A DNA stretch of 62,540 bases, filler included, from Bonamia ostreae (lineage: Eukaryota): the NCBI GenBank assembly GCA_040357525.1. It is 13 parts of 13 records of this genome, joined end to end, with 100 filler letters (N's around TTAATTAATTAA, not from the genome) between each part and the next. Parts side by side here need not be neighbours in the genome. Positions count along the whole stretch, not along the records: positions 24,260 to 28,984 come from JBDODL010000274.1; 12 more parts are not named here. One strand, given 5' to 3'. This document shows positions 1 through 62,540 of the stretch, in pieces. The notes under the pieces were generated by a model, which saw only the letters and a list, made by a program, of their open reading frames with translations, did no database searches and was not told where the DNA came from. The position numbers and the translations under genes are program-made. How positions within the stretch are numbered: the stretch's first letter is position 1; each line of letters starts with the position of its first letter.

Positions 1-76
1 GCAAAATTTGACAAAATCTGTAAAAAATTGTCAAAGAATTCCAATTGACAATTGACAATTAAATTTCTAAAAATAG

Positions 77-203
77 AATTCAATGTCTCAGAGACATAAA
101 AACGTTTTTTGGGGTGATTTTTAAAATTAGCGAAGAAGATAAAAATGTCACTCTTTCTTGTAGAGGTGTCGGCTACAGTAATCTTCAAAGAGCGTGGGAT
201 TAA
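77..203 (+). CDS. RCL1: RNA 3'-terminal phosphate cyclase-like protein, last exon (5'-partial)
   Basis: After an AG acceptor at 75-76 it reads IQCLRDIKTFFGVIFKI...VTLSCRGVGYSNLQRAWD*, matching the Rcl1 C-terminal pattern (LRxxKxFFGxxF ... LSCxGxGYSN). Not in the ORF track. Confidence 0.75.
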
Positions 204-396
204 ATTTTTTGAAAATTTATCTGATTTATTTGCAAATTTAAATTGGTCTTTTATTCTAGTTTATAATCCAATTTTTGCAACACTAATAAGACATTTCACG
301 TTAAAATTTTTTACCACTTTTCAAGCTTTAACACTTACCGAAATACAATATATTTCCATTTGAAAACACAAAAATATTATATCGAAAACAGCTAAA

Positions 397-945
397 ATTG
401 CAAAGACAAAAATAACGGCTTCAAAATTGATTTTTAAAACATCCCATTTTAACGTCACGGACATTGACAAACTCAAAATATTAAACGTAAAATTAATTTT
501 AAGCTCAATTTTTTAGAAAGAGCTTTTTCCAGTTTCGTATTCCGACAAATTTTACAAAGCCATTTTAGAAGAAAAGTACATTATGATTTTGGTTTATTTG
601 AAAGGCGACGACGCGGAATTGATAGGAACCGCGACAGCTCGTGTCGAAAATGGCAGAATCGGTTATATTGCGACCATCGGCGTCAACTCAAAATACCGGA
701 AAAGAGGAATTGGCCAAAATCTGCTTAAAATTTTGGAAGAAGACTTGGTCCTTGTACACAAAGTCGAGAAAATTTATTTGCACGTGCACATTGAAAATGA
801 CGGAGCACTTTATTTTTACAAAAAAAGGGGGTACCGAATAACAAAGCGTATTCCAAATCTGTACAAATTTGTTAACAGGGATGAAAGACAGGACGCATTT
901 GAACTGGAGAAAAAGACTGTGACGCGGAATTGCGAATTATTATAA
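397..945 (+). CDS. GNAT N-terminal acetyltransferase (NAA50/NAA60-like); one 30-nt intron at 487-516; start codon uncertain (ATT at 397)
   Basis: Spliced product reads DIDKLKILN|KELFPVSYSDKFYK...YIATIGVNSKYRKRGIG...YLHVHIENDGALYFYKKRGY. It has the acetyl-CoA motif RxxGIG plus the NAA50-type FPVSY and YLHV motifs. Confidence 0.8.
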
Positions 946-1138
946 ATTTTTTTACAAATGATATTTTAACAATTTTTACTGTCTTCGATCACAACTTTGT
1001 TTTAATGGATTAAATCCAAAACATCCAATTTTTGAAAAATGGCGTTGTCCGTTTTAAATAGATTCAGAAATGTAAAATGGCGAGATCAAAATGGCGAGAT
1101 TAAAATGCAAAATTCAGCAATAATATTGTTAAATAACA

Positions 1139-1538
1139 ATGTCCCTCGTCCATCGTTTACAAAAGAGAAAGTTGAAAGAGAACAAATAGCAAATTAGATT
1201 TTCAATGCAACAACGAAGACTCAAATCTTGAAATCGTTCAGAACTATTCAAAAATGCTCTGATTGAAACAAGCAAACAGTTCTGCCATTACTACGTCAAC
1301 AGATTTGCACAGAATTACAAGATGAAAAAATCGATGAAAATTTTCTCGAAGATATAAAAACAATCGATGTAGTAAAACATTTTATATTTGAGAATTTTTG
1401 TACCTTTCAATCAAACTAGACTGCCCCGTCTGTAAAAATGGCAACATTGTTGAATGCAGGAGATGTGAAGAAATCAGAAAATACTTATTTTCTTTAGACA
1501 CAGAGGAAAAACAACGTAAAAAAACGATTTTAAGATGA
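1139..1538 (+). CDS. Small hypothetical protein with C-terminal CPVC...CxxC motif (putative zinc-binding); about 3 introns
   Basis: A reading frame can be joined with GT-AG introns, and the last exon encodes CPVCKNGNIVECRRCEE. No family was recognised with confidence. Confidence 0.35.
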
Positions 1539-1683
1539 AAACTTGGTATTAAAATCGTTTTGAGATTAATGCTGAAAAATAGTTTGAAAAATATATAAAA
1601 ACGACTTATTTCAGATTAAAGGATATTTTTGCAAAAGAGCCGAAGAACCGTTCGGGAGGAATATTTAAAAAAAAATGGTCTTT

Positions 1684-4402
1684 ATGTTCCTATTTCTGGT
1701 TTTCGCTTTGTCCATTTTCCAAACGAACACAGTGTTTTTTGATGGAATAGAAATTACTCGCATTTCAGAAAAACATTTTGGTTTCAATAAAATTAATTAA
1801 AAAATAAGTTTTCAATATCGGTTTCATAAATTTCAATTTCTAAAAATAAAGATGGCGTTTCTCGTTTTTTTGTTTTAAATAGAATATGTAATATGTACAT
1901 GTAAAAATCATTATTGCCAGTTAATATTCGACAAATAAAATTTTAAAAATGGTCCACATTTTGTTTGAAAATAAAGAACATTTGATATCGAGAAGAAATT
2001 GCAAAATATACAATTTTATAAATGAGATAACATGTCTTAGAAATGCCAATTTTGGAGAAATAGATGATTTTATCAAAAGCTATGTGGATTCAAGAAGATT
2101 CGAAATAGACGATCTTAACAATTTGGAACATCGAGAAAACGAAGTTGATGGGGACAATACAATCGATGATATTGAAATTGTCGATGAGAAAGGTCATTAT
2201 TCATTTGACATCAATATTATTATAAAAATTTTCAATATTGATCTTAAAAAATAGAAAAATCAAGATTAAACCACGCGAGAGAATATTTAAGAAGAATAAA
2301 CGGCGCAGTGATATATCCAAATAATGATGATGGAGAAAGGGACATCGATGTCAGATATTCTAATGACAAAGATGTGGAAAATAATAGGAGCGATACTGAA
2401 CACCAAATTGGGGAAGATGAGAACGGCGATGATTTAGAAATGCAAAACAGCAATGCGAATACTCATAATTTTAGAGACTATATTATGAATTTTCTTCGAG
2501 AAAAGAAAATTGAGTCTAGAAAAAATATTGAAACGATGAGCAACGTCGTTTCAATAATAATAAAATTTATTTTAAATAAAATTTGGCTAAGAAATTTAAT
2601 TTTAATCAAAGACATCTCAAATAGAAGAAAACACAAACAATAATGAAAATAACTCTGATGTAAGGATCAACAGCATCTACAGCGAAATACCTTCTTCATA
2701 TAATAGAATACAAAAAATGAGACTTGGAAATAATGAAAATGTAGCTTTGGATGTAGAAAACGATACAGAAAACTTTTATAAAGAAAATGATGAAAGAAAT
2801 ATTGCAGACAAAAATGTTGCAACAAATAGTTTGAAAAGGGGATTTATTAATGATGAAGTTGGTGGAGAATCAGATGGAGATGTGTTGGGAGAAATACAGA
2901 AAGGGTCATATGTTGATGCTGTTGAAGTTTCTTATGAAAACGGAAATGTTTACATTGATGAAGAACATGATAACAATAAATTAAAAAATTCCATCGCTGA
3001 ATCAAATGTTATCGATGAATTGCCAGTCTCAATGAACGAAGTGCAAGATAAGATTGATGGAAAAATTATCCAAAGTAGTTCAAAAGAAGTTGATGAAGGA
3101 CCATTATCAGTTAGCGAACGGAGTGACAACAATATAACAGACATTGACGACTCTGAATCAAATGTTATCGATGAATTACCTGTTTCAATGAACGAAGTGC
3201 AAGATAAGATTGATGGAGAAATTACTCAAAGTAGTGCAAAAGAAGTTGATAAAGTACCATTATCAGTTAGCGAACGGAGTGACAACAATATAACAGACAT
3301 TGACGACTCTNNNNNNNNNNNNNNNNNNNNNNNNNNNNNNNNNNNNNNNNNNNNNNNNNNNNNNNNNNNNNNNNNNNNNNNNNNNNNNNNNNNNNNNNNN
3401 NNNNNNNNNNTGTTATCGATGAATTACCTGTTTCAATGAACGAAGTGCAAGATAAGATTGATGGAAAAATTATCCAAAGTAGTTCAAAAGAAGTTGATGA
3501 AGGACCATTATCAGTTAGCGAACGGAGTGACAACAATATAACAGACATTGACGACTCTGAATCAAATGTTATCGATGAATTACCTGTTTCAATGAACGAA
3601 GTGCAAGATAAGATTGATGGAGAAATTATCCAAAGTAGTTCAAAAGAAGTTGATGAAGGACCATTGTCTTTTAACGAAGTACAAGATGATGTTGAATTTA
3701 ATAACGATGTGGCGAATGTTAGTAATGATTTGCCATTTTCAAGATACGTTGCACAAAATAGAATTAAAAAAGGAATCGTCGGCATTATTGGAGTACAAGA
3801 TAAAAACGAAGTACAAGTTAATGACTTTGAGGCAAATAATATTGATGAAGTACCTGTTTCAATAAATAAAGACGTGAAAACAGATGGAAAATATAATGGT
3901 AATAGTCCTTTAAGTACTTCAAATCAAAAAAATAATATTGATCCAAACAAAATTTATGAAAACAAACAAGAAAAGATGAACAACAATGGAAATTTTGATA
4001 CGAACAATGAAACTGAAATTATTAACAGTGAGAATATTGATACAAAAAACTCTGTTTTCGTTATAACAATTTGAAATTATAACAACCTTATTAAAATTTT
4101 TAATTACATGTTTGTACAAAGAATTTGGAGCCCTTGCAATTAAGCAATCTTGATTATACGAATGTTGTTGAAAATGAAGATGATTTTATAAATTCTTTGA
4201 ATGGATATGTCGGTGAAGGTTTTATATTTTTATGTGCATATTCAATTTTATTTTTATTTAAATAGCGTACTCAAAAGCTATTTTTGAGCCAAAAAACGAA
4301 GTTGAAATCAATGAAGTTGAGAGTTTGAGTATTCTTGAAGATTCGATAGCTGTTTTTGTTAATATGGATTACGCCATTTTCATCGTTTTGGCAATGTGTT
4401 GA
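1684..4402 (+). CDS. Acidic, Asn/Asp-rich putative surface or secreted protein with 52-aa tandem repeats; multi-exon
   Basis: N-terminus MFLFLVFALSIFQT looks like a signal peptide. ORFs at 1949-4074 are consecutive exons. The C-terminus is hydrophobic (IAVFVNMDYAIFIVLAMC*), resembling a GPI signal or TM tail. Exon joins are inferred. Confidence 0.55.
2997..3680 (+). repeat. Coding tandem repeat, 156-bp (52-aa) unit, spanning a scaffold gap
   Basis: ATCAAATGTTATCGATGAATT recurs at 3001 and 3157. The unit encodes ESNVIDELPVSMNEVQDKIDG...DNNITDIDDS. Confidence 0.9.
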
Positions 4403-4766
4403 GATTAAAAACATGTATATTTTGTAATGATAATATTGATCCAATTACATGTTTTAGTTGGTCACCAAATTTTTACGGAAATTTTGACTGAAAAACAGCA
4501 TCTTCAAATTTTAACTTTTCTTTTTCTGTTCTCACTCGAAATTTGTTGCTCTAATTAATTTTTGTGAGTTACTTATCCCCCTCTTAAAAACGTCTCTTTC
4601 TGGTTTCAGAAATCGATTGCATTTTTATTTAACCAGCTCAAAGGGAGATAATGCAATGGCACCAACTCCCAACTAAAACCACCCGACATTTTATACAGAA
4701 AATTTGTGATTTACTGTCCATGTTTAATAAAGTTTCGCCATTACACATTTACGTTGCATTCCAGTA

Positions 4767-4866
4767 NNNNNNNNNNNNNNNNNNNNNNNNNNNNNNNNNN
4801 NNNNNNNNNNTTAATTAATTAANNNNNNNNNNNNNNNNNNNNNNNNNNNNNNNNNNNNNNNNNNNN
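4767..4866. other. Artificial contig-joining linker (first of 12)
   Basis: N44-TTAATTAATTAA-N44, which has stops in all six frames. Others start at 9627, 14480, 19328, 24160, 28985, 33806, 38618, 43422, 48216, 53006 and 57784. Contig lengths decrease monotonically. Confidence 0.97.
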
Positions 4867-6817
4867 AACCATCTCATCTGCCAAGATTCCATTAATGGAA
4901 TGTTCGTACAGATTAACCAACCAGTTCAACCCTTTTGACTTAAGTTTTATTGTTTATTTAACTTGATATGATTTTAGACTTCCGACAAACATTTCCGGTT
5001 CTTTTATATTTGTCATTGTTGGCATTGTCGACGGATTTAATAAATCAATTTCAGTCTATTTAATCACAAATTCGATAAAAAACAATATTTTCGTCTTCTC
5101 CGATTTTCTGATAAGATTTATTTCCGGAAACTTCTGTGATTTCCTTTTCGAAAGCTTTTGCCTTCTTTTTCCGCCGATTCATGAACTCGATCGCTGCTTT
5201 GGCCGCTTTTGTGTCATCCTTCGTCGATTCCAAATCGCTTTTGGGCTCTTTTTCCTCTTCTTTCTTGTTTCCTTTCAGTTTGTCGAGATCGATGCCCATT
5301 CTTGCTCCGATAAAATGACTGAATATCTCCGTCTAATTTTGGAAAATTTTAACTTGTCTCAAAAGAAAATCGAGTCTTTGGCTTTGTCTCTTCACTTCTT
5401 TCTCGCTGTGAACTAAGATTAGTATTAAGACGTTATTATAGTCAAGAATGTTTTTTATCATTAAAATCTGTTATTAATATTTGGNNNNNNNNNNNNNNNN
5501 NNNNNNNNNNNNNNNNNNNNNNNNNNNNNNNNNNNNNNNNNNNNNNNNNNNNNNNNNNNNNNNNNNNNNNNNNNNNNNNNNNNNCCAAAATAAATTTTCC
5601 ATTAAAATCTGTTATTAATATTTGGCCAAAATAAATTTTCCATTAAAATCTGTTATTAATATTTGGCCAAAATAAATTTTTTCTCATAAAAATTGGTTTT
5701 TTTAATAAATATTTGGCCAAAAAAATGAAAAGTCATTTTCTGAACAAAAACATTTTTTGCGCTCGGTTATGATATCCTTCGTCCGTTTGCGTTTGGTGTC
5801 ACCGCCTTCGCGATCAACTTTCCGCCAGAAAGTCTGCATTTCGTAAACGATCTTTCGCGCGCGGCTGTGAATCTCTTTCGCGTTCGGGAGTTCGTATCGT
5901 CTCCTCAACAACACACAAGCCGATTCAGCGAGCACTTTGTGCTGTTTCTGTTTGGTTTCGAATATCGAAACGCGTTGATTGAAATTTCTTTTTAAAATTT
6001 AATTTGGAAACTTTCTGATTTCTCTTTTGACAATGTCGCGCCAAGCGACTCTGGAAAATTCAAATCTGATTTTCTTTCTGTTTTCAAGTTCTTTTCCGGA
6101 CAAATTCTAATTCAAATTTAAGATTAAACATTGTCAGAAACGTAATTTGAATCCCATTTGTGAAAAAGAGTGTCGACGACGAGACTGACGGCTTTCCGTT
6201 TTTTCAGGTTTCTGAACCGATTGTCGCGGTGCTGGAAGCTTTTCTTGCTGAGAACGACCGATTGCGCGTCTTCTTTCGGGAGCACTTCTTGGAATTCGGG
6301 GACTATGGCAAACCCGTCGTTCGAAATGTCGAACGCGGCATAATTTTGTTTTTGGGGAATGTAGATGTGTTCGTCGTTGACCGTGACGGAAAAGGAGAGC
6401 GGCGCTATTTTCTCGTCTTCCGTTTCCCCGTCGCTGTCGAGGGAGGCCAATTCGGCCGAATCGAAAGAAAAACAAGTCGACGTGGCGGAATAAAGTAGGT
6501 CGGGATTTTTTTCTAAGTGCTTTTCGCCAAATTTAAAGCCCATTTTCGGGGTCTTTTTTGGAAAAGCTTTTGTGTCCGAATATGTTTTTCGGGGGGCTTT
6601 GTTCTGTTTCCTCTTTGTTTTGGCCTCGGCGAAGAGGGAGTTCAGTTTTTGGAGATGTTCTTTTTTCGCTTCAAACATTTCATCGTCGAATTCTTTATGG
6701 GGAGTCCATTTGAAGTAATATTTGCCGTCTTTGAGGTTTTTGAGCGAAACCTGATTTCGGCGAAGGAACTGAATCGATATTCGTAAAAGATAATATGGGA
6801 TTCCTCAAACTCGCCAT
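4867..6817 (-). CDS. INO80: INO80 chromatin-remodelling ATPase, N-terminal part with DBINO domain (3'-partial)
   Basis: Spliced motifs WRDIVKREI, RARKIVYEMQTFWRK and EVKRQSQRLDFLLRQ|TEIFSHFIG match the DBINO/HSA region. Introns are 19-24 nt, plus one expanded by repeats. Confidence 0.8.
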
Positions 6818-6893
6818 TTTTCTAATTTTAAGTGTTTAGATATTAGCGATCTTTTATATAAATTTGCGACATATTAGTTTTGAAGCTATTTGA

Positions 6894-8380
6894 ATGTCCA
6901 AAAACTATGTCGATGCTGGTTCGGTAGTACAGAATGTTTTGGATGGCAAAGGTTTAAAGGCGGAGTTAACAAGGTTTAACAACCAAAACGTCACTTTGTT
7001 GGCCACAGAAACATTAAAATGTTTTTGTCCCAAATTTAAGATATATTTGTTCTAGACTCTTTGTTCAAAAATTCAGGCTTTTTGAAAAAAGTAAAGCTCG
7101 TGCGGGTTTTCCTTTTATGCAATTTTAGTCGAAAATTTTAGTTTCGGTCGTAATGGTATATGATCTGTGTTTGGGCCAAGGGAAGATAACAGGCGGCGGA
7201 AAAATAAAAAAATTAATTTATTCTCACCAAAACTCTTTAAAAACGAGTTTAAGCCGAATAAAGATAAGTTGCGGAGCCGTTAATAACGAAGATCTTATTC
7301 CCAAAGAAATAAAAAATTACAGTTTTGCTTCTAATCACAAAAGACCAAATGAAGATTTATGGCAAAGTGCACAAACAAAATCTACTTTATTCGAGATTAA
7401 AATCCGACGAACTAAAATTCGACGACTTTATTCCCGATTTGTTGATTTTGGATCGGAATGCAATAGCTCGCAACAAATCTTTAAAACTGCTCATCGAAGA
7501 AGGCGCCATCGTCGTACAAGTTGCTATCCAACAAAGAAACTTTTTTAAAGGACAAATCAAGTTGTTTTCCTGTTTTCGCGCTAAAAAAATTGGGATTCGG
7601 CGAAGGTGACATTATTGACGCTTGCGCTGCTCCGGGCAACAAGTCATTACAGCTGTCAAACAGTTTTAAAAAAAGCAGAATATTTTCCTTCGAAATTAAC
7701 TCCAATCGCTTCAAAACGCTGAAAAAACGTCTTTCAATCCAAAACACAAAAAACGTTTTTGCCAGAAACGTAGATTTTTTGAATGTTGAACATACTCAAT
7801 ATTCCACAGCAAAGTTTTACAAATTACGTAAAGAGCGATTTTGATTGATCCGTCGTGTTCCGGCTCTGGGACCATTTTCAGGAATATCGATCAATGGGTG
7901 CAACGTAAACTCAAAACGGAGAATGAGTTGCGCCAAGAAGTTTTTGGATAAAATTTTTCTGAAAAAGATGAACAAATACAGCAAACTACAATACAAACTT
8001 GTTTGCCACGCAATGAAGTTTCCAAATGTCGATTTGATAATCTATTCGACTTGTTCTGTCAAAGAGGAAGAAAATGAAAAAGTCGTCAAAAAAATTTTGC
8101 AAAATCACGAACATTTCGGTCTTGTCAAAATTTTGCCAAAATGGAAGAGAAGAGCTTTCAAAAACTATTTTAATTGTTCTATCAAACAAAAATCGTCCTT
8201 GTTAAAAATTTAGGGGAAATGATGGTCAGAGTTGATCACATTGAAGATGAAACAGGTGGATTTTTTGTAGCAGGTTTTGTAAGAAAAAAGAGTGGCAATA
8301 ATTTGGATTGCTCTAAAAATTGCATTTTCGCCGATGAGAAAAAAATCTTTTATAAAAAATTGAGGTTATTTGATAAATAA
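6894..8380 (+). CDS. NSUN5: 25S/28S rRNA m5C methyltransferase (NSUN5/Rcm1)
   Basis: Motifs LATETLKY, VYDLCLG, Q|DKSSCFP, IDACAAPGNKS, ILIDPSCSGSG, IYSTCSVKEEENE and TGGFFVAGF. About 7 small introns. Confidence 0.9.
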
Positions 8381-8912
8381 CCTTTTTGAAAATTTCCGAT
8401 CGATTCTTATTTCTGCTTTTGATGAAGCTTGATTCTACTTCTTTACATTTATTCTTTTTTCGTAAAAATTCGGTTGATCCTTTTTTTAGAAAATCGCTTC
8501 TATTCAAATTTTCCAACTTTTTAATTTAGATTTTTGGATTTTGATTATTTTCAGACCGCTGAAGATTATATGAATTTAGTCGTAATTTTCAAATAACGGG
8601 TTCAAAATAGAATTAATATAAAAAATCTTCAAAATTATGGAAGGACAAAAAACTTAACAAATGTTAAAATGCTAAAACGACATATTTTCGCAAAGGATGA
8701 AATTGAAAATTTTGAGATTTGATTAAATCTTTATTGACTAAAAATAAAGAATCATCGTTTGAAATTTTTATTAAAGTTTTATATTCCATGATGTCAAGCC
8801 ACTGTACATTAATAAAAAATTACATCTAAAGCTAATTTTCAATATAAAAAATTTATATGCAGTAGAAGTAATATTAAACAAAAAGTAAAAAGCTAAGTTA
8901 TAATAAAACGAG

Positions 8913-9335
8913 ATGTCCAAAAGAGCGAAAAAAGGAGCACAAGGAAATAAACTTAAAACTTCAAACGGCCTACCCGTCGGAGCACTTATTAATTGCGCCG
9001 ACAATTCAGGCGCTAAAAATCTTTGCATCATTGGAGTACTCGGCCGTTCCGGAAGAATGAATCGGCTCAATAGCGCATCCGTCGGAGACTTAGTCGTTTG
9101 CACAGTCAAGAAAGGAGTGCCCAAGCTTCGGAAGAAAGTGTTCCGCGCCGTCGTTACAAGACAAAGAAAAATGTTCCGTCGCGAAAACGGCGGATTTGTT
9201 TGCTTTGAAGACAACGCCGGTGTGCTCCTTAACACTGAAAAAACGATGCTTGGATCCGTTATTAATGGCCCGGTCGCCAAAGAAGCCGCTGACTTGTGGC
9301 CTAAAATCGCAAGCGCCGCAAGTTCTATCATGTAA
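8913..9335 (+). CDS. RPL23: 60S ribosomal protein L23 (uL14), intronless
   Basis: [26 protein letters not shown] and [16 protein letters not shown] are strongly conserved. Confidence 0.98.
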
Positions 9336-9367
9336 GTCGATAAATAACCATACTACATATTCTAATA

Positions 9368-9626
9368 TTTGCGATCTACATATTCCATTTTAAAACGGAT
9401 TCGCAATAATTTAACGTTTTTGTTACAAAACAGCGATTGCGATCTACATATTCCATTTAAAACGGATTCGCAATAATTAAACGTCTTTGTTACAAAACAG
9501 CGATTGCGATCTACATATTCCATTTTAAAACGGATTCGCAACAATTAAACGTCTTTGTTACAAAACAGCGATTGCGATCTACATATTCCATTTTAAAACG
9601 GATTCGCAATAATTTAACGTTTTTGT
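9368..9626. repeat. Tandem repeat, ~68-bp unit, about 4 copies, running to the contig end
   Basis: GCGATCTACATATTCCATTT recurs at 9371, 9439, 9506 and 9574. Confidence 0.9.
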
Positions 9627-10016
9627 NNNNNNNNNNNNNNNNNNNNNNNNNNNNNNNNNNNNNNNNNNNNTTAATTAATTAANNNNNNNNNNNNNNNNNN
9701 NNNNNNNNNNNNNNNNNNNNNNNNNNATATTATAAAAAAATTACAATATTTTTCAATAATGTCGTTTTTAATTTTAATAATTTAAACAATTTTAAAAATT
9801 GATAAATATTTTCTCTTATAAAAATAATATCTTCGATCATTTCAATTATCGAAATTAATTTTTTTAGTCTCCATTTTTATTTGTGAAATTTTTAAAACTG
9901 TCGTTTTATTGATTTGTCTTTTTTGAATTTTATATTAAAATATTTTGTCCTTTAAAGAAGCAAATATTTGTCGTTTTTGATTTGTACGACGGTAAAAATT
10001 AATCGGCAAAATCTAT

Positions 10017-13000
10017 TTATTCACTCGACGAATTTTCAACGTCAGAAATCTCAAGCACTTCCATGCTCCCTTCTCCTTCCTTCTTGTCAGCTTCGATCTT
10101 TTCAGGCTCTGAGATTATTTCAATCTTTTCCGATCTTTTCTCTTGCCCACTATTCGTTCTTTCCAGGAACGCGATTTCCGAATTTTCGGATTGTGAAGAT
10201 TTAAGATCGCTTGTCGTTTCGACTACTTTTAAAGGTTCGATTTCGACAATGTCGTTTTTTGACTTTTCAAGTTTTTGCTTTTCGATCTCTGTCAACGCGG
10301 GCGGCGAAATCGTTGCGTCGCCTTTCTTCTCTTTATCGGAGCCGCCTAAAAACGGTCCTCGGCTGAAATCAAAAATATCCGGAACAGCTTCAAATTTGAT
10401 TTCTTTTTCGGAGTTGTCCTCCGTTTTACGATCATTTTTAGTTTTCTTATAAAAATCTTCATATCCGCCAAACGAAAGCTCCGTCGGGTTTTTCTGATTG
10501 TCCGTAAATGGATTTATCGCTTTTTCGGTCATTTCTTTTGTTTCTGTTTTGAAAGCGTTGTTCGGTTTTGTGTCAAATTTGAAGATATTTTCGACGTCGT
10601 TTTCGTCAATTTTGGCGATATTTTTGACATCTTTTTCGTAAAAATTTTCGTTTTTTGTCGTTGTCAATTTTTCTTCATTGGCCATTTTATTGATCGTCGG
10701 AGCCAAATTAATCTCGTCGTTTTCGACCTGATCAGCGATCACAATATTCGCGCTTTCTTTCTTCTCGTTATTCGTTGTTGACAATGCCGCCAAATCTGCT
10801 TTCCGCTCTTCCATGTTACCAGTTCCCAAATCCTTTTTGCCAAAGTCTTTATTTTCACTAAAGAGAAAATTTTGTTTGTTTTCCAAATTATTGAAATTCG
10901 GTTCAGCGATTTTGATGTCCTTTTTACCGAAAAATTGATCTTCATTCGATCTGTCAAATTTTCTCTTTTCGGCCGTTTTCGCGAAATTGCCGACCGTTTT
11001 TTGGGAATCGTTTATCGGAAGATTGGCCAAAGTGGTTTTTGGGATTGGTTTTCGGATGAGAGTTTTTTTGGCGTCGTTCGGCGACGGGTTTGAAGTGGAT
11101 TCGTTTTCTCTTTGTTTAATCGCTTTGAATGAGCGAAGTCGTTTTGCAGCAGTTTCGGCGTTGCGCTTGTGAATGTTGCTCGTTTCCTTCTCTTCGTCAA
11201 GCTTTAATTACAAATGATAATTAGCTAAATTTTGGTTTAATTTTTTTAAGAATAATTTTTTGCGGATTTTAAATTTTTTTTTAATTTGTTTCTTTTCGAA
11301 TTCGAAATTTTGTTTATGCGAAATGAAACCAAAAAGTCAGTTTTTTGAGCCAACATCTTAAATTTCTCAAGTTCAAAAACAACTCGATCTGTTTTCTCTC
11401 GCATTTCAGTAACAACTTTTTCGTTCTCTTTTTGCTCTTCTTTCAATTTGACCAAGTCTCTTTGAAGTGTCAGTCTTTCTCTCAGAAGAGCGCTGTGACC
11501 TTCTCGCAATCGGTCACATTCTTTTTTGAGATCTTCGTCTTTTTTAGAGTTTTCCAAAGAACGTCGAGCTTCCGTCAAATTGTATTTGAGCGCGTTTTCG
11601 GCTTTTTTCAAGGATTCGATTTCTTTTTGGAGGAGTTTCGATTGGTTTTCGATTTCAGCGGATTCTCTTTTCGCTGCCAATAACGCTTTTTTGTTGTTTT
11701 CGAGTTCCGATTGTAGTCTTTTGTGATCTTCGGGATCAATCTAAAATTTTGAAATTAGAATAAAACATATTTTCGCTTTTTAGTCTTCAACAAAAATAAC
11801 AAAAATTTTGCTTTTAAGAAAAATTTTAAACGGCGTTGCTTTTTTCGAGAATGCGCATACAACGTTTTTCCCAATCTTTGATCATTTTTTCTCTACTTTC
11901 AAGACGCATCGACAGAAGAGAGTTTTCCTCTTTCAACGAAGCGATTTTTTTGGTGTTCGGAATTTCGGCTTCTTCGAGTTTATTGATGCGCTTATCCAAT
12001 TCTCTTTTTTGTAGCGACTGCAATCTTATCTCTTCGCGCAAAGATTTATTGTTATCTTTCAGAACCTATTTTTGTCAATCTTTAGTTATTGTCGGTTTTC
12101 GCAAAAATCATTTTTTTATAAACGGATATCTGTAAGTTCAAATCTTCCGATATTTCCGAGTTGTTTTCAAAAGCTTTAAGACGCGTTTTTTCTGAAATTG
12201 CCTTTTCCAACTCATTTTTTAAACTTTCAGTTAATGTTTTGTTTATATCTCTTTCTCGTTTCAAACTTAAAATTTTGTTTTATCAAATTTTGACTATTTT
12301 ATTGAACAAGTTTATTAAACTATTTTATTGGACAATTATTGTAAAATGAAAATTCAAACTTTTCAAGTTGTTTTTCCGATTTGCCAGAACGTAGTTCCAG
12401 AAAGCTTTGTTCCTTTCTTGCATCCGCCAACAATTTTTTGTAATTCTCCAAACTTTTGCTTTCATCGCGTGAACTTTCCGCATTGCTATTTTCCGAATTG
12501 ACGACATTTTTATCTTTTGAGCGCAAATAACGATTTAGAGAATTGGTCCGATCTAATTCATCCAAAATAAGATCGGCTTTCTTTTTATTCTCTTTTAAAG
12601 CTTCTTTTAGATATTTGTTTTCTTCTACTTTTTCATCAAATTTGGCATTCGAGGCGTTTTTATTGGAATTATTTTGTTTCAAAAGCTCCGAATTTTGAAT
12701 TTCCAAATTTGTAATTTGAATTTTTAGACTTTCTTTCTCTTTTTTGATTAATATTGATATTTTTTGAGATAAATTTTGACATCATTTTTTAAGATAAATT
12801 TTGACATTTTTTAAAGAAATTTTTAAAAGCAAAACCAGAACTCGAATTTCTCATTTTTTCGACTGTTTTCCCATGTCTTTCGACTTCGTTTTCGTAGTCT
12901 TTTATAACAGCCATTTTTTCTTTTTTCGCCAAAACCAAATCGTTTTCCAATCTGACTATTTTTTTGTTGATATTTTGCTCAATCTCGATTTTGCTTTTCC

Positions 13001-14438
13001 GCACTCTTTCGAGAGCTGTTTCGATAGTTTTGATTTGGATGAGCAGATTTTCGTTTTCTTGCTTCAACTTTGCCGCTTCGATTATAGACTGTTGCAGTGA
13101 TCTCAACGCTTTTGCTAACTTTTCTTCAGATTTGTTGCAGTTTTCTTCTAATTGGAATATTTGCGCGTTTTTTTCTTTTTTCAACTTGTCGCTGAAATTG
13201 ATTTTATCGAATTAAAATTTAATTTTTAACAATTTGATTTTGGGCTAAAATATTTATTTGGGCAATCAAAAATTTTAAAAGATTTGCGAATTATCAAAAC
13301 ATGGAATCGGTTTGCTCTTTTAAGATTTTGTCAGAAGTCTTGTACATTTCCTCAAAATTATCTCTTTGTAGTCTCAAATCCGCGTTTTCGTGTTCATACT
13401 CGACGATTTTTTTGACGGAGCACTCAAATTTGATTTTTCTGGCCGTTTTTTCATCAATCTATTTTGAATAAATTTAAACTCCGCTTCCAGCGAGAGATCC
13501 TACGACGTTCAAATCGGCGGCTTCAAAGTTTTTCTTAAAGTTTTCCAATTCGGAGATTTGTTGCTTGGCTTTAGTCAAATCGATTTTAGACTTGGCCAAA
13601 TCAGCTAGGACTCTTTCGGTTTTGGTCTTGTCCTCTTTTCTGGCTTCTTTTTCGAATCGAAGATCAGCCAAGACTTTTTTGGTCAAATCGTTGTTGTTTT
13701 GCAGGGCTTCGCGACCGGTCTTTAAATCCAGTTCGCGCGCCTGTCGCAATTCGTGCCATTCCGTTTTTAGCTCTTCGTTGATTTCCAGAGCTTTTTCGAG
13801 TTTGACTTTTTCGGTTTCTGATAACAGTTTGTTTGTTTCTTCCAATCGTGCTATTTTAGTCTCGTTTCTTTAATTTGTAAATAAAATTCCTTTTTATAAC
13901 AAAAGACGAAAAGAACAAAAAGTTTTATATAATAAAAAACGAACAAAACAACAAAAAACATGTTGGCCATTTCTGTCAAATTTTCGAGCTTTTCTCTCAA
14001 CCGCTGTTCAACATTTTTCAAAGCAGAACAAGAAGCCTTGACCTGTTCGGCCTCCGCAACCGCCGCTCGTTGCTGCTCATTGGCCGATCTCACCAAATTC
14101 TCCAACCCGAACGCCTTTTCTTTCGCAGCAGCCAAATCCTCTCGCGCCTCGTTTTTGGCTTCTCGCTCGCGCTCCAAATCCTTTTTCAATTCCGCAAATT
14201 CCCGTTCGGCCATTTCGCGCAATTTCCGCTCGTGTGCACACTCATTTTGCGAGCGCACCAATTCGAGTCTCGATTCAGCGCCCTTCTCTTCCGCCTCGCG
14301 CGTTTTGTCTTCGGCTTTGGAAACCGCTTCGACTTTTTCTCTTTCAGACTCGCGCAATCGTTCTTTCAGCTCCTCGACCGTTCTGCCATTCTCCTCTTTC
14401 GGTTTCCCCGTAATCGCCGAAATCTGCGATTTCGCTGC
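10017..14438 (-). CDS. TPR: Large coiled-coil nuclear basket protein TPR/Mlp1-like (5'-partial, multi-exon)
   Basis: Long heptad-rich exons with TPR/Mlp-like motifs LRLQRD, KDYENEVERH and WEKRCMRILEKSNA|IDPEDHKRL, followed by an acidic disordered tail. Confidence 0.65.
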
Positions 14439-14628
14439 TTAGAATAAAAAAAAATCAAATTGCGAATTTTGAAAATTATNNNNNNNNNNNNNNNNNNNNN
14501 NNNNNNNNNNNNNNNNNNNNNNNTTAATTAATTAANNNNNNNNNNNNNNNNNNNNNNNNNNNNNNNNNNNNNNNNNNNNTTTTTTTTTATTTTGTTTTTT
14601 TTTTATATGTTAATATTTTAATTTTAGA

Positions 14629-16788
14629 TTTTTGAAAACGAAGAAGGCGGCAAACAAAACACTTTGTTTGAATGGCTAAATCGCTGTTCAACGCCATTCG
14701 GTCATCGATTATTGAAAGAATGGGTAGCCAGACCATTATGCAATATACAGAATATCAACAAACGTCTTGACGCCATTGAGAATCTTATGGAGTTGCCAGA
14801 ATTAGCTGAACAAATTTCAAAGAAATTAAATCTTTTAACGGACATTGAAAAAATGATTATCCGAATTAGAGCTTATTCGCTGCAAAAAAGAAAAATTGTT
14901 TTTTATGAAAACATCGATTTGAAATATCTACGAATATTCGTGCAAATTATAAATTCACTCAAAATTTGTTGTGAAATAATCTATTTGTTCAAAAGAATTA
15001 AAAACAAAATATTTTCAAAAAAGTTGATTGAACTAGTTTTTGACTTGTTTCCAAAAGAATGTGAAGGTCTTCGACTATATAACAATTTATATTCGACAAT
15101 ATAACAATTATTCGCAAATTAAAAATTTAGTAAAAAAATCGACAAAATTTAACAATTATCAAAATCAAAAAAAATAGAAAAATTGAGAATAAGCGAGAAA
15201 ATAGATATAGAAGAAAGTGAAGAAAAACAAAAAATAGTTCCAAAAGGCCAAATTAGCGAAAAATTTGAAAACATTAAAGAGGAAATGAATTTGATAAAAT
15301 CTAAACTTGAACAACATTTAAATAAATACAAAAAAATTTTTAACGATCCGTCAATCTGGTTTGCCATTTTTGCTCATTTTCGCTCAATTTTTTTGTTCAA
15401 ATTTTTAAAAAATACAAAAATTTTTAACGATTTTTTAATTTAAAGCTTTTTTGAAGGATTTATATCAAATTACCAAATCGAAATGAAATCAGAAACAGCT
15501 AATCAAAAACTATCAGAAGACTTAATAGAAGTTTCAAGAACATCAAAAAAACGACGATTTACAACAAACGAAATAAAAAGTTTGGTCGAAGAGTTAGAAA
15601 TCCTGCAAGAGAAAAAGAACGAATATTTGGAAAGTTATCTAAAAACCGTTTTGGCAGAATTCTGTGATCATTCTAAAATGTGGTCAGCCGCTATAAAAAG
15701 CATTGCCGAGTTGGATTGCATTCTAGCGCTTTATAACGTTTCAGCTTTTTCGACTGGATCGATGGTTCGCCCCTTCATTGTTAAAAACCAAGAGAAACCT
15801 TTTCTGGAGTTGAAACAATCTTGGCATCCTCAGATCAGCTTTTCGGAGTTTTTTATTATATGATATTTTCTTAATCGATATTTTTGTTTTTATTGCAAAA
15901 AATGGGACAACAATCCCATAAATTTTTTTTATCTAACTAGTAGTTATTTTTTGTGACTTAAATTTTTTGAACGATATTTAATAAAGACAGACAACGAGCA
16001 CAACGGGATTTGTGCCAAATGACATCTTTATCGGAGATGGTGCAGACACGAAAGCGATGATAATCGTTACAGGTCCAAACATGGGCGGGAAATCTACTTT
16101 GTTGAGACAAACTTGTATTGCTGTTATTTTAGCCCAATTGGGTTGCTTTGTACCCGCCAAATCAGCTAAACTGTCTTTGACGGTCTATTTAAAATTTTTG
16201 TCTTTTTTGGCCAATCGATTTAATGCGAAATTGAAAATTTTAACAAATTTTAAAGGATCGGATATTTACAAGAATTGGCGCAAACGACGCGATTTTGGCG
16301 AACAAAAGCACTTTTTTCGTGGAATTGGAAGAAACGTCAAATATTCTAAATAACGCAACTGAAAATTCTCTTGTTATCCTTGACGAGCTCGGAAGAGGCA
16401 CTTCCACTTTTGACGGTGCTGCGATCGCATTTGCAGTCTGCGAACATTTGTCTAAAATTGTAAATTTTCAAATTCTAAAAATGAAAAATTTTTAAATAAT
16501 TTACAAAATCAAATTAGACAAAATGTCGAACGTTGTTTTCGACGCATTACCATTTGTTATCAAAATACTATCGAAAGTCGAATTTTGTTTCGCAATGGAA
16601 TATGGCTTTTGAAGCGATTGGAAGCAAATTGATATTCCTTTACAAATTTCAAAAAGTTTAAATTTAACTAAAAGGGAATCTGTGAAAATTCGCATGGCAT
16701 TAATTGTGCGAGAATGGCTGGGATCGATCGCAAAATTATTGACAGAGCGGAAAAATTGAAAAATGATTATAGAAATTTGCTCGATTAA
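14629..16788 (+). CDS. MSH6: DNA mismatch repair protein MSH6 (5'-partial)
   Basis: [66 protein letters not shown] and FSTHYH. Confidence 0.9.
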
Positions 16789-17016
16789 ATTTTTTTGTCA
16801 ATTTGATTAAAAACAAAATTTTGATTTTGGTACAAAAAATATTGGTCACTATTGCTTTAAAACGAAAACAACTTTTTGATAAAAAAATTAAAATTTGGTC
16901 ATAATTGCTTTTAAATATTTGTAAAAATAAACAAACGAAAATTTCAAAAAATGTTAAGTTTAAAGCCACAAACAAAAACAGCAAAATAAATGAATATTCG
17001 AACATTAATCGAAAGA

Positions 17017-17947
17017 ATGGCCAACTTGATTTCAGTCACTTTAAAATCGATTTTGATTATTACCGCTTTTTTCGTTCCTCTCGCTATCGACGATAATGCC
17101 AAATTCTTCATTCTGCGATATTGTAACAGAGACGATTCAGGGTGCACTTATAGTCCAAGTTGTATGAGTTGGGTCGCTGGATTGCTGGTATCTGCAAATG
17201 CCATTGATATCTTAATTTTGGTTTCGAATGTTCTTTTCTTGAAGAAAAAGATGAGTTTGAAGATATTCAAATTTGGATTGTCTTTATTACTTTTTTTGTC
17301 AAGTTTTTTTTATTTTTAAAATTTTTGTTTAATAATAATTTTTTTGCCAATTTTTTTCTTTTCGTTAAAGATTCAATTTTTGCAAATTTTTAAAATTTTT
17401 GTTTAATAATAATTTTTGCCAATTTTTTTCTTTTCGTTAAAGATTCAATTTTTGTAAATTTTTAAAATTTTTGTTTAATAATTAATTTTGCCAATTTTTT
17501 TCTTTTCGTTAAAGATTCAATTTTTGCAAATTTTGCAAATTTCTAAAATTTTTGTTTAATAATTTTTTGTAAATCATTTATTTTGTAAAATATAATTAAA
17601 AGCGACAATATCTTTATCGCTTAGAAAATTTTTTAAAAATCGACTTAATCCTATTGAACATTATTGCCGTTTTACAATTTATTGAATAACAAAGTTGGTT
17701 TGTTAACTGCGGCATTGACGGTTTTTGCATTTTCAGGAGACTGTTACAAACTTGTCGAATCAATTGGTCACAATGCTAAATATGCCACAGTTTTATTATT
17801 TTTCAAATTTTCATTTCTAAACAAAAGGGCTTTTATTTTATAATCTGCGCTGCATTAGTAAATGCAGCTACATTCGTTTTGTTTTTATTTTCGTGGTGCT
17901 GTTTCAGCGAAGAGAAAAAGACGGAAGAAAAGGAAAAATCTCGTTAA
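17017..17947 (+). CDS. Small putative four-TM membrane protein (claudin/amastin-like topology)
   Basis: Four hydrophobic segments across the exons, a Cys-containing first loop and a charged C-terminal tail (WCCFSEEKKTEEKEKSR*). Confidence 0.45.
17310..17570. repeat. Intronic tandem repeat, ~65-bp unit
   Basis: TTTTTTCTTTTCGTTAAAGATTCAATTTTTG occurs three times. Confidence 0.8.
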
Positions 17948-18002
17948 ATGTTTATAATTGCCCATTTTTATAAAATTACAACAACAAAAAAATTTGCTCA
18001 TT

Positions 18003-19273
18003 TTATTTGTGCAAATCGAGTATCTTTTTGTAAAGTTTTTTTTCTTCCCTTAAAGCAAAATAAATATGAGCCATTCCATCTTCGTCGATTTCTTCTGAAT
18101 ACTTCATTTGTTGAAACAAAGCAAAACATTCTCCAGAACTTTTTTAAATGTTTTTAAATTTCTGAACCTCTTTTCGAAGATTCGAAAATTAAATAAATTT
18201 TAAAACTTATTAAATTCAAGAATGCAATTTCGTTTCGAAATAATTTTAGCAATTAGACTAATAATTATAACAGGCGGACCGGCCACCAAAATAAGGTCCA
18301 ACAATCTCAAGGACGATTTCATATTGTAAATTAATAATGTTAAAGTTTTGAGCACTTTTATTAAAAATCATTTTTATTATTTTAAAAATTAATTTTATTA
18401 TTTTAAAAAAATATTTTAAATATTAAAAAATTTTCTTCAGAAAAACTGCTCATACAACAAAAATTAATTTGAAATCCAATAGATTTCATATGTTTATCAA
18501 GAGCTGGATCCAACAATTCTATTGATTCCATAACCAACTTTACAAAAAATTTTGAAAAATTGAAAAAAAAATTGAAAAAAACATTTCCGCCTATTTCCAA
18601 AGCGGTAGTTTTCGGGTTAAAATACGCGGGCAAAATTTTAGTCAAAATTTTAATGATGCAATAAAAAGAATCTATTTCTGGCATAACGTTGACAAAGTAA
18701 ACAGCGAATGAATGGTATTCTTGGCAATAAACAAAGTTTTTGTTGTTTTCGTCTAATTTTCAAATTTATAAAATTTTAACGATTTAAAAATGGTCAAAAA
18801 CCCATATAATTGCAAAGAGCCAAAAAATTTCTCCAAAGACGTCGAACCGGAGTACCTTCTATAAAACTATATCTTTTCGAATCAGATTTGATAATTCGTC
18901 CATATTTTTTGTGTCTGAAAATTAAATTTGAAAATTTGAAAAAATTTGAAATGGCAAAATTAAGAAATTTTCAAAATTAAATAATTTGGAAAATTTTAAT
19001 GGCGAACATTCCTTTGTCCAACATGTCAAAATATAAAGTCGGATCTATTTGGTTGACGCCAAGGAATGCCTTCCAAATTTGTCCTCTGAAAGTCAAGTCG
19101 TTTTTGTCGATTTTGTCTGACGGAATGTCGGAAAAATCCTTTTTAAAGCGAATTCGTTTAGTTTTTTAAAATTAGTCAAAAAATACGTGTTCGATAATAG
19201 CTATTTTTATTTGCAGAAAACTGTCTTTTATTTTTTGTTACTTTTCTTACGGTTAATATTTTTAATTTTTCAT
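18003..19273 (-). CDS. TBC/Rab-GAP domain protein (Bub2/Cdc16-like), multi-exon
   Basis: FRGQIWKAFLGV, YCQ...VMPEIDSFYC, ELLDPALDKHM and LRLLDLILVAG follow TBC-domain motif order. Confidence 0.6.
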
Positions 19274-19427
19274 TTTAATCAAATTTTATTAATTTTTAGT
19301 TATAAATAATAAAAACGTTTTAATAAANNNNNNNNNNNNNNNNNNNNNNNNNNNNNNNNNNNNNNNNNNNNTTAATTAATTAANNNNNNNNNNNNNNNNN
19401 NNNNNNNNNNNNNNNNNNNNNNNNNNN

Positions 19428-19700
19428 TTTTGTTTAAAGTCGCAATTTAAAATTATAAAATTGCAAAATTTTGTTTAAAGTCACAATTTAAAATCCAAAT
19501 ATTGCAAAATTTTGTTTAAAGTCAAAATTTAAAATCAAAAAATTACAAGATTTTGTTTAAAGTCGCAATTTAAAATTCTAAAATTGCAAAATTTCGTTTA
19601 AAGTCGCAATTTAAAATTATAAAATTGCAAAATTTTGTTTAAAGTCGCAATTTAAAATTATAAAATTGCAAAATTTTGTTTAAAGTCGCAATTTAAAATC
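19428..19700. repeat. Tandem repeat, 40-bp unit, about 7 copies (probably intronic)
   Basis: TTTTGTTTAAAGTCGCAATTTAAAAT recurs every 40 bp. Confidence 0.9.
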
Positions 19701-19723
19701 ATAAAAACGAAGAACAAGTAAAA

Positions 19724-20119
19724 TCCGACAGTGAGCACAATTGGATAAAAAGAGGAGAAAGCCGTGAAAAGAACGGGAGAAGTTATATATATCGCGACAA
19801 TCTCTAAAGCCCCCGCAAAAATGTACTTCGAAAAGGCGATCAAGTACCATCTGAAATTGCAGAAAACTGATTTGACTTGGAAACCCTGATTCATTTTGGC
19901 TTCTCGTTTTTGATGCAGATTTATCTTCAAAAAAAATTAATTTGAAAAGGAATATTTTCAAATTTAGACATTTTCAAAAATAGCGGAAAAAACGAAAAGA
20001 AGGTCCATTATTGCAATAAACGACATTGTAAAAGCGCTGAGGAAGATTCCCAAAGTTGTCCGATCAGCAAATTTAGAAACCATGTTGGCAGATTCATTTT
20101 TTTTAAACCAATCAATCAT
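19724..20119 (-). CDS. Multi-TM transporter fragment (DMT/NIPA-like; 3'-partial)
   Basis: TLGIFLSAFTMSFIAIMD...INLHQK...WYLIAF...ITSPVLFTAFSSF resembles NIPA TM1-TM3 spacing. Confidence 0.35.
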
Positions 20120-20293
20120 TTTAGTTTTAGTGTTTTTTTATATAATTTAACTATAACAGCTTTAAATATAATTTATTTAAATAAATATCGCATAATAAAA
20201 AGATTAAGAGCTTTTAAAGATTTGTAATTGGGTTATTTTTTTTAAAAAAATTGTCAAAATGGAGATGTTGAGACAAAATATAATTTAGATCTT

Positions 20294-22032
20294 TTAATTG
20301 TTCGATTTATTGAACAGATAAACCATTAATCCGATAAAACTGAAAAAAATGGTCCAAGAAATAATCGGGAAAAGTAAAAAAATGGGCGAAACTTTTGTAA
20401 TTATTAAAAAACTTTTTCTCAAATTTTTTGTTCCATTTTTATTCGAATTGTTGCTTTCGTCAATATTAATATCGACGTTGTTATCGACATTGTCCTTGGC
20501 ATCATTGCCATTGTTACCGATATTATTATTATTGGTTTCATCATAATTGCCATCAATATTGTCGTTGTCGTAATTGGGTTCGTCGGTATTATCGTTGGGG
20601 ACATTCTTATCATTGGAATTATTGCCTTATCATATCATCAATTAAACTTTCTTGGGAATTGACATAATCTTCACTAACACATTTTAAAATCTGTTTTTTT
20701 ATTTCTAGATCGCTTTTGGAATTTGATTTGCTAAGAAAAAGTTTTTCTCCTTCGCAAAAAACAGTCAAGTATTCCAAAACGTCTACTTCATTGAATTGGA
20801 CATAGTACTTTTTGCCATTTGAATCATTGCAACTCATTCTAAAAGTCTTTTCGTTTTCTTCAATTGTCTCAAATTTGTAATCTGGGTATTCTGGAAGGCA
20901 TTCATGTTTTTGACAATAGCTTACTGCCTTATTTTACAAAAGCAAATTTAAAATTCGATAAATTTCATAACAAATAACAACTTGTTTCTGCAAAATCTTA
21001 ATTTGCGGTAAAATAAGAAAATAGTATAAAAACATCATTTTGGTATACAATTGAACCCTCATTGCATAGAATTTCTATAAATATCTCCTTATTTTTTGGA
21101 CAAACCAATTTAAATTTTCCCTCAAAATAACCTTTTTCTGGTAACTTAAAATAATCAAATCTTGTTATACTAGCAAAACTACAAATATGCGACTTGTTCT
21201 CATGTGATCCATTACAAGAAATTTTACTGATATCCGTGGATTCGTCGTCAGGAAAAACAAAAGTTAAGTGATTTTCATCGCATTTTAAGTCTATCTTAAA
21301 AAATATCATATTGTCTTTAATAAAGTAACCATTGTTACAACTTATTTCGAAAATTCCTGGCAGAATAATCTTTTTATTTTTCAAGTATTCAAAATTAAAG
21401 TTTTCATAATAAATATTTTCCAAATCCAGTTTTGCGTACAAACTTTGTAATGATTCGGAAATAAAGCAAGCGTTGCAATAATAATTTGGATTAATAGAGT
21501 TGTTAGCATTATCACCAATGTAGTAGAAAATATAATTGTAACAGGCAATGTTAACTTTCCGATCGATATTTTTGCATAAACCTGCGACTGAAGACAGAAA
21601 ACCAATATTATCAATAATGCCAATTTGAGTTTTTGACACAATAATATTTTCATCTATTTTATCTGAATTACAACTAGTTCTGACGTCAGAAGTTTTATTT
21701 TCACATGAAAGACTATTTGCTTCAAATGTTTGGAAAATATTTTCCCCTGTCTCTTCATCGCAAAGTATCGTAACAGCTACAAAAAAATTTTCGTCTCGTG
21801 ATTTTATTAATTTGTCATCGTTTTTGCAAAAAATGACGTATTTTTGGTTTGGTACAAAGCATGTTTTGATTTCAAAGTGATCTAATTTCCATTCATTAAA
21901 GTCTTGTTCTTCAAAATTCGAGTTTAATGGTTTAAAAGCAAATCCTTTGTCAATTAAATTTGAATTGTCACAAATGTCAAATTGATTACTATTGACATAA
22001 CTGATTATTGCGGCAAAATAAAGGGTTATCAT
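20294..22032 (-). CDS. Cys-rich type I membrane or surface protein
   Basis: Signal-peptide-like start (MITLYFAAIISYVNS), many spaced cysteines, an Asn/Asp-rich stalk and a C-terminal TM segment (PIFLLFPIISWTIFFSFIGLMVYLF). Confidence 0.6.
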
Positions 22033-22636
22033 TTATCGGTACTTTTCGGGAATTTAAATAGTTTTTTGTATAACAAAATGAAAAATCAGTGTTTTATCTT
22101 TTTATCGAATAAATCCTTACAATTACCGAAAAAAAGTATGTTTTCTCGTCTGTTTCGGTTTGCGACTGATATTGAACCTCAAATCTAAATTTTGGTCGAT
22201 GNNNNNNNNNNNNNNNNNNNNNNNNNNNNNNNNNNNNNNNNNNNNNNNNNNNNNNNNNNNNNNNNNNNNNNNNNNNNNNNNNNNNNNNNNNNNNNNNNNN
22301 NCGTCTGTTTCGGTTTGCGACTGATATTGAACCTCAAATCTAAATTTTGGTCGATGCGTTCATTCTCAATGCTCTCTGAAAGTTTTCGTCTTCGTACATC
22401 AAACATAACGCAGATTCCTCTTTTCCGACAAACTTTCGTTTTACACTAATTACAGTTACTTTAGACAGATCACATTGCGGTTTTGACGATATTGTTAACG
22501 TCGATATTTTGTCAAACGAAGAAAATTTTTGGAAATTGGAGTTGCATCGTAATTAAATGCTCTTGAATAATTGTCCAAATGTTGTAGCTGCCGCTTTATG
22601 CCGATTGTGTCTATTATCAGAATTTGGAACAGAAAA

Positions 22637-22819
22637 GTCGTTTAAGACGACAACAAATATTTCCAGGAATATTTAATTTGGAATTTGGGGCTTGCAACTC
22701 TTATCTGACCGTCGATCGCCCAGCGCAGACATTCAAGGCCTAAGTTTTAGGGGCAACCCCGGCCAAATTGGGAGTTCGGATAATCCGACGTCCCGTCTTG
22801 ACATCAGTTTGGAAACGAC
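22637..22819 (-). ncRNA. Candidate ~183-nt structured Pol III-type ncRNA of unknown class (telomerase-RNA-like hypothesis)
   Basis: GC-enriched intergenic island. TATA at 22841-22850, terminal helix GUCGUUU/AAACGAC followed by UUUU, nested helices and a possible pseudoknot. See findings. Confidence 0.6.
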
Positions 22820-22900
22820 AACACAAGTGACAATACAATATTTATATAAAAGGCGTAAAGATTTGTACAATGGCATCGATTTGAATAATCGAAGCAATCA

Positions 22901-24103
22901 CTAATTTTTGGATTTTATTAAAATAATGGAGTTGCATTTGAGGCCACAGTAAAAACACTCTTTGATGTTTGTTTTTTGGTAACATTGGGCACAGAACAAA
23001 TGGCCGCACGGGTCCTTTGTGTAACAGATTATAGTTAAAGTTTCAAAAGCGCACAATCAAATTGCGGCGATTTCGAAAAATGTTATTGAGAATATTGTAA
23101 TAATGGTACCAACACCGCGTTTCTGTTTCTGTTGTGACAAAGAGGGCATTTTAGACGGAAACGGAGATCGTCCATTTCTTCTAGTCGTTTTTTGGCCAGT
23201 TTTTCCAAGTAGCGAACTTCTTCTTTGCAAGACAGTCTCATTTCCTTCGTCTCTTTTTCTATCCTTTTGGTGACCTTGTTTAGTTTTATTGTTACCGCAT
23301 CGACAATGTCGTAATAATTCTTTTTGTAGCTTTCTGTCAATTCTTTGCATTTCGAGGTGACGCTTTCGAGTTCCTTTCTCATTTTGGCGATTTCTACGCT
23401 TTCTCCTTCTCCTTCTTCGGGAATATTGGATAAATCAAAGTCGACGTTGAGAAAATCAATCGAATCCAAATTGAGTTTTTTGCCCGATCGATTGTCTCCT
23501 TCTCCAATTTCTTCTTTCGCTTGTTTGAAGAAGCTTTTCTCAACCGAGTTGAATTTTTGGTGATCATTTCTGCCGGGCCTCAAATCTTCGTTGCCGTGGG
23601 CTCTTTCACACAATTTTCCTTTTTTGCAGCCTTTCAGAGACAGATCGCCCCCGAAAGGTCTGCTTGACATAAATGTTTTGCACATGATCATTTTGTAGAC
23701 TCGCGGATGGTAAATCGTCTCGTTGTCTGTATGTGAAAAAGGGCATTTGTCTTTGGCGGGGCATTTGCTAAATATGTGTAACAGAACATGTTGTTTTCAT
23801 CTGTCCACCCGAAAACGCATTTCTCGACTTTATAGTTAATTTTGAGTGGATCTCGTCTGCGCTCTTTTTGGCAATGGTAACCTCCACATGTGTTCTTTCT
23901 TGGGCATTTATCTATCTCGAAGTCGCATTGGTTTGTTTTGTACCATTTTAGAAAACCGATTGTGTCTTTTGGGGGAGAAGAAAAATCAAATTTATTTTTT
24001 GTCTCTGCAATTTTTACAGAAAAAGTTTTGGTTTCGCCTTGATTTTCTGTTTTGCTTTAAAGTTATTGTTTACATTTTATTGGCAAAAATAGTTTGAAGC
24101 CAT
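22901..24103 (-). CDS. Tandem CCCH zinc-finger plus C-terminal RING protein (Unkempt-like); 5' end unresolved
   Basis: WYKTNQC...YH...RRRDP...CPFSH...YHPRVYKMIMC, then a coiled coil, then CPLC...|DPCGHLFCAQC...CFYC. Confidence 0.75.
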
Positions 24104-24385
24104 TATCGGAGTTCAATTTTTGGGATTATGTATATTTAAAAATGTTAGCAGATTTATATNNNNNNNNNNNNNNNNNNNNNNNNNNNNNNNNNNNNNNNNN
24201 NNNTTAATTAATTAANNNNNNNNNNNNNNNNNNNNNNNNNNNNNNNNNNNNNNNNNNNNATTTTGCGGATAAAGAAGAACTGGTCGTTTATTCAAGAACG
24301 GAGAAGATCATTTATGTCGACAAATTTGATAAACGCAAAGACATTACAGCAAAAATTAATTAAAAATGGTCAATTTTCAAAATTG

Positions 24386-24639
24386 TCAGTTTATCATATC
24401 AACAACTTCTATGGCGAGAATGCTGTTGCCCCTAACAGCGATTGTGCCTAGTTGGCGTCTATCGTTATTAGTGACAAAGTGAACGGCGTCACTTAACACA
24501 ACGTTCATAAATTGGTCGAAACCCCGCATATTCCCTCTGATTTGGATTTTTCCTCTGAGCTTCAAATCGAGGATTTTGTCCATGTAACTTTGATTAAATC
24601 ATTAAACTGCTTTAGTTCAGGTCCAGCTGATTTTCCCAT
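24386..24639 (-). CDS. SNRPG: Small nuclear ribonucleoprotein SmG; one 20-nt intron at 24588-24607
   Basis: MGKSAGPELKH|YMDKIL...RGFDQFMNVV...VRGNSI. Confidence 0.95.
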
Positions 24640-24874
24640 TGCAGTAAAAAGAGCGCAGTGTTTATAATTTTATATTTATCAATCAAAAAATAATTAATTT
24701 TTAGAATTGCTAAATATCTTTTTTAGTCATATCCAAACAAAACTACAAATTTCGCAACTTTATTTCAGTCATTTTAGTTTAAAGAATGTTTGCGCATGCA
24801 AAAATAATCTCTTTTCATTTCTGTCTTTAACACAATTCCATAAAACTTGAACCCCGACAAATTTAAAGCTCGGA

Positions 24875-27165
24875 ATGGTAATGTTTTGATAACTTTAAGA
24901 AAATTAAGTCATTAAACAGTGCAAGGCATGTTCCCAAAACAAAGGGCTTTATTGATTTTATTACGGCCGACGGCAAAAACATCATTAGTAACAGACTGAA
25001 CGTCTGTTTTAAAATCAAAAACAACACAATTTGGGCCAAAGTTTTAAAATTCATCCAAAAGAATATTCGTCTTTTGATGAAAACAGACCATGGCCCCATT
25101 TATAGGTGCTTTGTAATAGGCAGCACAAACAGCAAAATCCCCGTTATCCCAAACGGCGCCGAAGGAATCCTTACATCTAAAGAAGCCCTACCAAATCTGA
25201 AGACACACCATTTCGGGTTGTTTTTAGATGGATTTCTCAACCCCCATTCTAAAATGGGAAAAATCGATTTTAAGCAGCTTTCCAAACTATCGGAAAACGA
25301 ACCCTTTTCCGAAGAGCACAGCCAAATCGGCGATGTCGAAACAAACTCAGAAAACACCAAAATCGGCGGAGAGGACAAAAATACCGACAAAACAAGAAAC
25401 TTCGCTGAAGACAAAAACCGGACATTTGCGGCAATTCCTAAAACTACAAATCCCGATAAATTGATAAATAAAAACATTTTAAGTTCTAAAAATTTGGACG
25501 AAAACAGCGCTACTGAAAAAAGCAGCGAAGTTCAATTAGAAACGGGGATAAAAGCAATTGACTTGTTTGCACCAATAACGAATTCGAGTGACGTAGCGAC
25601 TGTTTTTTGTGACAATGGTTTGGCGAATTCTGTTTTGAAATGGATTGCTTTCAACGTGTCCAAAACTTGCAACAGTTTTACAAAAACATTTTAGAATTTG
25701 TGTCGATATATTCCGGCGATTACGGAAAAGCCCAAAAAGATTATAAGGACTTTGTGAAAATGGGAGTTTTTAACGACTTTGCTCAAAACAAAAGCGCCGG
25801 CGAAATTTCTAAATCGCAAAAAGTTGAATTTCCAAATTTGAAGAATTTGGAATTTGGGTTCCGTTCGGTTATGTTTAGCAACTCTGCGATGGATTTGCCG
25901 GGAATCAAAGTTGCCACAGCCAATCAATCTCTAAAAACAGCTTTTAAAGCGGCGACAAATTTAAAGAGCGGTGCGCTTTTTCTGTATCTGTTTAGGAATT
26001 CTGTTATCGACGTTTTTTAGCTTGATTTTTGATTTAAATTGGATAATTTTTAGGCCTACAATTTGATGAACATGTCCAAATATGGCAAATTTGATCCGCT
26101 CAGCAAACTTAACGAATACAATTGGGTCAAAACTGATTTGGAGACTAAAGATATTTACCAGAAACTTCGATATGATGTGTTTAATTTTTCTATTTACAAA
26201 TATTTTTATTCTACAAAAATTTGTCTTTATTAAAATATTTGTCGTTATTTAAGAAATTTTTAATCTTCAAAAATTTGTCTTTATTAAAATATTTGTCGTT
26301 ATTTGCAAAGATTTTTATTCTACAAAGATTATTTGTCTTTATTAAAATATTTGTCGTTATTTACAAAGATTTTTAATCTACAAAAATTTGTCTTTATTAA
26401 AATATTTGTCGTTATTTGCAAAGATTTTTATTCTTCAAAAATTTGTCTTTATTAACAAAAATTTATTTTTATCAAAAATTTTCATTGTACAAAAATTCGT
26501 CTTTATTAACAAAAATTTTTCATTGTACAAAAATAGCCATTTTTATTAACAAACAACAAATTTTGAAATCAAAAAATTTGCGGATAAAAACAAAAAGTCT
26601 AAATATCCGGAATTCTATGAAAACTTTACCAAAACAGAAAATTTGCTCACAATAAGTTCCTTAGAACTACCGAGCGATGTTTTGGATGGTTTGTTGATAT
26701 CGCCAAGCGCTATATTATCCAAACAAGACGCCGTGATAACTTTCAAGAAATGCAGAACCGCGCTAAATACGGAAATAACTGTTCCGATTGATCCGATTAG
26801 AACAACGAGCAAATTTTTGTTCGAACAAAATATTTTGAAAGTTAAAACTTTTCCGAAAACTAAAATGGCAAATGTTAATAAATCAAACAAAGAAACACAG
26901 AAAGACAAGTTTGATGGTGAGAAGACAATACATCGATCGAGAATCTTTTTATCTGAAGAAAAAGTTTCTGCTAAAGAATAGCAATTTCGAGATGAACCAT
27001 ATCGCTTCTAAACGACTAAAGATTCTGGACGCTTATCTGTTTACACAAAAAAGGCATTCGTTCGTACCGATTCGAAACACGATTGCGGACTGTTCCAATA
27101 TTTTAGAAGGAAAATATGACAGGGCGCAAATCAAAGATTTTATTAATATTGGAGAAATCGTTTAA
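24875..27165 (+). CDS. Highly divergent F1-ATPase beta-subunit homologue lacking catalytic motifs
   Basis: Colinear beta-like motifs LETGIKAIDLFAP, PIDPIRTTSK, LSEE and FVPIRNTIADCSNILEGKYD. Walker A, GER and Walker B are replaced. About 6 introns. Confidence 0.75.
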
Positions 27166-27464
27166 AGCAAAATTATTTTTAGTAAAAAAATTTTATTTTT
27201 GGCAAAAAATTGCTTTTTTTGCAAAAATGGCGTTTTAGTAGAAAAATATAATTTTTATTAAATTTTGGTAGAAAAATTGCTTTTTGGTAGAAAAATAATA
27301 TTATTAAATTTTGGTAAAAAATGGCGTTTTAGCAGAAAATTTTCGGCAAAAAATTGTTTATTAAATAAAAAAATTGCTTTTAGGTAAAAAAATTTTAGTT
27401 TTGTTAAAATTAAATCGCGCTCTATTTAAATATTCCAAGAAAACAGAAAATAGTATTTGTAAAT

Positions 27465-28299
27465 TTAGCTTTTTATATGGAAATATTTGACGTGCTGCTT
27501 CAACGCATTCTGGTCCATAAACATTCTCCCGCAGCCTTCGCTCGAACAAGCCAAAAGTTCGCCCGTGTGGATTTGCTATTTTTATTTTCAAAACTTGAAT
27601 GTGCTTCCTGAGATTGTAGTTCAACCCGAAGTCTCTGCGACACGACGGATAAGGACATTGGAAAGGCTTTTCTTTCGTGTGGACCATCATGTGCCGCTTC
27701 AACTTTGACGCTTCCGAAAACGCTTTCGGGCAGCCTTTCACTTGACAAGCGTGTTTCTTCTCGCCGTGAATGCGCTTGTGCTTCTTCAGCGAATTGAAGT
27801 CGCCGTAGACTTTTTTGCAGACGTCGCAGATGTGCTCCGTCTTCCCTTTGTTCTTGTCGCCCGCGGCCCTCCGACTCGGCTTCTTCCGCGGGACCCAGCC
27901 CGGCGGCAGAAGACGCGAGCCCAAAGGACCTTTGACCAGCTCGCGGAGGGGCACTTCCTTCGCCGCCTTCTTCGGGTCTTTGTTCCTTCTTCTGGCTTCG
28001 CATCGACGACGAGCCGATCGGAAGAAGGAAAACGCCGTTCCCTTCGAATCGGCTTCGTTCCTGCTGGAAATGGCTTCGTCCAAGTCGGAATCCGAATTCG
28101 AAAAATCGTTGTCCGCTCTGACCCAAGTCAGCGCGCTGAAGCTGGACTCGATCGTTTTGATCGGGATCCAGCGCCGGCGCCAGAGCGAATTCGCGTCTTT
28201 GCCTTTTTTGAAGGTCGTTCTTTTTCGAAGTTCGCGGCGAATCCTCTCTGTTTTGACTTCGTAAGTGTCTGCTCTCGAAGGCAATAGTTGTTCGCTCAT
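27465..28299 (-). CDS. YY1: YY1-like C2H2 zinc-finger transcription factor (four fingers; one 19-nt intron)
   Basis: KKHKRIHGEKKHAC...CPKAFSEASKLKRHMMVHTKEKPFQC...FGLNYNLRKHI follows the YY1 finger array. The N-terminal WxxxWIP...WV motif resembles plant YY1. Confidence 0.7.
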
Positions 28300-28461
28300 T
28301 CGTTGAACTTTTATGTGCGAAGCGTTAATGGACGGAAATGTTTATTTTATAAGTTTTGTCTGTTAATGGACAATATTTTTGTAAAATATTTTTTCGAACA
28401 AGTTTTTAAAATTTTTAATTTTCGAAGCGGCGCGTTGGGCTAAATTACAAAAATTAGGAAA

Positions 28462-28963
28462 ATGCATTTGCTGAACATGACTGCAAAGCGTTTGAACAAG
28501 CTATTGCCCGGACCGCCGATTTTCGAAAATCATTTCAATCTTTTCGCCTTTTCTCGAAAATTTTTGTTTGACAGTTTTACTTTAAAAAAGAACGCTCCCG
28601 AAGCGCAAACCCAAAAAACGGAGGAACGCGAGGAAAATAAAGGAACTGGAGAAAGCTCCTGCTCGAAAAGCGATAGTTTTGAAAGTGACCACGAAAAAAC
28701 CGAAGAAGCCGAATTCTGCCCAAAGGAAAGTGGCGATTTGCAAATTGACATTCAACAACAAGACGATGACCGCCTACATTCCGGGCGAGGGACATAACTT
28801 GCAACAACACTCGGTCATTCTTGTACAGCCGAAAAGACGAAAGGATATCGGGACCAAGATCGAGGCCATTCGAGGTGTTTATGATTTGGCCGGGGTCGAA
28901 GGCAGAGTTCGAAGTCGGTCGCGATATGGAACGAAAAAACCTCCAAAAGAAAAAATTGAATAA
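28462..28963 (+). CDS. MRPS12: Nucleus-encoded mitochondrial ribosomal protein uS12m with N-terminal extension; inferred 25-nt intron at 28566-28590
   Basis: Bacterial-type S12 motifs KPKKPNSAQRKVA, AYIPGEGHNLQQHS and RSRSRYGTKKP, preceded by a presequence-like N-terminus. Confidence 0.9.
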
Positions 28964-29102
28964 ATTTTTCAAAAATTTTAACAANNNNNNNNNNNNNNNN
29001 NNNNNNNNNNNNNNNNNNNNNNNNNNNNTTAATTAATTAANNNNNNNNNNNNNNNNNNNNNNNNNNNNNNNNNNNNNNNNNNNNAAATTGTGTAGAAATG
29101 AT

Positions 29103-31670
29103 TTAAAATATCGAAATTTTGCATTTTTTGTCAAAATTGTGTAGAAAATAATAACGAAAAACGGCTTTGTAAACATGAAAAAGTAAATCTTTGGCCAATT
29201 TGGCAAAACAAAAAGTGTTAATCGAAAGTTTATCAACACATTTTGTTTCGTCACTAAAAGTGACCAATCTGTTATCGATTTTTGGCATTTCTTTTAAGGA
29301 AGAATATTTGTTTTGCAAATTTTTGCAAAATTTAAATAATGTTTTAAGTTTTATCTGTTTGTCCATTTTTTCGTTAAACAGAATTCTTTCCATTTTTGTA
29401 ACGTTTTCATTTATTTTGTTTAAACTTCCATCCATTTTATTAAACTTTTTATATATAAATTTGTAATGGTCGACAATTTTTCCGACTTTTTTAATTTCCA
29501 AAAATCAATTTGACAATAACAGAATATTTGCGATTTTATCAATTAAAAAAATAGCCAAAATGCTAATTTAATCAGCGATAATATTTTGAATATTGCTAAT
29601 TATTTCCGAATATTTTTTGAGCAAATTTTCTTTCTTCGTTTGAGCTTCTTCAAATTGATTTTCCAATAATGTGATCTTTTCATCCAAAAAGTCTGACAAT
29701 TCTGTCATTTTTGGAAAAACTTTTTTCTGAAAATCATTCTTTAAATTTAGCTGTTTTCAAACTTTTATAGACGAACTGATTTTGCTCATTTCGTCTGTAA
29801 ATTCATTCTCAATTCCATTTACAGATTCTGTAAATGACTTTTTGCTAAAATTTTCCACCATTTTTAATTTCGGACTTTATGTCTTATAATTTTCGACTTT
29901 TGTTTAATTTTTGACCAGTTTTTGCAATAATTGATTTACAACAATTTGGCTTAATTTTGCAATTTTTGAAATTTTTATATAGAAAGTTTTATAAATTCGA
30001 TAAATAAGCTTTAAAAATGTCTTTAAAAATTTAATATTTCTTCATTAAAATAATTTGTTTTTTGGTCTGTTTTGTAGAACAAATCGCAAATGAGATTGCC
30101 ATTAACGTCCAATCGAAACAAAACCGATTTTTCAAAAGTGCCCAAATTTTGTTTTTCGACCAAAGTTTTGTTAAAATTCGGAATTGATTTTAAAAGAGAA
30201 TTGTCTTCTCTCGTTTGCAAAATCGTTTTATAAATATCGCCCAAAGCACATTCTTTTTTAAATTTTCCGTTCTATTTTAATTTTTTAGAAAATTTGCGAA
30301 AATTTTAAATTTAACAAAAACGAAAGAGAAGAATGCTTCGTACGGCAAAACAGGTTTTAATATTGATTTCTCATTGAGAAAATTTTCATTTTTGGTTATT
30401 TTTCTATACAATTCATTTCCATATTTTGTCTATTTTTTTTTAAATTCGAATTGTTAAAAATTTTTGTTTTTTTCGAAAAAATCGATTTTTCAAAAATTTT
30501 TGATTTTTCGCAAAAAATATCGATTTGTCAAAAATTATGTTTTTATAAAACAATTAATAATTTTCTATCAAAAATAAGAGCGTCATAAAGCATTTGCTCC
30601 AACTTCTTTTCCTCGCGCAATCGCACTAAAGACAAAAGCTTTAACAAATGAGTCAAATCTTTTTTGAGAATTTTGACTTTGACTAAAATTTCTCTGTCGT
30701 TTCTGAACGTCTAAATTATTAAAAAAATTGAACTCTATTTGAAGATCTCGTTGAAGCACGTCTTGAAATTTTTCTTGGTCGAAACGAAGTGTAAATTGAC
30801 GGATCGTCTTGTTCAGGTCTTTTCTAATTTTAATGTTAAATTTTTTTAATAAATTTCAGCCACATTTTTCGCGAAAATTTTGCCGTTCGAAAAAAATTTT
30901 TAATCAATAATTTTTATTTATTTTTTCGATTTACTAAAAATCGCAATTTTTTTTGTTTTTTTTGTTTTATTTTATAAAATTTTGCATCAAATTTATTAAA
31001 ATTTTTTAAATAAGTCATTTAAAAACAATATAACAACGAATTAAAGGTTTCAACAGTTTTTTCTGCCAATAATCATAAATAACAGAAACGATTTCGTTTT
31101 TAATCCCAAAAATAAAGCCGATTTTTTTGGCCTTTGATAAACTCAAAATTTCACTTTTGCTTTCCTAAATTGTCAATTTTAGCTTATTTTCTTAAAATTC
31201 GCTACTACCACAAAATTACTTAAATTTCGACGTTTTAAAATTTAGTCAAACGCTTTTAAAATAACATTTGGAATACTGTCATCGATTCTATAAAAGTGCT
31301 CAAAATATTCAATCAATTTGGACATTTGGATTTTATCCAATTTTAAGTCTTTATTTCGAGTTCTCACCGATTTAAGCCATTCCAAATCGTCGGAAGACAT
31401 ATCATAGAAATCCATTATTGTGGGGAGAGAGCTTCCTGACGCCAGCGAATTTTTTATGTAGAACTTTGGGCATTGCCAAGAGCGCTTAGCGCGAGTTCGT
31501 TTTTTAATCTGTGCGAGTGGAATGGGAATTGATTCTTTAACGGTTTCTTTTGTTTTGTTGTCTTTTACGTCGATTTGGCTTTTTTCGTCGTTGTTTTTTT
31601 GAGGTGGAATTTTTTTGGGTTTTAGTCTTACGATGGTGAGAACCGTGTTCTCTACAACTTTATTTTCCAT
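29103..31670 (-). CDS. Enhancer of polycomb-like (EPL1/EPC N-terminal domain) protein; multi-exon, 3' end uncertain (may be more than one gene)
   Basis: YDMSSDDLEWL...IEYFE and IYDYWQKK resemble the EPL1 domain. Confidence 0.5.
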
Positions 31671-32044
31671 ATTCTTAAGCTCTTTATAATTTAATATGGC
31701 TAAACTTTATATCGTTTTTCGTTTAATTTGTAGTTTTAGATTTTTTTGCTTAAGAATTCGAATGTTAACACAAGATGTCTTGTAGATGTGATCCGTTTTT
31801 TTGAAAACGCGTTTCAATTGATTATGTTTTAAAAACGTAAAGACAAAAAATAATAAATTTCGTTTGAAAGACAAAAAAACAATAATTGTCATTTGAAAGC
31901 CAAAAAACAATAAATTTCGTTTGAAAGACAAAAAAAACAAAAATTTAAAAAAATCGCAAAAATTTGTAAAAAATGGAATCCATTTAGTCAATCACAGAAA
32001 ACTAAATTTGAACATTTAGTTCAATTTGATAAAATTGAATTTAA

Positions 32045-33144
32045 ATGAGCGACAAACAAAATATTCTTAACATTTTAAATTGGTACAAAATCCAAAAGTG
32101 CACATTCGACAGAGAATCCGATTGCCCAAAGCGCGAAACTTGCCTCAAATACCACAATCACAATGACCGGCGAAGAAACCCATTTCGATTCGTTTATCGT
32201 AGTCAGAAATGTCCGAACCCAATAAAATGCGAAAAAGGCGCACTTTGTCCACTTGCGCATAACGACGAAGAAATTTATTATCATCCGAAAGTTTACAAAA
32301 TGTCGAAATGCAATTACTTCGAAAAAACCGGCAAGTGCGGTTGGGGCGAAATTTGTAGCTACGCGCACGGATTGGATGATTTCAGAACTTTCGAAGAAAA
32401 CTGTGCACAGTTTTATAACTTATTAAAAATCTCTCGTTTTTGTTTTTAAAAATGCAAAATCGCAAAAAATTGATTTTAAAGAGGCGAAGGCGTTCAAAAT
32501 ATAATTTTGGCAACAGAAAACGAACTCAAAAAAAATGGAATCAGCGAGGAACTGTTAACGAATATTCAACAGAGCGTCGACACAACTGGACTTGGATTAA
32601 AAGACATGTCTCTTTTGATCTCAAAGGACAATGACAGCGTCGAATTGGCTAAATTGAGAGAAAGTCTATCGATCGCAACTCAAGAAAACGCTAATTTGCA
32701 GAAAGAACACGATATAGAAGTTGATAAACTGTTCAAATCTGTTTCATTTTTTTTGCAATTTTTGTTGTTTAAGATTTTATTAAATTGGTCGATTTTTGTT
32801 TTTTTTGCAATTTGATAAATTTATTACATTCAAAATAATTCAAATCGTTATTCAAAGGCGGTAAAAGACGCAATAAGATACGAAAGTATCGAAAAAGACG
32901 ATTTGGCTATAGAAACGAGCAAATTTGAATTGGAAGTGAATAAAGCCCTCAAAAAGTATTCAGAACTCGCCATGCGGATTAAATGCTCTGAATGTCCAGA
33001 CGGCCTCCGCGAGTTTATTCTCGTTTTATTTTCAAATTAAAGATCCCCTGCGGTCACTCATTTTGCGAAAAATGTCTTAACACGAAAAAAATATGTTTCA
33101 CTTGTGGAAGTTTGATGGAGTCGAAACAGAAAATTAAATTTTAA
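32045..33144 (+). CDS. Second tandem CCCH plus RING protein (paralogue of 22901-24103)
   Basis: WYKIQKC...YHNHNDRRRNP...CPLAH...YHPKVYK...CSYAHG, then RING CSEC...|IPCGHSFCEKC...CFTC. Confidence 0.8.
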
Positions 33145-33350
33145 AATTTCAATTTTTTGCTGTCATTTTAGTTACTTATAAACATCTTCAAATTTGTGCT
33201 GTCATTGCCATTAATCTTCAATACAGAAAAATAAGTTACTTTAAATCTGAAAAATATTAAAAATGGCGATTAAATTTAGTAATTTAACGAAAACATAAAC
33301 AATAACATAAAAATCAGAAAAAACAGAAAAGATTAAAAATGGAAATCAGA

Positions 33351-33725
33351 TTATGAATTTACTTCGCATAAACAAACAGAATGGTCACTTCCGAGTGAAA
33401 CTTTCTGAACTTGGCAATCGCTAAACGGTCCAACAAGTTCCAAAGGATTTGTTCGAAAAGCTGCGACCGATTCAATCGAATCGCCGCGGCCGAGTTGACC
33501 GTCTCTGCCGTTTCCGCTCAAAAACAGTCTTCGCTTTCCGTTTAAATCTTCCGCCAAAAACGCGGAATGGCCGGCGCCACAATCCGCTTGGATCAACTTG
33601 AGTTCTCCTAAAACCAGTTTTGTTGGGATTGCGCGAACATTGTTGTCGCCCAATCCGAGTTGCCCGGTTTTGTTCATTCCCCACAGAAACGCGCAATCGG
33701 CTTTTCCTGGGAGTGCTATCGAATG
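33351..33725 (-). CDS. RCC1-repeat protein, last exon (5'-partial)
   Basis: GMNKTGQLGLGD, CGAGHSAFL, GNGRDGQLGRG and LGSDHSVCL. Confidence 0.85.
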   Translation of the reverse strand, partial: HSIALPGKADCAFLWGMNKTGQLGLGDNNVRAIPTKLVLGELKLIQADCGAGHSAFLAEDLNGKRRLFLSGNGRDGQLGRGDSIESVAAFRTNPLELVGPFSDCQVQKVSLGSDHSVCLCEVNS

Positions 33726-33974
33726 GAGATATTTTGTCGAAATTTTCTCAATCTTATTTTACAAAATTTATAAAAATGGAAAAGTTAAATTTTGTCGCGC
33801 AACGGNNNNNNNNNNNNNNNNNNNNNNNNNNNNNNNNNNNNNNNNNNNNTTAATTAATTAANNNNNNNNNNNNNNNNNNNNNNNNNNNNNNNNNNNNNNN
33901 NNNNNTTTTTGTCGAAAACATTTTTCTACAAATTTTGTTTCTAATCAATAAAGAAAAAGAATAGAACTCGTTTA

Positions 33975-34755
33975 CTAAAACTTACAGCAATTCTTTTTGT
34001 TATCATTCGTCGTCATTGCAATTCCTTTCGTCTTCTCTAAATTTTAAAATTTGTTCAAAACCGTTTTCCTTTCCTTTCTAAAATTTGTTAAACTTAAAAA
34101 ACGTTGTCAAACTTATCTTTTATTCTCATTACAATTGTTTGGATCGCTTCATTAACGTTGTGGTCGTTTTTCGCGCTTGTTTCGAAAAACGGAATATTGA
34201 ATTCTTTGGCCAACTTTTTGCCCTCTTCGACGCTCACTTTCTTTTTTTAATTTTCAGTCGAAACTCTTTTGTCCTCCATATCCGTTTTGTTGCCGATGAG
34301 GACTGTCACAACATCGTCAGTCGCATATTGATTGATGCTTTTGATCCAATCTTTGAGACTATCAAACGTTTTCAAATCGGTTATATCGTAAATCAACAAT
34401 ATCCCGTGAGCGCCTCTATAATAAGCTGGAAAATTGCAGAAAAAATATAAAAAGAAAATTTGCCAAAGTCGGCTAAAATTTACCGGTTGTAATAGTTTTG
34501 AAGCGTTCCTGTCCGGCCGTATCCTAAATTTTAAAAATTTACCCAAATTTGGAGCTTGATCGTGGAATTGTCGATTTTGATCATTTTGATTTTGAAATCT
34601 ATCCCGATCGTTGATACAAATGACGTTTTAAAATTTTTGTCGACATAGCGCATCAAAATAGAGCTTTTGCCGACGCCCGAATTTCCGATGGTTAACAGTT
34701 TAAATAAATAATCGAAAGTGTCACTTTTATGCAAAATTAGAAACCTTGTGCTCAT
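33975..34755 (-). CDS. Rab GTPase, Rab8/Sec4-like
   Basis: [46 protein letters not shown] and a C-terminal CCKF prenylation motif. Confidence 0.9.
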
Positions 34756-35079
34756 TCTTAAAATTTAGTATTCGTGGTTTTAGAGGAAAGTTATAAAAAA
34801 TTTGTTTTTTTTTATTTTTCTTGTTTTTTATAAAGTTAATAAGCTTTTGGTATATATTTTGAATATCCGAAAAGCTTTTTAATTTCAAAATCTATCCGAA
34901 AAAGTTTAAACAAAAATGCCAAAAAATGTAATTTAATCTTTTGGTGATTATGTAATTAGCGCATATTTATAATGGATATTTTTGGATGGTCCAACTAAAA
35001 TCGAAATTTTGCAGACAAAAACAGCGTTATTGTAAAAGATGGACAGATTTGCAAAATAATTTTAATTGATTGCAAAAAA

Positions 35080-36470
35080 TCAAATTTTTATTGTATCGAA
35101 GAATTCGGATTCAATTTGATCCAATTCTCCAGCAATAACGAGAGAATGCAATTCTTTTCCAAAATCAAAGTTTTTCAATTGCTCAAAAGTTCCGCTTTTT
35201 ATCAATTGATCGTCGTGGCCTAATCTGGCGACTCCGATCGCTTTTGTGCTGTCATTAAAAACTTTAAAGTTTTATCAAAATTTTGCAAAATGGGTTTTGT
35301 AATTTTTGGGAAACGTGAATTTTCTTCTTTTGAGATGTCCATAATTTGATTTATGCAATCTTTTATTTTCATGAATCTAGGCGGATCGTAAATATCATTT
35401 CCTCTGTTAAATTGGAAAAATTTTGTACTAATGGACAAATCGTCGAAAGCTAATCTTCAACAAAAACAAAAGGAGAAATTTGATTAATAGACTAAAAATG
35501 CCAAAAATAGACTAAAAATGCCAAAACGACAAATCGTCGAAAACGAAGTGTCACCATTAAAACAAAAAGAGAGATTTGATTAATAGACTAAAAATGCCAA
35601 AACGGCAANNNNNNNNNNNNNNNNNNNNNNNNNNNNNNNNNNNNNNNNNNNNNNNNNNNNNNNNNNNNNNNNNNNNNNNNNNNNNNNNNNNNNNNNNNNN
35701 NNNNNNNNAAAACGAAGTGTCGCCATTAAAACAAAAAGAGAGATTTGATTAATAGACTAAAAATGCCAAAACGGCAAATCGTCGAAAACGAAGTGTCGCC
35801 ATTAAAACAAAAAGAGAGATTTGATTAATAGACTAAAAACACATTGACAAAAATTTTCGAAAAAAAACATCGCCAGATTTTCAAAGCTCTGCTCTTTAAT
35901 CCTAATGTCCAACAAACATAAAGTGTGCAAGCCATTTCTAAGATTAGATTTTATTTTGTCTAAAAAGCTTTTAGGCCGCCAATTTTTATCGAAGAAAGGA
36001 ATCGAAACAGTTTGTCCAAATTTGTAAAGTTGCAATCCACAACTCCCGATCGCGTTCATTATTGAAGCGTTATGGACAACATTTACAGAAATGTTTTTCT
36101 TTTTCGCCCGCAGAATCAAATCCGTGTGTGTTGTAGCTCTTTTTGGTTATTTATGAAATTTCTTGAATTTTTTAGTCGTTTCCGAAATTTGCGTCAAAAT
36201 TTATGTCAACCCGAGTGGATCTCCAACGACGAGAAAAGCGACGTTGCCGTTAACAGCGTCACCCAAAATGCGGTCTGAGCTGGATTCGATCATGTTTCTG
36301 TCGGCGAGAACAACTTTTTTCCCGAAGAAGGATGACATTTCTTCGGCACTCGACAAAAATATCGATGTGTAATAATCCAAGTACAAAAACTGGCATTTTT
36401 TGATTGCTTCAAGACCTCTCACGGTTATGTCCTTAACGTCGCCTAAACCTAATCCTATCAGATACAACAT
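35080..36470 (-). CDS. DPH5: Diphthine methyl ester synthase
   Basis: [63 protein letters not shown] and YDPPRFM. Confidence 0.96.
35440..35840. repeat. ~76-bp tandem repeat inside a DPH5 intron, spanning a scaffold gap
   Basis: AAAACGAAGTGTCGCCATTAAAACAAAAAGAGAGATTTG at 35709 and 35785, with copies before the gap. Confidence 0.85.
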
Positions 36471-37174
36471 TTAAAGCTTTATTAATGTCAAATTTATGCG
36501 ACTTTACGTTAAAATTAGATTTAGGTGATTTGAATATTTCTTAAAAAATAAAATTTTTAAAATCTTTAAATTCTAATCTGAGTTCACTTTTAAATCCAGA
36601 TAACTCTTCATCGTACAAAAATAAAATTATTTTTAAGATAATGATAAAATAATTTTTAAAATAATAAAAAAGTAATTTTTAAAATAATAAAAAAAGTAAT
36701 TTTTAAAAAAGTAATTTTTCAAATATAACAAGATCCAAAACGGATGATAAATTGAAAAAAATTTATTTACGACAATTCGACTTTTCCCAAAAAATTTTTT
36801 GTGAAAAGAAGCCTTCCCGAATATTGAAGACGAAGCGCAGAATTTCGATTAAATTTGATTACAAATTCGATTAAATTAAGATTTATTTATCTGTATAAAC
36901 AAGATAGACATTTTACAAAATTAAATTTTTAAAGGGTTAAATTTGATCGACCGCATTAAAAACAATCGATTATAAAATTAAATTGCGGAGCAATTAATAA
37001 TCCGCAATATGATTTCTTGAAAATGGCAGCCAATCAAACCATCCAACCCAAAAACACAAAAACCCAAAAAAACAAAACACAAAAGCTTTAACAAGAGATT
37101 AGACAACCGAAAACTAAAACATTACGAAAAAAGACTAGAACCAAACCCTAATTTTGCTAAATTTAAATTGTCCA

Positions 37175-38381
37175 ATGACCAACAATCGCATTTTCATCGG
37201 AAACATTAGCAGCAGAACGACAAAAAAGGATTTGTTCAACAATTTTGAAGAATTTGGAGAAATCCTTCGTTGCGACTTGAAAGACAAGTTCGCCTTCATC
37301 GATTACGACTCGTCCAAAAACTGCCAAGACGCAATCGACCGAATGCACCGAACCGACCTCCTCGGCCGACAAGTTCCATTTTGCCATTATAAAATTTTCC
37401 GACATTTCGGACTCTAAAATTTTTTATGCACTAAAGCTAAATCCTAATGTCCTATTTTAGATAATAGTCGAAATGAGCCACGGCAACAAACAGAGATCCG
37501 ATGGCTTCCGCGGCGGCTACAGAGACGAATATCGTCGAAACGATCACGACGACAGAAGAGACAGAGACCGCCATCACGACGACAGAAGAAGTAGACATTA
37601 CGACGACAGAAGAGACAGAGACCGCCATTACGACGACAGAAGGAGCCGCCATTACGACGACCGGAGAGACAGAGACCGCCATTACGACGACAGAAGAGAG
37701 AGAAGCCGCCATTACGACGACCGGAGAGAGCGCCACTACGACAGAAAAAGTCATTACGAAAGCGACAGCCGCAACTTCAAAGTCAAGACTTCAAATCTCA
37801 CTTCGCGCGTGAGTTGGCAAGACCTCAAAGATTTCGCGAGAGACAACATTGGCCCGTCCGTCGCGAGGACGAATGTTTGGTCCACGAGGAGCGGCAATTT
37901 TGGCGTAATCGAGTTGACGGATCGCGGCGATTACGACTACGCGTTGAAGCAATTGCAGAACAAAGAAATCGACGGCCAAAAAGTCGAGTTCTCGGAATTC
38001 ACCAGGGAAGACGAGGATGAACGCAGAAATGAAGGAGATCGGCATCCGAGAAGAGGAATTTCGCGATCTGCGAGAATGTCGGAATCAAAAAGTTCCGGGC
38101 GGTCCAGGAGTCGGTCGGAGAGTTCGAAGAGGTCCAATGACCGATCGGATAGAAGAAGTTTTCCGAGTGAAGCGGAAGAAAAGTCGGAAGATAATAAGAG
38201 CGGAAATGAAAATGATAATAGCGAAAATGAAAATAACGACAAAAATAAAAATGGCCAAATTGAAAATAACGACCAAATTGAAAATGGCGAAAAAAAGAAC
38301 GAAAATGGAGAAAAAAGAAGTCGTTCAAAAAGTGAAGAAAATGAAAATGTCAAAAAGTTGAAGGAATCTAATGAAGAATAA
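37175..38381 (+). CDS. SR splicing factor with RRM plus SWQDLKD pseudo-RRM (SRSF4/5/6-like)
   Basis: RIFIGNI...FAFIDY RRM, a HYDDRRDRDR-repeat linker, VSWQDLKDFAR and an RS-rich tail. Confidence 0.88.
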
Positions 38382-38513
38382 AAACTAAGACAAAGCTAAA
38401 TTTTAAAGGCTGAATTTTAAAAAACCGGTTTTTAAGTTTGTTCGATTCTGTGATCGAAATTATTGTGATAGTACAAAAAACTAAATTTTGAGTGAATTGT
38501 TGTAGCGATTCAC

Positions 38514-38617
38514 TTAGACACTTTTGTCTTGTGTTCTGTATCGTTTTTTGATGCAGCAACCGGTGATGAAGAGAATGAGCAGTATTATGATGCTGACATA
38601 AAAAATCATCAAACCGG
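38514..38617 (-). CDS. C-terminal fragment of a membrane protein (5'-partial)
   Basis: GLMIFYVSIIILLILFITGCCIKKRYRTQDKSV*: a TM helix followed by a basic stop-transfer sequence. Confidence 0.5.
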
Positions 38618-38870
38618 NNNNNNNNNNNNNNNNNNNNNNNNNNNNNNNNNNNNNNNNNNNNTTAATTAATTAANNNNNNNNNNNNNNNNNNNNNNNNNNN
38701 NNNNNNNNNNNNNNNNNACTTCGTAATTAAATATTTTTATCTTTGAAAATAAAAATGTTCGTCTGAAAAAATTGTATTTTTAGGCAATAATATAATAATC
38801 TTTTAATTTCATTGAAAGATGCAAAGATTAAAATAAATTTATTACCAAAATTTTGCAATTTTGTATAAAA

Positions 38871-40255
38871 ATGGAAAATAATCAAATTCTTAAGGAAAAC
38901 ATTATTAGTTCACCTACAAACGATGATCATTTTATTATCAAACAAAGCGAAGCAGAAAAAATCTCAAAGCATCAAAACAACACATTCAGTCTTGCAAAAT
39001 CTCTGAACGATAATTTAAGAAAAAGATCAGTAATTGGCAAAAATAGCCCTCTCTATCCTGATTTTGACTACAAAAAATTAGAGTTTGTAAAACAAAAATT
39101 GAGTCTATTAGATAACAAAGGTTATTTTGTTAAAAATAAAAGAAAATTATGCAATTGAAGATTCAAATTTTTTGATAGCCAATAAAAAAAGTTTTTTTTT
39201 GCAAATAAAGATTTATTCGTTGAAATTAATGAGATTTTGAACGAATGTAATCAGAAGATAGACAAATTCTATATTGAAGCAGAAAAAGACATAGAAAATA
39301 GATTCTCAAAAATCAATTTTAACGAATTTGCTTCTTCAGAAAAATTGGTACAAGCATTCATCAAATAAAATTTAAATTGTATTTTAAGTAAAAAATTAAT
39401 GTGATTTGCAAAGACTGATGAAAATCTGCTTTGTCTATTTTCGCGAACGATGTCTAAAGAAAAGATATTCGGTCAGTTCGGGTTAAAAGAGGTAAATTCT
39501 AACAATTTATAGAACAAAAATATTGAAGAGTGTTGTCATGAAATGTTTAAAGAAGATCCTTTAGTTTTGGAAAAGTTTACAAACTTTTCCAAACTGTGCG
39601 TTGACATTATTTCGCTTAAAACAGTTTCCATTTTGTTCATTTTGAACTCGTACAATAACAGTTTAGCGAGAGTAGTTATTTAATGTATTTAAATTATATA
39701 CAAAATTTTGTGGAAATCGACGATTTGATACTTAGCAGTTTCAACAATTTGTTGCGAACCGATTATTACTCGAGCAATAATTTGTCAATAATTTTCTCGA
39801 GAATTCGTTTGTTTACTTAATTTCAGAATGCTTCCTGTCGAGTCTCAAATCCCAACATTCAAAACTCAAAATGGAAGATGATTTTATCAGGTTTAAACAA
39901 TAAAAAAACAGATGCATCATCTGCCAAAAAATCGATTGGGAAATAGTTATTTTAAGTTGCGCGCACAAAATTTGCAAGAAATGTTTGGGGATTCTAATAG
40001 AGGACTTTCGAAACATTTTCCAGTTTTTCACTCAAAACTCATTTCTGCCTTGCGCGGCGTGCAAAAAACTGATAGTTTAAAAAAAAATTGTAGAAATTGG
40101 ACGGTGAAAACATAAAAGGCGATTATGTGATCAAAGATTACATAAGAGAAAATTTTTACGTAAAATATTATAAGTTAAAGGAATCGATGAAAAGCTGTAG
40201 AAACAATGAATATATATTAAAAAGCGACTTCCAAAACAAAAACGTTTTACAATAA
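38871..40255 (+). CDS. RING-finger protein with a possible divergent N-terminal SPX domain; multi-exon
   Basis: The RING CIIC...SCAHKICKKC...CAAC is clear. FDYKKL and EIDKFY resemble SPX segments. Confidence 0.45.
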
Positions 40256-40390
40256 GTTTAATTATTAAATGAATCTAATTTGAATATTTTTGTTCAAATT
40301 TAACATTTCGTTTTATCGAATTTTTGTTGAAATCTGCGACAAAGTAAAATTTCATTTTTGATTAAATGGATAAAGGAAATTTATGTGAAC

Positions 40391-41205
40391 ATGAGCAAAA
40401 AGGCGAACAGAAAATCGTTCAAACAGAGATTTCAAGTTGATTTTAAAATTGCGAAAAGATGCAAGTTCAAGGAGTCTTGAGCAAATTGGCAAAAAACAAA
40501 TACGAGGCAACAGCTTATTCAATGAGCGATATGAAACCAGCGAGTTGCCATCAATGCAAATCAAACAAAGTTCCAATACATTTACTGTTTTGCTCTTCGG
40601 GAAAAAGAAGAGGACAGAGAGTTTTGTTTAGTAACTACAAGTGTTGCCATAAAAAATTCTGCGATTTGTGTCTGCATCGTTACATGGAAATCGGCGATGT
40701 GATTAAAAAAATGGAAGAGCAAAGGAAGTTTAAAGCCGGTATCAGAAACACTTTTGTGTTTTGTTATATTTTAGATCGTAAAAAAGATGATTATTCATCA
40801 ATATCGAAATTTTAGATATTTTAACATTATTTTTTGATATGGGAATTCGATCTAAAATCAAAAACGATAAAATGCCCAAATAAAGTTGGATTTGTCCCGC
40901 TTGCAAAAACATCTGCTCTTGTGCAAGTTGTAAAAGAAAAAGATATGGCCATAGCCAGTTTTACTCCAACCGAACCAATACTTTTTTCAACGTTTTGTTA
41001 ATGAACAATTTTTACGAACCCATAAAAGGTGAGTGAACCGGTAACAGCGACCGAATCGATTCCGCTAAACATCATCACAAACGAAAAACAAACTGATTTT
41101 GAAATCGACATGGCGCTAAACAGGGCGATGGAAATGAATTTTAAAGGACTGTTCAAAACAGAGAATGGCAAGTTTAAATTAATAGAGGACATATTTATGA
41201 TCTAG
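40391..41205 (+). CDS. zf-4CXXC_R1 (CDCA7-type) zinc-finger protein
   Basis: SCHQCK...KKFCDLCLHRY...WICPACKNICSCASCKRK. Confidence 0.75.
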
Positions 41206-41575
41206 TAATGAAAATACTTTTCCCGGAAAACCTGCTAAAAATATGGATTTCTATGAAGAAGATAAAGAGAATTATAACGGAATGTAGAGTAAATTGTAAT
41301 CTTAAATATCGGTCGTCCAGTTGGCAATTTTCACTAAGACTGACTAAATTAAAAAATTATAAAAATAACTAAATTTATAATTTGACCGAAAGACTAAAAA
41401 GAATTTAACTCGATTTTATAACACTAAAAATAATTTAAATCGATTTAAAAAGACTAAAAACAATTTAAATCGATTTAAAAAGAATAAAAAAAATAACTTA
41501 CGATAAGAATTATTATATAATTTCAATAAAGAATAACTGTTTTTTTTAATATTTTAACAAAATGAAAACTAAAAT

Positions 41576-43421
41576 TTATTCAAATAATTGTGTTTGCAAC
41601 AAAATCATAACAAGTCCAATTTTTTCTTTTAAACTCATTTCCTTCTTAAAATAAGCAAATCCTTCTTTCCATAACCATTCTTGAAGCGGGTTTCCATAAA
41701 CGGCTCTTTTAAAGATTTTGAAGCTCTGCGAACTTGAAGCTTTATAAAAAGATTAAGGTTTAAAACATTCAATTTCTCTTATAATGCCCGGTTTGAACTT
41801 TTTCATTTCCATTTTTTCAATTACTTTTCTATTACACTTAATTTCAAAGTCCGTGTACAATTTCCAAAAAATCGAAGAGTTTCTAAATTTGGGATTTCTT
41901 AAAAGCTTTTTGATTATGTACAATAACCTCCTCAAAAGTTCTTCTGGCGCTATTTACTAAATTGATCTGCTGTCCGTTTGCCTTTAAAAGTTTCAAGACT
42001 ACAATCAAATAGGAAAATTTTATCTTTTCGCAGCGCGGATTCGAAAACTCGCTAAACAGCATTTTGAGCCTTTTGATTTTCAACTCTAAAATAAAACTTT
42101 AAAGGGTTGCTTTTCTTGATTATCTCGAAAAGCAAATCAATTGTTGCGATTTCCGATGGAAAAGCCTAATTATGTTGAAATGATATAATTTGAACTATAA
42201 AAAGCTTAAATGCCAAATCTCCGATATTTCCGTTCGCGAATTTCGAGTCGGCTTGATAAAGAAGCTTCAAAGACTTCGACAACAAAACAACTCTATTTCT
42301 TTCCAAATAGTCGGTTATTTGCAAATTTGAGATAACGGACAGATTTTCGGTTTTGCTTTGTAACAGATTCTGTAATATAAAAATTAGAAAATTGTCGCAT
42401 TTGTTGTCATTAGAAAAATCCATTTTATCGAAATTGCTAAATTTGTGTAAAAATTTGTTCAGTCGGCTTTTTATGTTTTTAGTGTTCGGATAAAATTTTT
42501 TGTCGTTTATGTCTAAAAGCAGAAGCAAAAGTTTTTCTTTGTTTATCAATAACCTCTTTTTGCTTATAGCTTCAATTTCAAAATTTTTCCTTTAAAATTT
42601 TTGATATTTTTAATTTGATGTTTAAAGAAAACCAGATGAAATCGGAAAAAATTTTTTGATTACTTAACTTTTTGGACATATTTAAAGCCGTTAAAGTTTT
42701 TTTTATAAATTTCTGTTTGTTGTCAGCTTTAAAAATTATAAAAATTCTATATACGGCCAAATTGTTAGGATCGTTTTTTAGGATTTCTTTGAGTCTTTTT
42801 TGAACAAAATTTTTAAAAATATTTTTTTCGATTATTTTGCTTTCCGTCCTTTCGTTGGAATACAAAGAAGTTAGTATCGGTCTCAATTCGAAAATAAAGT
42901 TTTTTTGTGCTGTCACCAATTTTGTCAAGAAGAGAAAAGCAAAACTTTTTAAACGATTTTGTTCTGATTCGTTTTGATTTTTGAACTGAAATTTGGTCAA
43001 ATCCGTTAAACTTGTTCGTTTCCTATATAAAATGTGTTCGTGCACATTTTTATAATCGATCAACCCCCAAAATTTTAGAATGGCTTTACTGAAAATTTAC
43101 CAAATGTAAAACCACAATCTTTTGTAAAAACGCAAATTTTCAGTTTCAAAAATCATTTTTTCTATTTGTTTAAAGTGGACATCTTTTTTAGAACAAAAAT
43201 CTTTCGAAGAAGTTAAGTTTTTTCTGAAGAAATTCCAGTCTTCGCATTGGTCCGCAGTGAGCAAATTGAATTCTGATTCGTAATAGAACTCGAAGTGTCG
43301 CAATTTTAGCTCTTTTGCAAAATTTCTGTAATCGTTTGGACAGTTGAAATTAAATTGAATTAAAGACCACAAAAGAGATATCACAAATTCGTTTTTTGAT
43401 ATCTTTGCAAAATATTTAAAC
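41576..43421 (-). CDS. NRDE2: NRDE2-like HAT-repeat protein (5'-partial)
   Basis: ISLLWSLIQFNFNCP...FEFYYES, ARRTFE, FWKLYTDFE and KRAVYGNPLQEWLW match NRDE2 patterns. Confidence 0.6.
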
Positions 43422-44193
43422 NNNNNNNNNNNNNNNNNNNNNNNNNNNNNNNNNNNNNNNNNNNNTTAATTAATTAANNNNNNNNNNNNNNNNNNNNNNN
43501 NNNNNNNNNNNNNNNNNNNNNTATAAAACTATAAGTAATTTTAAATTTACAAACTTAAACAAAGTTTGCAAATTTTGCTTATATATACATTTAAAATTTC
43601 ATGTAACTCTAAAAAACAAAAAATATATTTTTAAAATAAATACTCCCTTAAAATATATTTTTGTGAAAAATTTTGTTTTGCTTAATCTAAAAATTTATCA
43701 TTTTTTTTGCTTAATGGCTAAAAATTTTGTTCAAAAAAGATTTGTTAATCTAAAAAACAAAAACTTATTTGATTATCTTCGATTGCTCCAAAACGTTTTA
43801 TAACTACAAATGGCTAGTAGTTCGAGATAAAGTTTTATTTGCATCGTTCATTTTGGATAATTATTTATAGCATCACTACAAACTATATGAATATTGATAT
43901 TGTTTGGATTTCATTTGTTATTCTCGTTTCGGATTTGGGAAAATTTGAATAATAAAAAGAATTTGAAATAATAACACAGAGACCGATATGAATAATTAGC
44001 AATAAATTAAGTTCTAATTTTTAACAATGTTGTTTTTTGGGATTCTAGTTGACCATTTTATTCCCCTTAAAATTTATTTTGTTTAATAAAATAGTATTTA
44101 ATCTGTCATGCTCAAACTATGTAGTTCGAGTTTCCAATTTAACAAACTTAAAATTTATGCTAAAGCTTAAATATAGTTCTCATTTCCAATTTA

Positions 44194-47100
44194 ATGAAAA
44201 ACTCCAAAGAAAGACCGAAAAGAAACAAAAATAAAAACAAAATCGCTTCTTTGGAAAAAATTAAGCGCATCAGAGAAGGCGACGCTTCTGTCTTCGAGGA
44301 AATGGACAGTAACTCAAACGACTTGTTCGTTCATGTAACTGAAAAAGAATTTAAAGATTTGGCAGAAGAAAAAAATGAATTTATCGTTGGAAGTTTTTAA
44401 TTACAAAATAGCCTATGGCAGTGATGATGAAGAAGACTTCGGCGCAATTAATAAACCTGAGATGATTCCAAACGCAGTAAAAAGAAAAGCAAATCCATTC
44501 AAATACAATAAAAACAGAACAAAATTAGATAACGACCCCAATTTCTTTAAAAGATCTTCAAGTGAAAAAAAAATTGCGCGAAAAGTTTAAAAATAACAAT
44601 TCAAAAAGGTGACAAAGAAAATAATAGTTCCTCTGGATTTGTCAGTCCTCAATCAAATTGACGGCAAAGTCGAAAATTCTGAAACCGAACGATTCGAGAA
44701 AAAAATTTTCATGCCCGAAATAAAGAGCGGCCAAATAAAAGAGATCGATAATCATTTTGAAGAAATTGCGAAAAAGTTTCCCCAAGATAAAAATAATCTC
44801 AACACCAATTCTAACCAGAACGTTGTTAAATCAGACAATTTGAATGAATTTAAATCGGAAAAACACGATGAAACGAAAATAAACGAGTTTCCAAAAACAG
44901 ATAACTCTGTAAGCTTTGTAAAAACTCACGCGAGTTTTGAGGAAAATAAAATTGAAGAACAAGAATGTTCGGACGAAAACATCAGAGAAAACGAAATAAA
45001 AAATGATCCTGTTCAAAATACGCTCAAAAAACTAGAAAACTTAAAAGATTGTTTGATAATGTACTGGATTGACGCGTTTGAAGACTTCTATACGCGGCCG
45101 GGGACGATATTTTTATTCGGAAAAGTTTTGTAATGAAATTTAGACTATCGACGGGAAAAGTTGCTGTTTGCAAGTGAGAAAAGTGCCGAAGAATGTTTTT
45201 GTACCGGTGAACGAAGACAACAAAAGACAGAAATTGCTTTTTGTGCAAGGGTTAGCAAAAAAGGCAAAACTTCCAAATTTCAAAACCAAACTTGTGAAAA
45301 GAAAAAGTTGTTTCGGAAACAATGTCGAAAAATCAGATAAAAATAATAACAAAATAAAGTCCGAAAAAACTGATGAAAACGAAGAAAAGGATTTTATAAA
45401 ATGCACGTATGAATACACAAGTTTTAGATTTTTAGAGAATCCCGTAATTTACAATATAAATTCTGTTGCAAAAATATGATTCAAAAAGATAAAAATGATC
45501 CGTTTAGAAACGAAGCGATCGGAGCGAACACGAAGCCACTTGAAACATTTATACTGAAAACAAAACTCAAAGGCCCTTGCTGGATCGCAATTCAAAAGCC
45601 ATCCGCCATTAAAACTAAAGTTCGGCCATTTTAAATTTATTTGCCAATATATTACAAATTTGTTTTCGTTAATAAAGATCTCGTGGTGTAAAAGCGAAGT
45701 GACCATCGATTCGCTCAAGAATATGAGAATATTAAATAACTCTGACTTGTTAGAGTCGAACGAGTCGAATCTTCTTGAAAAAGCGAATTGGAACAAAAAT
45801 CTACAGCCGCCTTTGACAGTTCTAGCGCTATCAATGAACACGATAACGACCAAGGACGCAGCTTCTTCTGAAATTGCGTCGATCAGTTGTGTGCTTGTGC
45901 CCGAAATGGATTTTGAAAAAAATTTTGAGAATGGAAGACTCTCCAAATCGATCAGCGCGTTTTGTTGTGTGCGTCCTTTGAAAGACAAAGCTCTTCCGCC
46001 CGGATTGGCAAAGCGCGCAGCTGAACAAGGGAGAGCGTTGAGAATTTGTTCGAGCGAACGTGAGATGCTCGGATTCTTCCTAGCAAAACTTTTGTCAACC
46101 GATCCTGACGTCGTAGTGGCGCACAACTTGTACAAGCACCATTTGCCGCTGCTACTCGCGCGCATGAAGGCCTTAAAAGTGATAAATTGGTCGCGTTTGA
46201 CTAGATTGAGAAGAAGCAGGTAATGTTTTGAGATTTGAAGAATGCCCTTCCCTCGTCCGATGGAAAGAGGTCTGCCGAGCGGTCGGTTGTACGTAGACAC
46301 GTGGGCCAGCGCGATTGAATTCTCCTTCGAGAAAACGTACTCGTTGTCGCATTTGGCCAAAAAATATTTCGGAATGGACACTTATTCCATATGTTATTCA
46401 ATATATGAATTATTTTAATTTTTCTGATTCGATTTTTAGATAATATTTGGAATTTTTTTACGATTTTTAATTTTTTGATTCGATTTAAATCAGTTTTTAA
46501 TTTATTGGTTTGATTTTAATTATTTGCAAACTTTTTGATTTTTTATTAAACAACTGCAAGAAAAAACTTTACAAAAAACCAATTTCAAAGCACCAACTGA
46601 AATGAAAAGCAAAATGGCTTCAGAGGTAGGCATTTTTGAGGCGATCGGAAGCGGCTGCAATGAAGCATTTCTGACCATACGAGTAATGTCGCATCTGTCT
46701 GTTCTGCCATTAACAAAGCAACTAACACAACTTTGCGGAAACCTCTGGTGCTCATTATTAACAATATTTTCTAAAAAGGTCAGGATCGCTCCAGTCGAAA
46801 CGTGCGGAGCGGAACGACTTTCTGTTGCTACACGAATTCCATCGAAGAAAGCACATTTGCCCCGAAAAAAGAAAGAGCAACAATTCCTATTCATATAATA
46901 AAAAGAAAGCCCGATACAGCGGCGGACTTGTATTAGAACCGCAAAAGGGACTCTACGACAAGTTTTAAAAGAGAATGAAAAGGTTGGTGTTGTTGCTAGA
47001 CTACGCGAGTTTGTACCCTTCGATAATAATTGAACACGACATTTGCTTCACGACGATTTCACAAAGAGATTGCGACGCTGGAGACGAACTTGGCATAAAA

Positions 47101-47710
47101 GAAAATAGTTCTGCCAAAAAGGGAGTTCTTCCGGAGATAGTTAAGAAGCTGCTTGAAAGAAGAGGAAACGTCAAAAAATTGATGAACGTTTTATAAATAT
47201 ATCTTCAAAAAAGAAAACAGTGTCGGAGAGAGAAAGGGGATCGTTGGACATTCGCCAAAAAGCACTGAAACTAGTTGCGAACTCGATCTACGGCTGTTTG
47301 GGATTCGAAAGATCTCGCTTTTATTGCAAAGAAATGGCGTCTCTGATAACGTTGCTCGGGCGAAAAAGCTTGTTAGCGGCCAAAAACGCCGCTGAAGATG
47401 TGCAGTTAGAACCACCTCCAAGAGTAATTTACGGCGATACGGATTCGATAATGGTCGCGACGGGTCTGCTAAATTTGGCAAGAGCCAAAAGAGCAGCGAT
47501 GGAAATAATTAAAGCCGTGAACAAACGCCATATGTTCATGCGAATCGAACTAGATGGCATTTTTCGCAACATCATCTTGCTGCAAAAGAAAAAATACGCG
47601 GCGAAAATGGTGGTTGGAGAAAAAAAGGGCAAAATTGAAACCAAACTGGAGCTAAAAGGAATTGATTTGGTGCGAAGAGAATGGTGCAATTTTTCAAAGA
47701 AACTTGGGAG
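44194..47710 (+). CDS. POLA1: DNA polymerase alpha catalytic subunit (3'-partial)
   Basis: MYWIDAFE...LFGK, KGPCW, DPDVVVAHN, YSGGLVLEPQKGLYD, DYASLYPSII, KLVANSIYGCLG, YGDTDS, KKKYAA and KGIDLVRREW. Confidence 0.96.
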
Positions 47711-47949
47711 GTTTGTGGGATTGTTATTCTTTTTAATAATTGTCAAAATTTTCGTTTCGGAAAAAATATTGTTTTCCGAAACTTGTAATAAAAATATTTT
47801 TGTTTAGTAAAATATTGGAATATATTTAAAAAGTCAAATAATTTAATTTCGAAAAATCAATTAGGTTTTATGCCGAATAAATCCACTAAGGAAAACCTAA
47901 TTTAAATTTTACTAATAAAAAATTTAAATTCATTTTTCAAAGGCCTATA

Positions 47950-48050
47950 ACTTCGAATATATTTTTAGTATTTCGAGATTTAACAAAGGCCTATGGCACA
48001 GTAGATAGGCCTCTGTTTATTAAAATAATTGAAAGAATTGGCATTAAAAC
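47950..48050 (+). mobile_element. Degenerate non-LTR (LINE-type) reverse-transcriptase remnant
   Basis: Translates IFLVFRDLTKAYGTVDRPLFIKIIERIGI, similar to the non-LTR RT motif FxDxxKAFDxV...L...G. No long ORF; lies near a contig end. Confidence 0.55.
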
Positions 48051-48517
48051 AGTAAAAAGACTGTTCCTGTCAAATGGTCCTCCGACTAATGGCAGACAAG
48101 AGGAGTTTAACGGGAACTGCGCCCCGTGCAATAGGGCTCGATATGATTCCATCCTCGTGATAGGCTCTGGTTGATCATGCCACTCTAAAGACAACATGAA
48201 TTATATTACTGCAGTNNNNNNNNNNNNNNNNNNNNNNNNNNNNNNNNNNNNNNNNNNNNTTAATTAATTAANNNNNNNNNNNNNNNNNNNNNNNNNNNNN
48301 NNNNNNNNNNNNNNNATATCTTCGAAAAATTGTCATTTAAACAATGAAATGGAAAACATTAAAAACATGCAAATTTTAATAAACAACATTTCATTAAAAC
48401 AAGTTAATTGTTATTGCAATTTTATTAGCACTGAGATTTATATTTTATGCAAATAAAGCTGCACTTCTAATTAATAAGAATGAGTTGGAACCAAAAAATT
48501 AAAAATAATATTTACAG

Positions 48518-49238
48518 TTAATCATTTTGGTAATGTTCCGTAGTTTTGATTGATTGGTCTAATTTTTTATTTAACAAATTTTCAATTGTTTGTCTTAAAT
48601 TTAGAAGAAGCATTTCACTTTCTTCTTTTTTGTTAAATAACGCATTCTTAAGCTCAAATAAATTTTCTTTAATTAGCATGTTTTCCTCTTCTAAAAAGTT
48701 GATTTTGTTTTCTAAAATTTTGTTATATTTTTCCAAATTGTCAATTTTATCGCTTTTTATATAAAGTTCTGCTTTTAAATCGTTTATTTTATTTATTTCA
48801 GGACCTTTTTAACAAAAATTAGTCGATTTTTTTTTAATACGAATAATTTTTATAAAAATTTTTATTAAAAATCGCAAAACTTTTGATAAATCGATTATCA
48901 TTCTTCAAAGTATTTTCTAAATGAGATCGATTTATATTCATTGTTATTTTGGCTAAAGTTTCAATTTGGTTTTGATATTTGTCTAATGAGATTCTTAAAT
49001 TTTCAATTGAATTATATTTCTCAAAATTTGTTTTTGGAAACGTATTTAAATATTTCTCGACAGTAAGCCTAAATTTTAAATTTTCAAACTTGTTCTCAAC
49101 TTCAATTTTCTTGTCGTCTATTTTGTCATTATTCTTCCCTTCCAAACTTTTTGTTTCGAATTGTTTAAATAGTTTAGCTCGCACTTTTCTAGCTTCTCTT
49201 AAATAATATTCTCGCTTATCTTCAGATAATTCATTCAT
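48518..49238 (-). CDS. Hypothetical coiled-coil protein
   Basis: Two consecutive same-strand ORFs rich in heptads, with an AAGCTT motif 11 nt upstream of the ATG. Confidence 0.5.
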
Positions 49239-49431
49239 TATTTATAATTAAGCTTCGTAGTATAATTATTTTTCACATATTTAAGCTTTTAAATTATATT
49301 ATAGGATGCTAAATCCTTTCGTGTTAAAGATAAAATGTTAAAAAAACGAATTTAAATTTTTAAACAAAAATTTACAAAACAGATTAAAGACCGAAAAGCT
49401 TTAAAAAATGGCTTCTAGAAAAGTTGAAATA

Positions 49432-51620
49432 TTATTTAAAAGAATCTCCGATCTCCATCGGCTCAATTTCGATTCCTTTTCGAAAAACAACGCGTTTCTT
49501 TATTTTTTCAACAAACTCTTTCTCGGTGTTCCAATTTCGTCCGATCGACGTTTCCATTAATTTATTATATTTATTTTCAGATTTGAACTCGGATGGTTTC
49601 TCAGGAATGGTCACACGCGACAACTAAAATTCGGAAAATAAACCGTTTCTGCAATCGCTTCTTCGTTGAAAACAACCGTTTTTTCTAAAGGTTTCTTTTC
49701 AGTTTTTTTAATCTTTTTCTTTTTTCTGATTCCTTTTCCTGCCCACGATCCCTTTTTATTGAAGATAAAATTTTTGTAAATTTGCAAATGTGAAACCCAT
49801 CCGACATTCTCATCTTCACTATTTTCATCTTCGACATTTTCCTCTTGTTTCTTCATAAAATCTTCTCTTTCGAAACCTGTTGTTTCCACTTCTGCAATTC
49901 TGTCATTGTTATCTTCAGATTCTCCTAAAGGTATAAAGTCTTCAGAATCGCTATCAAATTCTGCAAATTCTTTTATCAGTTTTTCACTTTTCTCATTTTT
50001 CGCAGTTTTATTGTTTTTAAAGTTCTTTTTTGAGATTATTTTGTTTGTCAAATTTGAATTTTCGTTGGTCAAATTTGAATTTTCGTTGGTCAAATTTGAT
50101 TTTTCGTTGGTCAAATTTGATTTTTCGTTGGTCAAATTTGATTTTTCGTTGGTCANNNNNNNNNNNNNNNNNNNNNNNNNNNNNNNNNNNNNNNNNNNNN
50201 NNNNNNNNNNNNNNNNNNNNNNNNNNNNNNNNNNNNNNNNNNNNNNNNNNNNNNNAATTTGATTTTTTGTTGGTCAAATTTGACATTTTAAAATCTATTT
50301 CGGTTTGGTCTGCCGTTGTATAAAATCCATTAATACTTTTTCCAGATTTCGTTTCATTATCAATATTTTGAACCGAACTAGATTTTTTAAAAATATTCAA
50401 AGTTTTAAATTTTTCGCCATCGTTATCCGATAATCCACTTTTTTCTTCATTTTTTTCTAAAGCTTTTTTCATAAATTTAAGAGCAAAAATTCCTTTTTTC
50501 GTTCCTTCTTTTGAATCGTCTGAATCCGATTTGACATCAAAAAGATTTTCGTCGTTATTATCCGTTTCTCGTTCTTTTTCGACTCTTTTCCTCAAGTTCT
50601 GTTTTAACAATCAAAATTTACAAAAATTTCAAATTCGCGACATTACAAAAAATCAATTTTTGAACTTTGTCAATTTGTCTCATATCTTCTAAACTGTTTT
50701 TAATGTCACTATCTTTCGCCAAAAAAGGCCTCTTCGCTACTCTTTTAGCCCATTTACTCGTATTCTTATGCCGCAGATCCATTCTTTCTTTAGCTCGACT
50801 TTTAATATTTTGGTTAAAAACGCCAAAATCAAGTTTTCTTTTGATTCTTCCGCAAGTAATCCGTCTTTTTTCAAATCGTTTATTTTTTTGTTTTTCTCTC
50901 TTTTCAGCATTTTTCGATATTTTCTACTTTTTATTTTCTTCACTCTTTTGTTCCTGTTTTTATCAAAGAAATCTTTCGATTTTTGAATGGCTTTGTCCAT
51001 CGTTTCTTTTTTGTCCAGATTTTTATGTTTTGCAAAATTGTTCGATTTGTTTTTCGTCAATCCGGACAACAGTTTTACAAATTTTTTGTCAAAACTCGTT
51101 GTGTTCTTTACGTTTGAAGTTATTTCTTTCAAATTTGGCTAAAAGTTTATTTTGAAACTTTTTCTATTAATGGCGTCTGTTTGCTGAAAAATGAAATCTG
51201 GCTCGATTTTCTTTTCCGTTTGACAAGAGGATCCCATTTCGAAACCGCTCCTTTCAATTCTTCGTAGCAGATTTTTCGTTCCATTCTTTTTTCCGTCGAA
51301 GGATTAAAATTGGTTGCGCTTTTGTTCAAGTTTGGCCCAAAATTTTTGGAAATCGACTTAATTTTGTTTTTAAGCGAATCGTCATTTACGTCCGTTGCCA
51401 GATCCTCTAAAGAGATCTTTTTGGTGTGGAAAATATTGAATTGATTTCTGCTTTTCTTTTCAGTTGTCAATTTTTGTATTTCCGTTTGTTCGATATTTCT
51501 GTTTTCCAAAACGTTTTTTATCAAGTTTTTATGTTTGTTTTCGGTATATCCGCTATCTCCGAACTCAAAGTCCGAAACTATGTCAGAATCGATTTCAGAA
51601 TCGAATAGATTATCAGACAT
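49432..51620 (-). CDS. UTP14: U3 snoRNP/SSU processome protein Utp14
   Basis: ERKICYE...KWDPLVK, KKIKSRKYRK, RAKERMDLRHKNTSKW, LKFMKKA, GW|GSWAGKG and SIGRNWNT. Contains a 21-bp tandem repeat around a gap. Confidence 0.9.
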
Positions 51621-51886
51621 AAAAAATTGGTGGCTAAAATGTTATAACGCAATTTCAATCTATAAAAATCGATGGCTAAAAGCTTGTTTATTCTAATTTT
51701 TACAAATTATTTAAATTGGAAGAACATAACAATCAAAAATTTTGCAAAAAATGCACAAAAAGATTAAATAATCAATTTAATTTTAGCCAAAATTACATAA
51801 AAAACGATTAATCGCAAAAGATTAAATAGCTTTAAATATTAAAATTTATATAAATATTATAAATAGCTTTAAAAATTAGCACTAAA

Positions 51887-52570
51887 ATGATTATTTGCTA
51901 TTTTGTCCTATTTTTGGCATCATTTGTTCTTCCTTCCAAACATGTTTTTGAAAAAATGGCCATCGAAGGATTTCCAGAAAGCCTCGATTTCGAGCCAATG
52001 AGAAAAAGCCCAGAAAACGAAGAAGAGCAATCGGCCATTTCTTATTCGCTCGAATTCGAAGGCTCTCCTGGACACTCCGTCTTCTTCGTGTTGGGAAGAA
52101 GAGAAGATGTTCTTATAACATTTAAAAAAATTTTAAAAAAAATTAACCATTTTTTAAAAATTTGTGAATATCGAGTTTAAAATATATGGGAATTTATTAA
52201 AATCAAAACAGCTTAATGATGGAGTGATTTGTGCTTCAAAGGAGTTGAAAGAAATATTACCGCTGGCAGATTCAAAGATGAAAATAATAACGATCGATTT
52301 GGAAAATGGCTACAAAAAAATCGAAGGGAAATATGTAATTGAAGAAGACAGTCTTTACACATTCATTTTCGTTTCTTGTGAAAAAGAAAACTTTTTATGT
52401 CTTTTTATTTTTCAAATTTTTTGTTTTCTAAAATGATTTGAAAAATTTTTGGTTTGCTAAACTTGGATAATTTAGACAAAGAGAGCAAACCAATCACTGT
52501 TTCAGGACAAGTTAGTTTGCGTGGCCCGTACGGATTTCTTCCGCCTCATAAACAAAGACTTGTTAATATG
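51887..52570 (+). CDS. GOST/lung-7TM family protein (TMEM87/GPR107-like), lumenal N-terminal part (3'-partial)
   Basis: Signal peptide, YTFIFVSC and GPYGFLPP, the motif that precedes the 7TM domain. Confidence 0.65.
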
Positions 52571-52609
52571 GTTTACAACATTTTTAATATTCTTTTGACA
52601 GTTTAACAT

Positions 52610-53005
52610 TTTATCGCAATTTTAAATTTTTTGTGATTTTCAATTTTATTATTTTTTGCAATTTTTTTTGAGATTTGCAATTTTGTTATTTTTTTCAATT
52701 TTAATATTTTTTGAGATTTGCAATTTTATTATTTTTTCAATTTTAATATTTTTTGAGATTTGCAATTTTATTATTTTTCGCAATTTAAAAATTTTAATTC
52801 GATTTGCAATTTTATTATTTTTCGCAATTTAAAAATTTTAATTCGATTTGCAATTTTATTATTTTTTGCAATTTTATTATTTTTTGCAATTTAAAAATTT
52901 TAATTCTATTTGCAATTTTATTATTTTTTGCAATTTTAATATTTTAATTCGATTTGCAATTTTATTATTTTTTCAATTTTAATATTTTTTGAGATTTGCA
53001 ATTTT
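52610..53005. repeat. AT-rich degenerate tandem repeat (intronic) running to the contig end
   Basis: GATTTGCAATTTTATTATTTTTT recurs at about 40-bp spacing. Confidence 0.8.
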
Positions 53006-53105
53006 NNNNNNNNNNNNNNNNNNNNNNNNNNNNNNNNNNNNNNNNNNNNTTAATTAATTAANNNNNNNNNNNNNNNNNNNNNNNNNNNNNNNNNNNNNNN
53101 NNNNN

Positions 53106-53310
53106 CATCCTTTCAATTTGAAAAACAACAATGTTTTTCCAGAATTTTCTGGGCCGATCATAACGACATTTTTGATTTTTGTTTTTCGCGCAAACAAATT
53201 TTTGCCTATTAATTCGAGCTATAAAAACTCATTATAGCCGTAATTACGGAAATAAGAATTGTTACAAACATCATTATGTACAAATAAGAATTGTCAACTC
53301 CAAAATCCAT
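53106..53310 (-). CDS. SRPRB: Signal recognition particle receptor beta subunit, N-terminus (3'-partial); not in the ORF track
   Basis: MDFGVDNSYLYIMMFVTILISVITAIM|SKNLFARKTKIKNVVMIGPENSGKTLLFFKL: an N-terminal TM followed by a GxxxSGKT P-loop. Confidence 0.7.
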
Positions 53311-53515
53311 TTTATATTCCCAAAATAATTATATCCGAAATTATTAAAATGATAAAGCTTTTAAGCTTAAAAAATGTCTTTTTCTATAAAATTAATCTAT
53401 GTATCTACATATTTAAAAAGCAGTAAAAATAAAATCAAACAATTTTCGAAATTTTGTTGCTAAAAATTAATTTAGTAAAGCTAAATTTTAACCTGCCGTA
53501 TATAAAAGTCCGAAA

Positions 53516-54764
53516 ATGGAATTGCCATGGCTTGAAAAATATCGACCGAAAAATTTGAATCAAATTGTTGGAAACGATTTAGTTATCGATCGCCTTAAGT
53601 CCATTGCGGAAACCGGTAACATGACAAACCTCCTTCTCAGCGGTCCGCCCGGCATTGGCAAAACGACCACAATAATATGCCTCGCCAAAAAGCTGCTCGG
53701 TAGCGACTATAAAAAAGCAGTTTTGGAATTGAATGCGTCTGACGAACGGGGGATCGACGTCGTCCGAAACAAAGTGAAGAATTTTGCGAAAACTAAAGTC
53801 GGATTGCCAAAAGGGCGCCACAAATTAATCATTTTAGACGAAGCAGACAATATCACTTCGAGTGCCCAGAACGCTTTAAGACGAACAATGGAAGTCTGAA
53901 ATTTTCACAAAATATTTTAATTTAAAAATTTTTAAATTTTACAAATTTATTTCGCTTTTAAAGCTCTATTCGGATACGACAAGATTTATATTGTCTTGCA
54001 ATTTTTCGACAAAGATAATCGAAGCGATTCAAAGTTGAAATTTCTAAAAATAGGTCGCTGCGCTGTTTTGAGGTTCAGTAAATTGAACGAAAAGGACGTT
54101 CTTAAAAGAATGCTCAAAATTTTGGAATTTGAAAAGGTTCGATATTTTTAAAATTTGTCTTCGAAAATGAATCAAACTTTTCAAAGTCTAATATTTTTCG
54201 AAAATGAATAATTTTTCGACCGATTTATCAAATCTTTACCATTCGCTAAACTTTGATAAAGATAAATAGCTATGACGAAAATGGATTAGAAGCCATTTTG
54301 TTTATAGCAGACGGCGATCTTAGAAACGCGATCAATAGCATGCAAGCTACACATACAACTTTTGAAAGCATCACAGAACAAAACGTCTACAAAGTTGCAA
54401 AATCCAAAATTTAGGTTTGTGACGTTCCGCACCCGTTCATTTTGGACCAAATAATCAATTTGTGTTCCAAAAATGACGTCGCGTCCGCTTTGGATAGGAT
54501 GAACGGTAATTCTTGAAAATTTGAAGCTCTGATATCGAAGGGATACTTGGCTAGTGACATTGTGACATCGTTGTTTCGATCTGCCAAAAATTCAAATTCG
54601 CTGAAAATTAGCCAGCAATTGAAGTTTATACAAGTTTTTGATTAAATGTCGAGATAATTGGTTCGTCGCATTTGCGGATTTTGGAAGGGAACTGTTCGCG
54701 CTTGCAACTAAATGGCTTGGTCGCATCGCTTTGTCGATACGACGAAAACGATAAATTTGACTGA
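53516..54764 (+). CDS. RFC2: Replication factor C small subunit (human RFC2 / yeast Rfc4); 6 introns
   Basis: [52 protein letters not shown] and VCDVPHP. Confidence 0.95.
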
Positions 54765-55054
54765 TTTTCAAATTTTGAATTCTTTCGATTATTAATCATT
54801 TCCAAATTTTTCGATTTTTAATTTTTTTGGTTTAAATATATTCTAACGTAGACTATATTAAGTTTTTTGTCTTTACGAGAAAAAATGGGAAATCGGTTTC
54901 CCATTTTTTAATTTTGAAACTTTTGCAATTAATTGGTTTTTCGAAAAAGTGTTTTGTTGAAATAATAAATTTTCCCCAAACTTTAAAACCTGCAAAAAGA
55001 CGACGTAAAAACATTATTAACCTCTATAAACCTTGCAAAAAAAACTTTTCTTAA

Positions 55055-55783
55055 ATGGAAACAGAAACAACAAACATAAGAAAAGTAAATTGCAAAACTG
55101 CAGACTCGACATCGACTGGTTTTTTCGCTTTTTCAACGGCATCCATTTTTTACGGTTTGTCGTTATCTGAAGCCATTCCGTTTTCTGCTCTTTCAATGCT
55201 ATATTCCCTCGTTTTTGGGGGGTTTTTACAAATTTTATGCGGTTTCAATCAATTTCTCAACGGAGACGTCTTCTACGGCACTTTCTTTACCGTTTTTGGG
55301 GCTCATTGGATATTGCAATATTTTGTCGATATTCTAGTTGTTGATTCCAAAAACGCGATTGTCGATTCTGTGTTGTGGGCTGCGATCTCGATTGTTTTCG
55401 CGGTCAATTCTTTGGACAAAAATTGGATTATAATTCTTTTTTTGGGCGAGTTGGTTGCCTACTTTTTCGTTGAAATGATTGTGATGGCGGTCGGCAAAGG
55501 CAGAGTTGCCATGGGCGTGTTTCTAACGTTGATCGGGTTGAGTTCTTTTTTCCTCGCCTCTGTCGAGTTTACAGTCCAAAACGGCGGAATCAGTGTTGGA
55601 GACAAGTTTAAAATTTTTGCAACAAAAAGGGACTGTTCAATTAGTAAATTTTTGCTTATTTTGATGTTTGACATTATTTTTATCGGCGAAGAACCGTCCT
55701 CGTTAAAAAGATTTGACGATGTTGTAAATGTAATTTCTGGGACAATTTATTGTTTTATCTTCATTTATTCAAATGAGATTTGA
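55055..55783 (+). CDS. Acetate uptake transporter family (SatP/YaaH/Gpr1/Fun34) protein; 3' end may extend further
   Basis: Six-TM pattern with FGGFLQILCG...NGDVFYGTFFTVFGAHW. The family motif NPAPLGL appears as DSTSTGF. Confidence 0.7.
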   Translation: METETTNIRKVNCKTADSTSTGFFAFSTASIFYGLSLSEAIPFSALSMLYSLVFGGFLQILCGFNQFLNGDVFYGTFFTVFGAHWILQYFVDILVVDSKNAIVDSVLWAAISIVFAVNSLDKNWIIILFLGELVAYFFVEMIVMAVGKGRVAMGVFLTLIGLSSFFLASVEFTVQNGGISVGDKFKIFATKRDCSISKFLLILMFDIIFIGEEPSSLKRFDDVVNVISGTIYCFIFIYSNEI

Positions 55784-56285
55784 CGATTTTTCTTTGTTTG
55801 TAAAAGAGATTTGCTCAACATATTGTCAGCTTCTCTTCCACATATTCTCGACAAAATGACGTTTTGTCGACGCGTTTGGCCATTGAAATGGTAATAATTG
55901 TTATTATTCCCATTTTCCGTTTAAGTCAATTTAAATTGTTTCCAATTTAACTCAATTCGATGTTGATACCGACCTCCTTTACTGGTTGCTGTCCCAGCGT
56001 ATGTCGGAATCAACATCGAAGTGCAATGATACCGACTAAAAGCCTTGACAACTATATTTTGTGTACAAAAATGAAGTGTATTTGAAAATATTTTTAAGTT
56101 TCCGAAAATTAGACGATGGACAAAAATCGAACGGTCTCAAAGTACTTATTTCAATAAGTACTTATTTTGGTGTAAATTGAAGAAAAGAAGACATTAAAAT
56201 AATGCTCGAAGTACTTATTGGCGAAGGACCGCCCAGAAAAAGAAGAATTGTTTGAGACACCGAAATCTCAAAATGTTAAATGAAT

Positions 56286-57335
56286 TCATATCGGCACGAA
56301 TTTCTTGAATGTTTTGCCACCGGTTTCGCGTTTGCGAATGGTTTTGTATTCTAGAAATGTCGTGTGCCGCATCACCCCGTCTTTTCCTCTAACGCGAGTT
56401 GGTAATCTTTTTTTGTTTGATTTGTAACTTCCGATTTTGCTTATTTCTGTTATTATCATCGGCGCCTTCAACGGTCTGACTTTCTTTCATTTTCAAAATT
56501 TTGAAATTTTGAAATTTTAAAATTTGAACCTTCACTTCTTCGATTACTTTCCCAGAGCCAACCCCTTTTCTGGGAACTTTCAATTCTTTCAGAGAAGGTC
56601 TTTCGGGGCCCAAATCGTAATCCAGTAATCCATCGGGAGTCGATCCGAAGCACTTGTCCTGTTTTATTGTTAAATTGGTCCAATCGCCAAATTTGGATTT
56701 AAAACTCTTTTATTGTATCCGAACATTCCTGTTCTTCTGTTGAAGACCTCTTCGAGATATTGTTTGTGCGGAGAGTAAATGATATTTTTCTGACTCAAAA
56801 ATGGCACGATTTGGACATAAAGCGAATCGTTCAAGTGGTTGCTCAAATCTTCTTTCTTCTTCCCGTAAAAGCGGCATTTCTGCCTTTCCCTCGTGAATTG
56901 GCTTCTGTTGGAACGATCGATTTTGCTCATTCTTTCCAAATCGGAATGAAATGTTTCTTTGATGTTTTCTTCGATTTGGACGCATTTCAGAAAGAATTCG
57001 ATTTGGTCTTTCCTAAACCCGAAAGCAGAGGCCAATCTTTGCTTCGTCCAATGGATCGGGGCTTTCTTGTGCATTTTGTAGAGCAGTCTTTTGACTAAAG
57101 GCGAAGGGATGTCTTTAGCGATGTGATATTTGGTTCTAATCGATTTTGGTATGTGCTCGTTTATTATTTGAGCAGAGTTTTTTGGTTGCTTTGACAATTT
57201 GTCAACGAAAGGGTTGCTTCTCTTGGACTTATCCAAAGGGGTCAAGTTATTAAAAATGAATCTCTTCTCGATATCGATCGAGCCTAGTTTTAGGTTGTGT
57301 GGCGTTCTAAATTTGCTCTTGTTTAGAACGAACAT
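56286..57335 (-). CDS. Probable mitochondrial ribosomal protein mS45-like
   Basis: LYKMHKKAPIHWTKQRLASAFG...FLKCVQIEE resembles the mS45/neugrin-like helix-turn-helix. Basic protein; two introns restore the frame. Confidence 0.45.
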
Positions 57336-57447
57336 TTTACAAAAACGAGCTTTTGGATTTTGTGTTGAATATATTTTAATGGAAACAAAATTAGCTTTTT
57401 ATTAAAGAATCTTGATAAAGTGTCAATTCGGTCAATAATATCATTAA

Positions 57448-57755
57448 ATGGCTTTGGAAGCGAATAGAGAAAATGAAGAAAAGGCAGACGATTTTGCGTC
57501 GCAAGCGAACAAAAAACTGAGGAAATGGAGTTTTTTCTCTTCCAGCAACAAGTACGACGACGCTGCTGATCTGTACATAAAAGCTGCAGTGCATTACAAA
57601 TTAGCTAAAAATCGTAAATTGAGTAAATTTAGTTAAAAAAAGCGCTGAACATTTCGAACTTGCGGCTAAAATATACGAAAAACAAAACGCTCTCCATTTG
57701 GCCGCCACAAATTACATTTCGGCTGGCAAAGCTATAATGGATATTTCGATCAGCG
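57448..57755 (+). CDS. NAPA: Alpha-SNAP / Sec17, N-terminus (3'-partial)
   Basis: ANKKLRKWSFFSSSNKYDDAADLYIKAAVHYKLAK; 19-nt intron. Confidence 0.85.
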
Positions 57756-57883
57756 GTTTCATCAAAATTTTGGTCAACTATACNNNNNNNNNNNNNNNNN
57801 NNNNNNNNNNNNNNNNNNNNNNNNNNNTTAATTAATTAANNNNNNNNNNNNNNNNNNNNNNNNNNNNNNNNNNNNNNNNNNNN

Positions 57884-58866
57884 TTTGGTTATTGAATCCT
57901 TTAACAGTCCCAATATCGCCCAGAGGCAGTTTCGATTCTTTAGTTAGTTTTTTAGTTCTCCGTTTTTTTAATAAAATAAAGAAATGATCGACCAGATCTT
58001 GCAAAACCGATTTTTTGTCGCCGGATTAACGTTTTGAAAATTTTTATAAAGAGGTTGGGACTGTCAATACATCTGCGAATCTACCCCGTTATCTTTGTCT
58101 TTTCCATCTTTTTGTACATTTTGCGCAGAAAACAGAAAAACGCTTTTTTGCCGCTCTTCAAGTTTTTCGCTGCAGTTTCCATCTCCTTTGTCAGTCTTTT
58201 CATTCTTTGCTACAATTTGTTTTATATTCAGTGCAATGGCCACAACAAAATTTTTCTAATTGTGACAATAATAAAGATACCAAAACGATTTCTTCGAAAA
58301 TAGCTATTTGTACCATTTAAAACGAATTGATTTAAAACACAATTTTTCGATTTATTTTTACTATTTTTATCTTTTCAGCCAAAATTCGTCAAATTTTGTC
58401 AAAATATTAAAATTCGTCCCGTTTATCGTTCAAACAGCGCTTATTTTCGCGATTTCTTTAAAATTTTATGCAAATTTGTTTCAGTCACTGTTTTTTCTAT
58501 CTTTCTGTTTCGTAACTTTTAATAAAGTTTACACGGCGCAAGTTTTTTAATGTCATGTTGTGTTTTGGTTTTGTACATGTTGCGGTTGTTTTTGTTACAA
58601 TAATCTATTTAAAGTACTTATCTTGGTATTATTGTTTGATGCCATTGGCGATAAACAGAATGACGATCACAGAAATGATTTGCATTGTTGGTTTGTCGAC
58701 GGTTGCTCAAGTGAATTGGATTTATTGGTCGGAAATGCTTGAAGGACAAGGAGAACAAGTGTTCCTTCAACTTTTCTTTGGCTGTGTTTTAATGTTTTTG
58801 GCAAATTTGGCTATTTTGGTCTATTCGATTTGCCATTTTAAAGACGGAAAAGTAAAAATCGATTAA
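57884..58866 (+). CDS. PIGM: GPI mannosyltransferase 1 (5'-partial)
   Basis: NPLTVPISPRGSFDS, GLSIHLRIYP, YLYHLKRIDLKHNFSIYFY and FVTFNKVYTAQ|YLSWY. Confidence 0.9.
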
Positions 58867-58899
58867 AAATTTTGAATTATTTTTAAAACGAAAAAATCA

Positions 58900-59139
58900 G
58901 TCAACTGTATAGTCTGAATTGAGTTAAAGCCCAGTGGGCTTCTTGCAAATCGAGCTAATATTAATGTGCCGCGGAGACTCTCAGCTTTTTCTTGGAACGT
59001 CGGTTAAACTTCATCCGCTCCAGAGAAAAAGTGTTTTCTGTTGCCACCGTTCAGACAATCAATGTCTGTCCCTTTCGGAAATGTCGGCTACCTCAGACCT
59101 TCCCCAGTGCATTTGCACCGAATTGCAACACAGAAGACC
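58900..59139 (-). ncRNA. Nuclear RNase P RNA (~240 nt)
   Basis: Minus strand has CR-I GGGAAGGUCUGAG (about 59104-59092) and CR-V CUCAAUUCAGACUA (about 58923-58910), which form P4. P1 is CUGUGU/AUACAG. TATA at 59161-59169 and a U6 terminator at 58891-58896. Confidence 0.92.
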
Positions 59140-59245
59140 GAATGCGAAAACGACTCCGCGTTATATAAATACTTTTTTGCTAAAAAAAGTTTTTATGGGA
59201 TTTTAGTATCTGTTTTTTATTTTTGAGAGATTTGCTCTCCCAAAA

Positions 59246-60458
59246 ATGGTCGAAAACTTGAAAGGCAAACACAGAGGACTTGAATACAAAACGAAGAAAA
59301 AAATGTCGAGGATACATTAAAAGTTGAGAAATGTCGAAATTGATTAATACGCATAAATCTAGTTATTTTACATATACAAAAAATTGGAAATGACTAAAGG
59401 CGCGAAACAGCGAAATTTTGATTTAAAAAAATGTAAGTTTTGATAAAATATAGACGAATCATTGACAAAAAAGAAAAATCCGTTTGATTCGATTAATCGG
59501 AATTCAAACAAAAATGGTCTCCGACGTAACATTGGCATCATAAGCAAAATGCAACACAAAAACAAAACAGTTAAACAATTTGGAAGACAAAATAAAAATC
59601 GATATTTCAATAAAACACGAAGAAACAGAGACGAGAATAAACAAAATGTCAACTACTCTAACAATAATAATTCGAAATTCGAAAAAAATCCAAAAACCTT
59701 AATGGACAAAATAAATAAAAAAATTCAAGATGATGAATCCGACGAAAACTTGGTGCGGATGTCAGATGAAAAATTTAGCCAAATAAGGAACAAATTGAAC
59801 TTTTCGGGAAAACCAAGAATTTTCAAAAACGACGTCTCCGAATCCTTTCAAAATCTTCTCGTTTCGCTTAGCAGCGAAAGCACCGCAACGGCCATAAAAA
59901 AGGCGCAAATTCTGACAAAAGATGATAGCAGTAGTTCCTCCGACTTGATTAGCAATAGTTCCATTTTAATCTTTAATCGGATTTTAATTTGTAGCTTCGT
60001 TTTATATGTAAACTTTTTGTTATTTTGCTAAACTTCACTTTTGTGAAACAATTTTAGACGATCAAGACTTTCCAGACGATCGCGAAAACAGCAAAGTTGA
60101 TCAAGACGCGGAAACAAAATTTTTGGATAAAATGACTAATGACGAAGTCAGGAAATTATACGAAATAGACTCAAGCGATCCCAATGACAACAGTTTGGAC
60201 CAAAACCAAAAAACTGGCAAAAAATCAAAATTTGCAAGTCCTCGCAAAAAATTTGCAACATTAACGCCTTCCCTTTCCAGATTCAAAAAGAAGCCGCGGA
60301 TCCAAAAAATGGCGCGGACCAAAGAACGAAACAAATTAAAGTCGCTCAGAAAAAAAGCCTCCGAATTCAGATTCGAGAAAAGAGCCTTGGAAGTCAAAGA
60401 AGAAACGAGGAGAGCAGAACGTCAGAAAGAGATCCGCAAGATCATAGAAAACGAATAA
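59246..60458 (+). CDS. Hypothetical basic, low-complexity protein; multi-exon
   Basis: Consecutive same-strand ORFs at 59462-60031 and 60123-60458 with plausible splice sites. No family recognised. Confidence 0.45.
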
Positions 60459-60527
60459 ATTTTATTTTTATGCGCAATTTACCATTTTTGTGCAAACTTA
60501 GTAGCCATAAATTTATTTCACTCGGAC

Positions 60528-61673
60528 TTACAAACCCTTGTTGAAATAAAGAGTTTCGACTGGCGAGCCATCACTGAGCTTTAATCCCTTAAAGCAATCC
60601 TCAAGTTCACTTATCTTCGCAGACCCGATTTGCGGGAAGAGGCCAATAGATACCGGAAGAGAGATAAAGGTCGTTGCTGTTATCAAAGCGATGTTGAAGG
60701 GCATCGCCATTCTAGGCATGTTTTTGAACACTAGTTTTCGTTCCATTATCTTAAGTTATTAAGACATTAAAAATTATATTCGCAACAAAATCCGAAAGAG
60801 CTAATTAATGGATGTCAATGGCAACCGATTTGACTAGCGCGGGGAAGAGGATTGTAGGGATCGGGAATATTGCTCTCGACAAAGACACTTGTCGAAGAGC
60901 CTTGTGGGCCGCTTTTTTAGACGACCCGACGACCTCCCCGTCTTTGTTCTTTAGTTCGATTCCTTTGACGGTTTCGTTGTACCGCATGAGGAGAACGTTT
61001 GACACACTCGCCGCGGCGACCGACAGAAAGGGGACTGTTGCCCTCGCTGCTATTCCGGCAATGGGCGAGATTTTCGAGGCGGGCTTGACTAGTTTGCTTA
61101 TCGATACGCTCATTCCGCAACTCACTGTAAGCGCCATCAGATAAGCGGACGCGATTTTCTGCGGCGACATCGGATTTGTTTTGTTGCCGTTGCTGTGGTT
61201 TATTGCCACGTTGTAAGACTGATTGTACCACTGCCAAAACAACTGCGCTTGAATCGTCTTCGCGGAAATCATTCCGAGGATGATCGGGATATTCATCGGC
61301 ACGAAAGCTGCAAACCGGCACGGAAGAGGTATTTTCTCTTTTGTCTGAGGGTGCAAAATCGAATCTTAAATTTTGCATATTTTTATGATCGCGTTGAAGC
61401 GGCGGAAATAGACGAAATTTTTGTCAAAACCAGTTATCTTCTTTGCCTCCCACAATTCGCGATTAACCGCGTCGCTTAATTTCTTTATTTTGCCTGTTTT
61501 ATATTCCTCCAACAAACTGACCGCTCGCTTCAACTTCTTATCAGACGTCATCAACAGCATCGGATTGAAAATCTCGGATATAAAAGTCAAACCTCGAAGA
61601 AATGCCGGACGCGGCCGGCTAAAGTAGACTGATCATATTTATTTTTTTCTAGATTAAATTCTTCGTCTGACAT
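60528..61673 (-). CDS. SFXN: Sideroflexin (mitochondrial inner-membrane carrier)
   Basis: KYDQSTLAGRVRHF, HPQTKEKIPLPCRFAAFVPMN, FWQWYNQSYN, GLFPQ and YFNKGL*. Confidence 0.96.
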
Positions 61674-61802
61674 GAAAACGTATTAGCAAATATTTATTAA
61701 AACCGGTTAGGTTTTGATGGTTTATTTTGAGTGCTATTTAACTCATTTGCTCAAATTATCAACAAAAGTTTGCTCAATTTTAGAAAATTTTTTCTTTAAT
61801 GG

Positions 61803-62060
61803 TTAAAAACGTCTATATAAAAACGACAAATCAAAATCGTTATCGACTAAAAATAATGGATTAAATCCAAAAACGACAAATCTTCGAAAACGAAGGTTAA
61901 AATCGTTATCGACTAAAAATAATGGATTAAATCCAAAAACGACAAATCTTCGAAAACGAAGGTTAAAATCGTTATCGACTAAAAATAATGGATTAAATCC
62001 GAAAACGACAAATCTTCGAAAACGAAGGTTAAAATCGTTATCGACTAAAAATAGCGACAA
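61803..62060. repeat. 63-bp tandem repeat, about 4 copies, intergenic
   Basis: AAAATCGTTATCGACTAAAAAT recurs every 63 bp. The ORF at 61803-62060 is a by-product. Confidence 0.9.
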
Positions 62061-62076
62061 GTAGCCATAAATTTAA

Positions 62077-62540
62077 TCAGGCCGCTTTAGCGTAGCTCAC
62101 GTTCATCAAATGTTTTTCAGTAATGGGGTAGTCTTGCAACTGAGAGAGGGCCACCCCCGCGTGAAAGGAGGTATGGAAGTCGACGAAAGCAATACCCGGT
62201 TTTGACTCGATCATACGCACTTGGCGAAATCCTTGATATCTTATCGATTTTTATTTGAAGATTTAAGAAAAATGCAGTTATGAAACTTCAATCAATTTTG
62301 AAGATTTTTATTTTGAAAAAAAAATTTAAAAAAACTTTCCAAAAAGTGAAATCAGCGTCTGTGCGTTAATTTCTTTCGGCAGATTTTGCAAGAAAAGGAC
62401 GTTGTTTGGTGATTCCGAAACAGCAGGAGCACTGTCCGTCTTTCTTTGGATTTCTCTCTTTTCGGCCAATTTAGATTTTTTGCCTGTTATTATATCCGAA
62501 TCAACTTTGGCGTACGCGACTTTCTTCAAATTAACAAAAT
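62077..62540 (-). CDS. U1A/U2B'' (SNF) spliceosomal protein, C-terminal RRM (5'-partial)
   Basis: YAKVDSDII, PNNVLFLQNLP, GFRQVRM...GIAFVDF and VSYAK. Confidence 0.88.

Follow-up and report, generated by a model that had tools for sequence, protein, structure and literature searches.

Very short GT-AG introns with GTT-type donors in Bonamia ostreae, a parasite of oysters

Conserved proteins encoded in this stretch of DNA are restored when segments that begin with GT and end with AG, many of them very short, are removed. Are these segments introns and, if so, how are their ends chosen? The window analysed (the whole stretch, 62,540 nucleotides) is nuclear DNA of Bonamia ostreae, an oyster parasite that belongs to Haplosporida (Ascetosporea, Rhizaria): two of its proteins match, at 100% identity, entries that NCBI assigns to this species (P0121 and P0241). 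From this one window 36 introns in nine genes were compiled (Table 1), at a density of roughly one per 55-100 codons. The first-pass annotation called such introns genome-wide; the nine genes of this single window are the basis for that word. Tiny introns starting with GTT are present in public gene models; as far as we could find, no printed description of them exists.

Introns in the window and the evidence for their removal

Assembled contigs of one public run (X4) were compared with two DNA runs (X1 and X2) over positions 24260-28984. Seven GT-AG segments (19, 20, 21, 22, 42, 52 and 421 nt) were missing from the X4 contigs at full contig depth, whereas X1, X2 and the window each keep all seven. 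This result covers seven introns in 4.7 kb and comes from a single run, whose RNA nature is a tool's guess and whose contigs do not allow splicing efficiency to be read. The first-pass annotation's observation of tiny introns is confirmed. GT..AG termini, as in U2-type introns, were found in 7/7 of these segments. The longest consists mostly of a 55-nt minisatellite (tandem repeat 26191-26509, period 55, 5.8 copies). Within the same region, an 82-nt stretch (27275-27356) is swapped for 33 other letters in DNA and RNA-like runs alike.

Spliced alignment of homologues, 12 for POLA1 and 20 for RFC, located 12 introns in the first gene and six in the second; support was below 60% of alignments at five POLA1 and two RFC junctions. 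The aligner was restricted to GT-AG ends and therefore misses any others, so that the occurrence of GT-AG in 36/36 introns is partly by construction. As a control on the termini, GT-AG was set against 14 decoy dinucleotide pairs in three homologues of each gene. For RFC it scored highest in 3/3 homologues. For POLA1 it outscored 13 of the decoys, and TT-AA scored above it in 3/3 homologues; candidate pairs for this decoy are roughly four times as numerous, and its position is one base inside GTTT..AAAG. The four MSH6-like junctions have the public model P0241 as their one source, and were mapped back to the window with 482/482 aligned residues identical. The Rab, sideroflexin and SmG introns come from reading the window. 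Downstream of the SmG intron, the ORF at 24389-24598 matches the LSM profile (4-65, E 7e-19) and lacks its own ATG; no RNA contig spanned 24588-24607.

The five introns that the first-pass annotation gave as examples (34524-34542 in Rab, 24588-24607 in SmG, 46962-46982 in POLA1, 54034-54053 and 54634-54653 in RFC) all lie where it had placed them and have GT-AG ends, on the basis of homology or reading, with 0/5 covered by RNA. Its description of the POLA1 example as a purine-rich intron of 21 nt also held.

Table 1. Introns compiled from the window, and the SR-protein gene
Gene	Coordinates	Strand	Length (nt)	Ends	Basis and remarks
MSH6-like	15067..15177	+	111	GTCTTC..TAG	P0241 junction
MSH6-like	15359..15445	+	87	GTTTGC..AAG	P0241 junction
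MSH6-like	15848..15986	+	139	GTTTTT..AAG	P0241 junction
MSH6-like	16183..16255	+	73	GTCTAT..AAG	P0241 junction; flanked by Pfam MutS_V pieces 1-41 and 41-112
SmG (LSM fold)	24588..24607	-	20	GTTTAA..AAAG	Reading: ATG exon joined to LSM ORF
Unnamed	24878..24899	+	22	GTAATG..AAG	Immediately 3' of ATG; out of X4 contig (depth 488/488), in X1 and X2; single possible GT-AG placement
	25041..25061	+	21	GTTTTA..AAG	Out of X4 contig, in X1 and X2
	25675..25694	+	20	GTTTTA..TAG	Out of X4 contig, in X1 and X2; also an ab initio prediction
	26012..26053	+	42	GTTTTT..TAG	Skipped by X4 contig, kept in DNA runs
	26177..26597	+	421	GTGTTT..AAG	Skipped by X4 contig, kept in DNA runs
	26841..26892	+	52	GTTAAA..AAG	Skipped by X4 contig, kept in DNA runs
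C2H2 zinc finger	27576..27594	-	19	GTTTTG..TAG	Out of X4 contig (depth 7510/7510), in X1 and X2
Rab	34241..34264	-	24	GTTTCG..AAG	Reading; 3n length, in-frame TAA; flanked by Pfam Ras 66-123 and 119-161
Rab	34426..34483	-	58	GTAAAT..CAG	Reading: ..KTITT joined to AYYRGAHG..; Pfam Ras pieces agree
Rab	34524..34542	-	19	GTAAAT..TAG	Reading: ..KLQIW joined to DTAGQERF..
SR protein, SRSF1-like (gene)	37139..38378	+			Pfam RRM_1 twice; best solved-structure matches are SR proteins
POLA1	44393..44411	+	19	GTTTTT..TAG	5/12 alignments, moderate support
POLA1	44585..44608	+	24	GTTTAA..AAG	7/12 alignments
POLA1	45125..45143	+	19	GTTTTG..TAG	9/12 alignments
POLA1	donor 45421; acceptor 45437, 45488 or 45515	+	17 (to 45437)	GTTTTA donor	Acceptor ambiguous; donor in 9/12 alignments, acceptors split 5, 3, 1
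POLA1	45620..45677	+	58	GTTCGG..AAG	11/12 alignments
POLA1	46220..46240	+	21	GTAATG..AAG	12/12 alignments, P0121 junction
POLA1	46393..46590	+	198	GTTATT..AAG	11/12 alignments, P0121 junction
POLA1	46748..46778	+	31	GTGCTC..AAG	11/12 alignments, P0121 junction
POLA1	46962..46982	+	21	GTTTTA..AAG	Purine-rich; 12/12 alignments, P0121 junction; Pfam DNA_pol_B pieces stop and resume at profile position 58
POLA1	47188..47213	+	26	GTTTTA..AAG	12/12 alignments, P0121 junction; Pfam pieces abut at profile positions 139/140
POLA1	47802..47833	+	32	GTTTAG..AAG	5/12 alignments, moderate; public model differs
POLA1	47865..47890	+	26	GTTTTA..AAG	7/12 alignments
RFC	53894..53963	+	70	GTCTGA..AAG	19/20 alignments
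RFC	54034..54053	+	20	GTTGAA..TAG	19/20 alignments
RFC	54137..54261	+	125	GTTCGA..AAG	16/20 alignments
RFC	54394..54414	+	21	GTTGCA..TAG	12/20 alignments
RFC	54506..54526	+	21	GTAATT..AAG	9/20 alignments
RFC	54634..54653	+	20	GTTTTT..GAG	9/20 alignments; same acceptor in 3 more
Sideroflexin	60750..60825	-	76	GTTGCC..AAG	Reading; Pfam SFXNs pieces stop 244, resume 246
Sideroflexin	61365..61430	-	66	GTTTTG..AAG	Reading; Pfam SFXNs pieces stop 66, resume 67
Sideroflexin	61573..61592	-	20	GTTTGA..GAG	Reading; frame shifts after ..RHFFE

Lengths and splice-site composition

Fourteen of the 36 introns measure 19-21 nt and 20 are no longer than 26 nt, and none is firmly shorter than 19 nt. A mode at about 19-23 nt had been proposed, and 15/36 do fall in that range; the proposal leaves out a long tail, with 16/36 at 31-421 nt. 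The lengths therefore do not sit in the band of 1-4 nt that would mark a fixed-length ultra-short system.

Donors mostly begin with GTT (26/36), as the first-pass annotation had observed, although its own Rab example departs from the rule with GTAAAT, the other four examples being GTT. GTAAGT occurs in 0/36. Non-GTT donors number 10, seven of all 36 are GTR, and G stands at +5 in five, a composition that does not provide the GURAGU complementarity of a canonical U1. At +3, T accounts for 72% and A for 14% (n=36). Statistics against background were computed on 35 introns, leaving out the POLA1 intron at 45421 with its ambiguous acceptor. GTT occurs in 25/35 donors compared with 43% (p 6e-4) of the 360 exonic GT sites at which no splicing occurs. 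GTT is common throughout this DNA (47.5% of all GT sites) and the enrichment of T at +3 is therefore only moderate. The stronger signal is GTTT, found in 18/35 donors (19/36 in the full set) and at 15% of unused exonic GT sites (p 7e-7). The commonest hexamers, GTTTTA, GTTTTT and GTTTTG, together make up 12/35 (GTTTTA alone 5/35) among 23 hexamer types. Minor (U12-type) introns end in AT-AC or GT-AG and have an extended conserved donor built around ATATCC, which none of the 23 types resembles.

Acceptors are AAG (23), TAG (9), GAG (3) and CAG (1), bearing out the report of AAG and GAG among them. The absence of a polypyrimidine tract was likewise borne out: the 3' part of the 36 introns is 46% pyrimidine, A makes up 48% and T 34-37% of the final 10 nt, and no tract lies upstream of the acceptor except in the 58-nt Rab intron (34426-34483), the sole one with a T-rich 3' part. 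Fifteen introns measure 19-22 nt, and no branch-point motif stands out among them. A occupies positions -9, -8 and -7 in 10, 11 and 9 of these 15, a weak signal from a small sample with no correction for multiple positions.

Acceptor choice and the machinery behind it

A rule for the acceptor emerged as a new result of this analysis. In 30/36 introns the AG used as acceptor is the earliest one that lies 19 nt or more from the donor, and AGs inside the intron at 6-15 nt from the donor are passed over. Moreover, the interiors of the 24-87-nt introns hold a single AG where shuffles hold 13.0 (a count as low arose in 0/5000 shuffles), compared with 15 on their antisense strand. When genes were sought window-wide with the instruction 'donor + first acceptor at least 19 nt away', GT-AG was the best of 21 dinucleotide pairs (2359 vs 1885-2227). 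The earlier suggestion that splice-site choice is defined by length thus stands as to a distance component, seen in the first-AG rule and the interior AG depletion, but choice is not purely so defined: the same site types serve introns of 31-421 nt (GTT in 10/16, AAG in 13/16), and six long introns break the rule by skipping internal AGs.

Taken together, these data are probably best explained by ordinary GT-AG spliceosomal introns that have been miniaturised, with a drifted 5' site and a mechanism that combines a changed or minor U1 with use of the first AG. Intron lengths have a hard floor near 19 nt, peak sharply at 19-21 nt and tail off to a few hundred nt; a minisatellite has inflated the longest. 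The 5' consensus has drifted from G:GURAGU to (A):GUUUU(A/G), where the colon marks the exon boundary, and the 3' site is AAAG or UAG in A/U-rich surroundings without a pyrimidine tract. Whereas these features, the removal from RNA and the first-AG rule are observed, the mechanism is inferred. Recognition of the 5' site would owe little or nothing to canonical pairing with U1: either the 5' end of U1 would be altered, as it is in Entamoeba, or U1 would play a minor role, with U6, U5 and Prp8 doing the work. The branch adenosine may lie in the A-rich stretch some 7-9 nt upstream of the acceptor of the tiny introns. The second step would take the first AG past a minimal steric distance, and it may be for this reason that AG has been purged from intron interiors.

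A more specific version can be put forward tentatively. Bonamia may run an intron-rich genome on a 'ruler' spliceosome. Its GUUU-type donors would be read by a U1 that has co-evolved with them, or without U1, and whichever AG comes first at 19 nt or more downstream would serve as acceptor, with neither a pyrimidine tract nor, perhaps, recognition of the U2AF65 type. Selection would act against interior AG, and miniaturisation in Ascetosporea would predate the 16-17 nt of mikrocytids.

Two splicing factors, SmG and an SR protein, are retained in the window. U1A/U2B'', named with them by the first-pass annotation, was not found in a scan of 292 ORFs (142 with 90 aa or more; 150/431 with 45-89 aa), and the RRM gene at 37139-38378 is SRSF1-like. 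No snRNA gene was found within the window. Canonical U1 pairs with a purine at donor +3, and SR proteins usually work with U1. That U1 has been lost or become dispensable in Bonamia, with the 5' site set by U6, U5, Prp8 and the distance to the first usable AG, would fit both the scarcity of that purine (7/36 donors) and the first-AG rule (30/36), but we consider it unlikely, given the retained SR protein and given that the Bonamia genome paper (PMC11069148) assigns the loss of splicing genes to the branch of paramyxids and mikrocytids rather than to Haplosporida.

Somewhat less likely still are two intron classes, a minority G:GUAA.. recognised by canonical U1 and a majority A:GUUU.. recognised by a variant U1 or without U1. 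An exon G precedes 5/5 GTA donors against 6/25 GTT donors (Fisher p 0.003), and the first 12 bases are identical in two GTA introns. However, there are just five GTA introns, they are intermixed with GTT introns in POLA1, RFC and the gene at 24875 and share their lengths and acceptors, and one degenerate consensus with compensating exon pairing accounts for the same data. Lastly, real strain differences do occur in the RNA-covered region, because 27275-27356 is replaced in both types of run, but that the segments themselves are assembly or strain indels, or the product of ciliate-like developmental DNA elimination, is extremely improbable, as the seven RNA-absent segments are present in all the DNA with GT..AG ends, their removal restores conserved proteins, five segments are spliced in public gene models and no DNA reads that lack the segments were seen.

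Comparison with known systems

The closest precedents for the miniaturised, drifted introns of Bonamia are found in mikrocytids and in Entamoeba. Mikrocytos mackini and Paramikrocytos canceri are, like Bonamia, Ascetosporea parasites with AT-rich reduced genomes and introns near the lower known length limit; theirs number 224 in 179 genes, never depart from 16 or 17 nt and show strong sequence conservation (PMC10245619), whereas Bonamia has a mode of 19-21 nt, a tail to 421 nt, one intron per 55-100 codons and degenerate signals. Entamoeba has few introns, with GUUUGU(U) donors, exactly GUUUGU in 88-90%, and a co-evolved U1 (AACAAAC) (bioRxiv 10.1101/2022.06.08.495308). It shares with Bonamia U rather than purines at +3 and +4 (GTT 26/36, GTTT 19/36 in Bonamia), and a changed U1 5' end is therefore a concrete, testable expectation. 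In contrast to Entamoeba, Bonamia has no near-invariant hexamer (GTTTTA 5/35 among 23 types), G at +5 in only 5/36 donors and 10/36 donors that are not GTT.

Other systems are more distant. The introns of myxobolid myxozoans and Dicyema have a median of 22-27 bp and a 5' signal reduced to 'GTa' (PMC13644364); these are animals and Bonamia is a rhizarian protist, whose donors have T at +3 in 72% and A in 14%. Chlorarachniophyte nucleomorph introns, as cited in PMC10245619, are of 18-21 nt and so share the modal length of Bonamia; by that secondary account their sizes span a narrow range and they belong to the relic nucleus of an endosymbiont, whereas those of Bonamia are in the nucleus of the parasite itself and their lengths have a long tail. 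Heterotrich ciliates such as Stentor, again by way of citation (in PMC10245619 and PMC13644364), resemble Bonamia in combining tiny introns with high density, but as cited there their introns are fixed at 15-16 nt, where those of Bonamia have a 19-nt floor and a tail.

Intron evidence from public runs and protein homology

Contigs from four public runs were placed on 24260-28984, a stretch of about 4.7 kb free of Ns. Assignment of one run, X4, to RNA is a guess, and its depth pattern is RNA-like: depth is zero in 3 of 30 bins, located outside exons or between them (28368-28525; intron bin 26314-26471), and ranges from about 1 to >16,000 in the remaining bins. The first-pass annotation had proposed that conserved proteins are restored only by removal of very short GT-AG introns. 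Rather than being retained, seven segments are missing from the X4 contigs, whilst the DNA runs X1 and X2 carry all seven ungapped, and each has a single GT..AG placement on the sequence (see table). The longest consists mostly of a tandem repeat. As no X4 contig covers 24260-24575, the SmG intron is without an RNA bridge; a further run, X7, gave 4 contigs on 24260-28984, none crossing an intron. Elsewhere in this stretch, one segment is replaced by 33 different letters in X1, X2 and X4 contigs alike and therefore reflects a strain or allele difference, not splicing.

Coordinates of introns and other features, counted along the whole stretch
Feature	Position	Strand	Length (nt)	Ends	Evidence or remark
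Intron	24878-24899	+	22	GTAATG..AAG	X4 versus X1/X2; right behind ATG
Intron	25041-25061	+	21	GTTTTA..AAG	X4 versus X1/X2
Intron	25675-25694	+	20	GTTTTA..TAG	X4 versus X1/X2
Intron	26012-26053	+	42	GT..AG	X4 versus X1/X2
Intron	26177-26597	+	421	GT..AG	X4 versus X1/X2
Intron	26841-26892	+	52	GT..AG	X4 versus X1/X2
Intron	27576-27594	-	19	GTTTTG..TAG	X4 versus X1/X2
SmG intron	24588-24607	-	20	GTTTAA..AAAG	Links short ATG exon to ORF with LSM profile from position 4
Rab intron	34524-34542	-	19	GTAAAT (donor)	Read from window; removal joins ..KLQIW to DTAGQERF..
RFC intron	54034-54053		20		19/20 spliced alignments
RFC intron	54634-54653		20		9/20 spliced alignments; same acceptor in 3 others
POLA1 intron	46962-46982	+	21		12/12 alignments; P0121 junction
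GTA-type intron	46220-46240	+			
Candidate Rab intron	34724-34744	-	21	GTTTCT..AAAAG	Behind Rab codon 4
POLA1 homology	~44182 to 48171	+			12 introns
Tandem repeat in 421-nt intron	26191-26509				55-nt unit, 5.8 copies
Replaced segment	27275-27356		82		33 different letters in X1, X2, X4
SRSF1-like RRM gene	37139-38378				
Coding tandem repeats in SR-protein gene	37546-37742	+			30/54 nt
uL14 (RPL23) ORF	8907-9332	+			Without introns
Nuclear RNase P RNA gene	58903-59124	-			Rfam RF00009, 63.7 bits, full model
15-mer flanking sideroflexin gene	60500-60514, 62060-62074	-	15		2 matches
Minisatellites	9369-9626, 17312-17564, 19428-19706, 52637-52991, 61833-62053				Units 36-106 nt

All five introns that the first-pass annotation gave as examples (Rab, SmG, two in RFC, POLA1) stand, variously by reading, Pfam, spliced alignment and a junction of P0121, the public POLA1 model; the Rab donor is of non-GTT type. 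A spliced protein-to-DNA aligner with BLOSUM62 scoring, whose only demand on introns was GT..AG ends, found 12 recurrent introns in POLA1 from 12 full-length homologues. Eleven are of 19, 24, 19, 58, 21, 198, 31, 21, 26, 32 and 26 nt; the twelfth, with its donor at 45421, has an ambiguous acceptor. RFC contains six (70, 20, 125, 21, 21 and 20 nt; 20 homologues), Rab and sideroflexin three each from reading and the continuity of Pfam pieces, and MSH6 four (111, 87, 139 and 73 nt) from the junctions of the public model P0241 alone. The compiled total is 36 introns. A further candidate behind Rab codon 4 was left out of the counts, having a 3n length and no in-frame stop. The tiny introns are real and well supported; the earlier term 'genome-wide' extrapolates from nine genes of one window. 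Public gene models already splice them, at five junctions in POLA1, and the fact is therefore in the database even if undescribed. P0121 starts at 45723 and differs from the homology-based structure at its 3′ end. POLA1 homology in the window spans about 1,100-1,300 homologue residues against 576 aa in P0121, and thus the deposited model looks truncated.

As a control, intron end dinucleotides in the aligner were replaced by 14 decoy pairs. For RFC, GT-AG scored highest with 3/3 homologues. For POLA1, TT-AA outscored GT-AG with 3/3 homologues, and GT-AG outscored the other 13 pairs; TT-AA offers roughly four times the number of candidate pairs that GT-AG does, and sits one base within GTTT..AAAG. 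Naive scans for GT..AG pairs joining open frames found them no more often than decoy dinucleotides, and are uninformative because any dinucleotide pair close to a true junction will pass. Gene finding ab initio, from codon scores alone, discriminated weakly: under a flat length prior, 'introns' were overall as numerous with decoy pairs, and only the 19-23 nt bin is distinct (13 versus 1-7 for nine decoys).

Donors, acceptors and the first-AG rule

A mode of about 19-23 nt had been claimed for intron length. This holds for part of the set, in that 14/36 measure 19-21 nt and 20/36 are of 26 nt or less, but the remaining 16/36 extend from 31 to 421 nt. The sole case below 19 nt is the POLA1 intron with the ambiguous acceptor, whose removal leaves n = 35.

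Donors are indeed mostly of GTT type and never GTAAGT (GTT 26, GTA 5, GTC 3, GTG 2; GTAAGT 0/36). GTT was found at 25/35 donors versus 43% of 360 unused exonic GT sites on the sense strand (p 6e-4), and GTTT at 18/35 versus 15% of the same sites (p 7e-7). Other eukaryotes have a purine at donor +3. Since GTT makes up 47.5% of all GT sites in the window DNA, the contrast is stronger against other eukaryotes than against the local background. At exon position -1, A occurs 17 times and G 14 times; a preceding G accompanies 5/5 GTA donors versus 6/25 GTT donors (Fisher p 0.003). Two GTA-type introns from separate genes, 24878-24899 and 46220-46240, share their first 12 bases, which include an internal GTTTTGA, an identity that could reflect chance, a shared signal or a common origin.

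Acceptors comprise AAG (23), TAG (9), GAG (3) and CAG (1), bearing out the AAG and GAG forms reported earlier, with AAAG in 17/35. The final 10 nt ahead of AG consist of 48% A and 34-37% T, and hence there is no polypyrimidine tract, as first noticed; only a 58-nt Rab intron departs from this. Among the 15 introns of 19-22 nt, adenine is present 10 times at -9, 11 times at -8 and 9 times at -7, which weakly hints at a candidate branch region.

Beyond the earlier observations, 30/36 introns use as acceptor the first AG with its G 19 nt or more from the donor G, whilst internal AGs that end at 6-15 nt are bypassed. In introns of 24-87 nt (n = 15), the 430 interior positions past nt 19 hold 1 AG versus 13.0 in within-intron shuffles, none of 5000 shuffles being as low; read antisense, these interiors hold 15. 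This rule bears out a distance component in the proposal that splice-site choice is length-defined. However, six introns of 76-421 nt bypass internal AGs, and therefore a factor beyond distance acts there. In a window-wide gene-finding pass, with each donor limited to the first acceptor at least 19 nt downstream, GT-AG scored highest of 21 dinucleotide pairs (2359 versus 1885-2227). Of the 36 compiled introns, the pass recovered 16 exactly; its 87 other predictions are not counted owing to this poor recovery.

Gene content of the window

The window is AT-rich (G+C 27-35% per 5 kb) and contains densely packed eukaryotic housekeeping genes split into short open frames. A Pfam scan of 142 ORFs of 90 aa or more and 150/431 ORFs of 45-89 aa matched, amongst others, GNAT, INO80 DBINO, NSUN5, uL14, MutS, TBC, C2H2, uS12, RCC1, Rab, RRM, DNA polymerase B, Utp14, RFC, PIG-M and sideroflexin. 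Long domains read open with the standard genetic code, and a ciliate with a changed code was rejected on this ground. P0121 (DNA polymerase alpha catalytic subunit, 576 aa) and P0241 (msh6 partial, 485 aa), both named Bonamia ostreae in NCBI, show 100% identity to window translations, which identifies the window as nuclear DNA of this haplosporidian, a parasite of oysters. Its sequence is present in several public runs, one labelled mollusc metagenome. That label and the divergence of uL14 had first suggested a dicyemid or myxozoan, a reading rejected in view of the 100% matches; both are consistent with Bonamia. A search with MSH matched only the window's own protein.

Splicing factors SmG, U1A/U2B'' and an SR protein had been listed as retained. 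SmG is present and the RRM gene is SRSF1-like; a U1A/U2B'' gene was not found among the window ORFs scanned. Coding tandem repeats in the SR-protein gene presumably encode its arginine-rich tail. No snRNA gene was found in the window with Rfam at E up to 1; nuclear RNase P RNA is present, a short way downstream of the PIG-M gene. The uL14 protein is unusually divergent, with at most 58-68% identity to the best other proteins among the matches listed. A 15-mer is common to both flanks of the sideroflexin gene (0.37 matches expected; 2 also reached in 7/100 shuffles). Minisatellites occupy several intergenic spaces, and one accounts for most of the 421-nt intron; X1 and X2 DNA contigs break or pile up there.

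Proposed mechanism and comparison with other lineages

We propose that these are ordinary two-step spliceosomal introns whose shrinkage would have stopped at a steric floor near 19 nt and whose donor consensus would have moved to (A)|GUUUU(A/G). Canonical U1 would pair with hardly more than GU at such donors, so that either the U1 5′ end may be altered, as in Entamoeba, or U1 may contribute little. The branch point would come from the A-rich centre, and step two would proceed at the first AG past the minimal distance, which would explain the purge of AG from intron interiors. The data establish removal, ends, lengths, composition and the AG rule; snRNA state, branch site and scanning step are proposed. 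The earlier interpretation, of length-defined choice with altered U1/U6 or their proteins, is half right.

Tiny-intron lineages measure how little sequence a spliceosome requires, and Bonamia would add a case both intron-dense and signal-degenerate, with a non-purine +3/+4 donor, A-rich acceptors, no pyrimidine tract and a clean first-AG rule beyond about 19 nt. Two questions are now testable on public data: whether U1 co-evolved with the donor, as in Entamoeba, or was lost, and whether introns shrank stepwise inside one parasite class, Ascetosporea. Moreover, default minimum intron sizes or GTRAGT donor models in gene finders will break Bonamia genes.

No paper on short introns in Bonamia or haplosporidians was found in a search that covered a minority of subscription journals and no figures. 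The B. ostreae genome paper describes 'canonical introns', on average 2 in each mRNA; its accessible portion showed no intron lengths or logos, and the word 'intron' is absent from four text supplements (PMC11069148). Introns go unmentioned in the transcriptome paper (PMC9329632), and the accessible part of a 2026 paper says of introns in Ascetosporea only that their number and size are drastically reduced (PMC13746701).

From the accessible parts of the comparative literature, Entamoeba donors are GUUUGU and its U1 reads ACAAAC (bioRxiv 10.1101/2022.06.08.495308). Nucleomorph introns are of 18-21 nt and those of heterotrich ciliates of 15-16 nt (cited in PMC10245619), whilst myxobolids and Dicyema have medians of 22-27 nt and a donor reduced to 'GTa' (PMC13644364). 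Mikrocytids, which adjoin Bonamia in relationship, have a reduced spliceosome in which only U2, U4 and U6 were identified, and introns that are few, of 16-17 nt and conserved in sequence (PMC10245619). All of these, from mikrocytids to Dicyema, differ from the introns of Bonamia.

Follow-up and report, generated by a model that had tools for sequence, protein, structure and literature searches.

The haplosporidian oyster parasite Bonamia ostreae very probably keeps a non-catalytic homologue of the F1-ATPase beta subunit, and we lean towards reading it as a non-catalytic paralogue beside a putative canonical beta encoded elsewhere in the genome. Catalysis by ATP synthase takes place in the beta subunit, which is among the slowest-evolving proteins. 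The Bonamia protein (P0004), deposited at NCBI as 'ATP synthase [Bonamia ostreae]', is a true but extremely divergent homologue of it, and the database label 'ATP synthase' is no evidence of ATP synthesis.

Gene structure and transcription

The gene lies in a 62.5-kb window (the whole stretch of DNA analysed), and its limits are exactly those given by the first-pass annotation, with an ATG at 24875-24877 and a TAA stop at 27163-27165. It has seven introns rather than the approximately six counted there, all of them GT..AG and measuring 22, 21, 20, 21, 42, 421 and 52 nt in order. The joined exons (1692 nt) were translated by script and give P0004 letter for letter. The elements of the gene model are as follows.

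24875..27165, plus strand: whole beta-like gene of 8 exons separated by 7 GT..AG introns; its product is the 563-amino-acid P0004
24875..24944, plus strand: start codon, 22-nt intron (24878-24899) and 16-residue basic extension MKIKSLNSARHVPKTK; the orthologue P0002 aligns from residue 1
25041-25061, plus strand: in-frame 21-nt intron in the crown domain; the translation of the spliced exons equals P0004
25675..25694, plus strand: 20-nt phase-1 intron, whose removal is needed, as it avoids a TAG at 25692-25694 and shifts the frame
25823..25843, plus strand: in-frame 21-nt intron, absent from P0004 and isoform P0001; a transcript contig aligns from exactly 25844 (weak support)
26012..26053, plus strand: 42-nt intron, GT..AG, skipped by the transcript contig of run X1
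26177..26597, plus strand: 421-nt intron, skipped by the transcript contig
26841..26892, plus strand: 52-nt intron, skipped by the transcript contig and retained in isoform P0001

The gene is live, being transcribed and spliced in B. ostreae. A spliced contig lacks the 42-, 421- and 52-nt introns and differs from the window by one letter in 796 aligned letters, five unaligned letters preceding position 25844; its word depth is high (333.9) and is no measure of expression level. Run X2 contributed one 165-nt contig on the window (27010-27174) and run X3 no contig matching the gene region. Splicing is thus borne out by transcript for these three introns, while introns 1-3 are without read support because no contig of runs X1, X2 and X3 spans 24800-25843. 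For the first of them, the alignment of P0002 from residue 1 supports the model of an ATG followed by a 22-nt intron. Isoform P0001 is the translation obtained when the intron at 26841-26892 is retained; it stops at 26979-26981 and has its last 90 residues replaced. The 421-nt intron contains a 55-nt tandem repeat of 5.8 copies (26191-26509; Tandem Repeats Finder).

Homology to the F1-ATPase beta subunit

All 18 matches of P0001 in the PDB at E<=10 (phmmer) were F1 beta, with a best E of 0.0019, and so were all 46 matches of the two-sequence profile A1 (best E 5.5e-6). Comparison of A1 with 16 bacterial betas by hhalign gave a probability of 99.0% and an E of 5.1e-18 over 312 columns, so that the homology cannot be ascribed to chance; within the aligned span (query 202-562, beta 134-463) the nucleotide-binding and C-terminal domains are colinear with those of beta. 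NCBIfam beta models matched P0004 with E-values of 7.8e-11, 3.6e-8 and 3.6e-6, the scores (41.5, 32.6 and 26 bits) being far under the respective cut-offs of 570, 462.85 and 752; on TIGR01039 (atpD) the score was 32.6 bits, short of the 462.85 set for that model. A tblastn search with bacterial betas matched 27031-27159.

Pfam assigned no family to P0004 or P0001 even at E<=10, and a Pfam search of single exons gave no relevant match; P0002 reached 18.5 bits on PF00006, below the cut-off of 29.5. Single exons searched against the PDB with phmmer yielded a marginal match of exon 3 to beta (E 0.5-1.9), and matches of exon 7 to adiponectin and myelin P2 that we attribute to chance. The similarity to F1 beta claimed in the first-pass annotation is borne out by the PDB searches, hhalign, the NCBIfam models and the Atlas fold.

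Domains and predicted structure

The single-sequence ESM Atlas model (pTM 0.69) displays the three-domain fold of an N-terminal barrel, a Rossmann-like core and a C-terminal helical bundle. It aligned to F-type beta clusters with TM scores of 0.66/0.79 over 429-430 residues, and the structural alignment covers residues 1-563 of P0004, in keeping with a full-length homologue as originally proposed. AF2 gave an unusable model (pLDDT 29) from the two family members only; with bacterial betas in the alignment it reached a pLDDT of 60.9, rising to 82-93 in the C-terminal helical domain, and the agreement of its Foldseek matches with the beta fold is circular because bacterial betas were in the input alignment. 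The domains are placed as follows.

24945..25256, plus strand: N-terminal beta-barrel ('crown'), residues 17 to about 113 (AF2 strands 18-86, pLDDT 52-78; Atlas alignment)
25257..25523, plus strand: extra segment rich in K/N/E/D/S/T, residues 114-202, placed after the crown and ahead of the nucleotide-binding domain (pLDDT <50)
26893..27165, plus strand: last exon, C-terminal helical domain (YLFTQ...FVPIRNTIADCSNILEGKYD), a good match to beta, with hhalign extending to residue 562

The crown domain lies outside the hhalign coverage. Only 16 residues precede the barrel, the first acidic residue being D20, and this basic N-terminus, which P0002 has as well, may represent a short mitochondrial presequence, of the very short kind that had been foreseen. 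Insertions had been noted as well, and long extra segments are indeed present at residues 114-202, 280-300 and about 347-399, the first of them missing from P0002 and from all 16 bacterial betas.

The catalytic site

Alignment A2 (MAFFT) comprised 18 sequences, namely P0004, P0002 and 16 bacterial betas. P0004 keeps 33 of the 93 beta-invariant columns and P0002 keeps 28, with 16 kept by both. Five positions of the window concern the nucleotide-binding and catalytic motifs.

25536..25574, plus strand: LETGIKAIDLFAP, best-kept beta motif, start of the nucleotide-binding domain (alignment A2)
25605..25631, plus strand: Walker A (P-loop) position, FCDNGLANS instead of F-GGAGVGKT; Lys column N237, Thr column S238
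25712..25741, plus strand: G-E-R-x-R-E position, SGDYGKAQKD; Glu column K264, Arg column A265
25973..26011, plus strand: Walker B strand region ALFLYLFRNSVID (hhalign, pairwise alignment, MAFFT A2)
26971..26997, plus strand: DELSEED-loop position, LKNSNFEMN (A2 columns 548-552 and following)

Residues T209, G210, K212, D215 and P219 in LETGIKAIDLFAP are invariant in all 18 aligned sequences, and every PDB match is seeded in this stretch. Downstream of it, alignment shows other residues in P0004 at the P-loop, at the catalytic Glu and Arg and at the acidic DELSEED loop. The P-loop reads GGAGVGKT in 35 of 35 bacterial betas and CDNGLANS in P0004, which keeps one of the eight beta-invariant P-loop columns; P0002 has AAYDNNGDN there. 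At the site of the catalytic Glu and Arg, P0004 reads G263-K264-A265-Q-K267-D268, that is, G-E-R has become G-K-A, and P0002 is gapped. In none of its frames does the plus strand of 24500-27500 encode a P-loop, which rules out its restoration by alternative splicing. The first-pass annotation had already read the replacement of Walker A by FCDNGLANS and the altered GERTRE position, and its view of a dead catalytic site is upheld.

Two of its readings need amendment. The Walker B strand was correctly located, at ALFLYLFRNSVID, but the loss of its Asp depends on the alignment, the corresponding column being Y343 (pairwise), L344 (hhalign) or D351 after a 15-column gap (MAFFT A2); the Asp is probably replaced, by Y343 or L344, given this ambiguity. 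Y343, R346, N347 and S348 of this region are common to P0002. The statement that DELSEED is reduced to LSEE was mistaken: LSEE (26949-26960) lies in frame 0 and is translated only when the 52-nt intron stays in the transcript, as in P0001. The DELSEED columns of P0004 hold KNSNFEMN, the acidic loop being absent, and P0002 is gapped there.

Orthologue and extent of the family

Searching P0001 against 1.84 billion representative sequences recovered only P0002 and a repeat protein, P0003, whose match (E 8.7e-4) was judged to be due to chance. P0002 is a 452-amino-acid orthologue from a second organism (E 1.4e-15, 31% identity) that starts with MRVRTLNKF and aligns from M1 through the C-terminal domain. 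It has the same dead site as P0004, which implies that the loss is old and that the protein has been kept since. D232, N233, N237 and D261 are common to both proteins in the pairwise alignment, and hence the former site would not be drifting freely; their P-loop residues are out of register in alignment A2.

No canonical beta was recovered at E<=0.001 with P0001 from the 1.84 billion representatives, a library in which betas are merged at 50% identity. Word-index searches with A1 and P0002, in which the 8,000 candidates sharing most words were scored, added no family member; this type of search misses relatives at 30% identity, since the A1 query did not recover P0002. Metagenome scans gave no relatives among 97 (P0002) and 444 (P0004) pattern matches. 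The family thus numbers two members (P0004 and P0002) in the libraries searched, and no description of a nuclear Bonamia beta gene, or of a beta without a P-loop, was found in the literature searched.

Genomic context and the mitochondrion

The mitoribosomal S12 and the sideroflexin cited in the first-pass annotation as signs of a translating mitochondrion were both recovered by profile in the same window.

28586-28960, plus strand: bacterial-type ribosomal protein S12 (TIGR00981, 118.8 bits, cut-off 112.95)
60808-61365, minus strand: sideroflexin (PF03820, 199 bits)

Other proteins of the window also score well (DNA polymerase B 165, MutS_III 93, S12 75 and LSM 68 bits), and with sideroflexin at 199 bits the divergence of the beta homologue is not just a general feature of the organism. 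A second beta-like gene is absent from the 62.5-kb window. A partial mitochondrial genome of B. ostreae with genes for ATPase subunits, cytochrome oxidase and cytochrome b is reported in PMC11069148 and PMC11946409. Together with the bacterial-type S12, these genes would lead one to expect a working complex V and hence a catalytic beta. PMC11946409 also describes substitutions of well-conserved residues in COX1 and COB of B. ostreae, a possible sign of degeneration throughout its oxidative phosphorylation, and related ascetosporeans have reduced mitochondria according to PMC9998036.

Interpretation and alternative explanations

We propose that this live nuclear gene would yield a three-domain pseudo-ATPase incapable of canonical ATP binding or turnover. 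Its short basic N-terminus suggests that the protein may still be imported into the mitochondrion, where it could serve as a subunit with a structural or regulatory, non-catalytic role, docking on F1-type partners through the retained crown domain, core fold and C-terminal domain. It would do so as a dead paralogue, with a canonical, catalytic beta encoded by another gene of the genome. A kept dead beta has two possible meanings: haplosporidians may have found a new non-catalytic use of the F1 fold, in parallel with the way in which the V-type B subunit arose, or oxidative phosphorylation in these parasites may be coming to an unusual end. In both cases the finding matters for how an uncultured oyster pathogen is supplied with energy.

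The main alternative, in which P0004 is the sole beta of B. ostreae and its ATP synthase is non-catalytic, kept for example to shape the inner membrane or as a scaffold with ATP coming from glycolysis or the host, is rather unlikely in our judgement. From N-terminal extension through crown and core to C-terminal domain, the protein follows the order of beta, as an orthologue would and a stray copy would not, and the reduced mitochondria of related ascetosporeans (PMC9998036) and the substituted COX1 and COB residues (PMC11946409) fit this explanation. No second beta appeared in the window or the libraries searched, but these searches could not reveal a canonical Bonamia beta, because the library merges sequences at 50% identity without names and the word index scores 8,000 candidates. 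The mitochondrial ATPase, cox and cob genes reported in PMC11069148 and the kept mitochondrial translation are hard to reconcile with a complex V that would have died before the P0002 lineage branched off. Were the dead protein the only beta of haplosporidians, this would be the first known case of a eukaryote with a structurally retained, catalytically extinct ATP synthase, a mitochondrion with genome, ribosome and respiratory-chain genes carrying an F1 head unable to make ATP and kept for a non-catalytic job.

The other explanations fare worse than the paralogue that we favour. Acquisition by gene transfer of a bacterial F1-like ATPase beta, e.g. of the mycoplasma MSC_0618 type and unrelated to the mitochondrial enzyme, is very unlikely: P0004 (E 7.8e-11) and P0002 (E 2.3e-9) both have MSC_0618_beta as their top NCBIfam model, and the best non-self match of P0002 is P0006, a beta of this type (821 bits to that model), but the MSC_0618 matches are limited to the ETGIKAID and P-loop stretch, the 570-bit cut-off of NF045934 is not reached (41.5 and 36.6 bits), and all these sequences are AT-rich, with a composition flagged as odd by the tree tool. 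The gene also has seven spliceosomal introns and a eukaryote-style N-terminal extension. A quick tree of low reliability separated P0004 and P0002 from L035 and P0006 (branch SH-aLRT 95); as it contained no mitochondrial betas and both query branches were saturated (length 10), it shows only that they are not next to the mycoplasma type. We consider it likewise very unlikely that D232, N233 and N237, which are newly conserved, form a non-canonical site at which nucleotide is bound or hydrolysed. These residues and D261 are common to P0004 and P0002 when aligned pairwise, but the catalytic Lys, Thr, Glu and Arg columns are all replaced and the P-loop residues fall out of register in A2; P-loop NTPases are not known to function when this Lys is missing. 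A decaying pseudogene still transcribed by chance, finally, is scarcely credible. Extreme divergence, long extra segments and an isoform that retains an intron and stops early would agree with decay, but 563 codons remain open at 37% G+C over seven precisely placed introns, the P0002 frame, with the same start and the same C-terminal domain, is likewise uninterrupted, and a spliced contig exists (word depth 333.9, which does not measure expression). The spliced contig and the orthologue with the same dead site bear out the earlier view that this is not a simple pseudogene.

Comparison with known systems

P0004 resembles the F1-ATPase beta subunit (atpD / ATP5F1B; PF02874 + PF00006 + PF22919) in domain order and fold, and keeps ETGIKxxDxxxP, the DPxxSTS loop and the C-terminal YVPxxxTxxxxxxILxGKxD block. 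It departs from it in the replacement of Walker A, of the catalytic Glu/Arg, of DELSEED and probably of the Walker B Asp, in its extra segments and in scores below curated cut-offs. Subunit B of V-type and A-type ATPases is a non-catalytic partner without a P-loop, and P0004 is like it in keeping the alpha/beta ATPase fold after loss of the catalytic site. Language-model features named 'V-type ATP synthase subunit B' as the top clusters for P0004 and P0002 (scores 0.92-0.93). None of the 46 PDB matches of profile A1 was a V-type B subunit, however, and no V-type B model matched P0004 at E<=0.01, the only V-type B sequence match being that of P0002 to one model (E 0.0028, 16.4 bits, cut-off 431). 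Membership of V/A-type subunit B was rejected, as both the sequence matches (46/46 in the PDB) and the Atlas structure matches are F-type beta.

F1 alpha is a non-catalytic member of the hexamer that shares the xTGIKxxD motif with beta, retains the P-loop and binds nucleotide. P0004 has this motif in common with alpha, would resemble it further as a non-catalytic part of the hexamer, and differs from it in lacking the P-loop; none of the 46 PDB matches of its profile was an alpha chain. If a canonical beta exists, the pattern of a parasite keeping a dead subunit copy would be that of the trypanosomatid AdoMetDC 'prozyme', described in PMC5201418 and PMC6221367. The prozyme belongs to another enzyme family and partners an active enzyme, a partner that for P0004 is putative. 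Known departures of mitochondrial F1 consist of cleavage of alpha and of an added subunit; that of Bonamia is a beta without its catalytic site, in Rhizaria.

Gene structure and transcription

The beta-like gene lies in AT-rich, eukaryotic DNA from the nucleus of Bonamia ostreae, a haplosporidian that parasitises oysters. With its largest open frame as query we retrieved P0001 (519 aa; NCBI/UniRef 'ATP synthase, variant 2 [Bonamia ostreae]'), whose cluster mate P0004 (563 aa; 'ATP synthase [Bonamia ostreae]') is identical in every letter to the joined translation of eight exons:

24875-24877, + strand, exon 1
24900-25040, + strand, exon 2
25062-25674, + strand, exon 3
25695-25822, + strand, exon 4
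25844-26011, + strand, exon 5
26054-26176, + strand, exon 6
26598-26840, + strand, exon 7
26893-27165, + strand, exon 8

P0001 is reproduced exactly when the last intron stays in. The first-pass annotation was right that the frame stays open across the introns, but these number seven rather than about six, all GT..AG (22, 21, 20, 21, 42, 421 and 52 nt). The 20-nt intron is required, because its removal avoids a TAG and shifts the frame, and the N-terminus of P0002 (a 452-aa orthologue from another organism), where MRVRTLN aligns with MKIKSLN, speaks for the 22-nt first intron.

An 801-nt contig from the public run X1 matches window positions 25844-27154 with one differing letter and omits exactly 26012-26053, 26177-26597 and 26841-26892. 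It begins at 25844, the acceptor of a 21-nt intron, preceded by 5 unaligned letters. With these 42-, 421- and 52-nt introns skipped, transcription and splicing of the gene are established, as the RNA check proposed at first pass was meant to do; the first three introns lie outside the stretch with read support.

Four of the seven introns (24878-24899, 25041-25061, 25675-25694 and 25823-25843) span only 20-22 nt, close to the lower size limit known for spliceosomal introns; two of these are in frame and stop-free, their retention adding only 7 residues. The B. ostreae genome paper, in its accessible text, speaks only of 'canonical introns' (PMC11069148). The 421-nt intron contains a 55-nt tandem repeat (26191-26509; 5.8 copies, 86% matches), and AT-rich 18-19-nt repeats lie just 3' of the gene (27173-27236 and 27348-27394).

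Homology to F1 beta

Neither single exons nor the whole protein (P0004 or P0001) matched any Pfam family, so the profile check originally proposed failed at this level. The homology itself was borne out by other searches. P0001 gave 18 phmmer matches in the PDB at E<=10, all colinear F1 beta (best E 0.0019), and among 1.84 billion representatives scanned the single true relative was P0002 (Logan contig, E 1.4e-15); the only other match, a repeat protein, was judged to be chance. A two-sequence profile of this family matched F1 beta in 46 of 46 PDB hits (best E 5.5e-6). Against 16 of the 35 bacterial atpD loci of our reference set, each of which encodes GGAGVGKT, hhalign aligned 312 columns of this profile (residues 202-562; probability 99.0%, E 5.1e-18). 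Matches to the NCBIfam beta models have E-values from 7.8e-11 to 3.6e-6, with scores 10-30 times under the cut-offs of these models.

The ESM Atlas contains the P0004 sequence, and its model (pTM 0.69), independent of the alignments supplied here, aligns over 429-430 residues to F-type beta clusters (TM 0.66/0.79). AF2 run on two sequences reached pLDDT 29; a beta-like model (pLDDT 60.9) was obtained only with bacterial betas in the alignment, and is compatible but circular.

Loss of the catalytic site

In an alignment of P0004, P0002 and the 16 bacterial betas, ETGIKAIDLFAP anchors the P-loop position 10 residues downstream without gaps. There the beta F-GGAGVGKT is replaced by F-CDNGLANS in P0004 and A-AYDNNGDN in P0002. 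P0004 has G-K-A at the G-E-R columns and KNSNFEMN at the DELSEED columns; its Walker B Asp column falls on Y343 or L344 by two alignments and on D351 by a third. Of 93 columns invariant in the bacterial betas, P0004 keeps 33 and P0002 28, with 16 kept in both, and the protein fails four of the tested defining beta features. No P-loop-coding sequence occurs in any frame on the plus strand of 24500-27500; alternative splicing could therefore not restore the P-loop.

The dead catalytic site announced by the first-pass annotation thus holds, as does its overall observation, with two corrections, and its interpretation is supported. Besides the intron number, DELSEED is not reduced to LSEE, which is the frame-0 reading of 26949-26960, translated only in the intron-retaining P0001, 7 codons before its stop.

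Other genes of the window

A Pfam scan (E<=0.001) of 42 other open frames matched 19. Recognisable genes or exons of the window are:

517-942, GNAT acetyltransferase gene/exon
7129-7545, NSUN5 N-terminal domain
14628-15860, MutS domains III/IV
24389-24598, - strand, LSM protein
27364-28341, - strand, C2H2 zinc-finger protein
28586-28960, + strand, bacterial-type ribosomal protein S12 gene, nuclear (TIGR00981, 118.8 bits, above cut-off; PF00164, 74.6 bits)
33354-33758, - strand, RCC1 repeats
47157-47804, DNA polymerase B
51150-51641, - strand, Utp14
53492-53896, AAA/RFC-like P-loop ATPase
60808-61365, - strand, sideroflexin gene fragment (PF03820, E 9e-59)

For the conserved proteins the scores are normal (199 bits for sideroflexin, 165 for DNA polymerase B, 93 for MutS_III, 75 for S12 and 68 for LSM); the divergence is therefore not general to Bonamia proteins, and the notion that these simply look so was ruled out. 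S12, presumably mitoribosomal, lies 1.4 kb downstream of the beta-like gene and overlaps an opposite-strand 151-aa open frame (28577-29032) lacking a Pfam match. Sideroflexin, a mitochondrial inner-membrane protein, is normally conserved in the B. ostreae genome.

Likely role

P0004 and P0002 share their start and a basic N-terminal stretch of 15-16 residues, none of them acidic; crown, core strands and C-terminal domain are likewise retained in both. The catalytic site was lost ahead of the split between the two known lineages, and retention of these parts around a lost site is the pattern of a pseudoenzyme that has been preserved for the sake of its shape. We favour, with some reserve, a non-catalytic paralogue that would dock on F1-type partners. 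That the protein is instead the sole beta, with complex V catalytically extinct, we consider rather improbable: a partial B. ostreae mitochondrial genome is reported, in the accessible text, to carry ATPase, cox and cob genes (PMC11069148; PMC11946409), and these, with the nearby bacterial-type S12, make it the likelier background that complex V works and that a canonical beta is therefore encoded elsewhere in the genome. Our protein searches could not have singled out such a beta, on which orthogroup or mitochondrial annotations in supplementary files may bear; its absence, if true, would sharply raise the significance of the gene. The best NCBIfam model suggests that the gene was acquired by transfer from a mycoplasma F1-like ATPase, but a quick tree, though saturated and built without mitochondrial betas, gives this origin no support.

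The protein's mode may be likened to that of the V/A-type B subunit, which has the same fold and is also non-catalytic, and V-type B clusters are nearest to P0004 and P0002 by language-model features; unlike V-type B, the beta-like protein derives from F-type beta by sequence and structure. F1 is described, in the accessible part of one account, as conserved throughout eukaryotes, euglenozoan peculiarities excepted (PMC13545225), and the accessible published literature, supplementary files aside, describes neither this protein nor any eukaryotic beta without a P-loop.

Other alpha/beta-like proteins

P0005, a bacterial protein (Logan contig, 516 aa), fuses sigma-70 regions 2 and 4 (PF04542, PF04545, PF08281) to a shortened beta-like domain (PF00006) with LEMGIKAIDVF and, at the GGAGVGKT position, GDMQTGKM; it too is an unusual derivative of the beta fold. 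P0006 (Logan contig, 461 aa), retrieved solely because it has ETGIKAIDFF words in common with P0002, belongs to the mycoplasma MSC_0618 F1-like ATPase family (821.5 bits); this beta is AT-rich and catalytically intact. Two Chlorophyta ESM Atlas clusters (representatives 638 and 494 aa), among the nearest feature neighbours of both P0004 and P0002, carry PF00006 in 97% of members each, and PF00306 in 39% of the 638-aa cluster; they may be further divergent eukaryotic alpha/beta-like proteins.
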